A stretch of DNA of 64,000 nt, from assembly GCA_963826825.1 (NCBI GenBank), contig CAWGYV010000005.1:10948-74947 (forward strand), given 5' to 3'. The stretch is from an uncultured Acidimicrobiia bacterium (GTDB lineage Bacteria > Actinomycetota > Acidimicrobiia > Spongiisociales > DATADW01). Position 1 is the first letter of the stretch, and each line of letters opens with the position of its first letter. A model generated the notes under the pieces. It was not told the origin of the DNA, searched no databases, and saw nothing but the letters and a program-made list of their open reading frames with translations. A program made the position numbers and the translations under genes. Shown here one piece after another: positions 1 through 64,000 of this stretch.

Positions 1-414
1 ACTGCAAGTCCCTGCGAGTCGCGTCCAAAGGCGATCACTGCCACCTGGTCTTCGGGCCTCTTCTGTTCGACGAACGCCAGGGCTGCATCCTTTGCTTCCT
101 CGAGCTTCTGCCCTGCCATGCTGTTGGAGGCGTCGATCACGAGCACCACACCAGTTGGTGTGGTGTTACCCAACGGGACGATCTTGGATTCGATCCGTTG
201 GACCTCTCTGCCATCCTCGGTGATGACCGGAGTTCGGGGTCGAGCGGTTCGAGCATGTTGACCCCGGCTATCTCCATGACCACGTCCGGATAGTCGTCTA
301 TGTGGGTGGTGATCTCGATGCGCTCGGCGTCCCGGCATCCTGAGCGGTGGCAGGTCCTGCCACCACGACCGCGACGAGCGCGGCCAGCACGAGCACGACC
401 CAGATGCGTTTCAT
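1..414 (-). CDS. secreted von Willebrand factor A (vWA) domain protein, N-terminal part only (gene runs off the window start); frame changes at least twice
   Basis: Own minus-strand translation. ATG at 412-414 gives a signal-peptide-like MKRIWVVLVLAALVAVVVAGPATAQ. Further on comes VVLVIDASNSMAGQKLEEAKDAALAFVEQKRPEDQVAVIAFG, with the DxSxS MIDAS motif of vWA domains. The middle part matches ORF 137..565(-). The ATG overlaps the cpaF stop (ATGA). Confidence 0.6.
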
Positions 415-1787
415 TGGACGACTGAGAAAGAGTCGCTCCGACGCACCAGCGACTCGGCGTCGAATGCATCCAACGGCACGTCGATCCCGACGTCGAGAAG
501 GTGGTCGAGGAACTCGGGACGACGACCGGTTGCCTTGAGGCGGCCAAGGAATCGCCCGTCCTCATCGATCCCCATCCCGTAGTCGAACAGAAAGAGGTCG
601 CGCAGTTCGATCTGGTCGCCGACGATGGCGCCGACTTCGGTCACGTGGGTAACTCGCCGCGACCCATCCCGCAGCCGGGATAAGTGGATGATGACGTGGA
701 CTGCAGACGCGATCTGCTCACGGATGGCGCGGACAGGCAACTCAAAACCGGACATGAGCACCATGGTCTCGATCCGGGAGAGCGAGTCGCGCGGTGAGTT
801 GGCATGGACCGTTGTCAGCGAGCCATCGTGGCCGGTATTCATCGCTTGGAGCATGTCGAGCGTCTCTCCGCCTCGAACCTCGCCCACCACAATGCGGTCC
901 GGCCGCATCCTCAGTGCGTTGCGTACCAGATCGCGAATCGTCACTTCGCCCTTGCCCTCGAGGTTGGCCGGCCGGGATTCCAGGCTGAGCACGTGATCCT
1001 GATGCAACTGGAGCTCGGCGGCGTCCTCGATGGTGACGATGCGCTCTTCGGTCGGGAGATAGGAGGAGAGCACGTTGAGCGTCGTCGTCTTACCCGAGCC
1101 GGTTCCGCCACTGATGATGATGTTGAGGCGGCCGAGTACACACGCTCGGACCAGGTCGGCCAGCTGAGGGCTCAGCGTTCCGAGGCTGATCAGATCATGC
1201 TCGGTGAAGGGGTCGACCGCGAACTTCCTGATGGTGAGGAAAGGCCCGCCGATGGCAAGGGGATGGACAACGGCATTGACCCGGGAGCCGTCGGGGAGCC
1301 GGGCATCGACCATGGGCGTCGCCTCGTCCACACGACGACCCACTTGGCCGACGATCTTGTCGATTATCCGGCGGAGATGGATGCCGTCTACGAATCGGAT
1401 AGGCGTGGCCACGATCTTGCCCGCCCTCTCCACGAATACCTCGTATGGCCCGTTGACCATCACCTCGGTGATGGTGGGGTCGTTGAGCAGAGGATCGATC
1501 GGCCCATAGCCGAGGACGTCGCTCGTGATCTCGGTTAGGAGATGATCGCGTTCCACCTTGGAGAGGCTGGAGCGAGCTTCTTTGTCGAGCGACCGCTCCA
1601 ACGTTTCCAACACCCGGCGCCGCAATTCGTCATCGGTCAACGCCCGGTCGTAGAGGACGGGTCCGAGCTCTTCGATGACGCGGAAATGCATGCTGACGCG
1701 CAGCTCTTCGTGCAGCGTTGCAGATGGCTGGGTATGGCCCTCTGCCAACGCCGCGGCTACCCGTTCTGATAACGACGCCATGCTCAC
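411..1787 (-). CDS. cpaF: Tad/Flp pilus assembly ATPase CpaF/TadA
   Basis: Uninterrupted 458-aa ORF. It has the Walker A GGTGSGKTTTLN plus TIEDAAELQL and RPDRIVVGEVRG blocks typical of CpaF/TadA secretion ATPases. It is adjacent to cpaE-like and cpaB genes. Confidence 0.9.
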   Translation of the reverse strand: MSMASLSERVAAALAEGHTQPSATLHEELRVSMHFRVIEELGPVLYDRALTDDELRRRVLETLERSLDKEARSSLSKVERDHLLTEITSDVLGYGPIDPLLNDPTITEVMVNGPYEVFVERAGKIVATPIRFVDGIHLRRIIDKIVGQVGRRVDEATPMVDARLPDGSRVNAVVHPLAIGGPFLTIRKFAVDPFTEHDLISLGTLSPQLADLVRACVLGRLNIIISGGTGSGKTTTLNVLSSYLPTEERIVTIEDAAELQLHQDHVLSLESRPANLEGKGEVTIRDLVRNALRMRPDRIVVGEVRGGETLDMLQAMNTGHDGSLTTVHANSPRDSLSRIETMVLMSGFELPVRAIREQIASAVHVIIHLSRLRDGSRRVTHVTEVGAIVGDQIELRDLFLFDYGMGIDEDGRFLGRLKATGRRPEFLDHLLDVGIDVPLDAFDAESLVRRSDSFSVVQ

Positions 1788-1845
1788 CCCCGCCCCTTGG
1801 TCCCCCGACCGAATAAGTGCATCCTACCGAGGCCCGGTGACATCT

Positions 1846-3009
1846 TCATGAGCGCCACCAGGACCGGCGTCCCCTTGCCGGAGCGGCTCGAGCGCCAGTA
1901 ACCAGCGCTGCCACTTCTTCGAAACCCCTCGAAGTCTTCGACTTTGGAGATCCGAGCACCACCGGCCTGCCTTCGTTGACCGAAGCGGGAATGGCAGCGT
2001 CCGATGGGATCCGCGCCGCCACCTTCACCCCGAGCGTCTTCTCGATCTCCCTCTCGTCGAGTCGTGCGCGGGCGTTCGCCCGGTTGAGAACGAGGTTGAT
2101 CTTCGACGATGGGAACTTGAGCAATCGCAGCGTGTCCAGCGCCAGCTTGGCGTTCTTGACCGAGAGCAGGTCCATGTCGACCATGATGAGCACGAGATCA
2201 GACCGTTCCAGGAGCGAGAGCAGCATCTCGTCGAATGACGACGATGTGTCGATAACCACTACGTCGAACATCGAGCGCATGACGCCCACGATGTCGACCA
2301 TCGAAGACACGCTGATCTCATCGGCGTAGGAAGGCTCCAATGGAGCGGGGAGCACCCGGAGCCCACTGGGATGCCTCGCCAGCACTGAGTCGACCAGTGC
2401 CTCGTCCAGCCGGTCGATGTCGTGGACGATGTTGATCACCGTGAGGCGCGGCTCGAGTTGGAGCACCAGGCTGTCGTCGCCGAACTGAAGGTCGGCGTCC
2501 ACCAGCGCTACACGACCGTCGCCCAACTGCTGGGCTAGCAACACAGCAAGGTTGGAAGCGAGGACGGTCTTCCCGCTCCCTCCTTTTGGTGACATCACGG
2601 TGACCACGCGTCCCTCGCTGGGCAAGGGCGCTAGTTCCACCGACGGCCGACGGCGTAGCAGGGGCGCCACGGCCTCATCGAGACGCTCCTCGGTGAGAGG
2701 AGGCTCGATCACGTCGCGTACCCCGGCGCGCATGGCGGCGCGCAGCACGCTGGGCTCGATGTCTGCGGCCACCAATATGATTCCGAGATCTTCGTTCTCC
2801 TCACGGAGAATGGCGGCGCTCTCCATTGCCGGCTCGGATGCGAACGACGGGCCGAGTACCACTACCCAGACGCTGCCATCCTCGATGCGGCGTTGCACAT
2901 CGGTGAGGAAACGGACTGTTGGCACCTTGCCGTCCAGCGCTCGCTTGGTCTCGTCGAGGAATTCTTCGTCGTCATCGACGACGATCACTCCGCCTTCCTC
3001 GCCGATCAT
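1846..3009 (-). CDS. cpaE: TadZ/CpaE-like pilus assembly protein (receiver-like N-domain plus ParA/MinD-type ATPase)
   Basis: Uninterrupted 387-aa ORF. It carries the deviant Walker A SPKGGSGKTVLASNLA after a receiver-like N-terminal region. It lies between cpaB and cpaF, as in Tad loci. Confidence 0.8.
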   Translation of the reverse strand: MIGEEGGVIVVDDDEEFLDETKRALDGKVPTVRFLTDVQRRIEDGSVWVVVLGPSFASEPAMESAAILREENEDLGIILVAADIEPSVLRAAMRAGVRDVIEPPLTEERLDEAVAPLLRRRPSVELAPLPSEGRVVTVMSPKGGSGKTVLASNLAVLLAQQLGDGRVALVDADLQFGDDSLVLQLEPRLTVINIVHDIDRLDEALVDSVLARHPSGLRVLPAPLEPSYADEISVSSMVDIVGVMRSMFDVVVIDTSSSFDEMLLSLLERSDLVLIMVDMDLLSVKNAKLALDTLRLLKFPSSKINLVLNRANARARLDEREIEKTLGVKVAARIPSDAAIPASVNEGRPVVLGSPKSKTSRGFEEVAALVTGARAAPARGRRSWWRS

Positions 3010-3040
3010 CGGCCGATCCCCACGGCGTCGCTGGCCAGCA

Positions 3041-4002
3041 TCACGGCAGCTCGAAGTACTCGTCGAGGACCCCCGCGTTGTCCCCGAAGAGCGAGTCGAT
3101 GACCACGCCGCCGGTGTCCGCTACGACTGGAAGTCGTCCGTGGCCAGTGTGAGCCAGATGGCTCCTGCCTCGACGGCGAAGACCAATTGCTCCGCCTCCT
3201 CGGAGTTGACCTCCAGGGTGACCAGTTGACTGCGATCGCAAGTGACTCGGTCCCGCACCGCCGGTTTCCGGTGCGGTCGGCGTTGTCGCCGATCCGTCTT
3301 CAGAAGGCGTCGGGCGCCGGTGCCGATACCGTCGCCGAATCGTCGCCACCCGGGAGACCACCTGGTCGTCGACTGCGAGCACGTGCTTGTTGAAGAGCAC
3401 GTATCGGGTGAATGTCTTGGTGACGGTGTCGGGCTCACCACTCCCGGACTCTTGTTGCGGGTCATGATCGGTGGCATCCTCGGTGATGGGAGTGCCCTCG
3501 ACCTTGAGCGTCACCAGCACATTGACAGTGTCTCCTGGGCGAATGAACCCAGCCACGCCTCTGCTTGCGTCAACCGGCACGGTCACCGCTTGGTTGCCGC
3601 TGCTCAATCACGTCTGCTCGAGTGGCTGCGCGGCCAGTACCGGGTCGATCCACATGTCGGTGGTGAGGATCGCCCCGCCGGGAATCGGTCCGGCGGCGAC
3701 CTTTCCCGACAGCGCCTGCTCGATCCTGACCTCACCGGGCTTCGAGTCGGCTCGGTGTCGACGGCCAGTCGGCGGCCTCAGCTCGAGCAACCTCGTCGTC
3801 GACCTCGAGACGTGATCAAGTTCTGGATGACGAGTTCACCCGTCGTTCCGGCTTCGATGCGATTTTCCGTCCGGTAGACCTCGACGAAGTCCGTCTCCGC
3901 GATCCGCTCGTTCTGGACGCCGGTGAGGAATCGGAACACGGCGAAAGCTGCCACCCCGGCAAGCAGCAACGCAACGATGAGGACCAGGGTCCGTCTTCCC
4001 AT
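3041..4002 (-). CDS. cpaB: Flp pilus assembly protein CpaB/RcpC, spread over three frames
   Basis: N-terminus with a TM anchor, MGRRTLVLIVALLLAGVAAFAVF, is in ORF 3778..4002(-). The middle, VPVDASRGVAGFIRPGDTVNVLV, is in ORF 3041..3607(-). The distal part, QLVTLEVNSEEAEQLVFAVEAGAIWLTLATDD, is in ORF 3121..3477(-). The 3' end is uncertain (3041 or 3121). Confidence 0.65.
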
Positions 4003-4105
4003 TCAACGCTCCTCGGCCAAAGACAGGGTCATTCGGACCCTTCCCACCAGGGTTCCATCGGCCGTGCGACCCGTTCGGTTGAGCGGAGAGTGCGGGGACC
4101 GCGCC

Positions 4106-5928
4106 TCAGCGGCGCCCGATCCCACGTTCTTTCAGCTCTTGAAGGATCGCCTCGAGGGAGGCGTCGACGCTGACCGCCGGACGCTCTTCCTCGGGCTCGC
4201 GCTCGAATTCGTGCCTGGTGGGAGGACGACGCTCGGGGCGACTCGTCGGCGCTGCCGCAGCTGCCGGTGCCGGCGGCTCGCGCCTCTCCGACCAATCGGG
4301 AAGCGCCTGCTTGATCGACAGGCTCACCCGACGGCGCTCCTCCTCCATCTCGGTCACCTTGACCTGGACGCGCTGTCCGATCGAAAGCTCCAACTCGGGT
4401 GACTCCACCCGGTGGATCGCGATCTCGGAGACGTGCACCAAACCTTCGACACCGTCGCCCACGGAGACGAACGCTCCGAAGGGGACCGTCTTGGTCACCA
4501 CACCCTCGACCACAGAACCAACGCTGTTCTCGCGGATGAAGGTCACCCACGGATCCTCGAGTGTCTGCTTGATCGAGAGCGAGATCCGCTCGCGGTCGAG
4601 ATCGACCTCGAGCACCTTGACCGTGACCTCGTCGCCCACCTTGACCACCTCGCCGGGGTGGTTGACGTGCTGCCAGGAGAGCTCGGAGACGTGGACCAGA
4701 CCGTCCATGCCGCCGAGGTCGACGAAAGCGCCGAAAGCGACGACCGACGAAACGACACCCTGACGTACCTCGCCGACCTGCGAGTTGGTCGAGGAACGCC
4801 TGGCGCTGCTCGGCCTGCTCTTCCTCGAGGTAGGCGCGGCGGGAGAGCACGACGTTGTTGCGGTTGCGGTCGAGCTCGATGACCTTGGCCTCGATCTCCT
4901 GACCGACGTACGGGTCGAGGTCGCGCACCCGGCGCAACTCGACGAGCGAAGCAGGGAGGAAGCCGCGCAGGCCGATGTCGACTATCAAACCGCCCTTGAC
5001 CACTTCGATCACCGGGCCACGCACCGTGCCGCCCTCGTTGGTGATCTGCTGGATGCGGTCCCAGGCACGCTCGTACTGAGCCCGCTTCTTGGAGAGGATG
5101 AGCCTGCCCTCTTCGTCCTCCTTGTTGAGGACAAGAGCCTCGATCCGCTCACCGACCTGGACCACCTCGCCCGGGTTGACGTTGTTGCGGATCGACAGTT
5201 CCTCGGTGGGGATGATCCCCTCGGACTTGTAGCCGATGTCGAGCATCGCTCCATCGCCGTCCACGGTCACCACAGTGCCCTCGACGATGTCGCCTTCCTT
5301 GAACTCGAGCACGGTGTGCTCGAGGGCGGCGACGAAGTCGTCGGCGATCTCATCGGGGAGGTCACCCACGTTGGGTGCCACGATCGCTGCCGGACCGGGT
5401 GGACGAGATCGGCGTTCCGCGTCCTCGCTGGTGCCTGCCGGCTCGGTCGCAGCCGGAGCGGCCTCTGTCCGGCGTCGACTCGACAACATCGACCGAAGCC
5501 GCAACGGCCTCGATCTGATCGGCGGTGACCTCGGACTCGTCGAGAGTCTCGACTACGTCTTCAACCACGTCGGAGGTCTCGGCTCCATCGGCCGTATCAG
5601 CTGTCTCGGCGGTATCGGCGACCTCGATCTCGTCGGCGGTCTCGACGATCTCGGTCTCCGCACGAGGTCTGCACGTCATCGACGGCGTCTCGTCGACGTC
5701 GGTCTCGGTTGGTGGCCTCGACGATCTCGGTCTCGTCGATCGCCTCGGCGATCGGGCTCTGGGGCCGTGTCCTCTGTCTGCTCGACTGGCTCGGCAGCCG
5801 TCTCGTGCCGGGGTCTCGGTCTCGCTGGACTCTTCGGCCGCGGTCACACCATCGATCTCGTCGATGGTGGTTGTCGCCGCCGTTGTCGCCTCGTCGGGCG
5901 CACGCGACGGCTCGTGTTCGGTGGTCAT
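4106..5928 (-). CDS. rpsA: 30S ribosomal protein S1, frameshifted, with an apparent acidic N-terminal extension
   Basis: S1 repeats EGDIVEGTVVTVDGDGAMLDIGYKSEGIIP and VVKGGLIVDIGLRGFLPASL are in ORF 4029..5504(-). The C-terminal S1 domains are in ORF 4106..4708(-). Upstream ORF 5362..5928(-) is an E/T/A/D-rich tract that reads into the S1 frame after a 1-nt shift. The canonical S1 core starts near 5400. Confidence 0.85.
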
Positions 5929-6006
5929 AGGTGGTTTCTTACCTCCAAGGGATTCGCCGCCGCCGCGAGGGCAGGGCGTCCGGAAATCGTAGCAGGTCGG
6001 ACGGGG

Positions 6007-8636
6007 TCAAGCCTTGGTGTCGGCCAGCGTGGCACCCGAGGCCAGATCGGCGCGTAGCGGCACCCGCAGCTTGGTCACGCCTTCCATCACCTCGACGATC
6101 AACTCGCCTGCCGCCGTCTCTTCACCGGCGGGTGTCTCCATCACAAGCTCGTCGTGAATCTGGAGGAGGAGCGTGGTCTCCATGGCTTCGTCGACCAGCC
6201 GTCTGTCGAGTTCGATCATCGCCTTCTTGATGATGTCGGCCGCCGTTCCCTGTACCGGGGCGTTGAGCGCCATCCGCTCGCCCATCTGACGGACCCGGAT
6301 GTTGTCGCTCTGCAGCTCCGGGAGATAGCGGCGCCGTCCGAAGAGGGTGGTCGTGTAACCGCGGTTGCGTGCCTCGGTGACCGTGCCCCGCATGAAGTCG
6401 CGCACATCGGGGAACTGGGCGAAGTAGGCATCGATGTGCTCTCTGGCCTCGTCGCGCGATATCCCGAGCCGGTCGGCCAGGCCGAACGCCTCCATCCCGT
6501 AGAGCAGGCCGAAGTTGATCACCTTGGCCCGGCGGCGCATCTCCGGCATGACGTTCTCCGGCTGCCAGACCGAAGACACGGGCGGCGGTGGCGGTGTGGA
6601 TGTCGGCGTCGGACTCGAACGCCTCGACCAGCCCCGGGTCGCCCGACATGTGCGCCAGCACCCGCAGTTCGATCTGCGAGTAGTCGGCCACCAGGAAGCG
6701 CCACCCTGGCCGGGCGACGAATGCCCGTCTGATGGTCCTGCCGGTCTCGGAGCGGACCGGGATGTTCTGCAGGTTGGGACGGTCCGAGGAGAGCCGGCCG
6801 GTGGTCGCCGCCATCTGGTTGAACCGGGTGTGGATCCTCCCGTCGGCCCCGACCAGCGGGAGGTAGCCGTCGACGTAGGTCGAGCGGAGCTTCTCCAGCT
6901 CCCGATAGCGGAGCAGCAGCTCGACCATGGGGTGGGCATCGGCCAGCTTGGCCAGCACCGATGCGTCGGTGGACGGCACCCCGGTGGACGTCTTCTTCAG
7001 AGCGGGCAGCCCCAGGGTCGTGTAGAGGACGTGCCGGAGCTCCTTGGTCGAGTTGACGTTGAACGGCTCGCCGGCCGCCTGGTGGATGTCGCGTTCGAGC
7101 GTGGCCAACTGGTCACGGAGACTCTCGCCCAGCTCCTCGAGATAGGGCTGATCGACCCCGATCCCGGCCGCCTCCATTCGAGCGAGGACCGCCACCAGCG
7201 GCGCCTCGATCTCGGCGAAGAGCTCCAGCTCTCCCCGCTCCTCGAGTTCGGTGCGGAGCTCTTCGGCCAGTCGCCCGGTGACCACCGCCCTCCGACCGGC
7301 ATCGGCGACGTCGGGGCCTTCCGAGAAGTCGAGCATCCCCTGGGCGCTCGCGGCAGCGGTCGCCCTCCTCGCCCGGCCCAAGTTGGATACCCAGGTAGCG
7401 CAGCGACAGCTCTCCCAGGTCGTAAGTCCTGGTCGCCGGTTGCACGACGTAGGCAGCGAGAGCGGTGTCGAAGAGCGGACCGTCCACGGGCAACCCCTGC
7501 TCGACCAGATGGCGGAGCAGATCCTTGGCGTCGTGCGCCACCCGCTGGCGCGAGTCGTCCCCGATCGCTTCGAGCAACGGGCCGGCCGCTGCCAACGGCA
7601 CATACCGGGCTGCTCCATCCTCGGGAACGGCCAGCCCGCCCAGAGCACTCGCCCTCCCAGACCGGCACCAGCACCAACGGATTCGATTCGGCGAGCCCGG
7701 CGACCTCACCGGTGTCGCTGACGGTTGTGACTTCCACATCGAGCGTCTCGGCCCCCGTCGGTTGGTCGGACCAGAGGGCGTCGAGCTCGTTGAAGATGCT
7801 GTGGAACTCGAGGCTCTCGAACAGATCCTTGGCGACCCGGCGGTCCCACGGGACCCGGATCAGCTCCGTCGGAGAGACGCCAAGGTCGAGGTCGTCGACC
7901 AGGCGCATGAGCCGCTGGTTGAGGAAGACCTGCTCGCGATGCTCCTCCAAGTTGGATTTGAGCCGCGGGCTGTGGTCTTCCAGATGCTCGTAGATGCCCT
8001 CGAGGTCGCCGTACTCGGCGATGAGCCGGGAGGCGGTCTTCTCGCCCACACCGGGGACACCGGGGAGGTTGTCGGAGGTGTCGCCACGCAGACGAGGCGT
8101 AGTCGAGGTACTGGTCCGGGCGGATCCCGTACCGCTCCTCCACATACCCGGCATCGGCCAGCACGGTGTCTGAAATGCCCCGGCGGGTGTAGAGCACCTT
8201 GAGATGGTCGTCCGACCAATTGGAAGCTGTCGCGATCGCCGGTGACAACGAGGACATCCCACCCGTTCTCGATCGCCTTTCCGGCAACTGATGCGATCAC
8301 GTCGTCGGCTTCGTACCCCTCCAGCTGCAGCTGGGAGTAGCCGAGAGCGTCCATCACCTCGCGGATCAACGGAAGCTGGCTGCGGAACTGATCGGGCGCG
8401 CTGCTCCGATTCGCCTTGTACTCGGAGTACTCGGCGAGGCGGAAGGTGTCCCGGCTGACATCCCAAGCGACAGCGACGGCATCGGGATGGTGGTCGCCCA
8501 CCAGCTTGAGCAGCATCCGGGTGAACCCGTACACCGCGTTGGTGATCTGGCCAGATTTGGTTCCCAGATCGGGCGGGAGGGCGAAAAAGGCGCGATAGGC
8601 GAGGCTGTGACCGTCGAGAAGGGCGAGCGTTGGCAT
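6007..8636 (-). CDS. polA: DNA polymerase I, split over at least five frame segments
   Basis: The 5'-3' exonuclease N-terminus MPTLALLDGHSLAYRAFFALP is in ORF 7860..8636(-). The polymerase C-terminus RRRAKVINFGLLYGM...LLLQIHDELV is in ORF 6007..6939(-). The middle parts are in ORFs 6122..7648, 7113..7739 and 6997..8466(-). Confidence 0.95.
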
Positions 8637-8678
8637 CGGATCCGCTGGTGAGATGGTGTTGCTGACCTTAGGACCCGC

Positions 8679-8964
8679 TCAACCGCCGTCGAGCCGGGCG
8701 AGCAGCGTTTCTCGCTGGGTCTCGAGCCGGCCCCTGCGGGCGGCCAGGTCGGCGAGGACGCGTTCGAACCGCTCGACATCGGCATGTGCACGTTGAGCGT
8801 CGGCGCGGTCCCCGGGGTTACCGGTCACCGCCGCGTCGCGCTGGAAGTCGTCGTCGAGTGACCGCAACATGTCGAGTTCGGCCGAGGTGCGTGATCTCCT
8901 GCTCCCGGAGCTCGATGATCCGCTGGTTGACCTTGAAGAGCTTGGCCTCGATGCGACTTCCCAT
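8679..8964 (-). CDS. small coiled-coil hypothetical protein (one frame change)
   Basis: MGSRIEAKLFKVNQRIIELREQEITHL (tail of ORF 8818..9657) joins AELDMLRSLDDDFQRDAAV...RETLLARLDGG (ORF 8679..8987). No family recognised. Confidence 0.4.
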
Positions 8965-9032
8965 GGCGCGATGATACCGGCGAACATGTGTTCGGACGCT
9001 CTTGGCGGGAAACCAACTACACTCGCCCGCCT

Positions 9033-9116
9033 GCCGGAGTGGCGGAATTGGTAGACGCGATGGACTCAAAATCCATTGGGGGCAACTCCGTGCGGGTTCG
9101 AGTCCCGCCTCCGGCA
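9033..9116 (+). tRNA. tRNA-Leu (anticodon CAA), no encoded CCA
   Basis: Manual cloverleaf. Acceptor GCCGGAG/CTCCGGC plus discriminator A. D-arm GTGGCGGAATTGGTAGACGCG is identical to the classical tRNA-Leu D-arm. Anticodon arm ATGGA-CTCAAAA-TCCAT, long variable arm, T-arm GCGGG-TTCGAGT-CCCGC. Confidence 0.95.
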
Positions 9117-9120
9117 CTGC

Positions 9121-9160
9121 AGAAAGACGGAAGACGGAAGACGGAAGACGGCAGGCAGAG
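9121..9160 (+). repeat. tandem heptamer array, GACGGNN family (AGACGGA x3, AGACGGC, AGGCAGA)
   Basis: Read directly. It starts 5 nt after the tRNA-Leu 3' end. Confidence 0.95.
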
Positions 9161-9273
9161 GACCGGCGAGCGGGCACTCCGGGGAGTGGTTTCCGCAAGT
9201 CGATTGGGTGGGGTAATGTCGTTGGCGAGCAACGGCCATCTACCAGACCGAATCGACAACGTCCTGCCGCATC

Positions 9274-9292
9274 CCCCCACTCCCCCACTCCC
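9274..9292 (+). repeat. C-run octamer repeat CCCCCACT x2 plus CCC
   Basis: Read directly in the tRNA-Leu / trpA intergenic gap. Confidence 0.9.
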
Positions 9293-9372
9293 TGGCTGGG
9301 CGTTTCGGAATCTTGGTGGATGGCCGTGGCTCGTTTTTCGGTCTTCTTGAGACCCGACTCCCTGGGCACCGC

Positions 9373-9400
9373 CCCACCTGGCGCAAGTGACGCCAGTGGG
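9373..9400 (-). terminator. stem-loop directly after the trpA stop (no U-tract)
   Basis: CCCACCTGGCG-CAAGTGA-CGCCAGTGGG forms a roughly 10-bp stem with one bulge. It starts 1 nt beyond the trpA stop codon (9402-9404). Confidence 0.35.
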
Positions 9401-9401
9401 C

Positions 9402-10218
9402 TCAGATTGCCCAGGCAGCTGCCCAGAACAGTCCGTCCAGCGCAGCACGGAATTCGCCGACGGCGGTGGTCAACCGCTCGATGGCGTCGTCGGTGTTCTC
9501 CGATTCGAGGACGAGACGGACCAGAGCCGAACCGACGATGACCCCGTCTGCGTACGTCGCGACCGCTGCCGCCTGACTCGGGTGTCGAGATGCCGACGCC
9601 GAAGCACCAAGGGCACATCGGTGATCTCCCGCACCCGGCTCGATAGGTCGGCGACATGGCTGCTCACTTCGGACCGCTCCCCGGTCACCCCGAGGTCGGC
9701 CACCCCGTAGATGAAGAGTGGCCGTGCCGCCGCCACGCGACGGAGACGCTCGTCACCCGTGGTGGGTGCGACGAACTGGACCATGCCGAGCGCGTGGCGG
9801 GCGGCGGCAGACGCCACCTCGTCGGACTCCTCGAGCGGAAGGTCGGGGACGATCAACCCATCGGCGCCCGCTTCGGCGAGACGCCGGCAGAACTCTTCCG
9901 CTCCCATCCGGAGGACCGGGTTGGCGTAGGTCATCGCCAATAGTGGGCGACCGGTGGTCCTCGGCGACTCTCTCGATCGTCTCGAATGCCACCCGCAGCG
10001 ACGTGCCCGCCGCCAGTGCGGCCTCGCTCCCCCGTTGGATGACCGGCCCGTCCATCAACGGGTCCGAGTAGGGGATCCCCACCTCGAAGCCGTCTGCGCC
10101 GGCTTCGGCCATGGCGGCAAAGAGGCGCGGCGACGAATCGGGGTCGGGTAGCCCGGCCGTCATGAACGGGAAGAAAGGCGGTGTGGCCCGGTTCGAACAA
10201 CTCCGCGACCCGGTTCAC
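9402..10218 (-). CDS. trpA: tryptophan synthase alpha chain, at least four frame changes
   Basis: [18 protein letters not shown] is in ORF 9753..10163. [11 protein letters not shown]...VAPTT is in ORF 9470..9940. Own translation recovers [27 protein letters not shown]...AAAWAI-stop at 9402. The GTG start overlaps the trpB stop (GTGA, 10215-10218). Confidence 0.85.
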
Positions 10219-11393
10219 TGCAGCTTGGCCTCGATCTGGTGGACGTCCTTGTCACCGCGACCCGACAGGCAGACGAGCACGGTCCGCCCGGCGAGCGACT
10301 CCTTCTCGCGTGCGAGCCATGCGATGGCGTGGGCCGACTCCAGAGCCGGGATGATGCCCTCGGTCCTGGCGAGGAGACTCAACCCCTCGAGCGCCTCGTC
10401 GTCGGTGACCGAGTCGTAGCGGGCCAACCCGGCGTCGCGCAGATAGGCGTGCTCCGGGCCAACTCCCGGGTAGTCGAGCCCGGCCGATATCGAGTGCGCC
10501 TCGAGCACCTGGCCATCGGCGTCCTGGAGCATCAGGGTCCACGTCCCATGGAGCACCCCGGGCGACCCGGCTCCGATCGATGCGCCGTGACGACCGCTCT
10601 CGATCCCCTCCCCGGCGGCTTCCACCCCGACCAGGTCGGCGGCTCCTCCCAGGAACGGGTGGAAGATCCCGATGGCGTTCGATCCGCCGCCGACGCAGGC
10701 CACCACCACGTCGGGCGTCTCGCCGTCGAGTTGGGCGATGCACTCCTCGCCGATCACCTTCTGGAACTCGCGGACCATCCAGGGGTAGGGGTGCGGGCCG
10801 ACCACCGACCCGATCACATAGTGGGTGTCCTCGACCGTGGCCACCCAAGCCCGCAAAGCCTCGCTCACTGCGTCCTTCAACGTCCCGGCACCACTGGCCA
10901 CCGGGACGACCTCTGCCCCGAGCAGCCGCATCCGCACCACGTTGAGCTCCTGGCGCTCGATGTCCACTTCGCCCATGTACACGGTGCAATCGAGGCCCAT
11001 GGCGGCGGCTGCCGTGGCAGTGGCCACCCCGTGCTGGCCGGCCCCGGTCTCCGCTATCACCCTGGGCTTTCCCATCCGGACAGCCAGAAGGCACTGACCG
11101 ATGGCGTTGTTGATCTTGTGCGCCCCGGTGTGCGCCAGGTCCTCCCTCTTGAGCAGGACACGCATCCCGAGCTCGGCGGAGATCCGTCGCGCCTCGTAGA
11201 GCGGTGTGGGCCGGCCGGCGAACCCGGCCAGCCATGTCTGGTACTCGGTGACGAACCGGGGGTCGGACCATGCATCGGCGAACGCCGACTCCAACTCGGC
11301 CAACGCCGGCATCAGAGTCTCTGGGGCGAACCGCCCGCCGTAGTCGCCAAACCGCCCATCTCCGTCCGGACGGTCGAGCGGAGCCGGGATCAC
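10215..11393 (-). CDS. trpB: tryptophan synthase beta chain
   Basis: Uninterrupted 392-aa ORF with the [19 protein letters not shown]-lysine block and GGGSNAIG. Confidence 0.97.
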
Positions 11394-11996
11394 GATCGAG
11401 CCGCCTTGGCCCGCTCGACGTATCTGCGGACTAGCTCTGCGTCTTTCACGCCCGGAGCCGTTTCGAGCCCGCTCGATGCGTCGACACCGAATGGGCGGAC
11501 CTCGGCGACTGCATCGGCGACGTTCTCGGGACCAAGCCCGCCGGCGAGGACGAAGTCACGGTGCTGGTCTCCGATGGAGCTCCAGTCGAAGGTCAGACCC
11601 GAACCACCGTGGAGCCCGGGCGCGGCGTTGTCGAGCAGCGGGATCTGACCCGATGGGACGGTGTCCAGGTCCACGGCGCCGTTGATCCGCACCGGCCAGA
11701 GGACCCGGAGGCCGCCTTGCTGCGCCATCTGCGCCGCCGCGGCTGCGTGGCGACCGTATGGCTGGACCCCGTCGGCCCCGGTCTGCTCGACCGCCTCGAT
11801 CAGCTCATTTGGCGACATGCCGACCGTCACCAGGATCTTCGCCACCGGGATACCCGTGCCGAGACTGCGCGCCTGCTCGATCGTGACCCGGCGCGGCGAT
11901 ACCGCGAGCACGAAGCCGATGGCGTCGGCTCCTGCCTGCACTGCGACCTCGGCGATCGCGCCGGTCGGAGACCCCGCAGACCTTGACCCATGTCAC
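11390..11996 (-). CDS. trpF: phosphoribosylanthranilate isomerase (one frame change near 11965)
   Basis: [10 protein letters not shown] (tail of ORF 11805..12800) joins [26 protein letters not shown]... (ORF 11390..11941). The GTG start overlaps the trpC stop (GTGA). Confidence 0.8.
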
Positions 11997-12800
11997 AGCC
12001 GGGCGGCTCCTTGCCGGACGGCAGCGTCTCCCGTTTCTGCGGCTATGAGCCGCGCCACGGCCGCCGCCGGGTCGGTTGCGCGCACCAGGCTCTCGCCCAC
12101 CAAAACGGCGTCGTAACCCGACGCAATCATCCGTGTCACGTCGGCGGGTCCGGTGATCCCGCTCTCCGCAACGCGGTCCTTCGAACCCTTCGAGCCGACG
12201 AGCCAGTCGTTCGGCGATGCTCAGATCGAGATCGAAGGTGGACAGATCCCGAGCGTTGACGCCGACGAGACTGGCGCCGGCGGCGCGGGCCCTTTCCGCT
12301 TCCACCTCGTCGTGGATCTCTACCAGCGTCTCGATTCCGGCCTCTGTCGCGGTGGCTATCAGCCTGGCCAGCATGTGATCCTCGAGGGCGGCGACGATCA
12401 GCAGGACGGCATCGGCGCCGATCGCCCGACTCTCCCAGATCTGCGCCGGGTCGAGTACGAAGTCCTTGCGGAGCACAGGGACGTTCACCGCCGCCGCGGC
12501 AGCTCTGAGATCGGCGATGCTCCCGCCGAAGAACTCCGGTTCGGTGAGGACCGAGATGGCCGCCGCACCGCCCGACTGGTACGCCGCGGCGAGGACCGCC
12601 GGGTCGAGGTCAGGTGCCAGCACGCCCCGCGACGGTGAGCGCCGCTTGACCTCGGCGATCACCCGGGCACCGGGTGCGGTGACCGCCGCCGTCAGCGAAC
12701 GCACCGGCGGAGACCGGAGCGCCGCACTGCGGAGCTCTGCCGATCGAGCCGCCAGATCGGGAATTCGACGGCGGACGGTTGCGATGATCTGGTCGAGCAT
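11993..12800 (-). CDS. trpC: indole-3-glycerol phosphate synthase (one frame change near 12190)
   Basis: ORF 11805..12800 gives VIAEVKRRSPSRG, ISVLTEPEFFGGS and LRKDFV. Own translation of the shifted tail gives KDRVAESGITGPADVTRMIASGYDAVLVGESLV with a stop at 11993. Confidence 0.9.
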
Positions 12801-12828
12801 CTCGAAGGAACGGTACAGCCGAGAGTGG

Positions 12829-13780
12829 TCAGTCCCGACCCGTCACCAGGGGCAGTTCGCTCACCCTGGCCGGCGCCGTGCCCTGATCCCAACGAACCTC
12901 GACCCGATCACCCGGCGACACCTCACGCCGCACCAGCGCCAGCCCGACAGGAGCTCGGACCGTGAGCGACTCGGCCACCGATGTGATCGCACCCACCTGA
13001 CGGTCATCCATCCAGAGTCCGGCGCCCTCCGGGGGGAGCACGTTGGTCTCGATCACCACCCCGCGCAGCAGGCGGTTGACGTGGCCCCGTGAGTCGATCC
13101 GGGCGACCAGTTCCTGGCCCAGGTAACAGCCCTTGGTGAACGAGACCGTTTCCTCCACCACCCCGGCCTCCTGGGGGATGGTCCGCTCGTCGACGTCCAC
13201 GCCCATCACCGGCTCGCCCGCCTCGACCCTGACCGCCCGCCATCCCAGCAACCCGGCGGCAACCGCCCCCGCAGTGCTCAACCGCTCCATCGCACCCTCA
13301 CCGGCCACGAAGAACCGGGGATGCGGGCCCAGCGGGGCCCTCGCCACCAGGAACCCGTCATCGTCGTGCCACCCGGGCGGGACCGTCAGCCCGGCCCGGG
13401 CCAGGACGATGCTCGGAATCCGGGCCGATCAGGTCGACCATGGGCCGCTCGTCGAGCCGCAGGCTCAGCTTCACCCGAATCTTGTATTGGGACAGATCGT
13501 CGAGCACGGTCTGCGCCACCCCGGCATCGGCGATCATCGCCACCCGATCCTCGCCACGGAGCAGCCACAGCAGCGCCCGCAGCTTGCCCTGCGGGCCGAG
13601 AAGCAACGACCTCGCCACCTCACCGACAGGTAGGGCCGCCACCTCCTGGGATAGGAGGTCCTCGAGGAAGCGGACCGCGTCCGGACCCTCGGCAACCACC
13701 ATCTGGTGCCTTGCTTCAACCACACCGGCGGCGCTGCGCAGCGCGGAGTACTCGGCGAGGACGTCCACGTCACCCGACAT
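12829..13780 (-). CDS. YgfZ/GcvT-family folate-binding protein (one frame change near 13350-13400)
   Basis: The N-terminal half is ORF 13358..13780 and the C-terminal half is ORF 12829..13347. The C-terminal half carries the YgfZ signature TKGCYLGQELVARIDSRG. Confidence 0.7.
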
Positions 13781-15255
13781 CTTGAGCCAATCGGAGAGCC
13801 GCCAGCGCGGCCGCCGCCTTGTTCATCGTCTCCTCGTACTCGGCGCCCGGCTCGCTGTCGGCCACTATCCCGGCCCCCGCCTGGACCCAGGCGGTCCCGT
13901 CAGCCACCACGACGGTACGGAGGCATATCGCGGTGTCCACATTGCCCGAGAGGTCGAGGTAGCCGACGGCGCCGGCGTACGGACCACGGGCCACCGGCTC
14001 GAGTTCGTCGATTATCTCCATGGCGCGCACCTTCGGCGCGCCAGAGACCGTCCCGTGGGGGAAGGTCGCCCGCAGGACGTCCACCGGGCCGATCCCGGGT
14101 CGGAGTTTTCCAGACACTCCCGAGACGATGTGCATGACGTGGGAGTAGCGCTCGACCGACATCAGCTCGTCCACGGTGACGGTGCCGAACTCACTCACCC
14201 TCCCTACGTCGTTCCTGGCCAGGTCGACCAGCATGACGTGCTCGGCAAGCTCCTTCGGGTCGTTGAGCATCTCCTCTTCCAAGGCCAGGTCCTCCGCCGG
14301 CGACGAGCCCCGGCGGCGGGTACCGGCGATCGGTCTGCTGTAGACCACGCCGTCGCGCACCCGGGTCATCAGTTCGGGTGACGAGCCGGCAACGATCACG
14401 TCTGGATGGCTCACATAGAAGAGGAACGGCGATGGGTTGATCAGCCGCAACGCCCGATAGACGTCGAACGGCTTGCCGTCATACCCGCTGGAGAGCCGCT
14501 GGCTGAGCACTATCTGAAATGCCTCGCCCTGTTTGATGTGGTCCTTGGCGGAGCGGACCGCCGCCTCGAAGGCCGGCTGGTCCATGGTGGACTCGTACCA
14601 GCCGTCGAGCGCAGCCATCGTCGACGGTGCAGGCCGCGGCTCGTACGGCGCCGCCGCCCCGAGCCGGCGAGTCGACTCGTCGAGAGCGGCTACCGCGTCA
14701 TCCCAGTCGGTGCCAGGGTTCGGGCCGGGGCGGATGTTCCGCACCAGAGTGACCACCTCGGTGAATCGGTCGTATGCGGCAAGCGACCCCACGGCATGCC
14801 ACACCATCTCGGGCAGCCCGCGATCGTCGGGGGGCATGGCGGGAAGGTGCTCGATGTAGCGGACGCAGTCGTACCCGAGGTACCCGACCAGCCCGGAATG
14901 GAGCGGTGGCAATCCGGCGAGGTCGGGTGCCGTGAGGTTGGAGAGCACCCGTTCCAGCACCTCGAGAGGTGTCCCTTCCCCGCCGCTCGAGCCCAGCACC
15001 GTCGCCCTCGATGGTCACCGTGCCGGACCGCGAGACGAGGGTGAACAGGGGGTCCCAACCGAGGAATGACCAGCGTCCCCACTGCTCACCGCCTTCGACC
15101 GATTCGAGCAGGAAGCCAGGCCCGTCTCCCACCAACTTCTGGTAGGCGCTGACGGGAGTTTCCCGGTCGGCGAGGACCTTGGTCGTCACCGGGACCACGG
15201 GGTGGAGACGCGCCAACTCGAGAAACTCGTCGCGACCGGGGGTGACTTCCCTCAT
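13770..15255 (-). CDS. trpE: anthranilate synthase component I (one frame change near 14990)
   Basis: The N-terminus is in ORF 14698..15255. The chorismate-binding C-terminus is in ORF 13770..14999 (FPHGTVSGAPKVRAMEIIDELEP, GPYAGAVGY). Confidence 0.9.
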
Positions 15256-15298
15256 GGCCCGAAGCGTAGGAACTGGCTCGGCCCACCCAGGCCGCCGA

Positions 15299-16129
15299 TC
15301 AGATGCTGTCGATGATGCTGCGGAGGGGGGTGGATTCGAAGAACTCGGTCACCCAACTCGCAATGACCGAGAGGTTGCCGGTGATCATGATCACCCCGAA
15401 GCCGATCAGCGCCACGGACGAGAAGACTCCGATAGCTCGACTGTGACGCCGCAGCCACCGGACGGCACCCATGGCACGGCCCAACGCGACTCCGGCGAGC
15501 ATGAAGGGGACACCCAGCCCCAGCCCATAGAAGAGGAGGAGAAGCATCCCCCTTCCCACACTCTCCTGCACCGCCGCCGTGGTGAGGATCGCCCCGAGCA
15601 CCGGTCCGATGCACGGCGTCCAGGCGAAACCGAAGGCCACCCCCATCAACGGGGGTGCCCACATGCCCAACCGGGACGGACGGACATCGATGCGTCGCTC
15701 CCTGGTCAGTCCGGATATCCGGGGAGACGTTGAAAGCGACATGACCAGCAGGAGGACGCCAAACCCGACCACTACCCAGCCCGCAACCCGTTCCGCCACG
15801 TCGAGGTTCGCCCTCAGAGCGGACCCGATGGCTGTCGCACCGGCACCGAGAGCAACGAACACCGCGGTGAACCCGGCGACGAACAGTCCCGTTGCCCGGA
15901 GCATCCGGCCGGTTGCGGCGGCCCCGGTCTCCAGCTCGGCAATCGAGTAGCCCGACATCAGGCTCAGATAGCCGGGGAGCAGGGGGAGCACGCAGGGAGA
16001 GATGAAAGAGATGATCCCGGCGCCGAAGGCGACAAGGAGCGGGACCTCGGTCAACGCCGCACCGCCCGGAAAAGAGCGGCTCGCATGCCGGCTCGTCATC
16101 GGGTCATCATCCCAGATCGGTGTCGTCAC
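15299..16129 (-). CDS. ccdA: cytochrome c biogenesis / thiol-disulfide electron transfer membrane protein CcdA (DsbD family)
   Basis: Uninterrupted 276-aa polytopic ORF with FISPCVLPLLPGYLS and a second WTPCIGPVLG motif. Confidence 0.8.
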   Translation of the reverse strand: MTTPIWDDDPMTSRHASRSFPGGAALTEVPLLVAFGAGIISFISPCVLPLLPGYLSLMSGYSIAELETGAAATGRMLRATGLFVAGFTAVFVALGAGATAIGSALRANLDVAERVAGWVVVGFGVLLLVMSLSTSPRISGLTRERRIDVRPSRLGMWAPPLMGVAFGFAWTPCIGPVLGAILTTAAVQESVGRGMLLLLFYGLGLGVPFMLAGVALGRAMGAVRWLRRHSRAIGVFSSVALIGFGVIMITGNLSVIASWVTEFFESTPLRSIIDSI

Positions 16130-16292
16130 CAGGCGGCGAAGACCCCGCCGCGTCTCACTCGATGGCTAACCTCCGAGGCCATGCCCGCCGAGGACTCCTC
16201 CGTCGGGGGGACGCCGCTGGGGTTCGTGGGTCCTCGGAGATGCCATCGACTGTCAGGTCGATCGGCGTGGGCGCGCACCAGGTAGCCCGCCG

Positions 16293-17529
16293 ATGAGGCG
16301 CTTGTTCAACCAACTGCTCCCGGTGTCGGCCTTCACCCGCGAAGACCGACGGGTTTCGGCGGTGATGTGGGTGGCGGCGGTGTTGCAGGGCTTCGCCCAG
16401 GCCCAGGTGACGAACACCCTTCCCTTTGTCCGGCTCAGCCTCGAGATGACCGAGGGGCAGATGAGCAGCCTCCTCGCCATCGCCCGGCTGGGTGCGTTCC
16501 TCGCCTTTCCCTTCACGGTCCGAGGCGACCGATACGGGCGCCGCGGCCCGTTTCTGATCACCTTCGCCATCCTCATGGCGGCCAACGCGGCCACCGCACT
16601 CGCCTATCAGCCGGCCGTGTTCGCCGGTCTCCAGGCGCTGGTCAGGATGGGGACCACCGCGGTCGGCGTCCTCGCCATCGTTCTCATCGTCGAGCAGCTG
16701 TCTCCCGCAGGTGCGGGCGTACGGGCTGTCGATCTACGGGGCGGGCGGCAGCTTCGGCGCCGGGATCGCCCTGGTGGCGCTGCCCATCGCCCGACTCGGC
16801 GACCAGTCGTGGCGGCTGCTCTTCGCCGCCAGCGTCCTCGGCTTGCTCGCCCTCCCCTTCCTCGCCCGGCATGTGAGAGAGAGCCCGATCCACGACGAGT
16901 ACAACCTGGGCAGGACCGGGTTGCTCGCCCCGCTCGGGGGGGCCAACCGTCGCAATTTCGTGGTCCTGGCGATCAGCTCGTTTCTCGCCGCCGCCTACAC
17001 CACCGTCGCCATCTCGTTCAGCTTCGAGCGGCTGGTCAACGATGTGGGGCTCTCGGTGGGGACCGCAGTCTGGATCAGCCTGATCGGGGGCACCCTTGGC
17101 GGGGTCGGGTTCTTCATCGGCGGCCGGATAGCCGACGAGGTGGGGAGGCGCGCTCGGCACCATCATCGGGTTCCTGCTGGCGGTAGCCGGTGGACTGGGT
17201 CTCTACTGGCTGGACGACCCGTTTGCCCTCGCCGGGGCGGTGTTCGTCTCCACCTTCGGTGCCTTCGCCGCCATCCCATCGGTTGGCGCCCAGCGCAACG
17301 AGCTCTTTCCCACCGGGCAGAGAGCGACAGCAGTCACCTGGCTCAACAACTTCGGGGTTCTCGGGTCGGTGGCCGGGCTGGCGCTGGGGTGCGGCGACCA
17401 TCGACACCCTTGGCCTGTCCGCAGACGGTCAGCATCCTCGCCGTCGGGATGGTGGTCGCGGCTCTGCTGATTCTGCTGCTCCCCGAGACACGGGGTCAGC
17501 CGCTGGGAGCGCTGATCACCGAGCGGTAG
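16293..17529 (+). CDS. MFS transporter, several frame changes
   Basis: Hydrophobic segments in ORFs 16293..17186, 16711..17529 and 17240..17470 join in order. The DRYGRRGP loop between TM2 and TM3 is typical of MFS. Confidence 0.6.
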
Positions 17530-18793
17530 CCGGTCGCCAGCCCCACGGCCCGGGCAACAACCAGGGCGACGATCCCGGTCCACACACCGAGCAGCCCCCA
17601 CCCGAGGGCGACGGCGCCGAGCATGACGGCCGACGCGATCACGGCGGCGGCGACGGTGGTCACGGCGAGGAAGGCGAACCGGGAAGCGCCGAGATAGATC
17701 CCGTCGCCGACGAAGACCAAGGCCGACAGCGGCTCAGAGACGGCGATTACCGGGAGGATCGCCGCCAGTTCGGCTGAAACAGCCGGGCCGGCGCCAAAGA
17801 GCGCGATGAGGGGGTCAGCGGTGATCGCAACCAAGGCTCCGAGGACGAGGCCGGCACCGGCTCCCCACCAGAGGAGTCTGATGGAGGACAGACGAACCTC
17901 GATCCGGTCACCCCTCCCGGCGGCTAGCCCGACCATTGCCTGGGCGGCGATGGCCAGGGCGTCCACGGCGAGAGCGAGCAAGAGCCACAACTGCGACGCC
18001 ACCTGGTGTGCCGCCACGGCGGCGGTCCCCACCCTTGCCGCTTGGGCGGTGGCCAGCGTGAAGAACCCGACCAGTGCAAAGGTCCGCAACCCGATGTCGC
18101 GTCCCGCCCTCAACAGCGGACCAGCCTGGTCGAACCGGGGGAACGACCACGGAATGTCGCCGCGGCGACGACTTCGTTCCAGCAGGACGAGAAACCACAC
18201 GCGCCCCGAGCCATTGGGCCACCGCCGTTGCAACGGCGGCTCCGGCGACACCCCAACCGGCGACGAAGATGAGCAGGGGGTCGAGCACCAGGTTGAGCAG
18301 GCTGATCGCCACCGTCACCACCAGTGGCGTCCTGGTGTCCTGCAACCCGCGGAAGACGCCGTTGGCGGCGATGACCAGCACAACCGCAGGCGCCGCCAGT
18401 GCCCGGATGCGGAGATAGACAAGCGCCGGATCGGTCACCTCGCCCTCGGCGCCCATCAAACCGAGGATGGGCTCGGCGAAAACCTGGAGGAGCACCATCA
18501 CCACCATCGCCGGCGGCTATCGCGAAAGCCACCGCCTGCCAGGCGATCCGCCCGGCGCCGACCGGATCCTCCCGACCGATCGCCCCCGCCAGCAGTGGCG
18601 TCGTCCCGTATGCCAGGAAGTTGAAGAGAAAGAAGGCGAAGGAGAACACCGCGGTGTCTACCCCGAGGGCAGCGAGGGGAATCTCGCCCAGCCGGGCGAC
18701 GAAGACGGTGTCGGTGAGCGACACCAGCGGGTCGATCGCCAGCGTCCCCAGCGCCGGGACTGCGAGCCGCAGGATTCGCCGGTCGATGGTCAC
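17496..18793 (-). CDS. MATE-family efflux transporter (DinF-like), several frame changes
   Basis: Ordered fragments in ORFs 18110..18949, 17908..18507 and 17496..18251(-), about 12 TM in total. RGLQDTRTPL is a MATE-like block. The GTG start at 18793 overlaps the nth stop (GTGA). Confidence 0.7.
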
Positions 18794-19504
18794 CCGGCGG
18801 GAGCCGCCTCCGCCGGTGGTGCCAGTCCCTGGCCTGTCTTGTACGGCCAAGGGCAGAGCCTGGCCAGTTCGCACTCCGGGCAGCGCGGGGAACGGGCGAT
18901 GCACACGTCGCGCCCGAATTGGATGATGCTCATCGACAGCTTGGACCAACTCGAGCGAGGGAAGACCGCCTTGAGATCCTGCTCGATCTTCAGCGGAACC
19001 TTGCTGGTGGTGAGTCCAAGTCGGTTGCTCACCCTTCGTACATGGGTGTCCACCGCTATCGCCGGCTGCCCGAACGCCTCGGCGAGGACGACGCTCGCCG
19101 TCTTGCGGCCAACCCCTCGCAATGGGACCAACTCATCGAGCGATGCCGGAACCTCGCCGCCGTGACGCTCAACGAGGTCGGCGGAGAGGGCGATGATCGA
19201 CTCGCTCTTCTGCCGGTAGAAGCCGGTCGAGTACACGATGCGCTCCACCTCTTCGGGATCGGCATCGGCCAGGTCATGGGGCGTCGGGTAGCGCTCGAAC
19301 AGAGCCAGGGGCGACCCGGTTGACGTTCTCGTCCGTCGTCTGGGCGGAGAGCACGGTGACCACCAGCAGTTGCCACGGGTTCTCGTAGTCGAGAGCGGTC
19401 CGGATCTCGGGGTAGCGCCGCCGCAGCCGGTTGAGGATGCTCCTGGCGCGTCCCTTCTCCGCCCTGGTCGGGATCGAGCCATCGGAGCGAACAATCGGCG
19501 CCAC
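18790..19504 (-). CDS. nth: endonuclease III (one frame change near 19300)
   Basis: ORF 19274..19504 gives NPWQLLVVTVLSAQTTD. ORF 18790..19515 gives the HhH motif LVPLRGVGRKTASVVL, DTHV and the 4Fe-4S cluster CIARSPRCPECELARLC. Confidence 0.9.
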
Positions 19505-19517
19505 CCGACGAGCATAA

Positions 19518-19536
19518 GCAGCGGCAGAGCCGCTGC
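19518..19536. other. perfect hairpin GCAGCGGC-AGA-GCCGCTGC followed by GTTTTGGGTT
   Basis: Read directly. It is a member of the CGCTGC/GCAGCG hairpin family also seen at 27232 and 34309. It lies 14 nt upstream of the nth start. Confidence 0.8.
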
Positions 19537-19561
19537 GTTTTGGGTTCTGGGTGATGAATGG

Positions 19562-19624
19562 CCCTCCCCGGATCCGCTACGCGGGTCCGACCCTCCCGTT
19601 CGGCGCCTGCGGCGCCGGGGAGGG
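19562..19624. repeat. nested GC-rich palindromic (REP-like) element
   Basis: Outer 10-bp inverted repeat CCCTCCCCGG (19562-19571) / CCGGGGAGGG (19615-19624). Inner hairpin CGGCGCC-TGC-GGCGCCG (19601-19617). Confidence 0.8.
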
Positions 19625-19734
19625 TGAAATCAACGGGAAGGGCTCAAGAAGGCACGGCGGGAAAGGCTCGGGACATCTGAAAGACGGCGGGTGACTTTTC
19701 GGGCTCTTGGCTCAGTCGGCGCTGCCCACCGCCA

Positions 19735-20676
19735 ATGAGCCGGAACCGTCGGGCTGGCTCCCTACCCTCCCGGCTCCGTGGGATCACGCCGACCTCTGTC
19801 GCCGCACTGGCGCTGTGCCTCGCTGCCTTCCTCTTCGGCGCCACCTTCGTCGTGGTCAAGGAGGCCATTACCTTCATCTCCCCGATGTCGTTCATCGCCT
19901 GGCGCTTTCTCCTGGGCGGTGTCGTGCTCGCCCTGTTCGCCCTCCCGCGGACGATGGCGGTGTGGCGTGACGGGTCGCTGCTCGGGATCCTCCTCTTCGC
20001 CGGGTTCGCCCTGCAGACAGAGGGACTGGCCAGGACCAGCGCCTCGAACTCCGGGTTGATCACCGGGCTGTACGTGGTGTTCACCCCGTTGATGGCGGCG
20101 TTGGCGAGCCGGTTCGCCGGAAGACCGTCGGTATTGAGGGTCCCGACACTGGTCGGCGTGCTCCTCGCTTTCGTCGGGCTGGCGATGCTGACCGTCGGCG
20201 ACGGCTTCTCACTCGCCGTCGGGGATCTTCTCACCGTCGGCTGCGCCATCGCCTTCGCCGGTCACATCGTGGCCCTGTCGGCGATTGCACCGCGTCATCC
20301 CGTGGTCCCGCTGACCGCAGTCCAGTTGCTGGTCACCTCGGTCCTCGCTTTCGCACTGGCGGCGGCGACGGGAAGCCTCGAAGTCCCCGGCAGGGAGGTG
20401 TTGATGGCGCTGCTCCTCACCGGATTGGTGGTCTCCGCCGGCGCGTTCCTCATCCAGGTGTGGTCGCAGACGGTGCTCGGCCCGTCGCGGACGGCAGTGC
20501 TGCTGGCTCTCGAGCCTGCATTTGCGGCCGCCACCGCCGCAGTCGTGCTCGGCGAACGGCTGACACCGAGAGGGTGGGCTGGTGCGGCCATCATCCTGGT
20601 GGCCATCTTCCTGGTGTTGACCCAACCCGAAGAGCCGGGGGTGATCGAGGCCGAGGCGGTCACCCCGGCCCACTGA
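19735..20676 (+). CDS. EamA/DMT-family transporter
   Basis: Uninterrupted 313-aa ORF with about ten TM segments arranged as two EamA-like halves. Confidence 0.8.
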   Translation: MSRNRRAGSLPSRLRGITPTSVAALALCLAAFLFGATFVVVKEAITFISPMSFIAWRFLLGGVVLALFALPRTMAVWRDGSLLGILLFAGFALQTEGLARTSASNSGLITGLYVVFTPLMAALASRFAGRPSVLRVPTLVGVLLAFVGLAMLTVGDGFSLAVGDLLTVGCAIAFAGHIVALSAIAPRHPVVPLTAVQLLVTSVLAFALAAATGSLEVPGREVLMALLLTGLVVSAGAFLIQVWSQTVLGPSRTAVLLALEPAFAAATAAVVLGERLTPRGWAGAAIILVAIFLVLTQPEEPGVIEAEAVTPAH

Positions 20677-20685
20677 AATGGGAGC

Positions 20686-20712
20686 AGTACTTAGTACTTG
20701 GTACTTAGTACC
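20686..20712. repeat. tandem heptamer array, AGTACTW family (AGTACTT x2, GGTACTT, AGTACC)
   Basis: Read directly. It is an AT-rich island between two convergent stop codons (20676 and 20728). Confidence 0.95.
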
Positions 20713-20727
20713 TGGACTGGTAGTCGC

Positions 20728-21012
20728 TCAAGGGGAGGTCACCGCCGCTCGTTGCTCCCGGTCCATCCGGCGCGCCATCCGGAGCAGGATGCGGACCGTC
20801 GCCACCAAGGCGAAGAGCACACCGACGAGGATCAGCCCGAACTCGGGGCCGGCGGTCAAACCGGTGGCGCAAGCGGCGATCCCATCGGGGCACATGCCAA
20901 ACCCGCTCCCGCCGCCGGACAGGTCGATGAGGACGAGTAGCGGGATAGCCGCCACCGCCATGATGGCGAGCAGCAAGACCCCGATCAGCACCCGGATCCA
21001 AGTCACAGACAC
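20728..21012 (-). CDS. small two-TM membrane protein, hypothetical
   Basis: 94-aa ORF with two hydrophobic helices and G/C-rich third codon positions. The overlapping plus-strand reading (start of ORF 20678..22723) is S/T/R/P-rich and looks off-frame. Confidence 0.5.
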   Translation of the reverse strand: MSVTWIRVLIGVLLLAIMAVAAIPLLVLIDLSGGGSGFGMCPDGIAACATGLTAGPEFGLILVGVLFALVATVRILLRMARRMDREQRAAVTSP

Positions 21013-21061
21013 GAAACGAAAGGCTACCTGGGCTCAGGTTCCCCTAGGTACGATCCCGGCG

Positions 21062-22676
21062 GTGCAGGCCTACGTCGAGCCATTCACCGACGACGAAGTG
21101 GCCGTTCTATCCCGGTTCTTCACCAACGTCGATCAGCCCGTCTTCGCCCTGATGAATCTGCCCGAGGTGGTCAAGGGGGCCCTCTTCGCCCGCTACAGCC
21201 GGAGCGCCAAATCGCTCCGCCGGCTGTTCCTCGACGAGTTCGTCGCCGACCCCGAGGCCGGGATCGAGACTCTCGTCGGCGGAGCTGAGCCAGGACTTGA
21301 CATCGACCGTGCGGAGCGGCTCTACCAGCGGGTGTTCGTCGAGTACGGCGACGACTCGGTGGCGCAGTTGGGTGGTGCCCACCTGGCGGTCGAGCAGGGG
21401 TCGAACCTGCTCACCAAGGCGCTGGAGTGGGGCCGGCTGGCCGCATACCTCGAGCAGAGCACCCGGTATATCCCGTACGACACCAGGCTCGGCGACCGGC
21501 ACCGCTACGTGGTGCCGCCCGAGATCGAAGAATCTCCGCTTCGGCGACGCTACGTCTCCTGGGTCGCCTCGCTGTTCGATGCCTACGGCGAGATGCTGGG
21601 CGGGATGAAGGAGCACTACGAGAGACGGTTCCCGTTGCCTGAGGGTGAGTCACCCCGGCCGTGGGCCGCGTCGCTCCGAGCAAAGGCGTTCGATGCGGTC
21701 CGGGGGGTGCTTCCGGCAGCAACCTCGTCCAATGTTGGTGTATTCGCCAGCGGGCAGGCATGGGAGATGGCGCTCGTCAGGATGCGCGCCCACCCACTGG
21801 CCGAGGTCCGCCAGTGCGCCGACGCCATGCTGGTCGAGCTTCGCAGGGTGATCCCGTCGTTCCTTCGCCGGGTGGACGTACCCGACCGAGGCGATGAATG
21901 GACGACCTATCTGGCCGATGTTCGGGAGCGGCTCGAGGACATCGCAGCCGGCCTCAGCGGGCCCGACCCGCAGCCTGGGCCAAGCGTGTCACTGATCGAC
22001 TGGGACGAGGACGCCGAGACCAAGGTCGCCGCGGCAGCCCTTTACCCGGGAAGCAATCTCGCCGATAAAGACGTGCTCGAAGCGGTGGCCGCCATGAGCG
22101 AGGGCGAGCGGGCGCAGATCCTGGCGGCAGCCGTCGGCGACCGCCGCAACCGGAGACACAAACCGGGACGAGCCTTCGAGCGGGCCGTCTACCGGTTCGA
22201 TGTGGTCTGTGACTTCGGCGCATTCCGCGACCTGCAACGCCATCGGATGATGACCATCGAATGGCAGCGGCTCGGCGCCAGGCTTGGCCACGACACTCCG
22301 CCCGATATCCTTGAGGCGGGGATGGAGGGATTGTGGAGTGGGGTGATGGAGAATGCTTGTGAGATCCACCATGAGGTCGAGACCGACGTTGGGCGACGAT
22401 GTCGCCCAGTACGTGCTGCCTCTCGCCTTCAACATCAGGTTCGTTATGGAAATGAACGCACGCCAGGCGATGCACCTCATCGAGCTCCGCTCGCAGCCGG
22501 CCGGACACCGCACCTACCGACAGGTGGCGCTCGAGATGCACCGCGCCATCGGAGAGGTTGCCGGTCACCGGCTCATCGCCGATGCGATGAGGTACGTCGA
22601 CAGCTCCGACGTGGGGTTGGAGAGGCTCGAAGGGGAACGACGCGCCGAGCAGCGGCGCCACGCTCTTGGAGCGTGA
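21062..22676 (+). CDS. two-domain ThyX-like FAD-dependent thymidylate synthase family protein (one frame change near 22360)
   Basis: KGALFARYSRS is in the first half and FRDLQRHRMMT in the second (ORF 20678..22723). The tail LPLAFNIRFVMEMNARQAMHLIELRSQPAGH is in ORF 22353..22676. The GTG start at 21062 is my choice. Confidence 0.7.
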
Positions 22677-24003
22677 TGTGGCCTTCCCCGAGTCTTCGCC
22701 TGACCTCGACCCAGGAGAGCTGAGCACCCCTCCTCCCGGGCTGAAGCGGACGACGCTGGCCTTCATCGATCCGGTCATCGAACGCAGCTATCAGCTTGTC
22801 GCCGGTGCCGCCAATACCCGCGACCTGGTCATCGGATTCCTGCTCGGAACCGGTCTCTGGGTGTTCGGAGCATGGATCGTCGACGCCAATACCCCGATCA
22901 AGCCGGGGCCGCTCCTGATCATCTGCGGTGGGATGGTCCTCGTCAACATCGTCGGGCTGATCGCAGTGCGCCGCGCCCGGACGCTCGACCAGCAGCAGTG
23001 GCTGGCCGGCGGTGTCAACAGCCTCAGCGGGATCGCCCTTCTCCTGCTCGCCGAGCAGGCGCTCTATTTCGGACGGCTGGCGGTGCCCGCGGTGATGCTG
23101 GCCGCTTTGTTTGCCTTCGTAGCGCTCCGGCTCCGTTTCGTTGCCGCCGCTGCTGCCGTCCTCCCCTACCTCGCCCTCTACATCGTCCTGGCGATCGACA
23201 CCTTTGCCGAATTCCGCGGGCTCGATTTCTTCCTGGTCGGATCCGCGGTGGTCGCCTCGATCGTCGGCGCGTACACCCTTGAGATCGCCCAACGGCGGGT
23301 CTTCGCCCAGCAGCGCACGATCGCGGTGCAGAAGGCGGAGATCGAGCTGGAACGAGCCAAGTCGGACCGACTTCTCCTCGCGGTCCTCCCTCCTTCCATT
23401 GCCCAGCGGCTGCGCGATAACCCCGGCGTCATCGCCGATCGAGCCGAGGAAGTGACAGTCATCTTCGCCGACCTGGTCAACTTCACCCCATTGGCCGAGC
23501 AGATAGCGCCTGAGGAGGTGGTCGATCTGCTCGACTCGGTCTTCTCACAATTCGACGACCGCACAGTGGAGCTCGGGTTGGAGAAGATCAAGACCATGGG
23601 CGACGCCTACATGGCGGCCGGCGGGCTCCCAGAGCCGCTCGAGGACCATGCGGTCAGGGCTATCAGGCTCGGCTTCACGATGCTCGAGGTCGTGGAGAAA
23701 GAGGCGGTCAAGCGCTCGCTCCCGCTGGCATTGCGCGTCGGGATCCACACCGGAACCGTCGTTGCCGGTGTGATCGGCAAGCAGCGGTTCTCGTACGACC
23801 TATGGGGTGACGCGGTCAACATCGCCAGCCGGATGGAGTCGCACGGTGTGCCCGGGGCCATCCAGGTGAGCGAGGCGACCAAAGAGCTCGTCGAGGTGGA
23901 GTTCCCCTGTCTGCTCCACAAGGAACTCGAGGTGAAGGGCCACGGGACCATGGGCGTCTACATCGTCCAGCCCCCCTTCGAGATCGAAGAACCGCCCCGC
24001 TGA
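22666..24003 (+). CDS. membrane-anchored class III adenylate/guanylate cyclase
   Basis: Uninterrupted 445-aa ORF. A multi-TM N-domain is followed by VTVIFADLVNFTPL, KIKTMGDAYMAAGGLP, RVGIHTGTVVAGVIG and YDLWGDAVNIASRMES. Confidence 0.9.
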   Translation: MERDVAFPESSPDLDPGELSTPPPGLKRTTLAFIDPVIERSYQLVAGAANTRDLVIGFLLGTGLWVFGAWIVDANTPIKPGPLLIICGGMVLVNIVGLIAVRRARTLDQQQWLAGGVNSLSGIALLLLAEQALYFGRLAVPAVMLAALFAFVALRLRFVAAAAAVLPYLALYIVLAIDTFAEFRGLDFFLVGSAVVASIVGAYTLEIAQRRVFAQQRTIAVQKAEIELERAKSDRLLLAVLPPSIAQRLRDNPGVIADRAEEVTVIFADLVNFTPLAEQIAPEEVVDLLDSVFSQFDDRTVELGLEKIKTMGDAYMAAGGLPEPLEDHAVRAIRLGFTMLEVVEKEAVKRSLPLALRVGIHTGTVVAGVIGKQRFSYDLWGDAVNIASRMESHGVPGAIQVSEATKELVEVEFPCLLHKELEVKGHGTMGVYIVQPPFEIEEPPR

Positions 24004-24005
24004 CA

Positions 24006-24224
24006 TCAACCCTGCGGGCGGAGTGGGATGCGGAGGACCAGATGGTCCCCCTCCACCTCCCAAGTAGCGCTTGCTACCAGCCCGAAGTCGGTGAAGTCCA
24101 TCTCGGCCTGCTCGAGGAATCGGCGTCTCTCCTCCCCGGCGACAGGTGGCAGGTTGCGCTCCTTGACCGCGTCCGCCCGCTCCCGGTACCGCGCCAGCAT
24201 CGCATCGACATCGAATTCAGCCAT
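24006..24224 (-). CDS. small hypothetical protein (72 aa)
   Basis: Internal ATG of ORF 24006..24377(-): MAEFDVDAMLARYRERADAVKERNLPP... The upstream part of that ORF runs through the heptamer arrays and is discounted. Confidence 0.4.
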   Translation of the reverse strand: MAEFDVDAMLARYRERADAVKERNLPPVAGEERRRFLEQAEMDFTDFGLVASATWEVEGDHLVLRIPLRPQG

Positions 24225-24278
24225 TTGGAAACTCAGGCATCTGGCGTCCTCATCTCGCTGATTCGACCCTAACTGCGC

Positions 24279-24310
24279 AGACGGAAGTCGGAAGACGGAA
24301 GACGAAAGGA
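24279..24310 (+). repeat. tandem heptamer array, GACGGNN family (AGACGGA, AGTCGGA, AGACGGA, AGACGAA)
   Basis: Read directly. Confidence 0.95.
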
Positions 24311-24330
24311 AAACGCCAAGTCTCAAAGCA

Positions 24331-24358
24331 CCGTCCGCCGTCCGCCGTCCGCCGTCCC
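24331..24358 (-). repeat. tandem heptamer array, GACGGCG family on the opposite strand (CCGTCCG x3, CCGTCCC)
   Basis: Read directly. It ends 1 nt before the TTG start of the ArsA-like gene. Confidence 0.95.
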
Positions 24359-25239
24359 TTGAGTAATAACCTCGCACCCGTGATCGACCGCAGCCTTATC
24401 GTCGTAAGTGGCAAGGGCGGGGTGGGGAAGTCGGCGGTGAGCGCTGCCATCGCTCTCATGGCGCAGCGCGCCGGGAAGAAGGTTCTCTTGCTGGCGATGG
24501 CACCGGGTCCCGGCCTCGCCGCCCACCTTGGGATCGGCTCATTGGAGTACGAGCCGATCGAGGTTCGACCCGGGCTACACGCCGCCGCGATCGACCGGGC
24601 GAAAGCCCTCACCGAGTACCTCCAGGCTCAGATGGGTGTTCCCAAGGTGGCGCGGTTCGGCCCGCTGGCGCGCGCTTTCGACGCCCTTGCATCGACTGCA
24701 CCTGGTATCCGCGAGGTCATCACCATGGGCAAGGTGCTCTACGAGGTGAGACAGCGCCGCTGGGACCTGGTGGTGGCGGACGCACCGCCGACCGGTCAGA
24801 TCGGCTCCCACCTGGTGGCACCTCGGACGGTGGCCGACCTGGTCCCCACCGGCCGGGTCAAGGGACAGGCCAGTTGGATGGATGCCATCCTCGGCGACCC
24901 AGACCGCAGTGGTCTCCTCCTGGTGATCCCTCGCCGAGGAGTTGCCGGTCAATGAGACCAAGGAGGCGCTCGCCTGGCTCGACGAGCATCAGGTGATCGA
25001 CGTTCTCCCACCGGTGGTCAATCGGGTGCTGCCAAAGCTCGAGGTGACTGCCGCGGCTGTCCGCCGCTTGGAGGAGGGGCCAGTGCGGGACGCCGCCCAA
25101 CTCCACCGCTCGCTGTACGCCGGCCAGCAGGAGTGGCTCGATGACCTGCCCGCCCGGACCGCGTCTCCCCTACCTGTTCGGCCTCAACACCCCAGGCGAA
25201 GTCGCGGTGCGTCTCTCCGACCTCCTGGAGGCGGCGTGA
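24359..25239 (+). CDS. ArsA/Get3-family ATPase, first of a pair (at least two frame changes)
   Basis: P-loop VVSGKGGVGKSAVSAA is in ORF 24359..24955, continuing in ORF 24942..26225. Own translation gives the tail LPYLFGLNTPGEVAVRLSDLLEAA-stop. The stop overlaps the next GTG (GTGA, 25236-25239). Confidence 0.75.
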
Positions 25240-26272
25240 CCCGGGCACTCCTCGTCACCGGGGGTGGTGGGGTGGGCAAGACCACGCTGGCCGCAGGGCT
25301 GGCGGTGACGGCGGCACGGCGCGGGATCGAGGCTCTGGTGGTGACCGTCGACCCGGCGCGGCGGCTCGCCGACGCCCTCGGGCAGGTCAAGCTCGGATCG
25401 GAGCCGGTCCGTCATCCCGACCAACCGCAGCCTGTGGGCGGCCATGCTCGACGCCACCGCCTCCTGGCGCGCCATCGTCGAGCGCCATGCAACACCCGAG
25501 GCGGCCGGAAGGCTCCTCGACAGCGAGTTCTTCACGGCGGCGACCGGCCACTTCCCGGCCAGCCAGTCGTACGCCGCCGCCGAGGAGATGGCTGCCTACC
25601 TGGAGGCGAAGGTCTGGGATCTGGTCGTGGTGGACACGCCTCCATCGGCCGGGGGGATCGAGTTCTTCACCGCACCCGCCCAGATGGCGGATCTGATCGG
25701 CGGGCGGCTCCTCCGATGGCTGACCGGCGCCGGGTTGCCGGGAAGGCAGGTCTTCTTCGATCTCGCCGCCCGACCGGCGCTTCGGGTAGCCGACAGCGTC
25801 CTCGGATCCAACCTGCTGGAACGGGTGGCTCAGTTCCTCATGGACCTCCGCACCACCTACGACGGGGTGTCCCGCCGTGCCAAGGAGATCGAACGGCTCC
25901 TGCGCCGGAGCGCGACAGTGGTGGTCACCACATCCGATCCCGGGCCGATGCGCGAGGCAGTCCGCTTCTTCCTCGAACTCCCCGATGTGGCGGGACGTCC
26001 TGCGGCCGTCGTTTTCAATCGCGCCCTCCCGGGGAGCTGGGCCGATGCCCACCCGGAGCGCGATCTGCCGACTGCGCTGGCCGAGAACCTGGAGCGCTGG
26101 GGCGCAGAGGCGCGCCGGCAGGCCGATGTCCGCCACGAGTTCGCCTCGCGGTACCGGGCCACCCTGTCGACGGTGCCCTGGGAGCCATCGGCACCGACGG
26201 ATCTCGACTGCGCTCGAGGCGCTGATCGAGAGCGCCGACGGTCTCCCTCTCACCGACCTCGGGGTCGGGTGA
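25236..26272 (+). CDS. ArsA/Get3-family ATPase, second of the pair (at least two frame changes)
   Basis: VTGGGGVGKTTLAAGLA and VVTVDPARRLADALG are in ORF 24942..26225. The middle is in ORF 25444..26328 and the tail LEALIESADGLPLTDLGVG in ORF 25877..26272. Confidence 0.75.
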
Positions 26273-26332
26273 TCCGTCGGCCGCATGACTCGCCAGCGGG
26301 GACGGTGGCCAAACCGGGTAACCTGTAGAGAG

Positions 26333-27201
26333 GTGAGCGACCCCGCTGCGGCCGCCGCCTTCTTCGATCTCGACCGCACCCTCATCAGCGGCTCGTCTGT
26401 GTTCGTGTTCGCCGTCGAGGCGTGGCGCGCCGGGGTCGTCCCCACGTCGGAGATGGTCGGCGCAACCGCCGAAGCGCTTGGCCTTCCGGCTAGTCGGTGC
26501 CACCGACGAGCGGTCCGACGAGGTCCGGATGCGTTTGCTGGCCAAGGTCGAGGGGGCGTCGGTCGAGGAACTCGACGCCGTCGCCCGGACGGTCCTACCC
26601 AAGTTGGTCGACCGGGTGCGTCCCGAGTCGCGCGGTCTCCTCAAGATGCACGCCGATGCCGGCAGGGACACATGGATCGTCTCGGCGTCGCCGCGAGGCC
26701 ATCATCGAGCCGCTGGCCCACGCACTTGCCATGACCGGCGGCATCGGCACCAAGGCGGTCGTGGCAGATGGGCGCTACACCTCGGAGTTCGACGGCAGCT
26801 TCGTCTACGGGCAGGGAAAGGCGGAGGCGATCCAGAAGCTCGTGGCGGACCGGGGCTACGACCTGAGCCGGAGCTACGCCTACAGCGACTCGGTGTCCGA
26901 CCTGCCGATGATGGAACTCGTCGGCCATCCCGTGGCAGTCAACCCCGACGGTCCGCTCGAGGACGTAGCCCACGACCGGGGATGGCCGATCGTCGTCTTC
27001 GCCCGCAAGACCAAGCGCGCCATCGCCCTCGGAACCGCCACCGGTGGCGCGATGATGGCCGCTGGGATCGCATACGCCCTCGGCCGGAGGCACGGCCGGG
27101 TGGCTGCACTGACCGAGACCGTGGCGCTGCTCGCGGAGCAGTCCGACCTGGCACGCACCGTCCGGCGACAGGCAGTCGCCCGCGGACTGATCTGCGCGTA
27201 G
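26333..27201 (+). CDS. HAD-IB family hydrolase (SerB-like) with C-terminal TM segment (two frame changes)
   Basis: FFDLDRTLISGSS (DxDxT) is in ORF 26285..26734. YSDSVSDLPMMELVGHPVAVNP is in ORF 26497..27201. The GTG at 26333 is preceded by AGAGAGG. Confidence 0.75.
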
Positions 27202-27231
27202 AGCACCGTTGGGAGTTAGGCAGCCCCCCTA

Positions 27232-27250
27232 CCCGCTGCTCCGCAGCGGG
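27232..27250 (+). terminator. hairpin CCCGCTGC-TCC-GCAGCGGG, 30 nt after the HAD hydrolase stop
   Basis: Read directly. 8-bp GC stem, no U-tract. Same core as the hairpins at 19518 and 34309. Confidence 0.4.
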
Positions 27251-27309
27251 CCCTTCCCCCCTGCGGGGGGACGGAGAGAAAGTGCGCCCTTCCCCGCCGG
27301 GGGACGGAG
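27250..27309 (+). repeat. two direct copies of a C-run/G-run hairpin module (GCCCTTCCCC..GGGGGACGGAG)
   Basis: GCCCTTCCCCCCTGCGGGGGGACGGAG at 27250-27276 and GCCCTTCCCCGCCGGGGGACGGAG at 27286-27309. Confidence 0.9.
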
Positions 27310-27335
27310 GGGTGGGCTCGTCCTCCTTCCTCTGG

Positions 27336-27377
27336 CGTCCGCCGTCTGCCGTCCGCCGTCTGCCGTCTGCCGTCTCT
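27336..27377 (-). repeat. tandem heptamer array, GACGGNN family on the minus strand (CGTCCGC/CGTCTGC, six units)
   Basis: Read directly. The last unit abuts the dnaE stop codon (27377-27379). Confidence 0.95.
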
Positions 27378-30300
27378 CAGACAATCGCTCCGGAGCCGAA
27401 GAGTTCGCGGAGTTCGGCGTAGAGGGCGCTGCGGGGCTCGACGCGGTGTTCGTCACCCAGCTTGAGCACCTTGTGGTTGCCGTTTCCCACCATGTGGAGG
27501 AACACCGGAGAGGCTACCGGGGTGGTTGCCGAGGATCTCCTTGAGCCGTCCGACCGCCCGCGGTGAGAGGGCCGCTGCTGGAGATCTTCGAGCCGGACCT
27601 CGTCGGCGCCACGGACCTCGAGTTCCTTGATCTCCCGTGCGACGACCTTGATGTCGTCGCCGCGGTGGTCGAGACGACCGCTGACCACGACGATCGCACC
27701 CTCGCGGATGACACCGAGGGCCTCGGCGGCGACCTTGGGGAAGGCCACCACCTCGACCGAACCCTCCAGGTCCTCACATTGGAAGAAGAGCATCGCTTCG
27801 CCGTTCCGGGTGAACCGCCGGTTTATGGCACCGACCATCCCCCCGATGGTGACAGGAGGCCCCGTCAGGCTGCTCCCACAACTCGGGCACGCCCGAACTG
27901 GATACCCGACGGAGCGAGGTCGTCACGCCGAGGAGGGGATGGTCGGAGACGTACAGACCGAGCATCTCCCTCTCGAAGGCGAGCTTGACCTTCTGGTCCC
28001 ACTCACCCTCGGGCAGCGCCAGCACCACCTCCCCCACCTCCTGGGGCATCGCCGCCGAAGAGGGTGTACTGGCCCATCTCCTCGTTGCGGCGGCGCACCA
28101 ACGTCGCCTCGAGCCACTGCTCGTATACGAGGATCAGCGACCGTCTCGAATGACCCATCCCGTCGAAGGCGCCCGCCTTGATCAGCGATTCGATGGTGCG
28201 CTTGTTGAGGACCATCGGGTCTACCCGGTCGATGAAGTCCTGGAAGTGGGCGAACGGCTCGCCGGAGGTGCGTTCCTCGATGATCCGCTCGACCACCCCC
28301 TCGCCGACGTTGCGGACCGCAGACAGCCCGAACCGGATATCGCCCCTCGTACACCGAGAAGTCCATCTGCGACGTGTTGACGTCGGGGGTGAGGACCTGC
28401 ACACCCATGGCGCGGCACTCGTTGAGGTACACCGCCGTCCGGTCCTTGTCCCTCTTGGTGGCGGTGAGCATCGCCGCCATGTACTCGGCGGGGTAGTGCG
28501 CCTTGAGCCACGCCGTCTGGTATGCGATGAGCCCGTAACAGGCGGCATGGGCCAGGTTGAACCCGTAACCGGCGAAGTGCTCGATCAGCGCGAACAGTTG
28601 TCTCGCCCAGCGCCTCGCTGTGACCCCTCGCCGTGCAGCCGGCGACGAACTTCTCCTCCTCGGCGCGCATCACCGCCGGGATCTTCTTGCCCATGGCGCG
28701 GCGCAGGTTCTCCGCCTCTGCCATCGAGTAGCCCGCCATGACCTCGGCCACCTGGAGCACCTGCTCCTGGTACACCATGATCCCGTAGCTGCGCTCCAGG
28801 ATCGGCGCCATGTCGGGGTGGAGGACCTCGACGGCCGCCCGGCCGTTCTTGCGGTCGGCGTAGAGAGTGTGCATCCCGGCTCTCATCGGGCCTGGTCGGT
28901 AGAGCGCCACCAGGGCGATGACGTCCTCGAACCGGTCGGGTGCCAGGTTTCGGATCAACCCGCGCATCGCCGAGCCTTCCAGTTGGAAGACGCCGATCGT
29001 CTGAGCGGAGCGGAGCAGCTCGAAGGTGATCTCGTCGTCCAGCGGCACGTTGTCGATGTCGACCATCGGGCGGCCTGCTGGCGCCGCCGACTCGGCGGAC
29101 CCAGACTCGGCGGACGACGCCTCGATCAACTCGAGCGTCCTCTCCATGATCGAGAGGTTCCTCAACCCGAGGAAGTCCATCTTGAGCAGACCGAGGTCCT
29201 CGATGGCGTGCATCTCGTACTGGGTCACGACCTCGGCGCCGTCCCCCTTCTGCTGGATCGGGATGTGCTCGGTCAGTGGGACCGGTGAGATGACGACGGC
29301 GGCGGCGTGGATCGAGTCCTGGCGGCGCAGGCCCTCGAGATTGCGCGCCACGTCGGCCACGCTCCGGATGTCCGGATCGGTGGCGTACGCCTCGCGAAGA
29401 CCGGAGGCGTTGGCGTGCCAGTCCTTTGTGTTCCCGTCGGCGTCCTCGGGAAGGGGATCGAGGCACATGCCCAATGCCGCGTCCCGCCCAAGGATCGGAG
29501 GTGGCATGAGCTTGGCGGCCCGGTCACCCACACCGTACGGGTAGCCGAGGACACGGGCGGCGTCGCGCAGCGCCTGCTTCCCCTTGATGGTGGAGAAGGT
29601 GACGATCTGGGCGACGTGGTCCGATCCGTACTTCTCGGCGGCATAGCGGATGACGTCGGCTCTGTAGCGCTCGTCGAAGTCCATGTCGATGTCGGGAAGC
29701 TGGCGCCGCCCCGGGTTGAGGAAGCGCTCGAAGACGAGCCCGTAGCGCAGCGGGTCGAGGTCGGTGATCCTCAGGCAGTAGGCACACGATCGAGGCGGCG
29801 GAGCTCCCCCGGCCCGGCCCGATCCTGATCTTGCGCTCCCGGGCGTGGCTGATCAGGTCCCACACGATCAGGAAGTAGGCGGGGAAACCCATGCTCTCGA
29901 TCATGGAGAGCTCGTGTTCGATCCTCGTGGTGACCTCATCTGGCAGCGGGTCGCCGTAGCGCTGCACCGCGCCGCTCATCACCAACTGGCGGAGGTAGGT
30001 CGCCTCGGTGTGACCAGGAGGAACGGAGAACTGGGGCAGCAGGATCCTGCCGAACTCGAGGTCGACCGTTGCCCGCTCCGCCACCAGCAGCGTGTTGTCG
30101 CATGCACCGGGGTACTGATCGGAGGGGAAGATGCGCCTCATCTCCGCAGCCGACTTGAGATAGAACTCCTTGGCGTCGAAGCGGAACCGGTTGGGCTCGT
30201 CGCGGGTGGCACCGGTCTGGATGCAGAGCAGGACGTCGTGGGTCTCTGCCTCGTCCCGCCGCGTGTAATGGGCGTCGTTGGCGGCGAGAAGCGGTGCCCC

Positions 30301-30939
30301 GATACGCCGGGAGATGTCCACGAGGTCGGGGAGGATGCGGCGCTGCGGTTCCAACCCGTGGTCCTGGATCTCGATGAAGAAGTTGTCTTTTCCAAAGATG
30401 TCCTGGTAGTGGGCGGCCGCCGCCACCGCGGCATCGACATCGCGCACCGCCTCGGCTATGCCTTCCTCCCGCGACGCATCGGGGGCGAGGTGCTGCGCCA
30501 CCGGGCCACCCAGGCAGCCTGAGGTGGCGATGATCCCCTCCGAGTGCTCGGCGAGCAGCTCGGAGTCCATCCGGGGCTTGTAGTAGTACCCCTCGAGGTA
30601 GGCGCGGCTGGCCAGCTTCATCAGGTTGCGATAGCCAACCTCGCTCGCCGCCAGCAGCGTCATGTGGTACCGGATGTTCTGGCTGCGTACCGGTCGATCG
30701 AACCGGGAGCCCGGGGTGACATATGCCTCGATCCCGATCAACGGCTTTATGCCCTCTTCCCGGGCCGCCTTGACGAAGTCGACGACCCCGTACATCACAC
30801 CGTGATCGGTGATGGCGACCGCAGGCTGGCGGTCGGCGGCGGCGGCGGCGACCACCTCGCCGACCCGGGCCGCCCCGTCGAGCATGGAGAACTCGGTGTG
30901 GAGATGCAGATGGACGAAGGAGTCGCTCGCCGCCACCAC
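27377..30939 (-). CDS. dnaE: DNA polymerase III alpha subunit, at least six frame changes
   Basis: PHP N-terminus FVHLHLHTEFSMLDGA is in ORF 29524..30939. Ordered fragments follow in ORFs 28221..29684, 28003..28548, 27923..28480 and 27774..28049. The OB-fold tail is in ORF 27377..27838. Confidence 0.95.
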
Positions 30940-30942
30940 CGA

Positions 30943-31878
30943 TCAGCCCCGCTCTGAACTACACGCTTGGGATTCGCACCTTAGCCTGGAAAGCTGTCCG
31001 GGGGCGAGAGCGCGAAACCGGCTGGCGTCAGCCGAGAGGGTGACCAGGAGCACGGTGATGACCCCCACGGCGGCGGCAACGCCGACCCGCCTTGCCGGGT
31101 CCCTGGCCACCGTCGGCGACGACCAGAGAGCGCCGATTAGGACCCCCGCTAGCAGCCCGCCGAGATGCCCCTGCCAGGAGATGTTCTGCGAAGGTGAAGC
31201 CGAGTACCGCGTTGATCCCGAGCAGCACCAACAGCTGGGTGAGCTGGGCGCGCCCGACCGGTGTGGCGCGGGCCCGAAAGGCGTTCCACAACCAGACGCC
31301 GAAAAGCCCGAAGATTGCACCCGATGCTCCCGACCAGTACGTCGAAAGGGCCACCAAGGAAGAAGGCGGCGGCGCCGCCGGCAGCCGCCGAGCTGAGGTA
31401 GAGCGCGGCGAAGGCCGGACTGCCCACCCGCCGCTCCAGTTGCGGGCCAAAGATGTAAAGGGCCCACATGTTGAAAAGGATGTGATAGAAGCTCCGGGCG
31501 TGGAGGAAGGCGGCGGTGAACAGCCTCCACCACTCCCCCTGCGCCACAAGCTCAGTTGCTCTGGGCGAACGTCACGAACAGGTTCTCGTAGATCGTCGGA
31601 AGCAGCAGACTCGTCAGGAAGAACAGCACCGAGATCCCGATGAAGGTGAAGGTGACCGGCGCCGTTCTGGTCGTGGGCCTCGCCCAGCTTCGCCTGGCTT
31701 CGACCACCCGGTAGCGACCTTCCGGCTGGGCGCACTCGGGGCACTTCTGCCCCACCGCAGCGTCGACGCTGCACTCCACGCAGATCGGCTTGCCGCAGTT
31801 GGCGCAGGAGAGCCGGGTGAGCCGGTTGGGATGTCGGTAGCAGACGGGTGTCGCCCGCGAGACGGGCTCAGTGGTCAC
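30943..31878 (-). CDS. rhomboid-family intramembrane serine protease with N-terminal zinc-ribbon (several frame changes)
   Basis: CYRHPNRLTRLSCANCGKPICVEC is in ORF 31552..32001. WWRLFTAAFLHARSFYHILFNMWALYIFG is in 31149..31547. Catalytic GASGAIFGL is in 31028..31774 and QGHLGGLLAG in 30943..31533. I chose the GTG at 31878 so the gene does not run through the heptamer arrays. Confidence 0.8.
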
Positions 31879-31908
31879 GGTCCGGAAGACGGTAATGGGC
31901 GCTGGGGG

Positions 31909-31948
31909 TAGACGGCGGACGGCGGACGGCGGACGGCAGACGGCAGAG
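31909..31948 (+). repeat. tandem heptamer array, GACGGNN family (GACGGCG x3, GACGGCA x2, degenerate end)
   Basis: Read directly. It lies in the divergent gap between the rhomboid gene and pfk. Confidence 0.95.
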
Positions 31949-31994
31949 TCCGGCAGTGCTCGTGCATCGGCGTGACATCCCAGGCAGCTCATGA

Positions 31995-32022
31995 TACCCA
32001 CAACCCACTACTCCATCTACCC
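31995..32022 (-). repeat. degenerate heptamer array, GTAGTGG/GTGGGTW family on the minus strand (TACCCAC AACCCAC TACTCCA TCTACCC)
   Basis: Read directly. It is the reverse complement of the array type at 34328. Confidence 0.8.
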
Positions 32023-32090
32023 ATGACTCGGCAGCGAAGCTGCCGATCTCCGATCTAGCCTCCGATCCCCCTTAAATCACGGAGCGACAC

Positions 32091-33276
32091 ATGCGAATCG
32101 GGATCCTCACCGGCGGGGGCGACGTCCCCGGGCTCAACGCCTGCATCAAGGCAGTGGTGGGTAGGGCAACCGAAGCCGGGCACGAGGTTGTCGGAATACG
32201 GCGGGGCTGGGGCGGTCTCGTCGAAGCCAACGTCGACGCCGCCGACGGGATGGATGCCAGCTTCGTACCGCTCACACCAAGCTCGGTGCGGACCATCGAC
32301 CGCTTTGGCGGGACCACCCTCCATACCTCGCGTACCAACCCGGCCAAGGTCGCCCAAGAGGACATCCCCGAGGGGCTCCGCTCCCGGTTTGGGTCAACCG
32401 ACAACGGCTCTGGCGACGAAGGCACCGGCGACAATGGGACCGCCGACCTGACACCATTCGTCCTCGAGGTACTCGAACAGCAGGAGATCGACGTCCTCGT
32501 CCCCATCGGCGGGGACGACACCCTTTCCTACGCGTTGAGGATGCACGACGAGGGGATGCGGGTGGTGGCCATCCCCAAGACCATGGACAACGACGTCCAC
32601 GGGACCGACTACTGCATCGGCTTCTCTACGGCCGTCACCCGGAGCGTCGAGTTCGTCCATGCGCTGCGCACCTCCACCGGGTCGCACGAACGGATCGCCG
32701 TGGTCGAGCTTTTCGGGCGGTACAGCGGCGAGACCTCGCTGATCACGGCTTACCTCGCCGGGGTGGATCGGTGCGTCATCTCCGAGGTCCCGGTGGATGT
32801 CGACCGGCTGGCGGAGTTACTGGTGGACGACAGGCGACGAAACGCCTCCCGCTATGCAATGGTCACCGTGTCCGAGGGTTCACGCCTGGTCGGCGGCGAC
32901 ATGGTCCAGGGCGGTGCGGCGGACGCCTACGGCCACCAGAAGCTTGGAGGGGTGGGGTTGGTGCTCTCCGGTCTCCTCGAGGAGCGCACCGGCGAGGGGA
33001 TCATCTATCAGCAGGTCGCCTACCTGATGCGCTCGGGGTCTCCCGACTCGCTGGACCTCATGGTGGCCACCAACTACGCGGTGATGGCGGCGGACCTGGC
33101 CGGCGAGGGTTCGTCCGGGCGGATGGTGGCACTGCGCAGCGGCACGTACACCAATGTGCCCATCTCGGTGACGCAGGGAGGGGGTCAAGCGGGTGGATGT
33201 CGACGAGTTGTACGACGTCGGCTCCTACCGCCCCAAGGTGCGCCACGTGGGCGGCAAGCCGATGTTCCTCTACTGA
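32091..33276 (+). CDS. 6-phosphofructokinase, PPi-type signature (GGDDT / PKTMDND); one frame change in a G-run near 33180
   Basis: ORF 32091..33557 gives [28 protein letters not shown] and IPKTMDNDV. Own translation gives the tail [30 protein letters not shown]-stop. GGAG lies 8 nt before the ATG. Confidence 0.85.
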
Positions 33277-34305
33277 TGGGGTCGATCGGCGTCCTCACCG
33301 CAGGCGGTGACTGTCCCGGACTCAACGCAGTGATCAGGGCGGTGACGGTGCGTCTCATCGAAGACCACGGCCGCACGGTGGTCGGCATCCTCAACGGGTG
33401 GGACGGTTTGATGAACGGCCGGGTCCGGTCGCTCGACCGCAACTCCGTGCGCGGCATTCTCCAACGGGGCGGGACCATCCTCGGCACGTCGAGGCTCGAC
33501 CCGTACGTCCACGGACGAGGGACTGAAGAGCGTCGCCGACTGCATCCGCAGGCATGAGATCGATTCCCTCGTCGTGGTGGGTGGTGATGGCACGCTCCGG
33601 TCGGCGCAGCGACTCGCCGAGGAGGGTCTCCCTGTGGTCGCCGTGCCAAAGACGATCGACAACGACATCGCAGGAACCGACATCACGTTCGGGTTCGACA
33701 CCGCCGTCCAGACGGCGACCGAGGCGATCGACCGTATCGCCACCACCGCCGAGGCGCACAACCGCGTCATGCTGGTCGAGGTTATGGGCCGCACCCAGGG
33801 ATGGATCGCCACCTACGCCGGGATGGCGGGCGGTGCGGACGCGGTGCTCATCCCCGAGATCCCGTACGACCTGAACGCGGTCTCCGACGTGATTCTCACC
33901 CGGAGGGACCGCGGGAAGAACTACTCGATCGTCGTCGTCGCCGAGGGGATCCCGCCCCCGGAGGGGACCGAGACCGCCCCGCTTCCCGTGGACGTCTTCG
34001 GTTTCGCCCGTCTCGGCGGGGTCGCCTACCTGATCGCCCCCATCTTGGAGGAGAAGACCGGGTTCGAGGCGAGGGTCACTGTCCTCGGCCACCTCCAGCG
34101 CGGTGGCACGCCAACTGCCTTCGATCGGGTCCTCGGGACGCGGTTCGGCGCCGCCGCTGCCGACCTTGCGGTCCAAGGCGCCTCAGGGATGATGGTCGCG
34201 CTCCGTGGCAACAAGATCGAGGCAATCCCGCTCAGCGAAGCCACCTCCGCCATTCGGGGCATCGACCCGGCCATCTACAACGTCGCCACAACCTTCTTCG
34301 GGTGA
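33276..34305 (+). CDS. pfkA: 6-phosphofructokinase, actinobacterial ATP-type signature (GGDGT / PKTIDND); one frame change near 33520
   Basis: [18 protein letters not shown] is in the tail of ORF 32091..33557. [20 protein letters not shown] and GHLQRGG are in ORF 33574..34305. The ATG shares its A with the upstream TGA (TGATG). Confidence 0.85.
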
Positions 34306-34308
34306 GGT

Positions 34309-34327
34309 GCCGCTGCTTCGCAGCGGC
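34309..34327 (+). terminator. hairpin GCCGCTGC-TTC-GCAGCGGC, 4 nt after the pfk stop
   Basis: Read directly. 8-bp GC stem, no U-tract. The heptamer array follows immediately. Confidence 0.45.
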
Positions 34328-34362
34328 GTAGTGGGTAGTGGGTAGTGGGTATTGGGTACGTG
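34328..34362 (+). repeat. tandem heptamer array GTAGTGG x3, GTATTGG, GTACGTG; contains a G3N4G3N4G3N4G3 motif
   Basis: GGG tracts lie at 34333-35, 34340-42, 34347-49 and 34354-56. The array fills the gap up to the rluD-like stop codon (34363-65). Confidence 0.95.
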
Positions 34363-35275
34363 TCAGCCGTCCGGGAGGGAGCCGCGGTGTGGAGCGCCCA
34401 GGTTCTCCAACCGGTCAGCCAGGTCGGGTGGAAGAGGAGCCGTGAAGTCGAGGTGCTCGCCGGTGACGGGGTGGGCAAGCGAGATCTTCCAGGCGTGGAG
34501 GAACATCCTTCCGTCGGCCAGCGGGACCCCGTAGGTGCGGTCGCCGACCACCGGAAGACCGATGGCAGCCAGGTGGACCCTGATCTGGTGGGTGCGCCCA
34601 GTCTCCAGGTCGACCTCCAGCAAGGCTTCGATCAGCCCACGATGCCGATACTCGGTAGTGGGTCCTGGCCGGTTTCCCCGCGGCACCGACCGCCCTGCGG
34701 GTTGGGTGGCGGGGGTCGCGCTCCAATGGGGCATCGACCGTCCCCGAGGTTGCGCTGGGCACTCCCCTCACCAAGGCGAGATAGGTCCGCCGGATCTCCC
34801 GTCGCCGCAACGCAGCAGTCAGCGCCAGGTGGGCATCGGAGGTTCTAGCGACGATCAGCACACCAGAGGTGTCGGCGTCGAGGCGATGCACCAACCCAGA
34901 CCGCCCTGGCTCACCGACCGTGGCCAGTTCGGGGTGTGCGGCGAGCAGCCCGGCGGCAAGGGTCCCCCGCCGCCGACCCGCACCGGGGTGCACCACCACA
35001 CCGGGCGGCTTGTCGATCACGAGGAGATGGGGGTCGGCATGGATCACATCGAAAGGAACCTCCTCGGGCTCCAGCGCGGGCGGCGGCGGGATGTCGTCGA
35101 TCTCGATGGAGACCCCAGCCTCCATGCGGTCCCCAGGTGACAGCCGTCTCCCACCGATCCGCGCGCCACCCTCCTCGACCAAGTGGCGGGCCACCGACCG
35201 GCTCACCCCGGCGAGCACCGCCACCACCTTGTCGGCCCTCTCTCCGTCGAGGTTGGTGGGGACCTCGATGGTCAC
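34363..35275 (-). CDS. rluD: RluA/RluD-family pseudouridine synthase (one frame change near 34660)
   Basis: S4-like N-terminus, VIDKPPGVVVHP and HRLDADTSGVLIVA are in ORF 34415..35275. LETGRTHQIRVHLAAIGLPVVGDRTYG is in ORF 34363..34734. Confidence 0.85.
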
Positions 35276-35747
35276 CGCTTTCGCAGCGATGCGATGAGGA
35301 GCACCGCCACGCCGAAGGTGATCGAGGCGTCGGCGATGTTGAAGGTCGGGAAGTTACGGAGTTGCAGCCAGTCGATGACCCTCCCGTCGAGGAAGCCATC
35401 GCCGCGGACGATACGGTCGACCAGGTTGCCGACGGCGCCGCCCATGATGAGGCCGAACCCGACGGTTTCCGCCCAACCCGTGTTCCTGGCCAGCATCACC
35501 GCCAGAACTCCGGTCGCCAGGATCGCCGCCGAGCCCAGGAACGGACCGGCGTTCTGGAAGATGCTGAAAGCAGCACCGGGGTTCTGCTCGAGATGGAGGC
35601 CGAACAACCCAGGGATGATGACGATGTCACCCGTCACCAAGGTTCGCTCGGCCCACATCTTCGACCATTGGTCGAGGATGACCACCGCCAGCGCTATAGC
35701 CACCCCGACGGGGAGGTTGCGCTTCAGGCCCGGGAAGCGTCCTTCAC
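35272..35747 (-). CDS. lspA: lipoprotein signal peptidase II (start uncertain, 35702-35805)
   Basis: ORF 35272..35805(-) has four TM segments, NPGAAFS, VGNLVDR and FPTFNIADASITFG. I picked the GTG at 35747 to limit overlap with the dksA-like gene. Confidence 0.8.
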
Positions 35748-36095
35748 GCACAGGGTGGCGTAGGGAAGAGCCTCCAGCCTCGCCACCGGGATCGGTTGCC
35801 CGCATACCTCACAAGTTCCGTAGGTTTTGTCGGCCAGCCTGCGCAGGGCGTGCTCAACCTTGCGAAGGAGGTCGCTGGCATTCTGATCGATTGAGAGTTC
35901 CTTCTCGAACTCGAAGGCCATCGAACCGGCCTCGGCGCTGGCCGGTTCGGGACTTCGTTCTGCTGAGGTCTCCGACAAGCGCGCCTCCTCGCGCTCCTGC
36001 TCGTGCTCCTCGAGCAGGGCGGTGATCCGGTCGCGCTCCTCCTCGAGGGCGGAACGGAGGCGCTTGATCGTGTTCGGTGCCAGTTCGCGTGTCAT
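35724..36095 (-). CDS. DksA/TraR-family C4 zinc-finger protein
   Basis: Uninterrupted 123-aa ORF with a coiled-coil N-part and CEVCGQPIPVARLEALPYATLC. Confidence 0.7.
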   Translation of the reverse strand: MTRELAPNTIKRLRSALEEERDRITALLEEHEQEREEARLSETSAERSPEPASAEAGSMAFEFEKELSIDQNASDLLRKVEHALRRLADKTYGTCEVCGQPIPVARLEALPYATLCVKDASRA

Positions 36096-36204
36096 CGGTA
36101 CACAGGGGTGGGGGGCGGCAATTTAGCAGCGCCCGGAAGTTGTCAACGGGTCCCCCCTGTGCAACTCGACCGGCCGGATCGCGGGCCGGCGGTACGATCC
36201 GGCG
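36096..36204 (+). promoter_or_regulatory. structured ileS leader (candidate T-box-like / translational switch; unconfirmed)
   Basis: Two mutually exclusive stems: CCGGCC(36170-75)/GGCCGG(36184-89), with an ATC in the loop, versus CGGATCG(36175-81)/CGATCCG(36195-201), which ends 3 nt before the GTG start. There is also a long-range CACAGGGG(36101-08)/CCCCTGTG(36154-61) pairing. I cannot see a clean T-box consensus. Confidence 0.25.
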
Positions 36205-39200
36205 GTGAATCCACCAACCCCGGCCAGCCCATTCCGGAGAAGGGATGCCCAGGTAGACCTGCCCGCCCTCGAGCGGGACGTTCTGGAGCTTTGGGACCGC
36301 CTTGACGCCTTCGCCCAGTCGGTGGAGATGCGTCCTCCTGAGTCGGAGTACAGCTTCTACGACGGTCCGCCATTCCCCACCGGGAGCCCGCACTACGGCA
36401 ACCTGCTCGCCGGGGTGATCAAAGACATCGTGCCCCGCTACTGGACGATGCGGGGTCACCGGGTGGTCCGCCGCTTCGGATGGGACACCCACGGTCTCCC
36501 GGTGGAGATGGAGGTGGAACGCGCCCTCGATCTCTCGGGTCCCAAGGACATCGCCGCCTACGGGATCGAGCGCTTCAACGCGGCCTGCCGGAGGGTGGTT
36601 CAGGCGAACACCGAGAACTGGGAATCACTCACCCGCAGACTCGGCCGTTGGGTCGACTTCGAGGACGACTACAAGACCATGGACCCCGAGTTCATGGAGA
36701 GCGTCTGGTGGGTTTTCCGCCAGCTCTGGGACCGCGGGCTGGTGTACCGGGACGTGAAAGTGCTGCCCTACTCCTGGGGTGCGGCGACACCGCTCTCCAA
36801 TTTCGAGGCGAACCTCGACTACCGCCAGGTGGACGACCCGGCGATAACGGTGCGGCTCAAAGTGGTGGACGCGAGTGGACCCGTGGCCGAGGGCGACTGG
36901 CTGCTCATCTGGACGACGACCCCGTGGACCCTGCCCGGGAACCTGGCCGTGGCCGTGGGCGAGGACATTCCGTACGTGTGCGTCGCCGTCGATGGCGAGA
37001 GATATTGGATAGCGGAGAGCAGGCTCGACTGGCTCTGGCCGCAGCCGAGACCGTCGGTGCGTGTCGTCCAGCACGCCCAGGGCGCCGATCTGCTGGGGAC
37101 CGGCTACCAGCCGCCGTTCGACTGGTTCGGTGAGGAGCGCGACAGAGGCGCCTTCAGGGTGATCTCGGCCGATGAGGTCACCACCGACGAGGGAACCGGT
37201 CTGGTGCACATGGCCCCGGCGTACGGCGAAGCCGACTTCGCCGCACTCCAGGCCGCCGGGCTCGACGTGCTGGTCGACCCGGTGGACGCCGAGGGCCGCT
37301 TTACCGAAGCGATCCCTCCCCTCGCCGGGACCACGGGTCAAGGATGCCGATCAGGAGTTGATCGAGAGGTTGAAGGTTGCCGGGCTTCTCTATCGGCGCG
37401 ACCAGATCCGCCATAGCTACCCCTTCTGCTACCGCACCGGCACCCCGCTGATCTACAAGGCGATCCCCACCTGGTTTGTCCGCGTCGAGGCCTTTCGCGA
37501 CCGGATGGTCGAGGCCAACAACAGGATCCACTGGGTGCCCGAGCACGTCGGTGCCCGGCGCTTTGGCAACTGGCTCGAGGACGCCCGCGATTGGGCGATA
37601 AGCCGCAACCGCTACTGGGGAAGCTGTATACCGGTCTGGAAGTGCGACCGCGGTGGCCACGAGGTCTGTATCGGGTCGATCGACGAACTGGCCGAGCTTT
37701 CAGGGGTCAGGCTCGACGACCTGCACCGCGAGCATGTGGACCCGGTCACCTTCGCCTGCGCCAGCTGCGACGGGACCATGCTGAGGGTGCCAGAGGTGCT
37801 CGACTGCTGGTTCGAATCCGGGTCGATGCCATATGGCCAGCTCCACTATCCCTTCGAGAACCAGGAGCGGTTCGAGCGCGCCTTCCCCGCCCATTTCATC
37901 GCGGAAGGACTCGATCAGACCAGGGGGTGGTTCTACACGCTCTTGGTGCTGTCCACCGCCATCTTCGACACCGAGCCCTTCCGCAACTGCGTCGTCAACG
38001 GGCTGATCCTGGCCGAGGACGGTCGCAAGATGTCGAAGAGCCTGAAGAACTATCCCGACCCCAACGGGATCTTCGACGAATTCGGCGCCGATGCCCTGAG
38101 GGCATATCTGATCAACTCGCCGGTGCTCCGAGCCGAGCCTTTCCGGTTCTCCCGCGACGGGGTGCGCGAGGTGGTGCGCACCGTCCTTCTCCCTCTGTGG
38201 AACGCCTTCTCCTTCTACACGACATACGCCGAGGCCGACGGGATCTCGACGACGGACCTGGCCGCTGCCCCGGCCGTGGAGGATCGGCCCGAACTCGACC
38301 GCTGGGTGCTGTCGGTCCTCCAGAGCCTGGTTGCCGAAGTCAACCGGCAGATGGAGGGCTACTACCTCTACGCCGTGATCCCGCCGGTACTCGGGTTCAT
38401 CGACGATCTGACCAACTGGTATGTCCGACGAGCGCGCCGCCGTTTCTGGCGGTCACGCGGAGATGACGAGGCCGACAAGCTGGCCGCCTTCGCGACCATG
38501 CACGAGGTGCTGGTCACGTTTGCCACCGTGCTGGCACCGATCCTGCCCTTCGTCACCGAGGAGATCCATCAGGCGTTGGTGGTGACTCCGTCGGATGGCG
38601 GATCGCCGCCCGCGAGCATCCATCACGCCGACTACCCGGTCGCCGACCCGGTGCTGATCGACGTCGATCTCGAACTGGCCATGGAGAGCGTGCGCGCCGT
38701 CACCCGGCTGAGCCATGCCCTCCGCAAGCAACACGCGGTCAAAGTGCGACAGCCATTGCGTTCGGTGACGGTCCTCACCCGCTCTCCCGAGGTGGAGCAG
38801 GCGGTCCTATCCCACGTCGAGTTGATCCGGGACGAGATCAATGTCCGCGACGTCGTGGTGAGGCACGACGAGTCGAGCCTGGTGAACCTCTCGGTGAGAC
38901 CCGACTACCGGACGCTTGGGCCCAAGCTCGGCGGCCGGGTCCGAGAGTTGGCCGAGGAGCTGAGCGGCATCTCGGGTGCGGATGTCGAGCGACTCCAGCA
39001 CGGAGAGAGGCTCACCATCGCCGGGATCGAGCTCGGGATCGCCGACGTGGTGGTGGCCGCGGATGCCGATGGACGGGGACGGTCGTGGCCAGCGAGGGCG
39101 AGCTGTCTGTGGCGCTCGACCTGGAACTCGACGAGGATCTGATTTCGGAGGGTCTGGCACGCGAAATGGTCAGCCGCGTCCAACAGATGCGCCGTGACGC

Positions 39201-39397
39201 CGGGTTCGACGTGACCACCCGGATCCGGCTCGTCGTGGAGCACACCCGATCCCGAGCTACGGAGTGCCATCGAATCCCACGAGGCCTTCATCGCCGCCGA
39301 GGTGCTCGCGGTGGCGACGACCGAGAACGGTGCTGCCAACGTCAAGACCGAGGTGAACGGGGCGCCGTTGTCGATTGGTGTGGAAGCGGTGAGCTGA
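36205..39397 (+). CDS. ileS: isoleucine--tRNA ligase (type 2), at least three frame changes
   Basis: FYDGPPFPTGSPHYGNL (HIGH region) is in ORF 36205..37416. KMSKSLKNYPDP is in ORF 37172..39142. The next part is in ORF 39085..39564, and own translation gives the final frame ...NGAPLSIGVEAVS-stop at 39395-39397. Confidence 0.95.
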
Positions 39398-39420
39398 CCG
39401 CCGGACCGACTGGGCGACTC

Positions 39421-40154
39421 TCAGCCTCCGCTGCGCTCCCAGGGGCGGGGCCGACCACCGGCTCCCCATACGGCCAGGCTCTCCTCCACAGCCCCGATCG
39501 GGTCGTCCTCGTCGGCTTCGCCCTCGACGTCGGTCGCGGGTTGAGCGACCTCTTCAACGGGTGATTCGGTCACGTCGGTCTGCGGGGGCTCGTCGGAAAG
39601 GTCGAGTACCTGTGTCGCCTCTGGATCGGGGGCGGGAGCGGGCTCCTCGCTCAGATCCACGGCCGGTGCCGCCTCCTCGCTCGTCCCGATCGCTTCGTCG
39701 AGTTCGGCCGCTACAGGGTCCAGCTGACCGTCGAGTTCGGTGGCCAGCTCGGCGAGCCGGCTGCGGAGATCCGACACCCGGGACTCTCATCCCAACCAGG
39801 TCCGAGTCGAGCCTTTCGCGCTCCTTGACCTGATCCTCGGCGAGCGCTCTGTGCATCGCGCTTGGCATCCTCGACGATCCGCTCCGCCTCGGCGCCCGCC
39901 TCGGCGATGACCGCCTGGGCACGACGCCGGGCATCGACCAGGGCTTCGGTGACCGCCTCGCGCTCCTCGCGCAAACGGCCAACTTCCGCCTCCATCGCCG
40001 CGGCGCGGCCCTCGGCGGCGCGCGCCCTACCTTCGTACTCGGTGAGCGAGGCAACCACCTCGTCGAGGAAGTCGTCGACTTCGCCCTGGTCGTAGCCACG
40101 GCGCATCGACTCTCGAAACGTCTTCTGTTGGACTTCCATCGGCGACAACGCCAT
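39421..40154 (-). CDS. divIVA: DivIVA/Wag31-family cell division protein (at least two frame changes)
   Basis: MALSPMEVQQKTFRESMRRGYDQGEVDDFLDEV is in ORF 39711..40154. The coiled coil continues in ORF 39554..40099. The acidic tail is in ORF 39421..39777. Confidence 0.85.
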
Positions 40155-40223
40155 CGGGTGCCTCCCGCGGTCGGTCGTCGGAGGTTAACCCTGGTCGGGT
40201 CCCCAACCCTGGGATTGCTCAGT

Positions 40224-40245
40224 GTTAGCCCGTGGGGGGGACGAC
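40224..40245 (+). repeat. copy 1 of direct repeat GTTAGCCCGTGGGGGGGACGAC; its G7 run pairs with a following C7 run
   Basis: Read directly. G7 40234-40240, ACGA, C7 40245-40251, TACA, then a second C7 at 40256-40262. A CGCCGGC/GCCGGCG stem follows at 40262-40288. Confidence 0.9.
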
Positions 40246-40321
40246 CCCCCCTACACCCCCCCGCCGGCCCGCAGTCCGCTCGCCGGCGCTTGGAAGGTGC
40301 TGGCGCGTCCGGTTGATCACC

Positions 40322-40342
40322 GTTAGCCCGTGGGGGGACGAC
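40322..40342 (+). repeat. copy 2 of direct repeat GTTAGCCCGTGGGGGGACGAC (one G fewer)
   Basis: Read directly, 98 nt downstream of copy 1. Confidence 0.9.
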
Positions 40343-40354
40343 GGTCCGCGGTCT

Positions 40355-40389
40355 AAGTACTAAGTACTAAGTACTGAGTACTAAGTACT
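40355..40389. repeat. tandem heptamer array, AGTACTW family (AAGTACT x3, GAGTACT, AAGTACT)
   Basis: Read directly. Confidence 0.95.
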
Positions 40390-40413
40390 GCGAGCGCTGC
40401 GAGCGAAGCGAGC
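40390..40413. repeat. 9-nt tandem repeat GCGAGCGCT GCGAGCGAA GCGAGC
   Basis: Read directly. It ends 2 nt before the yggT stop codon (40416-18). Confidence 0.9.
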
Positions 40414-40415
40414 CT

Positions 40416-40667
40416 TCAGCAGAGAAACGATCGCAGCAGAGCGATCCCGAGGAAGAGGATCAAGGGCGACAGGTCGAGCCCGACCGATCCCAGCCGCACA
40501 TTGGGGAGGACCGCTCTTATGGGCCGGAGGATTGGGTCGACCACCAGCGAGAGGGCGTGGCGGACCCTCCCCACCGGGTGGTCGCTCGGGACGTCGAAGA
40601 AGCTGAGGACTATCCGGGCGAGGATGACGAGCGAATAGATGAAAAGCAGTTGGCAGACAAGGGTCAT
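40416..40667 (-). CDS. YggT-family membrane protein
   Basis: Uninterrupted 83-aa two-TM ORF in the conserved position between sepF and divIVA. Confidence 0.8.
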   Translation of the reverse strand: MTLVCQLLFIYSLVILARIVLSFFDVPSDHPVGRVRHALSLVVDPILRPIRAVLPNVRLGSVGLDLSPLILFLGIALLRSFLC

Positions 40668-40673
40668 CCTGTG

Positions 40674-41211
40674 TCAGGAGGCCGATTCAGGTAGCTCGTA
40701 CAACCCCTGTCCCTCGAGCCGGCGCTGCTCCTCCTGGCCGAGCGTCACCCGTGGGGGGAGCACCAGCACCACGCCGTCGGTGGTCTTCGCCATCGTCCCG
40801 TCGAGGGCATAGGTCAACCCGCTGGCGAAGTCGATGATGCGACGCACCATGTCCGGGTCGGTCGACCTCAGGTCGAGCACCACCGGTGTCCGTTCCCTGA
40901 TCCGATCGGCCAGCACCTTGGCATCGCCGAAGTCGGTGACCCGCACCACGTCGCTCTGCACGTCGGTGGGCCGGACCGGCCGCACCGAGCCCGAGGGGGC
41001 GTCGTGGCCGCCCCTCCCCGGATACCACCACCGGCCTCGATCCCGCACCGACCGGGGGCTCAACCCGTCGCCCGGCAACCGTGTCGCGATTCGGCTGTTG
41101 ACCTTTGGTGTTCTGACGGGTCGTCGGGGGGCGTGTCGAGCGGGCGGCCGCGGAAGGTCTGGACTCGACCTCCTCGTCGAGCTGCTCCTCGTCCACCAGC
41201 CCGAGGTACAT
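40674..41211 (-). CDS. sepF: cell division protein SepF (one frame change)
   Basis: N-terminus MYLGLVDEEQLDEE is in ORF 40687..41211. The conserved C-domain VVRVTDFGDAKVLADRIRERTPVVLDLRSTDPDMVRRIIDFASGLTYAL is in ORF 40674..41078. Confidence 0.8.
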
Positions 41212-41235
41212 CAGACGTCTTCTGCCACAGCGAGC

Positions 41236-41902
<667 letters not shown>

Positions 41903-41929
41903 CGGCGCGCCCTTCCCGGTCCGACGTCC

Positions 41930-42373
41930 CTAGGCGCTGTCCGCCTTTTCCTGCGGCGGCTCGAGCATGTAGTACTCGGTGAATTCGGAACACCGACCGT
42001 CTGGAGCGAACCGGAGCAGGTAGACGTTGTGGAAGGTCTCCTCCGGCTGGTCGCCTTTGGCGAGGTAGCGGCTCCAGCCGATGGCGACCGCCCGGTCCCC
42101 ATCGATCGCGTACGGCTCGTAGCTCGCCTCCCACCCGTCGGGGTCGTCGGGCTCGTCCAGCCAGTTGGCGACGATCGCCTCGCGCCCCTGGAGGGCACGG
42201 GACCCGACGTCGTATGGGTGATGCAGGTAGACGGCATCATCGGTGAACAGGCCTTCGATAGGACCGGCATCGTTGGCTCGCCATGCCGCCACATAGCGGT
42301 CCAGCCACCCCTGGAGGTCGTCGTGGTTCATGGAGAGGATGGTAGGCGAGTGCTCTTCGCTTGAGCGGGTCAC
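41930..42373 (-). CDS. NTF2/SnoaL-like fold protein, hypothetical
   Basis: Uninterrupted 147-aa ORF. LQGWLDRYVAAWRANDAGPIEGLFTDDAVY resembles SnoaL-like N-termini. The start may instead be the internal ATG near 42331. Confidence 0.5.
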   Translation of the reverse strand: MTRSSEEHSPTILSMNHDDLQGWLDRYVAAWRANDAGPIEGLFTDDAVYLHHPYDVGSRALQGREAIVANWLDEPDDPDGWEASYEPYAIDGDRAVAIGWSRYLAKGDQPEETFHNVYLLRFAPDGRCSEFTEYYMLEPPQEKADSA

Positions 42374-42990
42374 CCCAGCCAGCCGATGGCGGCCATCCGG
42401 CTTCCGGTGCGCTGGCGGCGATGGGAGAAGAGCCCCGGGTCGTGACCGGTGCAGCGCCCGGCGTCCCAGACATCGAGACCGCCGAGTTGGGCCTTGGCCG
42501 AGGCGACGAGGTCGACGCTCGGTGATCCCCAGGTGGTGGTGGCTTGTTCATGGGGAAATTGCTCGGCTACCTCTTCGCCGACCTCGAAGCAACAGGAACC
42601 GATCGCCGGCCCGATGGCGGCCACCTTCGCCGCGGATCCCGCCTCGTCCATGGCGGTTCGCAGCGCGCCGATCACTCCGGCGGCAAGACCGCGCCATCCG
42701 GCGTGAGCGATCCCGACGATCCCGTCGCCCTCGAGGACCACGGCGGCGCAGTCGGCGGTGAACACCGCAAGCGGCAACCCGGTGACCCGGGTGAACAGGG
42801 CGTCCCCATCGCCTAGCTCACCGGGACGCTTCGCCTCGAGCACCGTGCTGCCGTGGACCTGGTGGAGCGTCGCCCACTCGGTGTCGATCCCCAACTCGGC
42901 GGCGACCGACTCCCGCAAGGCGTGGTCGCTTCGCTGATCGCCCGCCGCCGCCAGGGTGAAAGCTGCTCCGCGGAAGGGGCGCAGGATCAT
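42370..42990 (-). CDS. pgeF: peptidoglycan editing factor PgeF (YfiH/polyphenol oxidase family)
   Basis: Uninterrupted 206-aa ORF with [16 protein letters not shown] and IAHAGWRG blocks, directly downstream of ftsZ. Confidence 0.85.
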
Positions 42991-44039
42991 CCCTGCACGA
43001 ATGCGGGGATCTCGAAGTCGTCCTCATCGCCGGAGGAGAGCACGCCGCTGAGCACGCCACGGGTGCCACGACGGCGCTCGAACCCGGCGGCGATCACGGT
43101 CACCTGCATCTCCTCGCCGCCCATGTCGTCGACGAAGGCGCCAAAGATGATCTCGGCGTCTTCGTCGCAGTGTTCCTTGATGACATTGGCTGCGTTGTTC
43201 ACCTCGTGGAGCGTCATCGTCGCCGGCCCGCTCACCGAGAGAAGCACACCCCGCGCCCCGTCCATCGACGTCTCCAGTAGAGGCGACGAGATCGCCTTGT
43301 TCGCCGCCTGCGTCGCCCGGTCGTCACCGGTCGAACGGCCGATGCCCATCACCGCGGTGCCGGCATCCTGCATCACCGTCTTGACGTCGGCGAAGTCGAC
43401 GTTGATCAACCCGGGGGTGGTGATGAGGTTGGTGATGCCGGCGACACCGGCCATGAGCACCTCGTCGGCGCGGTGAAAGCTCTCGATGATGGAGGACTTC
43501 GGATCGGTGATCTCGAGCAGCTTGTCGTTCGGTATCACGATCAGGGTGTCCACCGCCTCCCGGAGCGCCTGGATCCCCTGCTCGGCCTGGAGGGAACGCC
43601 TCCTGCCTTCGAAGCCGAACGGCCGGGTGACGACCCCCACCGTGAGGGCCCCTAGACCCCGAGCCGCCTCGGCAACCACAGGAGCCCCACCCGTGCCGGT
43701 GCCACCGCCCTCGCCTGCGGTGACGAAAACCATGTCCGCCCCCTTGAGGACCTCCTCGAGTTCCTCGCGGTGCGCTTCCGCTGCGGCCCGGCCGACCTCG
43801 GGGTTGGCGCCGGCGCCGAGCCCCCGGGTGATGTCCCGGCCGAGGTCGAGCTTGATGTCGGCGTCTGACATCAGCAGCGCCTGAGCATCGGTGTTCATGG
43901 CGATGAACTCGACGCCGCGCACTCCGGCATCGATCATCCGATTGACTGCATTGACCCCACCACCGCCGACGCCGACGACCTTGATCACGGCGATGTAGCT
44001 CTGCGGCCGGGTCCCGCTGCTGCTCGATCTGCTCGACAT
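42987..44039 (-). CDS. ftsZ: cell division GTPase FtsZ
   Basis: Uninterrupted 350-aa ORF with [15 protein letters not shown] and the tubulin signature [16 protein letters not shown]. Confidence 0.98.
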
Positions 44040-44241
44040 CGGTTGTCCTTTCCGGGCCTGGAGAGAAATCTCCGCGCCCCCGTGGGATCGGTTGGCCTCT
44101 TGGCCAGGGCATCGGGACCGGCTCCACCCTCGCCATCTCAGCCGATGACGTTTCCCTTGCCTTCACCCTCGACTACAGCGTTACACAGATGGCCACACCG
44201 TGGCAAGAGGGGTACGCTCACCTTGTAGTGGACGTTGAAGC

Positions 44242-45026
44242 TTAGCCGGTGGCGGACTGAGCTTGCTCGGAGTATCCACGGGGAAGCCGGACCGCGGGGT
44301 GAGATGGTGAGATCACGGTGATGATCGACCCCGGTGGGACATCACCCATCACAGCGCTCAGCGCAGCGGCCTTAGCCCGCATCTCCTCCGCCGACCCGAG
44401 GCGCGCCTGTATCCCCTCGAATCGGGCCCACAACTCCCCGCGGACCTCCCGAAGTGTGATGCCGCCCCGATGACGCGGCGGGAATGCGGCGAGGAACGCG
44501 GCGGCGCCGCGCACCATCTCCTCGGGGTGACGCTCCCCTAGCACCGGGTCGGCGACCGGGATGGAGATCAACCCGTGATTGCCCGCACCGGGGCCGTCGC
44601 TCGACTCCACGGGGACACCGCCAGCGGACAAGAGGAGCCATCCGTCATCGGTGCGCGCCCAACCCGACCGGCTCCCGCTCGCGCACCTCGACCTCGAGGG
44701 TGTCGGGGAAGCGGACGGTGGCGATCGCCTCGGCGACCCATGGATCCTGCTCGAGGGCCGCTTCCACCTCGCCGGGCCTGATCGTCACCAGCGGGCGACC
44801 CTTGACGAAACCCGCCTCGGCCATCAGCCGGCGGACGGGAGCCTGGTCGTGCCCCATCCACCCTGATCGCCCGAACCGACAGAAACGGGGACTGCAGCGC
44901 CCACGCCACCACACCGGCGATGACCCCCGTCATCAAGAGCAGCACCAGTCGCCGCACCCGCCGGCGGGCGTGGGTCTCCGCCACCTGCCGTCGCCGCCGG
45001 GCGATCCGGGGGTCGAGCACGGTCAT
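44242..45026 (-). CDS. ftsQ: cell division protein FtsQ (POTRA domain), two frame changes
   Basis: MTVLDPRIARRRRQV plus a TM segment are in ORF 44568..45101. The POTRA-like part is in ORF 44645..44914 and the C-part in ORF 44242..44631. The ATG overlaps the murB stop (ATGA). Confidence 0.65.
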
Positions 45027-45962
45027 CGCCCACCACCGTCTGCTGGTTGGTCGGGAGAGGGTGCGAACTCCCCGGCGAAACGGACCTCGGGGCGGAGCCA
45101 AACACCGGTGGTCTCACCGACGCGGCGGCGGACCGCCCAGACGAGGTCGTGGACGTCCTGGGCGGTGGCCTCGGGCCCGGCAACGAAGAAGTTGGCGTGC
45201 TTGGTCGAGACCGATGCCCCCCCGACCGTGAAACCCTTCAGCCCGAGCTGATCGATGATCCGCCCGGCGGTGTCGCCCGGTGGGTTGGCGAAGACGCTTC
45301 CGGCGTTGAGCGTGCCTCCGGGTTGATGGAGCCGCCTCCACCGGGTTACCTCGCGCATCTCCGCTTCGGCCGCGGCGGCCGTCCCGGGCTCGGTGTGGAA
45401 GCGTGCACTGACGACGACATCGGTCGGAGCCAAGGCGGAGACGCGGTAGCCGAGCCCGAGCGATCCGGCTCGGCGTTCATCGGCGGTCCCGGCGACGGTG
45501 TCGACCACTCGGGCCGAGACCAGGACGTCGACCGTCTCCCGTCCGTGGCACCCGGCGTTCATCCGCACCGCCCCGCCAACCGAGCCGGGAACCCCGACGA
45601 AGAACTCCAGTCCGGTGCGGCCCGACCGCGCCGCATGGCGAGCAACCACCGGGAGCGATGCACCCGCCCCCGCCGAGACTTCTCCAGACCGTTCGAGATC
45701 GACGGAAGCGAGCCCACCCGCCAGCCGGATCACGATGCCGTCGAAGCCGGAATCGGCGATCACCAGATTGGATCCGCGCCCCAGGACGAGCAACTCGACA
45801 CCGGCGACGGCGGCGGCGCTTCCGGCGCCGATCACGTCCTCCTCGGACGGTGGCCTCGACCAGCCAGCGGGCGGGTCCGCCCAACTTGTAGGTGGTCAAC
45901 GGGGCCAGTTCGACGTTCGGGCGTGCTCGCCCCGAGCAGACGAGAGCATCGAGCGTGTCCAT
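45023..45962 (-). CDS. murB: UDP-N-acetylenolpyruvoylglucosamine reductase (one frame change near 45840)
   Basis: MDTLDALV...LAPLTTYKLGGPARWLVE is in ORF 45477..46307. LVLGRGSNLVIADSGFDG and ...GGASVSTKHANFFV are in ORF 45023..45835. Confidence 0.85.
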
Positions 45963-47386
45963 CACCGTCCCCACCGCTCCACGAGGAGCGGCACCAGTTC
46001 GTCGGGGAGCGATGTGATGTCGCCCGCCCCCATCGTCACCACCAGATCTCCGGGTTCGACTGCGGAAGCCAGGAAGCCCGCCAGGTCGGCGCGGTGTGGG
46101 AGATAGTCCACCGTCGCCGGGACCGATCGGCGGGCGGCGGCGGCCACCAATTCGCCGGTGACGCCGGGGATTGGCGCTTCGCGGGCCGGGAACACGTCGG
46201 TGACCACCACCCGGTCGGCGAGGGCGAATGCGGCGCCGAACTGGTCGTGGAGCGCCAGCGTCCGGCTGAAGAGATGGGGCTGGAAGACGGCCCAAACCCG
46301 CCGCCACGGACCGCGTCTTGCCGCAGAGAGCGTCGCCGCGACCTCGGTGGGATGGTGGGCGTAATCATCGATCAAGGTCACTCCCCCAACCTCACCGCGA
46401 ACCTCGAACCGACGGCGGACCCCGGCGAATTTCCTGAAGCTGGCGGCGGCGGCGGCAACGTCCATTCCGAGCGTGCCGATCAGGGCGAGCGCTCCAGCCG
46501 CGTTGCGCGCCATGTGGGCACCTGGTCGGCCCACCTCCACCTCGACGATCGAGTCGGGGCCGACCAGCCGGAACGACACCGAGGTCGCGGCCTCCTCGAC
46601 GTGCTCGATCCGCCACACGGCGTCGGGTGCAGTCCCGTAGGTGGCGACGCCGGTGGCGTCGGCGAGCCGTCGGCCGCCGGGATCGTCTATCCCCACCAAC
46701 ACCGGTCCCCGCACACCGTCGACGACCGAGACGAACGCTTCCTCCAGGGCGGCGATGTCGCCGTAGTGCTCGAGGTGCTCTGCGTCGACGTTGGTGACCA
46801 TGAGCGCCACGAGGTCGAGGTGGAGGAAAGTGCCGAACGCCTCGTCTGCCTCGAGCACGAAGAGACCGGTCTCCCCGAGATGGGCGTTGGTCCGCTGGTC
46901 GACCAGATCCCCGCCAACCACGAATGACGGGTCACGGCCCATTGCCCGAAGCGCTGTCACCAGGAGGGCCGTCGACGAGGTCTTGCCGTGGGTCCCGGTG
47001 ACGCCGATGGCGGGCATGACCGCGGTGAGCGCCCCGAGCAATTGGGGGCGCTGCCAAACCGTCACGCCGGCGGCTTGCGCCGCGACCAACTCGGGATCGG
47101 TGGCGGGAACCGCCGACGAAGCCACGACCAGATCGACGCCGACGACCGACTGGGGCACGCTCCCGGCCCACACCTCTATCCCAAGGTCGGACAGGTCGGC
47201 CAGCGCCGGCGAATGCTTCATGTCGGAGCCGGTGACGGTGCGTCCCTGTTGAAAGAGCAGCTTGGCGAGGGCACTCATCCCTGCCCCGCCCGCCCCCACG
47301 AGGTGGATATGGGTAGCGCCCGCCAACACGTCTCCCGGGCGGCGCGGATCGGGCTCATCCATGCGCGGCCATGAGTGCGGCGGCAA
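45962..47386 (-). CDS. murC: UDP-N-acetylmuramate--L-alanine ligase
   Basis: Uninterrupted 474-aa ORF with HLVGAGGAGMSALA, GVTGTHGKTSST and DDYAHHPTEV. Confidence 0.95.
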   Translation of the reverse strand: MPPHSWPRMDEPDPRRPGDVLAGATHIHLVGAGGAGMSALAKLLFQQGRTVTGSDMKHSPALADLSDLGIEVWAGSVPQSVVGVDLVVASSAVPATDPELVAAQAAGVTVWQRPQLLGALTAVMPAIGVTGTHGKTSSTALLVTALRAMGRDPSFVVGGDLVDQRTNAHLGETGLFVLEADEAFGTFLHLDLVALMVTNVDAEHLEHYGDIAALEEAFVSVVDGVRGPVLVGIDDPGGRRLADATGVATYGTAPDAVWRIEHVEEAATSVSFRLVGPDSIVEVEVGRPGAHMARNAAGALALIGTLGMDVAAAAASFRKFAGVRRRFEVRGEVGGVTLIDDYAHHPTEVAATLSAARRGPWRRVWAVFQPHLFSRTLALHDQFGAAFALADRVVVTDVFPAREAPIPGVTGELVAAAARRSVPATVDYLPHRADLAGFLASAVEPGDLVVTMGAGDITSLPDELVPLLVERWGR

Positions 47387-48441
47387 TCTCGTCGGCGGCG
47401 CCGGGGCGTGCCATGCCGAGCGCCGCCGCGGCCATTCGCCCCCGCTCTGCCCGGTCGGCTATCAGCTCCTCGATCACCTTCGCCAGCTCCCCGATCTGCT
47501 CCTCGTTCACCACCCGGGCGGAGCCGGCGCCGGCCAGAGCGGCCGCATTGGCCGCTTGATGACCGCTCGACCCGAACCCTCCGGGGATGAGCACCGCCGG
47601 GGTCCCGGTAGCGGTGAGCTCGGCGACCGAACCGCCGGCGCGGGCAACCACCAGATCGCTCGCGGCGAGAACGTACTGGATCGCCGGCTCGAACCCGAGG
47701 ACCACCCAGCGAACAGGGCCGGCGTACCGGGACCGAGCCGTCGACACCTCTTCCAGGTTCGACTCCCCGGCGAGATGGAGAAGCTGAAACTCGGGACCCG
47801 ACCAGTCCCCGATCATCTCGACGACCGCCTGATTGATCCTTGCCGACCCGAGGCTCCCCCCGACCACACCGACCACCGGGACACCCGCGTCGAGCCCATA
47901 GCGGACCAACGCCTCCGGGCGGAGGGTCTCCCTGTCGAACGAGGCCAGCGGACGACGGATGGGGTTGCCAACCCAGCGACCGTTGCGCGAGACCGGTGGT
48001 GGCGGGGAACGAGGTGAAAGACTCGACCGCCCAGCGTGATGACACCCGGTTGCCCAGACCGGCGTCTGCGTTCTGCTCGGCCACGAAGAGGGGCAGGCGG
48101 CGGCGGCGTGCCGCCCACGCGGTGGGGAGCGTCACGTACCCGCCCATGCCGAGGACAACCCGCACTTGGCGGGCCTCCATCTCGTTGCCGATGGCGCCGG
48201 CAGCCGACCGGACCACCTGAGGGATTGCCAGGTTGCGCCTGGTCATTCGCCGCTCCAGCCCGCGCAATGGCACGGCGAAGAACGGGTAGCCCGCCGCCGG
48301 ATAGACACTCGACTCGAGCCGGTCCCCGCCGACAAAGCTGACCTCCTCGCGGGACACACCTGCCTCCACCAAGGCCTCCCCCACCGCCAATCCCGGGTAC
48401 ACATGCCCGCCGGTGCCGGCGGCGGCGATCAGGTAGCTCAT
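47355..48441 (-). CDS. murG: undecaprenyldiphospho-muramoylpentapeptide beta-N-acetylglucosaminyltransferase (one frame change near 47950)
   Basis: MSYLIAAAGTGGHVYPGLAV is in ORF 47275..48441. The C-half, with ARAGGSVAELTATGTPAVLIP, is in ORF 47355..47909. Confidence 0.9.
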
Positions 48442-49638
48442 GACCGCCCAGCAGAAGGAGCTGCCCCCCGGTTAGTAGCGCGCCGAGGACCGCCGTGGCG
48501 GGCGATGTTGACCAGGACCCCGGCCGCCGCCATGCAGCTGATGATGGCCGTGGACCCGAACGAGACGAACGGGAGGGGTATCCCGGTGATGGGGAGCAGC
48601 CCGATCACACCACCGAGATTGACCAGCGCCTGGGTGCCGAGCCATGCGGTCAACCCGACCGCAATCAGCCGGCCGAACCGGTCCGAGGCCCGCAACGACA
48701 CCGCCACCCCGAGCAGGGTGAGGAAGGCGAAAAGGAGGAGCACGACGACGCCGCCGAGGAAACCGGTCTCCTCACCGATGATGGCGAAGATGAAGTCACT
48801 GTGGGCGTTGGGGAGGAACAGCCACCGCGCCCTGCTGGCGCCAAGGCCCACTCCGAAGGTGCCGCCTGTCCCCAGAGCCAGGTAGCTCTGGATCAACTGG
48901 TAGCCGTCGCCCAGCGGGTCGGCGAACGGGTTGAGGAAGGAGGTGAGGCGCGCCCGCCTGTACGGCTCGATCAACGCCAGGGCCGTCGTCGCCGCCACCG
49001 CCGAGACGCCGACGAAAGCCACATAGCGCAACGGCGCCGCCGAAGCCGCCAGGACGGCCATGGTGGCGGCCCCCACGATGATCGAGGTGCCCAAGTCGGG
49101 CTGGAGCATCAGGAGCAGCCCGACCGTCCCCACGATCGCCGCAACCGGGACGACGAAGTGGCCGAAGTCGAGGAGCAGCGACTGCTTCTTGACCAGCAGA
49201 GCCGCCAAGAGGATGACCACGGCGAATTTGGCCAACTCGGACGGCTGGAAGCTCAACGGTCCCAATGGCAGCCATCGCGTTGCGCCGTAGATCCTTGTCC
49301 CCACCACGAGCACCGCCACCAGGAGCGCCGTCGTCACGAGGAAGATCGGCCAGGCGAGATCGCCGGTAGACCCGGTAGGGGATGAGCGATGTCGCCACCA
49401 GCGCCACCACGCCGATCCCCACCCCAATCGCCTGTCGTTTGAAGAAGTAGAGGCCGTCCTGCGCCTGCTCCAGCCCGGCCACCGACGACGCCGAGAGCGT
49501 GGCGCCCAGACCGACGACGGTGAGCACGCCGACGACGACGATGATGCCCACTTGCAGCCTGGTGTTGGCCACCGAACGCTGCGCTCTGCCTCGCGCCTCC
49601 GCCCTCGCCCGGACGATCGATGTGACATTGGCGGTCAT
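48438..49638 (-). CDS. ftsW: peptidoglycan glycosyltransferase FtsW (SEDS family), one frame change near 49350
   Basis: The N-terminus is in ORF 48796..49638 and the remainder in ORF 48438..49628 (SFQPSELAKF, PNAHSDFIFAIIGEETG). Confidence 0.9.
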
Positions 49639-50965
49639 CGGCTCCTCCCGGTTGCCGTGCTGCCCTCGGTCGCCGAATGGAGCGAACGCACCTCGTCGGC
49701 GAACACCTCGCCACGATGGGCGTACGAGTCGAACATGTCGAAGCTGGCCCCACCGGGCGCGAGCAGGACGACGTCGCCGGCGGCTGCCGCCTCGTCGGCG
49801 AGCCGAACCGCCTCGGCCATGTCCGCTGCCCAGACGCCAACGCCGGGGGGTGCGGCATCGAGAAGAGTGGGGGCCGACTCACCGATCGCCACCAGTCGAC
49901 GGAGGTGGGGGTGCTGGGCAAGGGGGGCGAGGTCGAGGCCCTTGCTCCTGCCGCCGGCGATGAGGACGACCGAGGGATATGCCTCGAGAGCCGCACCGGG
50001 CGGCGTGGGGGTTGGTCGCCTTGGAGTCGTCCACCCAGGTGATCACCGGCCCACACGCCAACCACCTCGCGGCGGTGCGCGTCCCGGACGGAACTCGGAG
50101 GCGGAGGCAACGATCGCATCCGGTTTGGCACCAGCGGCGAGGGCGGCGGCGCCCGCCGCGGCGATGTCGAGGAGGTACGCCGGGTCTCCCACAGCCAATC
50201 CGGTGAGCGGGACCTCGATGCCGTCGATGGCCAGCATGCGCGTCCGCCACCCCCACCCCACCGTCGGGGAGGCGGCGTCCGCTGGCAGGGACGAGCCGGG
50301 CACCGGCCGACTCGGCCAGTGCCGACGCACCCGGGTCGTCGGCGTCGTAGACCAAGACCTGCTCAGGGCCCTGGTTGGCAAAGATGCGCGCCTTCGCCGC
50401 GGTGTACGCGTGGATCGAGCCGTGCCAGTCGAGGTGGTCTGGCGCAACGTTGAGCAGCACCGCAACCTCGGGACGGAACCGCTCGGTGAATCGCAATTGG
50501 AAGCTGGAGACCTCGACCACGACGACCTCCCAGGCGCCGCCTGACCACATCGGACAGGGCGGTCCCGATGTTCCCCGCCGCCACCGTCGCCACCCCGCTG
50601 CGGCCCAGCATGTCTGCGATCAGCGTGGTGACCGTCGTCTTGCCGTTGGTCCCGGTGACCGCCACCACCGGCACCTCCAGTTGACGCCAGGCGAACTCGA
50701 CCTCGCTCCATAGCGGCACGCGCGACTCGAGTGTCTCCACGATGGGCAGGGCACTCTCCTGGATTCCGGGGCTGACCACCACCAGATCCACGCCTTCGAG
50801 CAGATCGGCGTTCCACGAGCCACCCACCGCGGGTATCCCCTCGGAGGTGAGGCTTGCCGCCGCAGCCGGATCGGCATCCCACACCGTCACCCGTTGACCG
50901 GCGCGGATGGCGAGCCGCGCCGCCGCCCGTCCGGAGACCGCTGCGCCGAGTACCAGGGTCCTCAT
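49635..50965 (-). CDS. murD: UDP-N-acetylmuramoylalanine--D-glutamate ligase (at least two frame changes)
   Basis: MRTLVLGAAVSG and VAVTGTNGKTTVTT are in ORF 50363..51148. The middle is in ORF 49879..50550 and the tail LLAPGGASFDMFDSYAHRGEVF in ORF 49635..49892. Confidence 0.9.
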
Positions 50966-51008
50966 CGTGAGCAACCCCGGCTCGCCGCTCCGGTGCCGAT
51001 GCCGCCGT

Positions 51009-52086
51009 TCACAACTCGGACCCTGACGCGATGGTCGAATAGACCAGGAAGTCGGTGTAGAAGAGCCCCAATCCGAGGGCGACCCCGACGCCGGCGAGGA
51101 TCCAGAACCGGACCACGATGGTCGTCTCCGGCCACCCCTTGAGGTCATAGTGGAAGTGGATCGGGGCCATGCGGAAGATCCGCCTTCCGAACAGCCTGAA
51201 GCTGGCGACCTGGAGCATCACCGAGAGCGTCTCGGCCACATAGAGGCCACCCACCACGAGGAGGAGCAGTTGGGTGCTGGTGAGCAGCGCCAGGGCGCCC
51301 AGCAGCCCGCCGATCGCCTGCGACCCGAGGTCCCCCATGAAGATCTTGGCCGGGGCGGCGTTCCACCAGAGGAACCCGAGCAGTGCCCCCACCATCGCAG
51401 TTGCGATCTCGCCCAGGTCGAGCGGTGTCGAGGCGGTGGGGAAGAAGTTGTAGAAGACAGGGTGGCGGAACTGCCAGAAGGCGATGATGGTGAAGGCGCC
51501 GAACACCAGCGCCGCCGAGCCCGCGGCGAGCCCGTCCATGCCGTCGGCCAGGTTGACCCCGTTGGCCGCTCCCGACAGCATCACCAGCACCCAGATGAAG
51601 AAGAAGCCGCCGAGGGCGATCCCCAGCGGCCGAACGAAACTCAGTTCGGTGTTGACCCCGGCCGACTGGGCGCCCCAGGCGAAGAGGGCGGCAACCGCGG
51701 CCTGACCGGCGAACTTGGCTCGCTTGTTGAGCCCCAGGCTGCGTTGCCTGGTGTGCTTGATGACATCGTCGAGGAACCCGAGGAGCCCCATGCGCGAGAA
51801 AGACGCCTATGGCGAGAAGCCCGACGGGCTGGAGCGGCAGAAACTCCACACCAAATCCGGCCCCGGGGTTCCACAACCGGACATGGGCAGCCAGGTAGCC
51901 GACGACCACCGCGATCACCATCACCACACCACCCATGGTCGGCGTGCCCTGCTTGTGGGCGTGGCCCTCGATCTCCTCCTGGATGAACTGGCCGATGCGG
52001 GCGCGCCGGAGGACACGGATGGCGAAGGGCATGGTGAACAGCACGATGAACATCGAGACCGCTCCGGCGACGAGAAGCCCGATCAC
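51009..52086 (-). CDS. mraY: phospho-N-acetylmuramoyl-pentapeptide transferase (one frame change near 51790)
   Basis: HKQGTPTMGG is in ORF 51145..52086. GFLDDVIK, NLADGMDGLA and APIHFHY are in ORF 51009..51791. The GTG start overlaps the murE stop (GTGA). Confidence 0.92.
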
Positions 52087-53600
52087 CGACCCACCCCCGC
52101 CGGGTGACGCGGCGCTTCTTCTTGCCGCGGGTACCCGAGTGCTCCAAGTTCCTCGGCGGCCACCTGAAGGTCATCGAAAGGATGGACCACGCCGGCGAGG
52201 TCCTGTCCGGTCTCGTGCCCTTTGCCCAGGATGAGAATGGCATCGCCTGGCCCGGCGGTGGCCAGGGCGTGGCGAATGGCCAGCCGTCGATCCGGCTCCA
52301 CTACCCAACCGGCTTGATCGTCCACGCCCCGAAGAACCTCGGCGATGATCGCCCCGGGGTCCTCGGAGCGTGGGTTGTCCGAGGTGAGCGACGACGCGGT
52401 CGGCTGACGATGCCGCCTGACCCATCAAAGGGCGTTTTGCCCGGTCACGGTCACCGCCCGCCCCGAACACGACGACGACCGCACCATCGGTGAGCCCTCG
52501 AGCAGCCGTCACCGCCTCCTCGATGCTCGCCGGGGTGTGGGCGTAGTCGACCACGACCTCGAATGGCTGGCCGTAGAGCACCCGCTCGAACCGGCCGGGG
52601 ATCACCGGGCAAGCCGCCAACCCGGTGGCGATCGGCATCGAGATCGATGTCGAGTTGGAGAGCGATCGCCGCCGCTATCAGAGCGTTGGCGAGGTTGAAG
52701 CGGCCCCGAAGAGGGAGAGCGACTTCTCTGTTCCCGGTCGGAGTCACCAGGGTGAACTCGATCCCCTCCCACGTCGGACTCGACACGTTCGGCGTGGACC
52801 TCACCGGTGCCGGCACCTACCTCGACGACGGGAAGCGCCGTCGACTCCGCAAGACGGGCACCCGCCGGGTCGTCGATCCAAATGACGCCGCAGCGGGCCC
52901 GCCCTGGTTCGAAGAGGCGCGCCTTGGCTTGGAAGTAGCTCTCCATGTCGCCGTGGAAGTCGAGGTGATCCTGGCTCAGGTTGGTAAACGCCACCACCTC
53001 GAACCGAGTGCCCTCCACCCTGCCCAGAGCCAGCGCATGCGAAGAGACCTCGAGGGCGGAGACCTCGACCCCGGCGTCGACCATCTCGGCAAGGAGACGC
53101 TGCAGGTCGTCGGCCTCGGGAGTCGTCCTCTCCAGCTTGACCGGCCGGCCCGTGATCCAGGCACCCGTCGTCCCGATGATCCCGCTCCGCCTTCCCGCGG
53201 CGTTGACGATCGCATCGAGCAGATAGGTCACAGTTGTCTTGCCGTTTGTTCCGGTCACCCCGACCACCCGCAGTCTCTCCGAGGGGTTGCCGGCTACCGC
53301 CGCCGCCAGTGGCCCCAGAACGGCGCGCCCCGACGTGACCATTAGCTGTGGCGTCTGTACCGGGAGCAGGCGCTCAACGGCCACCGCCACTGCCCCACCG
53401 GCGGCGGCGGCATCGGCGAATGCGTGCCCGTCGCTGCTGAACCCGGGGATGGCGACGAACAACGAGCCGGTGGTTGCCGAACGGCTGTCGTGGACTATCG
53501 AGGTGATCACCGGGTCGTCGTCGTCGCCAGTTTCGGCAGGGACCACGGTGCCCCCGACGAGCGCGGCGAGCGCCGAGAGAGGCATCGGGTCAATCCCCAT
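52083..53600 (-). CDS. murE: UDP-N-acetylmuramoyl-L-alanyl-D-glutamate--2,6-diaminopimelate ligase (at least three frame changes)
   Basis: VGVTGTNGKTTVTYLL, TTPEADDLQRLL and EVSSHAL are in ORF 52602..53600. Own translation recovers LTSDNPRSEDP (the DNPR motif of DAP-adding MurE) near 52340-52375. Confidence 0.9.
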
Positions 53601-55421
53601 CGCTGGCTCCCATCGCTGGTCCCATCGCTGGTCCCATTGCTGGGAACTCCCAGGTGGTGTAGCGCCTTCTCCATCACATCGGCGAAGACGGGCGCCGCAG
53701 AGAGCCCACCTGAGCGGAAGGCGTACGAAGGTCCCTCGACGACCACCGCGACCACCAACTCCGGGTCGTCGGCTGGGGCCATGCCGACAAAGCTGGCCAC
53801 GTTCACCTGCCTGTTGTAGCCCGTGTCCTCGAGCTGCTCGGACGTCCCCGTCTTCCCGGCCACCGTGTAACCGGGGATTGCGGCGCGGAGACCGGTGCCG
53901 TGCTCGACCACCTGCTGCAGCATGCGGCGCATGGTCTTCGCCGTTGCCTCGGAGACGACGCGGCGCCGTTCCGGGCGGACCTTGGTCGGTGCGCCGTCAC
54001 CCGACACCACTTGGTCGACGAGATGCGGCGCTACCCAGACCCCGTCGTTGGCTACGGCGCCGTATGCGGCCGCCATCTGGAGCGGCGACACCGAGACCGA
54101 GTAGCCGATCGATGCGGATGCGGTGCACGATCCGCAGGTTGGATCGACGTTGACCGACCCGGCGGCCTCACCGGCGTACTCGATACCGGTCGGCTCGCCC
54201 AACCCGAACCGCTCGAGGAAGCGGCGCAAGCGCGACGTGCCCACCCGCTCTCCGACCAGGATCGTGCCGACGTTGGAGGAGCGGGTGACGATCTCCTCGA
54301 CGGTCATGTCCTCGGGTTCGTGGTAGTCGGGGTCGCCGTAGCACCCGAAGATGATCGTCGGTGCGGCTATCACAGGCACCGTCGACCACCTCGTAGCGAG
54401 CGGGGACGTCGGGTATGACTGAGGTCGGCTTCAACAGGCCATCCTCGAGGGCAGCAGCGATGGTGATGGTTTTCAGCGTCGATCCGGGCTCAAAGGTGCC
54501 CCGGATGGCAAAGTTCCCAAACAGCGTCTCGTCCGACACCCCCTGGCGGTCGTTGGGGTCGAAGTCGGGCAGGGTCGCCAACGCCACCACCGCCCCGTCG
54601 TCCGGATCGAGCACCACCACCGTGCACCTCTGCGCCTCGGCGTCGGTCAGGATCTCCGAGCAGGCGCGCTCGGCGGCGAACTGGACGTCGAGGTCGATTG
54701 TGGTGACCAGGTCGTCACCAGGGTCGGCGGGCTCCACCTGGTAGCGGCCCTGGGGAATGATCCGTCCGGAAGGGTCGGTCTCGACGATGGCGGCACCAGG
54801 CTTCCCCCTGAGGACGTCGTCGAAGCGGTACTCCAGCCCCTCTTTGCCCTCGTTGTCGATGTCGACCCATCCGAGGATGTGGCTGGCGAGGGCACCGGCC
54901 GGGTAGACCCGCTTCGGCTCGGGGAGCGTGTAGATCCCAGCGAGGTCAAGCGCTTGCACCTCCTCCGCCTGATCGAACTCGAGTTGTCGGGCCAGGTAGA
55001 CGAAGGTCGAGTCCTCGCGTAGACGGTCCAAGATCACCGAGGTCGGGCGGTCGAGCACCGCCCCGAGCAGCCGGGCGGCTACATCGGGGCTCTCCACCTG
55101 CTTAGGGTTGGCGTAGATGGTGGTCCCGTCGATGGTCACCGCCATCTCGCGGCCGCGGGTGTCGAAGATCGACCCGCGACGCGCCGCCAGCTCTTTCCGG
55201 GTCAGCCTCTGTTCCAACGACTCCGCAGCCCACCGGTCGGACTCGATGACCTGCACGTAGAAGAGCCGGGCGCCGGCACCCAGCCAGGCGACGAACAGCA
55301 GACCCCCGACCGCGAAGAGACGTGCGTCGGACAGCCCGAGTCGCCGGCCCTTGTTACGGCCGGCCACGGTCACTCCTCCAGCTGGCGACCGCCGGGTGGT
55401 CGGAAGGGTCGCTCCGCCCAC
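53590..55421 (-). CDS. ftsI: penicillin-binding protein FtsI/PbpB (class B transpeptidase), at least two frame changes
   Basis: The N-terminal TM and dimerisation domain are in ORF 54168..55421. The transpeptidase part, with VAGKTGTSE, is in ORF 53507..54379. If the 13-nt repeat unit is really 12 nt, the protein ends ...SDGD-stop at 53590-53592, overlapping murE by 11 nt. Confidence 0.85.
53596..53644 (-). repeat. 12-nt tandem repeat (CCCATCGCTGGT-type, four units, first unit 13 nt) at the ftsI 3' end / murE 5' end
   Basis: Read directly. It encodes an (S/T)SDG-type repeat tail of the PBP and contains the murE ATG (53598-53600). Confidence 0.9.
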
Positions 55422-55491
55422 GGGGCCGCGACCCCGAGTCGAGAACTCCTGCCTCCGGCCCCATCGGCACCAGCAGCTCCGATGTGACCCG

Positions 55492-56845
<1,354 letters not shown>

Positions 56846-56846
56846 G

Positions 56847-56926
56847 GCCAGCCCCCCGGGCGCTGGGACCAAGTTGGAAGCGGGCGGAGTAAGGGGCCTT
56901 CCAATTCGGTACTCCGGGGGGCTGGC
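56847..56926 (-). other. 13-bp perfect inverted repeat GCCAGCCCCCCGG / CCGGGGGGCTGGC with 54-nt spacer in the mraZ-rsmH gap
   Basis: Arms at 56847-56859 and 56914-56926. An inner TTGGAAG/CTTCCAA pairing lies inside the spacer. The left arm starts 2 nt upstream of the rsmH ATG. Confidence 0.85.
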
Positions 56927-56976
56927 GATGAACCAGGTTCACCGCCGCCGGTCGCTCGGTGTCGGCTCCACCTCCC

Positions 56977-57381
56977 TCAACTCTCGACCGCGTCCTGCTC
57001 GGCGCGGGTGGCCTCGGTCAACCATGCGGCGGGCTCCCAGATCTCGACCCGGTCGGCGACTCCGACAAGGGTGACCTCGGCTCCCATCTCGGCGAAGTCC
57101 CGTAGTTCCTGAGGGATGGCGATCCTTCCCTGCTTGTCGGGGGTGATCGGATGGGCCTCGCCGAACCGAAGACGTCGTCGTCGCCTCACCTCGATCCTCC
57201 GCCGATCGTCGTTCAGAATCCCCTTCACCTCTTCAGCCCAGGTCTCGTTGGGGAAGAGCTCGAGACATCCGTCCTCGCCTTTGGTGAGGACGGCGCCTTC
57301 TTCCAGATCGCGGCGGAACTTGGCGGGCAGCACGACACGCCCCTTCTCGTCGAGGGCGTGGCTGTACGTGCCGAGTAACAC
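56977..57381 (-). CDS. mraZ: transcriptional regulator MraZ
   Basis: ORF 56977..57450(-). I use the GTG start at 57381, giving VLLGTYSHALDEKGRVVLPAKFR, and a second repeat DKQGRIAIPQELR (the two DXXXR-type half domains). Confidence 0.9.
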   Translation of the reverse strand: MLLGTYSHALDEKGRVVLPAKFRRDLEEGAVLTKGEDGCLELFPNETWAEEVKGILNDDRRRIEVRRRRRLRFGEAHPITPDKQGRIAIPQELRDFAEMGAEVTLVGVADRVEIWEPAAWLTEATRAEQDAVES

Positions 57382-57428
57382 GTTGTATCTGCTCCGTCCT
57401 GCATACCGCTGATCCTCCGTCGAGTCGC

Positions 57429-57457
57429 AATCTGCCCCATATCGACCCACCTGTCAA
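57429..57457 (-). promoter_or_regulatory. candidate dcw (mraZ) promoter: TTGACA - 17 nt - CAGATT
   Basis: On the minus strand, TTGACA lies at 57457-57452 and CAGATT at 57434-57429, about 48 nt upstream of the mraZ GTG. The -10 match is weak. Confidence 0.4.
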
Positions 57458-57511
57458 CACTTTTTCGCCTTTTTCTCCCACAACGACCCACCGGCCAGTC
57501 AGGCGACCCAC
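57444..57511 (-). promoter_or_regulatory. GTGGG(TCG) direct repeats, candidate MraZ operator
   Basis: On the plus strand, CGACCCAC occurs three times (57443-50, 57484-91, 57504-11) and CTCCCAC once (57475-81). CCCAC starts at 57446, 57477, 57487 and 57507, i.e. spacings of 31, 10 and 20 nt. Confidence 0.5.
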
Positions 57512-57536
57512 TCCCCTCCCCCGGTAGGGTTGCCGC

Positions 57537-58838
57537 GTGGCCCCTCTCCTCCCCGACGTGCCACTCCCCCACCTCGCCTCGTGGCAGGAACAGGGGGGCG
57601 GGATCGCCCTCGCCGAGGCCCGACGATCTAGGGCCGGATGGTGTCGTCGCCGAGATCCGCGCCTCGGGGCTGCGGGGCAGGGGTGGTGCCGGGTTCCCCA
57701 CGGCGCTCAAGTGGGGTGGGATCCTCGAGGAGGCGCCGGCGCGCTGCTACGTGGCTTGCAATGCCGCCGAGGGCGAGCCGGGGACCTTCAAGGACCGGGC
57801 CCTGATACGGGCGAACCCCTACCAGTTGCTCGAAGGGCTGGCCGTGGCCGCCGAGACCATCGGTGCCACCGAGGCCTACGTCGCGATCAAGAGCCCGTTT
57901 CCGGCCCGAGATCGAGCGGCTCGAGACAGGCGGCGACCGAGATGGCGCCTGCCGGTCTCCTCGGCGATGTGCCGATCCGGATCGTCGAGGGGCCGGACGA
58001 CTACCTGTTCGGCGAGGAGAAGGGCCTCCTCGAGGTGATCGAGGGAAACGATCCGCTACCCCGCCTGGTGCCTCCGTACATCGAGGGGCTCGTTCGCCGA
58101 TCAGGCACTCCGCCGGCCCGGCGGTGGTCAACAACGTCGAGACGCTGAGCAACATCCCACGGATCCTGCGAGAGGGCGCCGAGCGCCTTCCGGAGCGAGG
58201 GGACACCCCAGAGCCCGGGGACAATGGTGTTCACCATCTCGGGAGCGGTGCGCCGGGAGGCGGTGGCTGAGTTACCCCTCGGCGCCCCCCTCTCCTATCT
58301 CGTGTACGGGCCCGGCGAGGGGTTGGAGGCGGGACGGAGAGCCAAGGCGGTGATCTCGGGAGCCTCGAACGCCCCACTCGGCGCCGGCCAACTCGACACG
58401 CCGCTCTCCTACGAGGGCATGGCGGCGGCCGGGTCGGGGCTGGGCGCAGGTGGCCTGATCGTCTACGACGACACCGACTGCATGGTCAGGGTCGGCGCCG
58501 TCCTCTCCACCTTTCTCGCCAGGTCGTCGTGCGGTCAGTGCCCTCCGTGCAAGCTGGGGACGACCGCGATCGCCGAGAAGCTGTGGAGCCTCGAGCAGGG
58601 CGAGGGCACCACCGAGATGATCGAGGAGATCGCAGCCTGGGTCGGTCAGGTCACCGACGCCAACCGCTGCGGTCTCGGCCTGGGCGAGCGGGTGCTGACC
58701 GCCGGGCTGCTCGAGCGGTTCTGGGACGAGGTCGAGGCCCACCTCATCGGAGAGTGCCCGCTCCCCGGCGAGACGATCCTGCCGATGATCGAGGACTGGG
58801 ATCAGGAGGCGGGCGGTTCGTGTACGGTGAGTACTTAG
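57537..58838 (+). CDS. NuoF-like (complex I 51-kDa subunit family) NAD(H)/FMN/4Fe-4S protein, at least four frame changes
   Basis: SGLRGRGGAGFPTALKW and CNAAEGEPGTFKDR are in ORFs 57537..58148 and 57751..58038. LFGEEKGLLEVIEG is in the first. SSCGQCPPCKLG...ANRCGLG is in ORF 58224..58838. No other nuo genes are nearby. Confidence 0.65.
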
Positions 58839-58857
58839 TACTTAGTACTAGTACTAG
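58830..58857. repeat. heptamer/hexamer array, AGTACTW family (AGTACTT x2, AGTACT x2, AG); contains the NuoF-like stop codon
   Basis: Read directly. The TAG stop at 58836-58838 lies inside the array. Confidence 0.95.
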
Positions 58858-58950
58858 ACCGGAAGGTGCCGCCAGCCGGGTACTCGTCCGTTGTGCAGAC
58901 CGACGGATCCTGCCGAACTGCTCGTTCCGGCGCATCGAACGTGCTAGTCC

Positions 58951-58984
58951 GTACTAAGTACTGGTACTGAGTACTTAGTACTAG
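58951..58984. repeat. heptamer array, AGTACTW family (GTACTAA GTACTG GTACTGA GTACTTA GTACTAG), inverted partner of 58830-58857
   Basis: Read directly. GTACTAAGTACT (58951-62) is the exact complement of AGTACTTAGTAC (58830-41). It ends 5 nt before the HNH gene stop. Confidence 0.95.
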
Positions 58985-58989
58985 GCCGA

Positions 58990-59491
58990 CTAGGCGCTCT
59001 CCGCCAGGTACGGATGCCAGCGGGGGTCAACACGGTGACCTGCCGAGGCGTAGATCCAGCCATAACGGCGTGGCGACGCCGGTGGGCGGTGGAGGGCGAG
59101 CCCGACCTCGGCCGGTGACCGGTCGCCCTTGCGCAGGTTGCAGCGGCGGCAGCAGGCCACGACGTTGTCCCAGCTGTGACCGCCGCCCCGCGACCGAGGG
59201 AACGACGTGGTCGACCGAGTCCGCCGGACCCGAGCAGTACTGGCAACGGTGGTCGTCACGGGCGAAAACGGCGTTGCGGGTGAGGGCGGCGCGGCGGTTG
59301 AAGGGGACGTGGACATACGACAGGAGACGCACCACCGAAGGGACCTGGACCACGACCGTCTCGGCGTGCCACACCCCGTCACCTACCTCGACCATCGAGG
59401 CACGCTCGCGCAGAACCAGGACCACGGCACGTCGTGCCGGGACCACCGACAGCGGTTCGTTGGAGGCGTTGAGCACCAAAGCCCTGGTCAC
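58990..59491 (-). CDS. HNH endonuclease (one frame change near 59200)
   Basis: N-part MTRALVLNASNEPLSVV...RDDHRCQYCSGPADSVDHVVP is in ORF 59027..59491. SRGGGHSWDNVVACCRRCNLRKG is in ORF 58990..59382. Confidence 0.8.
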
Positions 59492-59536
59492 CTGACCTCC
59501 CGTCGGAGCAGCCGGAGGGTACCAGCGGGTTCGAAG

Positions 59537-59803
59537 CTACCCCGACGGCTTGGCCCTCCGAGCGCGCCGTAACTCGGCCCTCCAGCGGAGCACCGCCACC
59601 AGGTCACCGGGGTGAACCGGATGCTCGTCGGATCCGTATGCCGTCGAGATCCGCCACTTCAGGTACCCCGGCTCGGGAACGGGGACGAAAGGCGGGCGGC
59701 GCCACCACCCCGGCGCCGCCATCGCCCCTAGGAAGCGCAGACCCTCGATCCAGAGACCGGGCCTGAGGGCGACGGCAAGAGCCGCCTTGAACCATGCGGA
59801 CAT
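59537..59803 (-). CDS. small hypothetical protein (88 aa)
   Basis: Last 88 codons of ORF 59537..61207(-), from the ATG at 59803: MSAWFKAALAVALRPGLWIEGLRFLG... The rest of that ORF is antisense to moxR/DUF58. Confidence 0.4.
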   Translation of the reverse strand: MSAWFKAALAVALRPGLWIEGLRFLGAMAAPGWWRRPPFVPVPEPGYLKWRISTAYGSDEHPVHPGDLVAVLRWRAELRRARRAKPSG

Positions 59804-59812
59804 CAGAACATT

Positions 59813-60868
59813 GTGGCCATTGCAGACGTCGGAGAACATGAACCCGGTGCCGATAACATCTCCCCTTCGACCGGAGGACCCTTGCAGCCCCAGACCAAGA
59901 CGCCCACCGCCGAGAATGTCGACTGGTTCGTCGACCGTCTCTCCGCCGTGGTCTCCAACATCGAACTGGTCATACAGGGCAAGCGCGAGGCGGTCGGTCT
60001 GGTCATCACCGGTCTGATCGCCGGGGGTCATGTGCTGGTCGAGGACGTCCCCGGGGTGGGCAAGACGCTGCTGGCCAAGTCGCTCGCCCGCTCGATCGAC
60101 TGCTCCTTCCGCCGCATCCAGTTCACCCCCGATCTCCTCCCCTCGGACATAACAGGCGTCTCGGTGTGGGACCGCCAGGGGAGCGATTTCGTCTTCAAAC
60201 CGGGTGCGATCTTCGCCAACATCGTGGTCGGCGACGAGATCAACCGGGCCAGCCCCAAGACCCAGGCGGCGCTGCTCGAGGCCATGGAGGAGCGCCAGGT
60301 GACCGTCGACGGGGTGACGAGAGCTCTCGAGCCGCCGTTCATGGTCATCGCCACCCAGAACCCACTCGAGCACGAGGGGACCTACCCGCTCCCCGAGGCG
60401 CAACTCGACCGGTTCATGATGCGGATCAGCATCGGCTACCCGAACCGGGAAAAGGAACTGGAGATGCTCGACACCCATGGGGTGCGCTCCACGTTCGACG
60501 GGCTCGAGCCGGTGGTGACCGCCGAGGAGGTGCTGGCGATGCAGCGGGTGGCTTCCGCCATCCACGTGGCGCCCTCGGTGAAGGCCTACATCGTCGACAT
60601 CGTCGAGACGACCAGGTCCCACGGCGATCTGCTGCTGGGGGCGTCCCCCCGCTCGGCGCTCTTCCTGCAGCGGGTGGCGCGGGTGCGTGCCGCCATCGCC
60701 GGACGGGAATACGTGACACCCGACGACGTCAAGTCCATCGTCCAACCGGTCCTCCAGCACCGCATGGCGCTCCGACCCGAGGCATTGATGCGGGGAGCGA
60801 CCGTCGGTGCGGTGGTTGACGGGGTAATGAGCCGGCTGCGGGTGCCGGGCACCAGAACCGGCGCCTGA
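59813..60868 (+). CDS. moxR: MoxR-family AAA+ ATPase
   Basis: Uninterrupted 351-aa ORF with GHVLVEDVPGVGKTLLAKSLA, IQFTPDLLPSDITG, ANIVVGDEINRASPKTQAALLEAMEE and VIATQNPLE. Confidence 0.92.
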   Translation: MAIADVGEHEPGADNISPSTGGPLQPQTKTPTAENVDWFVDRLSAVVSNIELVIQGKREAVGLVITGLIAGGHVLVEDVPGVGKTLLAKSLARSIDCSFRRIQFTPDLLPSDITGVSVWDRQGSDFVFKPGAIFANIVVGDEINRASPKTQAALLEAMEERQVTVDGVTRALEPPFMVIATQNPLEHEGTYPLPEAQLDRFMMRISIGYPNREKELEMLDTHGVRSTFDGLEPVVTAEEVLAMQRVASAIHVAPSVKAYIVDIVETTRSHGDLLLGASPRSALFLQRVARVRAAIAGREYVTPDDVKSIVQPVLQHRMALRPEALMRGATVGAVVDGVMSRLRVPGTRTGA

Positions 60869-62057
60869 TGCCCACTGAACGGGGCTGGGCAGCACTCGGC
60901 GCCGGGTTGGCGTTCTTCGTCCTGTGGTGGGGATTCGGTGAGGCGGAGTTGCTGGCCGCCGCGGTGTTCCTGGTCGGAGCGTTCCTCCTCTCATGGGCGC
61001 TGGTCCGCATGTCCCGCCGACCGGTGGTCGATCGCCCGGAGGCTGACACCAACCATCACCCACGAGGGAGATGTCGTCTCGGTGACCCTCTCGATCGGCG
61101 GCACGGGAGGCGATCGACTTCGGAACGTCGGCTTCGAGGACGAGGTCGCCGGATTGGGGACGGCCCGGTTCGTCGCCGGATCGCTTGCCTGCGGGCGAGA
61201 CCTTCACCGCCGGATACCGGATACTCGCCCAAGCCCCGGGGGGTCTACCGGGTCGGACCTGTCAGGGTGACCGTCGCCGACCCCCTCCACCTCGCCTCGT
61301 CGGTCGGATTAGCAGGCAATGCCGACCGGTTGGTCGTGTACCCGGCGGTCGAACCGCTCGAGGGCTTCCCGCTCGTCCGCGGGCTCAACCCGGCGCTCCA
61401 CGCCAACTCGGCCCGAGTTCAGCCACCGGGGCGGCGAGGACTTCTACACGCTGCGCGAGTACCGGATCGGCGACGATCTTCGCCGAGTTCATTGGCCGAG
61501 TTCGGCGAAGCGCGACGAGCTCATGATCCGCCAACTGGAGACACCGTGGCAGTCGCGGGCGCTGGTCCTGCTCGACGTTCGACGCTCCAGCTACGAGAGC
61601 CGGGCCGCCTTCGAGCGAGCCGTTTCCGGAGCGGCTTCGACACTCCTCCACTTGCGCCGCCATGGGTTCGACTGCGATCTGTGGGCCGGTCCGACGGACG
61701 TGGCCGGCGCCGAGGTCGATGCCCATCCCCGCTCGATGGAACTGCTGGCAGTGGTCGACTGGGTGGACGACATCGACCTGAGGTCGCTCGCCCTCCGAAT
61801 CCGGACCGACGGGGCCGGTGGTGCGCTCGTCCTGGTGACAGGTGTCGCCGACGACGACCTGGCCGCGGTTCGCCAGCTGCTCTCGCCCGACTTCGGAGCG
61901 ACGGTGCTCCTCTCGGTCACCTCCGCCCAGGCCCCGGAGACGGTGCAGTTCCAGCGGGCCGGGGCGGTGACCGTGGTGGTTCCACCCGATGGCTCATGGT
62001 CCGAGCGCTTGGCGACTGGCGATCGAGGCGACATGGTCTACCGCACCAGCCGTCTGA
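60868..62057 (+). CDS. DUF58-family protein (MoxR partner), at least three frame changes; 3' end uncertain
   Basis: The ATG shares one base with the moxR TGA. Own translation gives MPTERGWAALGAGLAFFVLWW (two TM). The middle is in ORFs 60938..61270 and 61185..61526. GGEDFYTLREYRIGDDLRRVHWPSSAKRDELMIRQ is in ORF 61319..62926. Confidence 0.8.
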
Positions 62058-64000
62058 TCGGCGCCGTCGCCATCGCATTGGCGCTCCTCCGCCTCATGGC
62101 GGTGGTGAGCCCCACCGAGACCGGCGCCCCCTGGCAGCTCGTGGTCGGCACCGCTGCCCTTCTCGCCGCCGGCGTCACCTGGGCGGCTATGGCCTATCGG
62201 TCTCCTGGCTGGGTCGTGCTGCTCGCCAACGCCGCCGGTCTGGCGATGATGATCACCAGGGTGGCGGCGCCGGACACGGCCATTCTTGGGATCTTCCCCG
62301 GGTCGGAGACTCCCGCCGCGCTCCTCCCCGAGCTCACCGTGGCCGTCGAGCTGGCCCGGTTCGCCGGCCCGCCGTTGGTGCCCGTGGCCGGGCTGGTGGC
62401 GCTGCTGGTGGTGCTCTTCTGGATCATGGGAGCGCTGCTTGGTCTGGGCGACGGCGGTCCGCCGGCCGCTGCTCGGGCTGGTCCCTCCGCTGCTGCTCGG
62501 GCTCCAGCTGGCCACCGTCGACCGGTCTGCCGGCTCAGCCGATCTGGATCGTGGCGGGCGTCGTCCGTCATCGCCGCGGCACTCGCCGCCATGGCCCACG
62601 ACGAGCGTATGGCGGGATCCGGCCGGTTGCGCCGGCCGACCGGGCAAACGGCGCCCGCCGAGGACCCGGGGATGCTGACCGCCTTCACCGGTCTCACCGC
62701 GGCGCTGGCGCTGATCGGCGCCGTCACCCTCGCTCCGGCCATCCCCGCCGAGGGCAGCCTCGACTGGCGAACGAGGGGACCGCTCGGGTCGGGCGTCTTC
62801 GGCGGCGTCTCCTACAACCTCTTCGCCGGGATCCAACAGACGCTGGTCGGAGCAGTCCGAGGTGCCGCTCTTTCCGCGCCGCGGTGTCGGGTGACGTGCC
62901 ACCCAATCAGCTCTATTGGCGGCTGATCACGCTCGACAGCTTCGACGGCTCGCAGTGGCGCCCGAGCGAACAGCCGGCCCACCATCCCGAGGCGGGTGAT
63001 CAGTTCGAGGATGCCCGACTCGCCTTCCGGGGACGTACCACCGAGGTCCGCCAGGTCGTGGTGGTGGACAATCTGCGCCAGTCGTACCTTCCAATTCTCT
63101 ACTCCCCGGTTGCGTTCGGGAGCGAAGAGGAGTTGCTGAGGCGCAGCTTCTCGGTGAGGCCTGACGGCTCGATCCGCTACGACCTGTTGAGCCGGCCGGG
63201 GCTCACCTACGAGGCGGCGTCGCTGTCTGCCCACGCCGACGCTGTCGGACCTGGCAACGGTGGACGGCGAGCTTTCCCCGATGTTCGCCGAGGCCGCCGA
63301 GGCCGGGGTAGTATCGACGGCGCGCCGGTGCTGAGCGGCCCCGACAATCGCCCGGGAGCGGTCGCCTCGTTTCTCGAGCTTCCCGAGATGGACCCTCGTA
63401 TCGGCCGGTTCGCCACCGACCTGACCGCTGGGGCAACGACCGAATTCGAGAAGGGCGTCCTGCTCGAGCGGTTCTTCCGTGACGAGGGATCTATTCACCT
63501 ACACCGTGGACATCGAGCCCGGACACTCCGCCGAAGACCTCGCCGACTGGCTGTTCACGGACGAGTCGCCAACTTCCGGCAGGGGTTACTGCGAGCAGTT
63601 CGCCACCGCCATGGCAGTGATGGCCCGGACGGTGGACGTGCCCAGCCGGGTCGTCCTCGGGTTCACCCCCGGCGAGACGGGGCCGGACGGTGTGGTCACC
63701 GTTCGGCAGCGGAATGCCCATGCCTGGGTGGAACTCTGGGTGGACGGCCAGGGCTGGGTCCGGTTCGACCCCACCCCGCGCAGCGATGGGGTGAACCCGG
63801 CCACCAACGGTCGGATTCGATCCCCTTCGAATTCGTGCCCGAGGCCGAGGACAAGCGAACCGGGGACAGCAGCCGGGGACCCGTCGATCCGCAATCTCGC
63901 CGAACTGCTCGACCGCGCCGGCCAATTCGAGATCCCAGATGTCTCGGCATGGGAGCAGGGTGGCGGTGCCAGGAAGTCTCGACCTGCCGATCTGGTCCTG
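62033..64000 (+). CDS. transglutaminase-domain membrane protein (TgpA-like), many frame changes, truncated by window end
   Basis: MVYRTSRLIGAVAIALALL and a further TM-rich region are in ORF 61319..62926. Own translation near 63585-63770 gives GYCEQFATAMAVMARTVDVPSRVVLGF, RNAHAWVELW and RFDPTP, the Cys-His-Asp transglutaminase core. Confidence 0.8.

Follow-up and report, generated by a model that had tools for sequence, protein, structure and literature searches.

What are the short tandem arrays of heptanucleotides that lie between the genes of an uncultured Acidimicrobiia bacterium, and do the neighbouring genes need them? A preliminary description of the 64,000-nucleotide stretch analysed here (the window) had listed eleven arrays in three families, likened them to cyanobacterial STRR sequences, and proposed terminator, RNA-stability, protein-binding or variable-tract roles. 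We find that they are genuine, inherited microsatellites that change fast and belong to one small uncultured Acidimicrobiia group.

Period-7 arrays in intergenic DNA

Tandem Repeats Finder (TRF) called ten of the eleven arrays where they had been reported. The eleventh (31995-32022) is too degenerate for a TRF call in the window and is backed by L082-L086 and L001, whose orthologous sites carry clear ACCCAYW arrays (x4-5). At thresholds of at least 3 copies and a score of at least 40, the real sequence gave 11 period-7 rows and each of 40 dinucleotide-preserving shuffles gave none; other periods gave at most one row each, so the enrichment is limited to period 7, and a chance origin is excluded. 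A sliding coding-potential map assigns ~8% of the window (4.7 kb) to non-coding segments, and the arrays, at 8 loci, all fall within or at these segments (0.08^8 ~ 2e-9). The arrays are thus intergenic, as first described, and their reported contacts with three stop codons are correct (Table 1). That they occupy most of the longer gaps was slightly generous, since about half of the gaps of at least 100 bp hold one. An Rfam search of all gaps (E <= 1) returned no family match.

Sorting into a few unit families holds, although GACGGYR, GGGTNNT (of which GTAGTGG is one variant) and AGTACTR describe them better. Recurring cores carry variable positions: five loci of the window share GACGG plus two variable nucleotides, and four share AGTACT+R. 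The tRNA-Leu(CAA) gene beside the first array was missing from the preliminary description.

Table 1. Arrays and associated features of the window. The ArsA-like gene is based on Pfam ArsA_ATPase and gene calls in relatives.
Feature	Coordinates	Strand	Basis	Context
tRNA-Leu(CAA)	9033..9117	+	ARAGORN; Rfam tRNA, 63 bits
GACGG-family array	9124..9159	+	TRF 9124-9151, AAGACGG x4.0, then degenerate units	Starts 7 nt past tRNA 3' end; sense strand of tRNA trailer is purine-rich; kept in 3/3 relatives (L213-L215)
AGTACTR-family array	20686..20712		TRF 20686-20711, AGTACTT x3.7	In ~48-nt co-directional gap from EamA stop (20676) to thyX (Pfam); present in L215, degenerate in L213, absent from L214
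GACGG-family array	24279..24310	+	TRF 24279-24308, AGACGGA x4.3	Left arm of imperfect inverted pair in divergent gap; 55 nt upstream of minus-strand 72-aa gene; orthologues in relatives
GACGG-family array, read on other strand	24331..24358	-	TRF 24331-24357, CCGTCCG x3.9	Right arm of the same pair; C-rich in sense of ArsA-like gene, ~22 nt before its probable GTG start (24380)
GACGG-family array	27331..27377	-	TRF 27331-27375, TCTGCCG x6.4	CGTCCGC/CGTCTGC alternate (14-nt super-period); adjoins dnaE stop (27377-27379); dnaE sense strand is G-rich; same position in 6/6 syntenic relatives
GACGG-family array	31910..31947	+	TRF, AGACGGC x5.4 (GACGGCG/GACGGCA)	31 nt upstream of rhomboid GTG start (31876-31878, minus strand; alignment with L001); C-rich in rhomboid sense; 7/7 relatives, ~2 to 8 copies
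Degenerate GGGTNNT-family array	31995..32022	-	ACCCAYW on + strand	69 nt upstream of PFK start (32091); C-rich in PFK sense
GC hairpin GCCGCTGC-TTC-GCAGCGGC	34309..34327		RNA fold	Between second PFK stop codon and 34328 array
GGGTNNT-family array	34328..34362	+	TRF 34328-34358, GTAGTGG x4.4	Fills convergent gap as far as rluD-like stop (34363-34365); four GGG tracts, a G-quadruplex motif by G-tract count
AGTACTR-family array	40353..40389		TRF, CTAAGTA x5.3	27 nt downstream of yggT stop (40416, minus strand); in 5/6 relatives
AGTACTR-family array	58830..58857		TRF 58830-58855, x3.9	Left arm of pair; contains TAG stop (58836-58838) of NuoF-like ORF
GC-rich spacer, 93 nt	58858..58950			Enclosed by two AGTACTR arrays
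AGTACTR-family array	58951..58984		TRF 58951-58982, x4.7	Right arm; pairs with 58830-58857 (stem ~20 bp)

Inheritance and turnover among relatives

Arrays occupy the same gaps in L081-L086, L001 and L213-L215, which share 85-95% nucleotide identity with the window. The same arrays appear in independent short-read (L001, L215-L217) and long-read (L081-L086) contigs, and an assembly artefact is therefore excluded. Because the long-read assemblies contain many single-base indels, minor differences between arrays cannot be trusted; neither whole-unit differences nor the short-read contigs suffer from this.

Relatives differ in copy number and unit sequence, and sometimes in array family, even at 98-99% identity; the suspected variation in copy number is thereby borne out. 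In the dnaE gap, where TRF called the array in five of the six relatives (3.3 to 9.4 copies) and L081 holds about three uncalled units, L084 carries 9.4 units against 6.4 in L085 and L086, a 21-nt difference at 98.3% identity. Close relatives differ by one unit in the PFK2/rluD gap, where L084-L086 have 3.4-4.4 copies and the degenerate arrays of L081-L083 contain just GG tracts. Units drift from CGTCTGC to CGTCCAT and from GTAGTGG to GTTATGG, GGTTCTG or AACCCAA. Relatives carry many cores beyond the three of the window (GGTTCTG, CGTCCAT, AACCCAA, CGGAAGG). Turnover extends to whole blocks: in the NuoF/HNH gap the window has an AGTACTR pair and L216 and L217 have CGGAAGG x5.1, yet L218, ~95% identical to the window, has no array there and lacks the entire 58830-58984 block. 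In the L083 cyclase/ArsA gap both arms come from another family (GGTTCTG with CTCACAA), and the flank has been replaced along with them. Across species, arrays persist in the same gaps although the spacers between them no longer align.

Relatives that share at least 85% nucleotide identity with the window have the array habit, and at ~76% it is absent. The latter value is that of the sister lineage L212 (PFK 80% amino-acid identity), whose syntenic 21 kb has compact gaps and no period-7 array above threshold, its only TRF row, a weak one (73% matches, score 31), falling below it. Acidimicrobiia at or below 70% dnaE identity have essentially no arrays.

According to Mrazek et al. (2007), as summarised in PMC4679880, heptanucleotides are the most abundant class of long simple sequence repeats (SSRs), three Actinobacteria are among the ten genomes richest in them, and polymerase slippage is their proposed cause. 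Heptanucleotide long SSRs have been described in Xanthomonas and Nostoc (PMC4692102), Beggiatoaceae (PMC4679880), and Chloroflexus and Burkholderia (PMC6749651). The likeness to cyanobacterial STRR sequences stands. Since such repeats are described well beyond cyanobacteria, and the summary includes Actinobacteria, the suggestion that Actinomycetota have no equivalent survives for this clade alone; our literature search found nothing on heptamer arrays in Acidimicrobiia.

Polarity and RNA folding

After stop codons or a tRNA the sense strand is the G-rich strand, and before start codons it is the C-rich strand. All 11 informative arrays, in 7 independent gaps, obey this rule, which is shared with the heptamers of Xanthomonas and Nostoc, where it was already reported (PMC4692102).

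Predicted RNA folding separates the families. The 40353 array forms a hairpin of -22.2 kcal/mol (z = -4.8 on the plus strand, -2.9 on the minus strand), and the 58830/58951 pair folds at -63.4 kcal/mol (58828-58977, z = -4.1). GACGG and GGGT gaps have no significant fold (z from -0.8 to +1.8), and the fold of the 24279/24331 pair is no more stable than those of shuffled controls (z = -0.8 and -0.7). Because only AGTACTR arrays fold significantly, the terminator or RNA-stability role proposed for the arrays in general seems plausible for this family alone and falls away for the unstructured GACGG and GGGT arrays. Canonical terminators, with a hairpin and U-tract, are absent from the array gaps.

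Origin and possible function of the arrays

With moderate confidence, we regard the arrays as slippage-driven heptanucleotide microsatellites of the STRR/long-SSR class, and we infer that slippage acts as the motor and transcript selection as the filter. One genus-level clade would have accumulated heptamers in its intergenic DNA, with slipped-strand mispairing creating and resizing arrays in whole 7-nt (or 14-, 21-nt) steps; such whole-unit changes would preserve the uniformity of units within an array even as the spacer around it decays. Arrays would persist only outside reading frames and in the orientation that transcripts tolerate, G- or purine-rich in sense after a stop codon or tRNA end and C-rich before a start. 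On our best reading, gene boundaries therefore tolerate most arrays as passengers that the flanking genes do not need; L212 keeps the same genes with compact, array-free gaps. AGTACTR arrays behave differently: their palindromic core gives stable predicted RNA stem-loops from either strand, both in single arrays and in the 58830/58951 pair. These stem-loops probably serve as 3'-end hairpins, whether terminator-like, protective or as RNase III targets.

Several observations sit less easily with slippage. The GACGG, AGTACT and GGGT cores recur at many unlinked gaps, for which pure local slippage is insufficient; this suggests dispersal, gene conversion or motif selection. Slippage also leaves the period of 7, rather than 5 or 8, without explanation, and the persistence of arrays beside unalignable spacers could equally reflect selection for the arrays themselves. 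Furthermore, such arrays are widespread in our metagenome scan, often as inverted pairs (clean examples in L145 and L105): 50 of 183 have a neighbouring array within 200 nt, and 25 pairs are inverted complements. The G-rich arm comes first in 26 pairs and the C-rich arm in 3 (p = 1.5e-5), across co-directional, convergent and divergent gaps, a fixed polarity that hints that the two arms function together.

The arrays might accordingly be selected RNA-level boundary elements, an explanation we consider unlikely although it is the strongest alternative. Whichever strand is read, an inverted pair has its G-rich arm first and its C-rich arm last, so that read-through RNA would form a long hairpin, acting as a bidirectional terminator without a U-tract or as an RNase III target insulating neighbouring genes; a lone G-rich array following a stop codon would cause pausing at the 3' end or stabilise it, with slippage only tuning the arrays. 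An RNA 3' arm rich in pyrimidines makes a weaker RNA:DNA hybrid and so favours transcript release, which would suit the polarity of the pairs. The absence of canonical terminators from array gaps, the two window pairs (24279/24331, of this inverted type, and the self-complementary 58830/58951), and the joint switch of both arms in L083 also fit, and in Haemophilus influenzae the hmw 7-nt repeat is one arm of an RNase III-cut RNA hairpin (PMC12721329). However, most window arrays are single, the 24279/24331 pair folds poorly, and the GACGG and GGGT gaps show less structure than their shuffles do. The boundaries in L212, and that in L218, do without arrays, and the G-quadruplex potential at 34328 is not kept in relatives. 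Gene calls at the metagenome loci are crude, and a nearest-gene test there was marginal (Fisher p = 0.05).

Recognition by a hypothetical protein specific to the clade, reading a 5-nt core at 7-nt spacing, appears improbable. The array-bearing clade would have acquired such a protein, a binder of single-stranded RNA or DNA or a nucleoid protein, and it would have driven the spread of a few unit families. The abrupt appearance of the arrays in one clade would fit, as would the few cores with two variable positions at unlinked loci; S1, Csp and CsrA-like binders have been proposed for TAACTGA repeats (PMC4679880), and an unidentified partner for Nostoc heptamers (bioRxiv 10.1101/2022.06.06.494920). 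Yet we identified no candidate protein, this one genome has three unrelated cores and its relatives many more, the same gap can carry a different family in close relatives, and GACGG (144 copies) and CCGTC (177) are common outside arrays.

We give still less credence to the pairs as ends of small non-autonomous, MITE-like elements inserting as array-spacer-array. Transposition has been suggested for dispersed heptamer-derived satellites (PMC6749651), and insertion would account for the block missing from L218 and for the exchanged pair and flank in L083. However, blastn against the sequences available for comparison found no second copy of the 93-nt core, and the other spacers likewise lacked one there; two L145 pairs share arms with unrelated spacers between them, the window/L218 junction shows no clean target-site duplication, and arrays are mostly single.

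A contingency role, with copy number switching or tuning neighbouring genes as for the H. influenzae hmw repeats upstream of adhesin genes, is very improbable because the neighbours are housekeeping genes (dnaE, PFK, tRNA-Leu, thyX, yggT, rluD) rather than surface or variable functions: copy number does vary between near-identical genomes and some arrays precede a start codon by 22-70 nt, but many are at 3' ends, the 3-9 copies here compare with at least 11 needed at hmw (PMC12721329), and Rehm et al. were equally negative for Xanthomonas and Nostoc (PMC4692102).

The GC hairpin beside the 34328 array is predicted to form an 8-bp stem in RNA of either strand (z = -4.3 for the minus strand), and its motif recurs in the gap at 27202-27330.

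Recovery and placement of the arrays

Ten of the eleven period-7 arrays reported in the preliminary description were recovered at their coordinates by Tandem Repeats Finder (TRF). The eleventh (31995-32022) is degenerate in the window, and its orthologous site in relatives is a clear ACCCAYW array. TRF returned 11 period-7 rows of at least three copies in the window versus 0 in 40 dinucleotide-preserving shuffles, and the same comparison gave no enrichment for periods other than 7. The coding-potential map assigns ~8% of the window to non-coding DNA; every array falls within this fraction and none lies inside a gene. The intergenic location originally proposed is thereby upheld, but the arrays occupy roughly half of the gaps of at least 100 bp, slightly fewer than the 'most of the longer' ones first given. 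Because they are shared by independent short-read (L001, L215-L217) and long-read (L081-L086) contigs of relatives, they are not assembly artefacts. They have every feature that defines a heptanucleotide long simple sequence repeat (SSR), or microsatellite of the STRR (short tandemly repeated repetitive sequence) type: repeat length, restriction to non-coding DNA, dispersed families and variation in whole units.

Our analysis covers the 64 kb window and, for relatives, pieces of ~20 kb. The long-read assemblies, including the window, are rich in frameshifts, so single-base differences are unreliable. The gene context of the arrays, named here by start coordinate, was taken from Pfam matches and from genes called in syntenic relatives (table). 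The arrays also constitute an annotation hazard: they adjoin or provide stop codons, and gene callers run open reading frames (ORFs) through them.

Period-7 arrays and other features of the window, with their gene context
Feature	Position	Context
polA	6007-8636	frame-split
Array	9124	7 nt 3' of tRNA-Leu(CAA)
thyX frame	20678-22723	overlong
Array	20686	EamA/thyX gap, 48 nt
Arrays	24279 / 24331	gap flanked by an ArsA-like gene and a minus-strand 72-aa gene
REP-like repeats	27202-27330	
Array	27331	adjoins dnaE stop codon
dnaE	27377-30939	frame-split, four pieces
Arrays	31910 / 31995	rhomboid/PFK gap; rhomboid start at 31 nt / PFK start at 69 nt
Tandem PFK genes	32091-34305	order kept in all relatives
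Array	34328	begins after a GC hairpin 3' of the second PFK gene; extends to rluD-like stop
ileS	36205-39142	frame-split
Conserved stretch	40155-40215	~60 nt long, upstream of DivIVA-like gene (minus strand)
REP-like repeats	40215-40352	
Array	40353	27 nt past yggT stop
9-nt tandem repeat	40388-40413	adjoins AGTACTR array, just downstream of yggT stop
12-nt tandem repeat	53596-53643	
NuoF-like gene	57537-58838	frame-split
Arrays	58830 / 58951	NuoF-like/HNH gene gap; NuoF-like ORF stop is a TAG within the array
Spacer segment matching moxR	58917-58936	20 nt of the 93-nt AGTACTR spacer
Matching moxR segment	60099-60118	~1.2 kb downstream, same orientation

Many long housekeeping genes in the window (dnaE, ileS, polA and the NuoF-like gene) are fragmented, with overlapping ORFs that change frame. 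The pattern recurs, at other positions, in relatives from the same ENA long-read assemblies, and the genes of the short-read contigs L215 and L216 are intact. The split ORFs look like long-read indel errors rather than pseudogenes. The first of the two tandem phosphofructokinase (PFK) ORFs measures 488 aa in the window versus 386-394 aa in relatives, a length that is probably due to a frameshift. ThyX proteins are usually ~250 aa long. The thyX frame of the window is far above this, at 598-681 aa with two Thy1 matches (423-647 aa in relatives' gene calls), and may therefore have arisen by duplication or fusion.

Inheritance and turnover

By its dnaE fragment, the window groups with the uncultured Acidimicrobiia, and Acidimicrobiia MAGs are the nearest genomes. 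The array-bearing clade is represented by the ENA assemblies ERZ25039469, ERZ25039531, ERZ25039541, ERZ25039550 and ERZ25039591 and by GTDB SMAG_U6761, and the array-free sister by contig_135747 of ERZ25039541. Syntenic contigs were fetched using PFK, TrpB and MoxR anchors, and nucleotide identity was measured over the PFK region, where the window shares 94.7% with L081, 85-87.5% with L082-L086 and ~76% with L212, a contig of a sister lineage. All relatives with at least 85% identity carry arrays in matching gaps, with arrays kept at the dnaE stop in six of six, at tRNA-Leu in three of three and near yggT in five of six.

The inherited arrays change rapidly, and in whole units. At the dnaE stop, L084 exceeds L085 and L086 by three units (9.4 vs 6.4); these contigs are 98.3% (L084-L085) and 99.4% (L085-L086) identical to one another. 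Both arrays of the rhomboid/PFK gap are kept among relatives with copy numbers from 2 to 8 units, and the spacer between them is unalignable across species. Units also drift, from CGTCTGC to CGTCCAT and from GTAGTGG to GTTATGG, GGTTCTG or AACCCAA; the cyclase/ArsA gap contains a GGTTCTG/CTCACAA pair in L083 versus AGACGGA/CCGTCCG in the window. The NuoF/HNH gap holds two arrays separated by 93 nt in the window, CGGAAGG x5.1 in L216/L217 and no array in L218, where the gap shrinks to ~10 nt.

Gaps are compact in the 21 kb of L212 that is syntenic with the window, and no above-threshold period-7 array was found there; TRF gave a single weak row, at 73% matches and a score of 31. Acidimicrobiia with at most 70% dnaE identity have essentially no period-7 arrays. 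The array habit is therefore confined to one clade of approximately genus rank. The arrays are dispensable in the sister lineage and are not needed by the genes that flank them. Two Omnitrophota MAG contigs that are distant dnaE matches, L075 and L073, carry 9 and 4 period-7 TRF rows with unrelated AT-rich units, and constitute an independent lineage with the same heptamer habit.

Unit families and RNA folding

The division into three families is confirmed, with unit definitions that differ from those first given and are better written as GACGGYR (five loci in the 64 kb window), AGTACTR (four) and GGGTNNT (two, with GTAGTGG as a variant). GACGGYR units contain neither G-tracts nor stop triplets. 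GGGTNNT is a G3N4 unit. G-quadruplex-forming heptamers of the kind described by Rehm et al. have a G3 or G4 tract in the unit and at least four tracts per array; the window array at 34328 has four GGG tracts, orthologues of this array in L081-L086 have 0-3, and GACGG and AGTACT arrays none. G-quadruplex formation is ruled out as a general explanation, since the tracts occur in one family only and are not conserved. AGTACTR combines a palindromic core with a stop triplet in almost every unit. An 'all-frame stop' device can likewise be dismissed as a general property because frame closure differs by family: on each strand AGTACTR arrays close between one and three frames, with complete closure of both strands confined to 40353, GTAGTGG closes three on one strand and GACGG none. 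Outside the arrays AGTACT is present in five copies, which by our own estimate is about the composition expectation, and restriction-site avoidance is rejected on this count. Nor do we claim that the arrays favour four units: in 86 unselected arrays the mode is 4.x, but the TRF threshold truncates the low end.

AGTACTR arrays are strongly folded at the RNA level. The 40345-40395 region folds at -22.2 kcal/mol (z = -4.8 vs shuffled sequence), and the 58830/58951 pair forms a ~20 bp stem enclosing its spacer (-63.4 kcal/mol, z = -4.1). On these folding models, AGTACTR arrays probably double as 3'-end stem-loops. Folding of the GACGG and GGGT gaps is equal to or worse than that of shuffles (z -0.8 to +1.8). 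Intrinsic terminators, with a GC-rich stem-loop and a U-tract, are excluded: of the eight consensus hits between 20 and 40 kb, none falls within an array gap, their number equals that in shuffles, and the AGTACTR hairpins are without a U-tract. Scanning the array gaps for terminators and promoters gave no match, and Rfam searches at the gathering threshold and at E <= 1 returned no family in any gap, only tRNA.

Polarity and inverted pairs

The arrays are polar. In 11 of 11 informative arrays, from 7 independent gaps, the sense strand is G- or purine-rich past a stop codon or tRNA and C-rich before a start codon. This is identical to the rule described for the heptamers of Xanthomonas and Nostoc, which are G-rich on the coding strand up to 50 bp past the stop and on the non-coding strand up to 50 bp ahead of a start codon (Rehm et al. 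2015, PMC4692102).

Scanning metagenomes for (GACGGNN)x4 yielded contigs with a G+C content of 0.38 to 0.76 and 183 period-7 arrays of many different units. Half of the 50 adjacent array pairs separated by no more than 200 nt (25/50) are inverted complements. The G-rich array comes first in 26 pairs versus three with the C-rich array first (p = 1.5e-5), a measure that is independent of strand. Clean pairs, for example those in the metagenome loci L145 and L105, bracket a co-directional gap in the order stop, G-array, spacer, C-array, start, and crude gene calls place the G-first order in co-directional, convergent and divergent gaps alike. A nearest-gene polarity test on the metagenome loci was marginal (Fisher p = 0.05) because the GC3-based gene calls are noisy, with 28 arrays appearing 'inside ORFs'. 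The evidence for polarity consequently comes from curated gene calls for the clade and from the strand-independent pair-order test.

A predicted viral contig, L089 (IMG/VR contig IMGVR_UViG_3300047160_011294, positions 2349-12270; G+C 0.62), carries 13 period-7 arrays in 14 kb, including one of 15 TTTCCGC copies, and its pairs have the reversed, C-rich-first polarity.

Relation to known repeats

Heptameric G-rich repeats with the units GGGAATC in Xanthomonas and GGGGAYT in Nostoc (PMC4692102) are close counterparts of the arrays. Beyond the polarity rule, both systems consist of 7-nt tandem units over-represented in non-coding DNA, with a modal length of ~4 units, housekeeping neighbours and no established function, and the GTAGTGG array resembles the G-rich heptamers in its four GGG tracts. 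The differences lie in the phylum and the unit sequences: here one family in three is of the G3N4 type, with unconserved G-quadruplex potential, the dominant GACGG family is without G-tracts, and there is an additional palindromic, AT-rich family. Divergent gaps, which are under-represented in Rehm et al. (PMC4692102), hold two array loci here.

The STRR sequences of heterocystous cyanobacteria likewise comprise a few tandem heptanucleotide families spread through the intergenic DNA of one lineage, with no function established. To our knowledge, the units of the window are unrelated to those of STRR1-3. The arrays are not cyanobacterial STRRs in the strict sense, since the nearest genomes are Acidimicrobiia MAGs; unlike the STRRs of heterocystous cyanobacteria, they are distributed over a narrow clade of about genus rank. 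The STRR likeness noted in the preliminary description therefore stands, whereas novelty among Actinomycetota, for which it was aware of no equivalent description, narrows to this clade: Actinobacteria are already listed among the richest genomes in the survey of long SSRs (5-11 nt) by Mrazek, Guo and Shah (2007), as cited in PMC4679880. As that survey is summarised in PMC4679880 and PMC4692102, heptanucleotides dominate, long SSRs are enriched in high-G+C non-pathogens, and polymerase slippage is the proposed motor. It considered the cultured genomes available in 2007 and, as far as these summaries go, does not cover the grouping, orientation or pairing of units in Acidimicrobiia.

TAACTGA direct repeats of marine Beggiatoaceae, cyanobacteria and Bacteroidetes (MacGregor 2015, PMC4679880) are also intergenic heptamer arrays (2-6 copies) near start codons with a sporadic phylogeny. 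They consist of a single unit, whereas several families occur here, and lie mostly a few nucleotides upstream of starts, whereas the present arrays are more often found at 3' ends and, where they precede a gene, lie 22-70 nt from its start. Among the systems compared, the one heptamer array with a demonstrated mechanism is the (ATCTTTC)n repeat in the 5'-UTR of Haemophilus influenzae hmw1/hmw2, part of a hairpin cut by RNase III (PMC12721329). It too is a 7-nt tandem array, situated in a transcribed untranslated region, hypervariable in copy number and paired with a G-rich partner as one side of a long RNA hairpin. Unlike the window arrays it needs 11 or more copies, controls phase-variable adhesins, has its pyrimidine arm first and represents one locus type per genome rather than a genome-wide habit. 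The heptamer-derived (GATAGRA)n satellites of Chloroflexus aurantiacus and the 6-8 nt microsatellites of Burkholderia (PMC6749651) resemble the arrays in being species-specific and intergenic, with a single heptamer family dispersed over the genome; these were detected as longer satellites, and no analysis of polarity or orthologous gaps was reported. CRISPR arrays are ruled out, as the 7-mers are contiguous and without spacers (vs ~24-48 nt repeats with unique spacers of similar length). SARP-type heptameric repeats are ruled out by a period of 7 rather than 11 and by the many arrays at 3' ends; SARP sites in Streptomyces promoters are described in PMC5930380 as 7-nt repeats spaced at 11 nt beside the -10 element of pathway genes.

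Both the heptamer phenomenon and its polarity are thus already in the literature, as is the absence of an established function; we did not find a description from Acidimicrobiia there. Interest in why seven-base repeats build up, and in whether they are functional, goes back to the cyanobacterial STRRs. The value of this clade is comparative: the onset is phylogenetically sharp, orthologous arrays can be traced from one species to another, and a single gap has seen gain, loss and replacement among near-identical genomes. It offers a clean natural comparison, in which arrays are shared gap by gap between species at 85-95% identity and the ~76% relative has none in the same syntenic genes. Existing MAGs and metatranscriptomes would allow both a search for gains and losses of genes (polymerases, repair factors, RNases, binding proteins) at the onset of the habit and a test of the polarity rule and G-first pairs as a transcript-end function.

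Interpretation

On balance, and with modest confidence, we regard the arrays as heptanucleotide microsatellites that are generated by slippage, kept out of reading frames and filtered for orientation by transcript-level selection. Slipped-strand mispairing would create the arrays and maintain their uniformity, reading frames would exclude them and selection on transcripts would filter their orientation, so that most arrays would be tolerated passengers of gene boundaries. We infer both the motor and the filter, as we do any function of the hairpins. Slippage leaves unexplained the period of 7 and the recurrence of a few cores at unlinked gaps.

It is possible, though we consider it unlikely, that selection instead maintains the arrays as boundary elements in RNA, with G-first hairpin pairs among them that terminate transcription or are cut by RNase III. 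The terminator or RNA-stability role initially suggested agrees with the folding of AGTACTR arrays, but not with that of the GACGG and GGGT gaps, which do no better than shuffles. The most interesting lead to emerge, tested here by counting, is the widespread occurrence of G-first inverted pairs. A still more speculative proposal is that inverted complementary heptamer pairs of fixed polarity, with the G-rich arm 5' on both strands, bracket spacers in many uncultured lineages including this clade and form a distinct, unformalised class of gene-boundary element. Such pairs might serve as U-tract-free bidirectional terminators or RNase III insulators with a stem length tuned by slippage, and single arrays would represent half-elements or pairs that have decayed.

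That the arrays bind a protein specific to the clade appears improbable; a binding-protein hypothesis has been proposed for the TAACTGA repeats (PMC4679880). We give less credence again to MITE-like insertion of array pairs. Inverted arms do exist, and the NuoF/HNH gap provides one presence/absence case (window vs L218), but blastn of the spacers against the 64 kb window and partial sequence of relatives found no second copy of any core, and no clear target-site duplication was seen. Contingency loci of the phase-variation type, which lie in or upstream of genes for surface or variable functions, are very improbable, as the neighbours are housekeeping genes.

Other intergenic elements

A second intergenic repeat family, REP-like and often adjoining heptamer arrays, occurs twice in the window and at 4960-5323 in L083, where it reaches three to four tandem copies. 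It is made up of the GC hairpins GCCGCTGC..GCAGCGGC and C6-TGC-G6 followed by ACGGAGAGAAAG, together with a CACCGTTGGGAGTT / CACCGTTAGCCCGTGGGGGG motif. Within the AGTACTR spacer of the NuoF/HNH gap, 20 nt match a segment of moxR (blastn E 1.6e-4); the match is exact in L216/L217 (L216 10287-10306) and has 2 mismatches to moxR of the window.

Beside the AGTACTR array near yggT, the 9-nt unit CTGCGAGCG is repeated 2.9 times, and GCGAGCGAAGCGAGCC is retained in all relatives. The stretch upstream of the DivIVA-like gene is conserved in seven of seven relatives, unlike the rest of that gap; it gave no Rfam match and may be a 5'-UTR element. The strongest non-period-7 repeat of the window is a 12-nt unit, CCCATCGCTGGT x3.9 (TRF score 80), which is probably an in-frame coding repeat.
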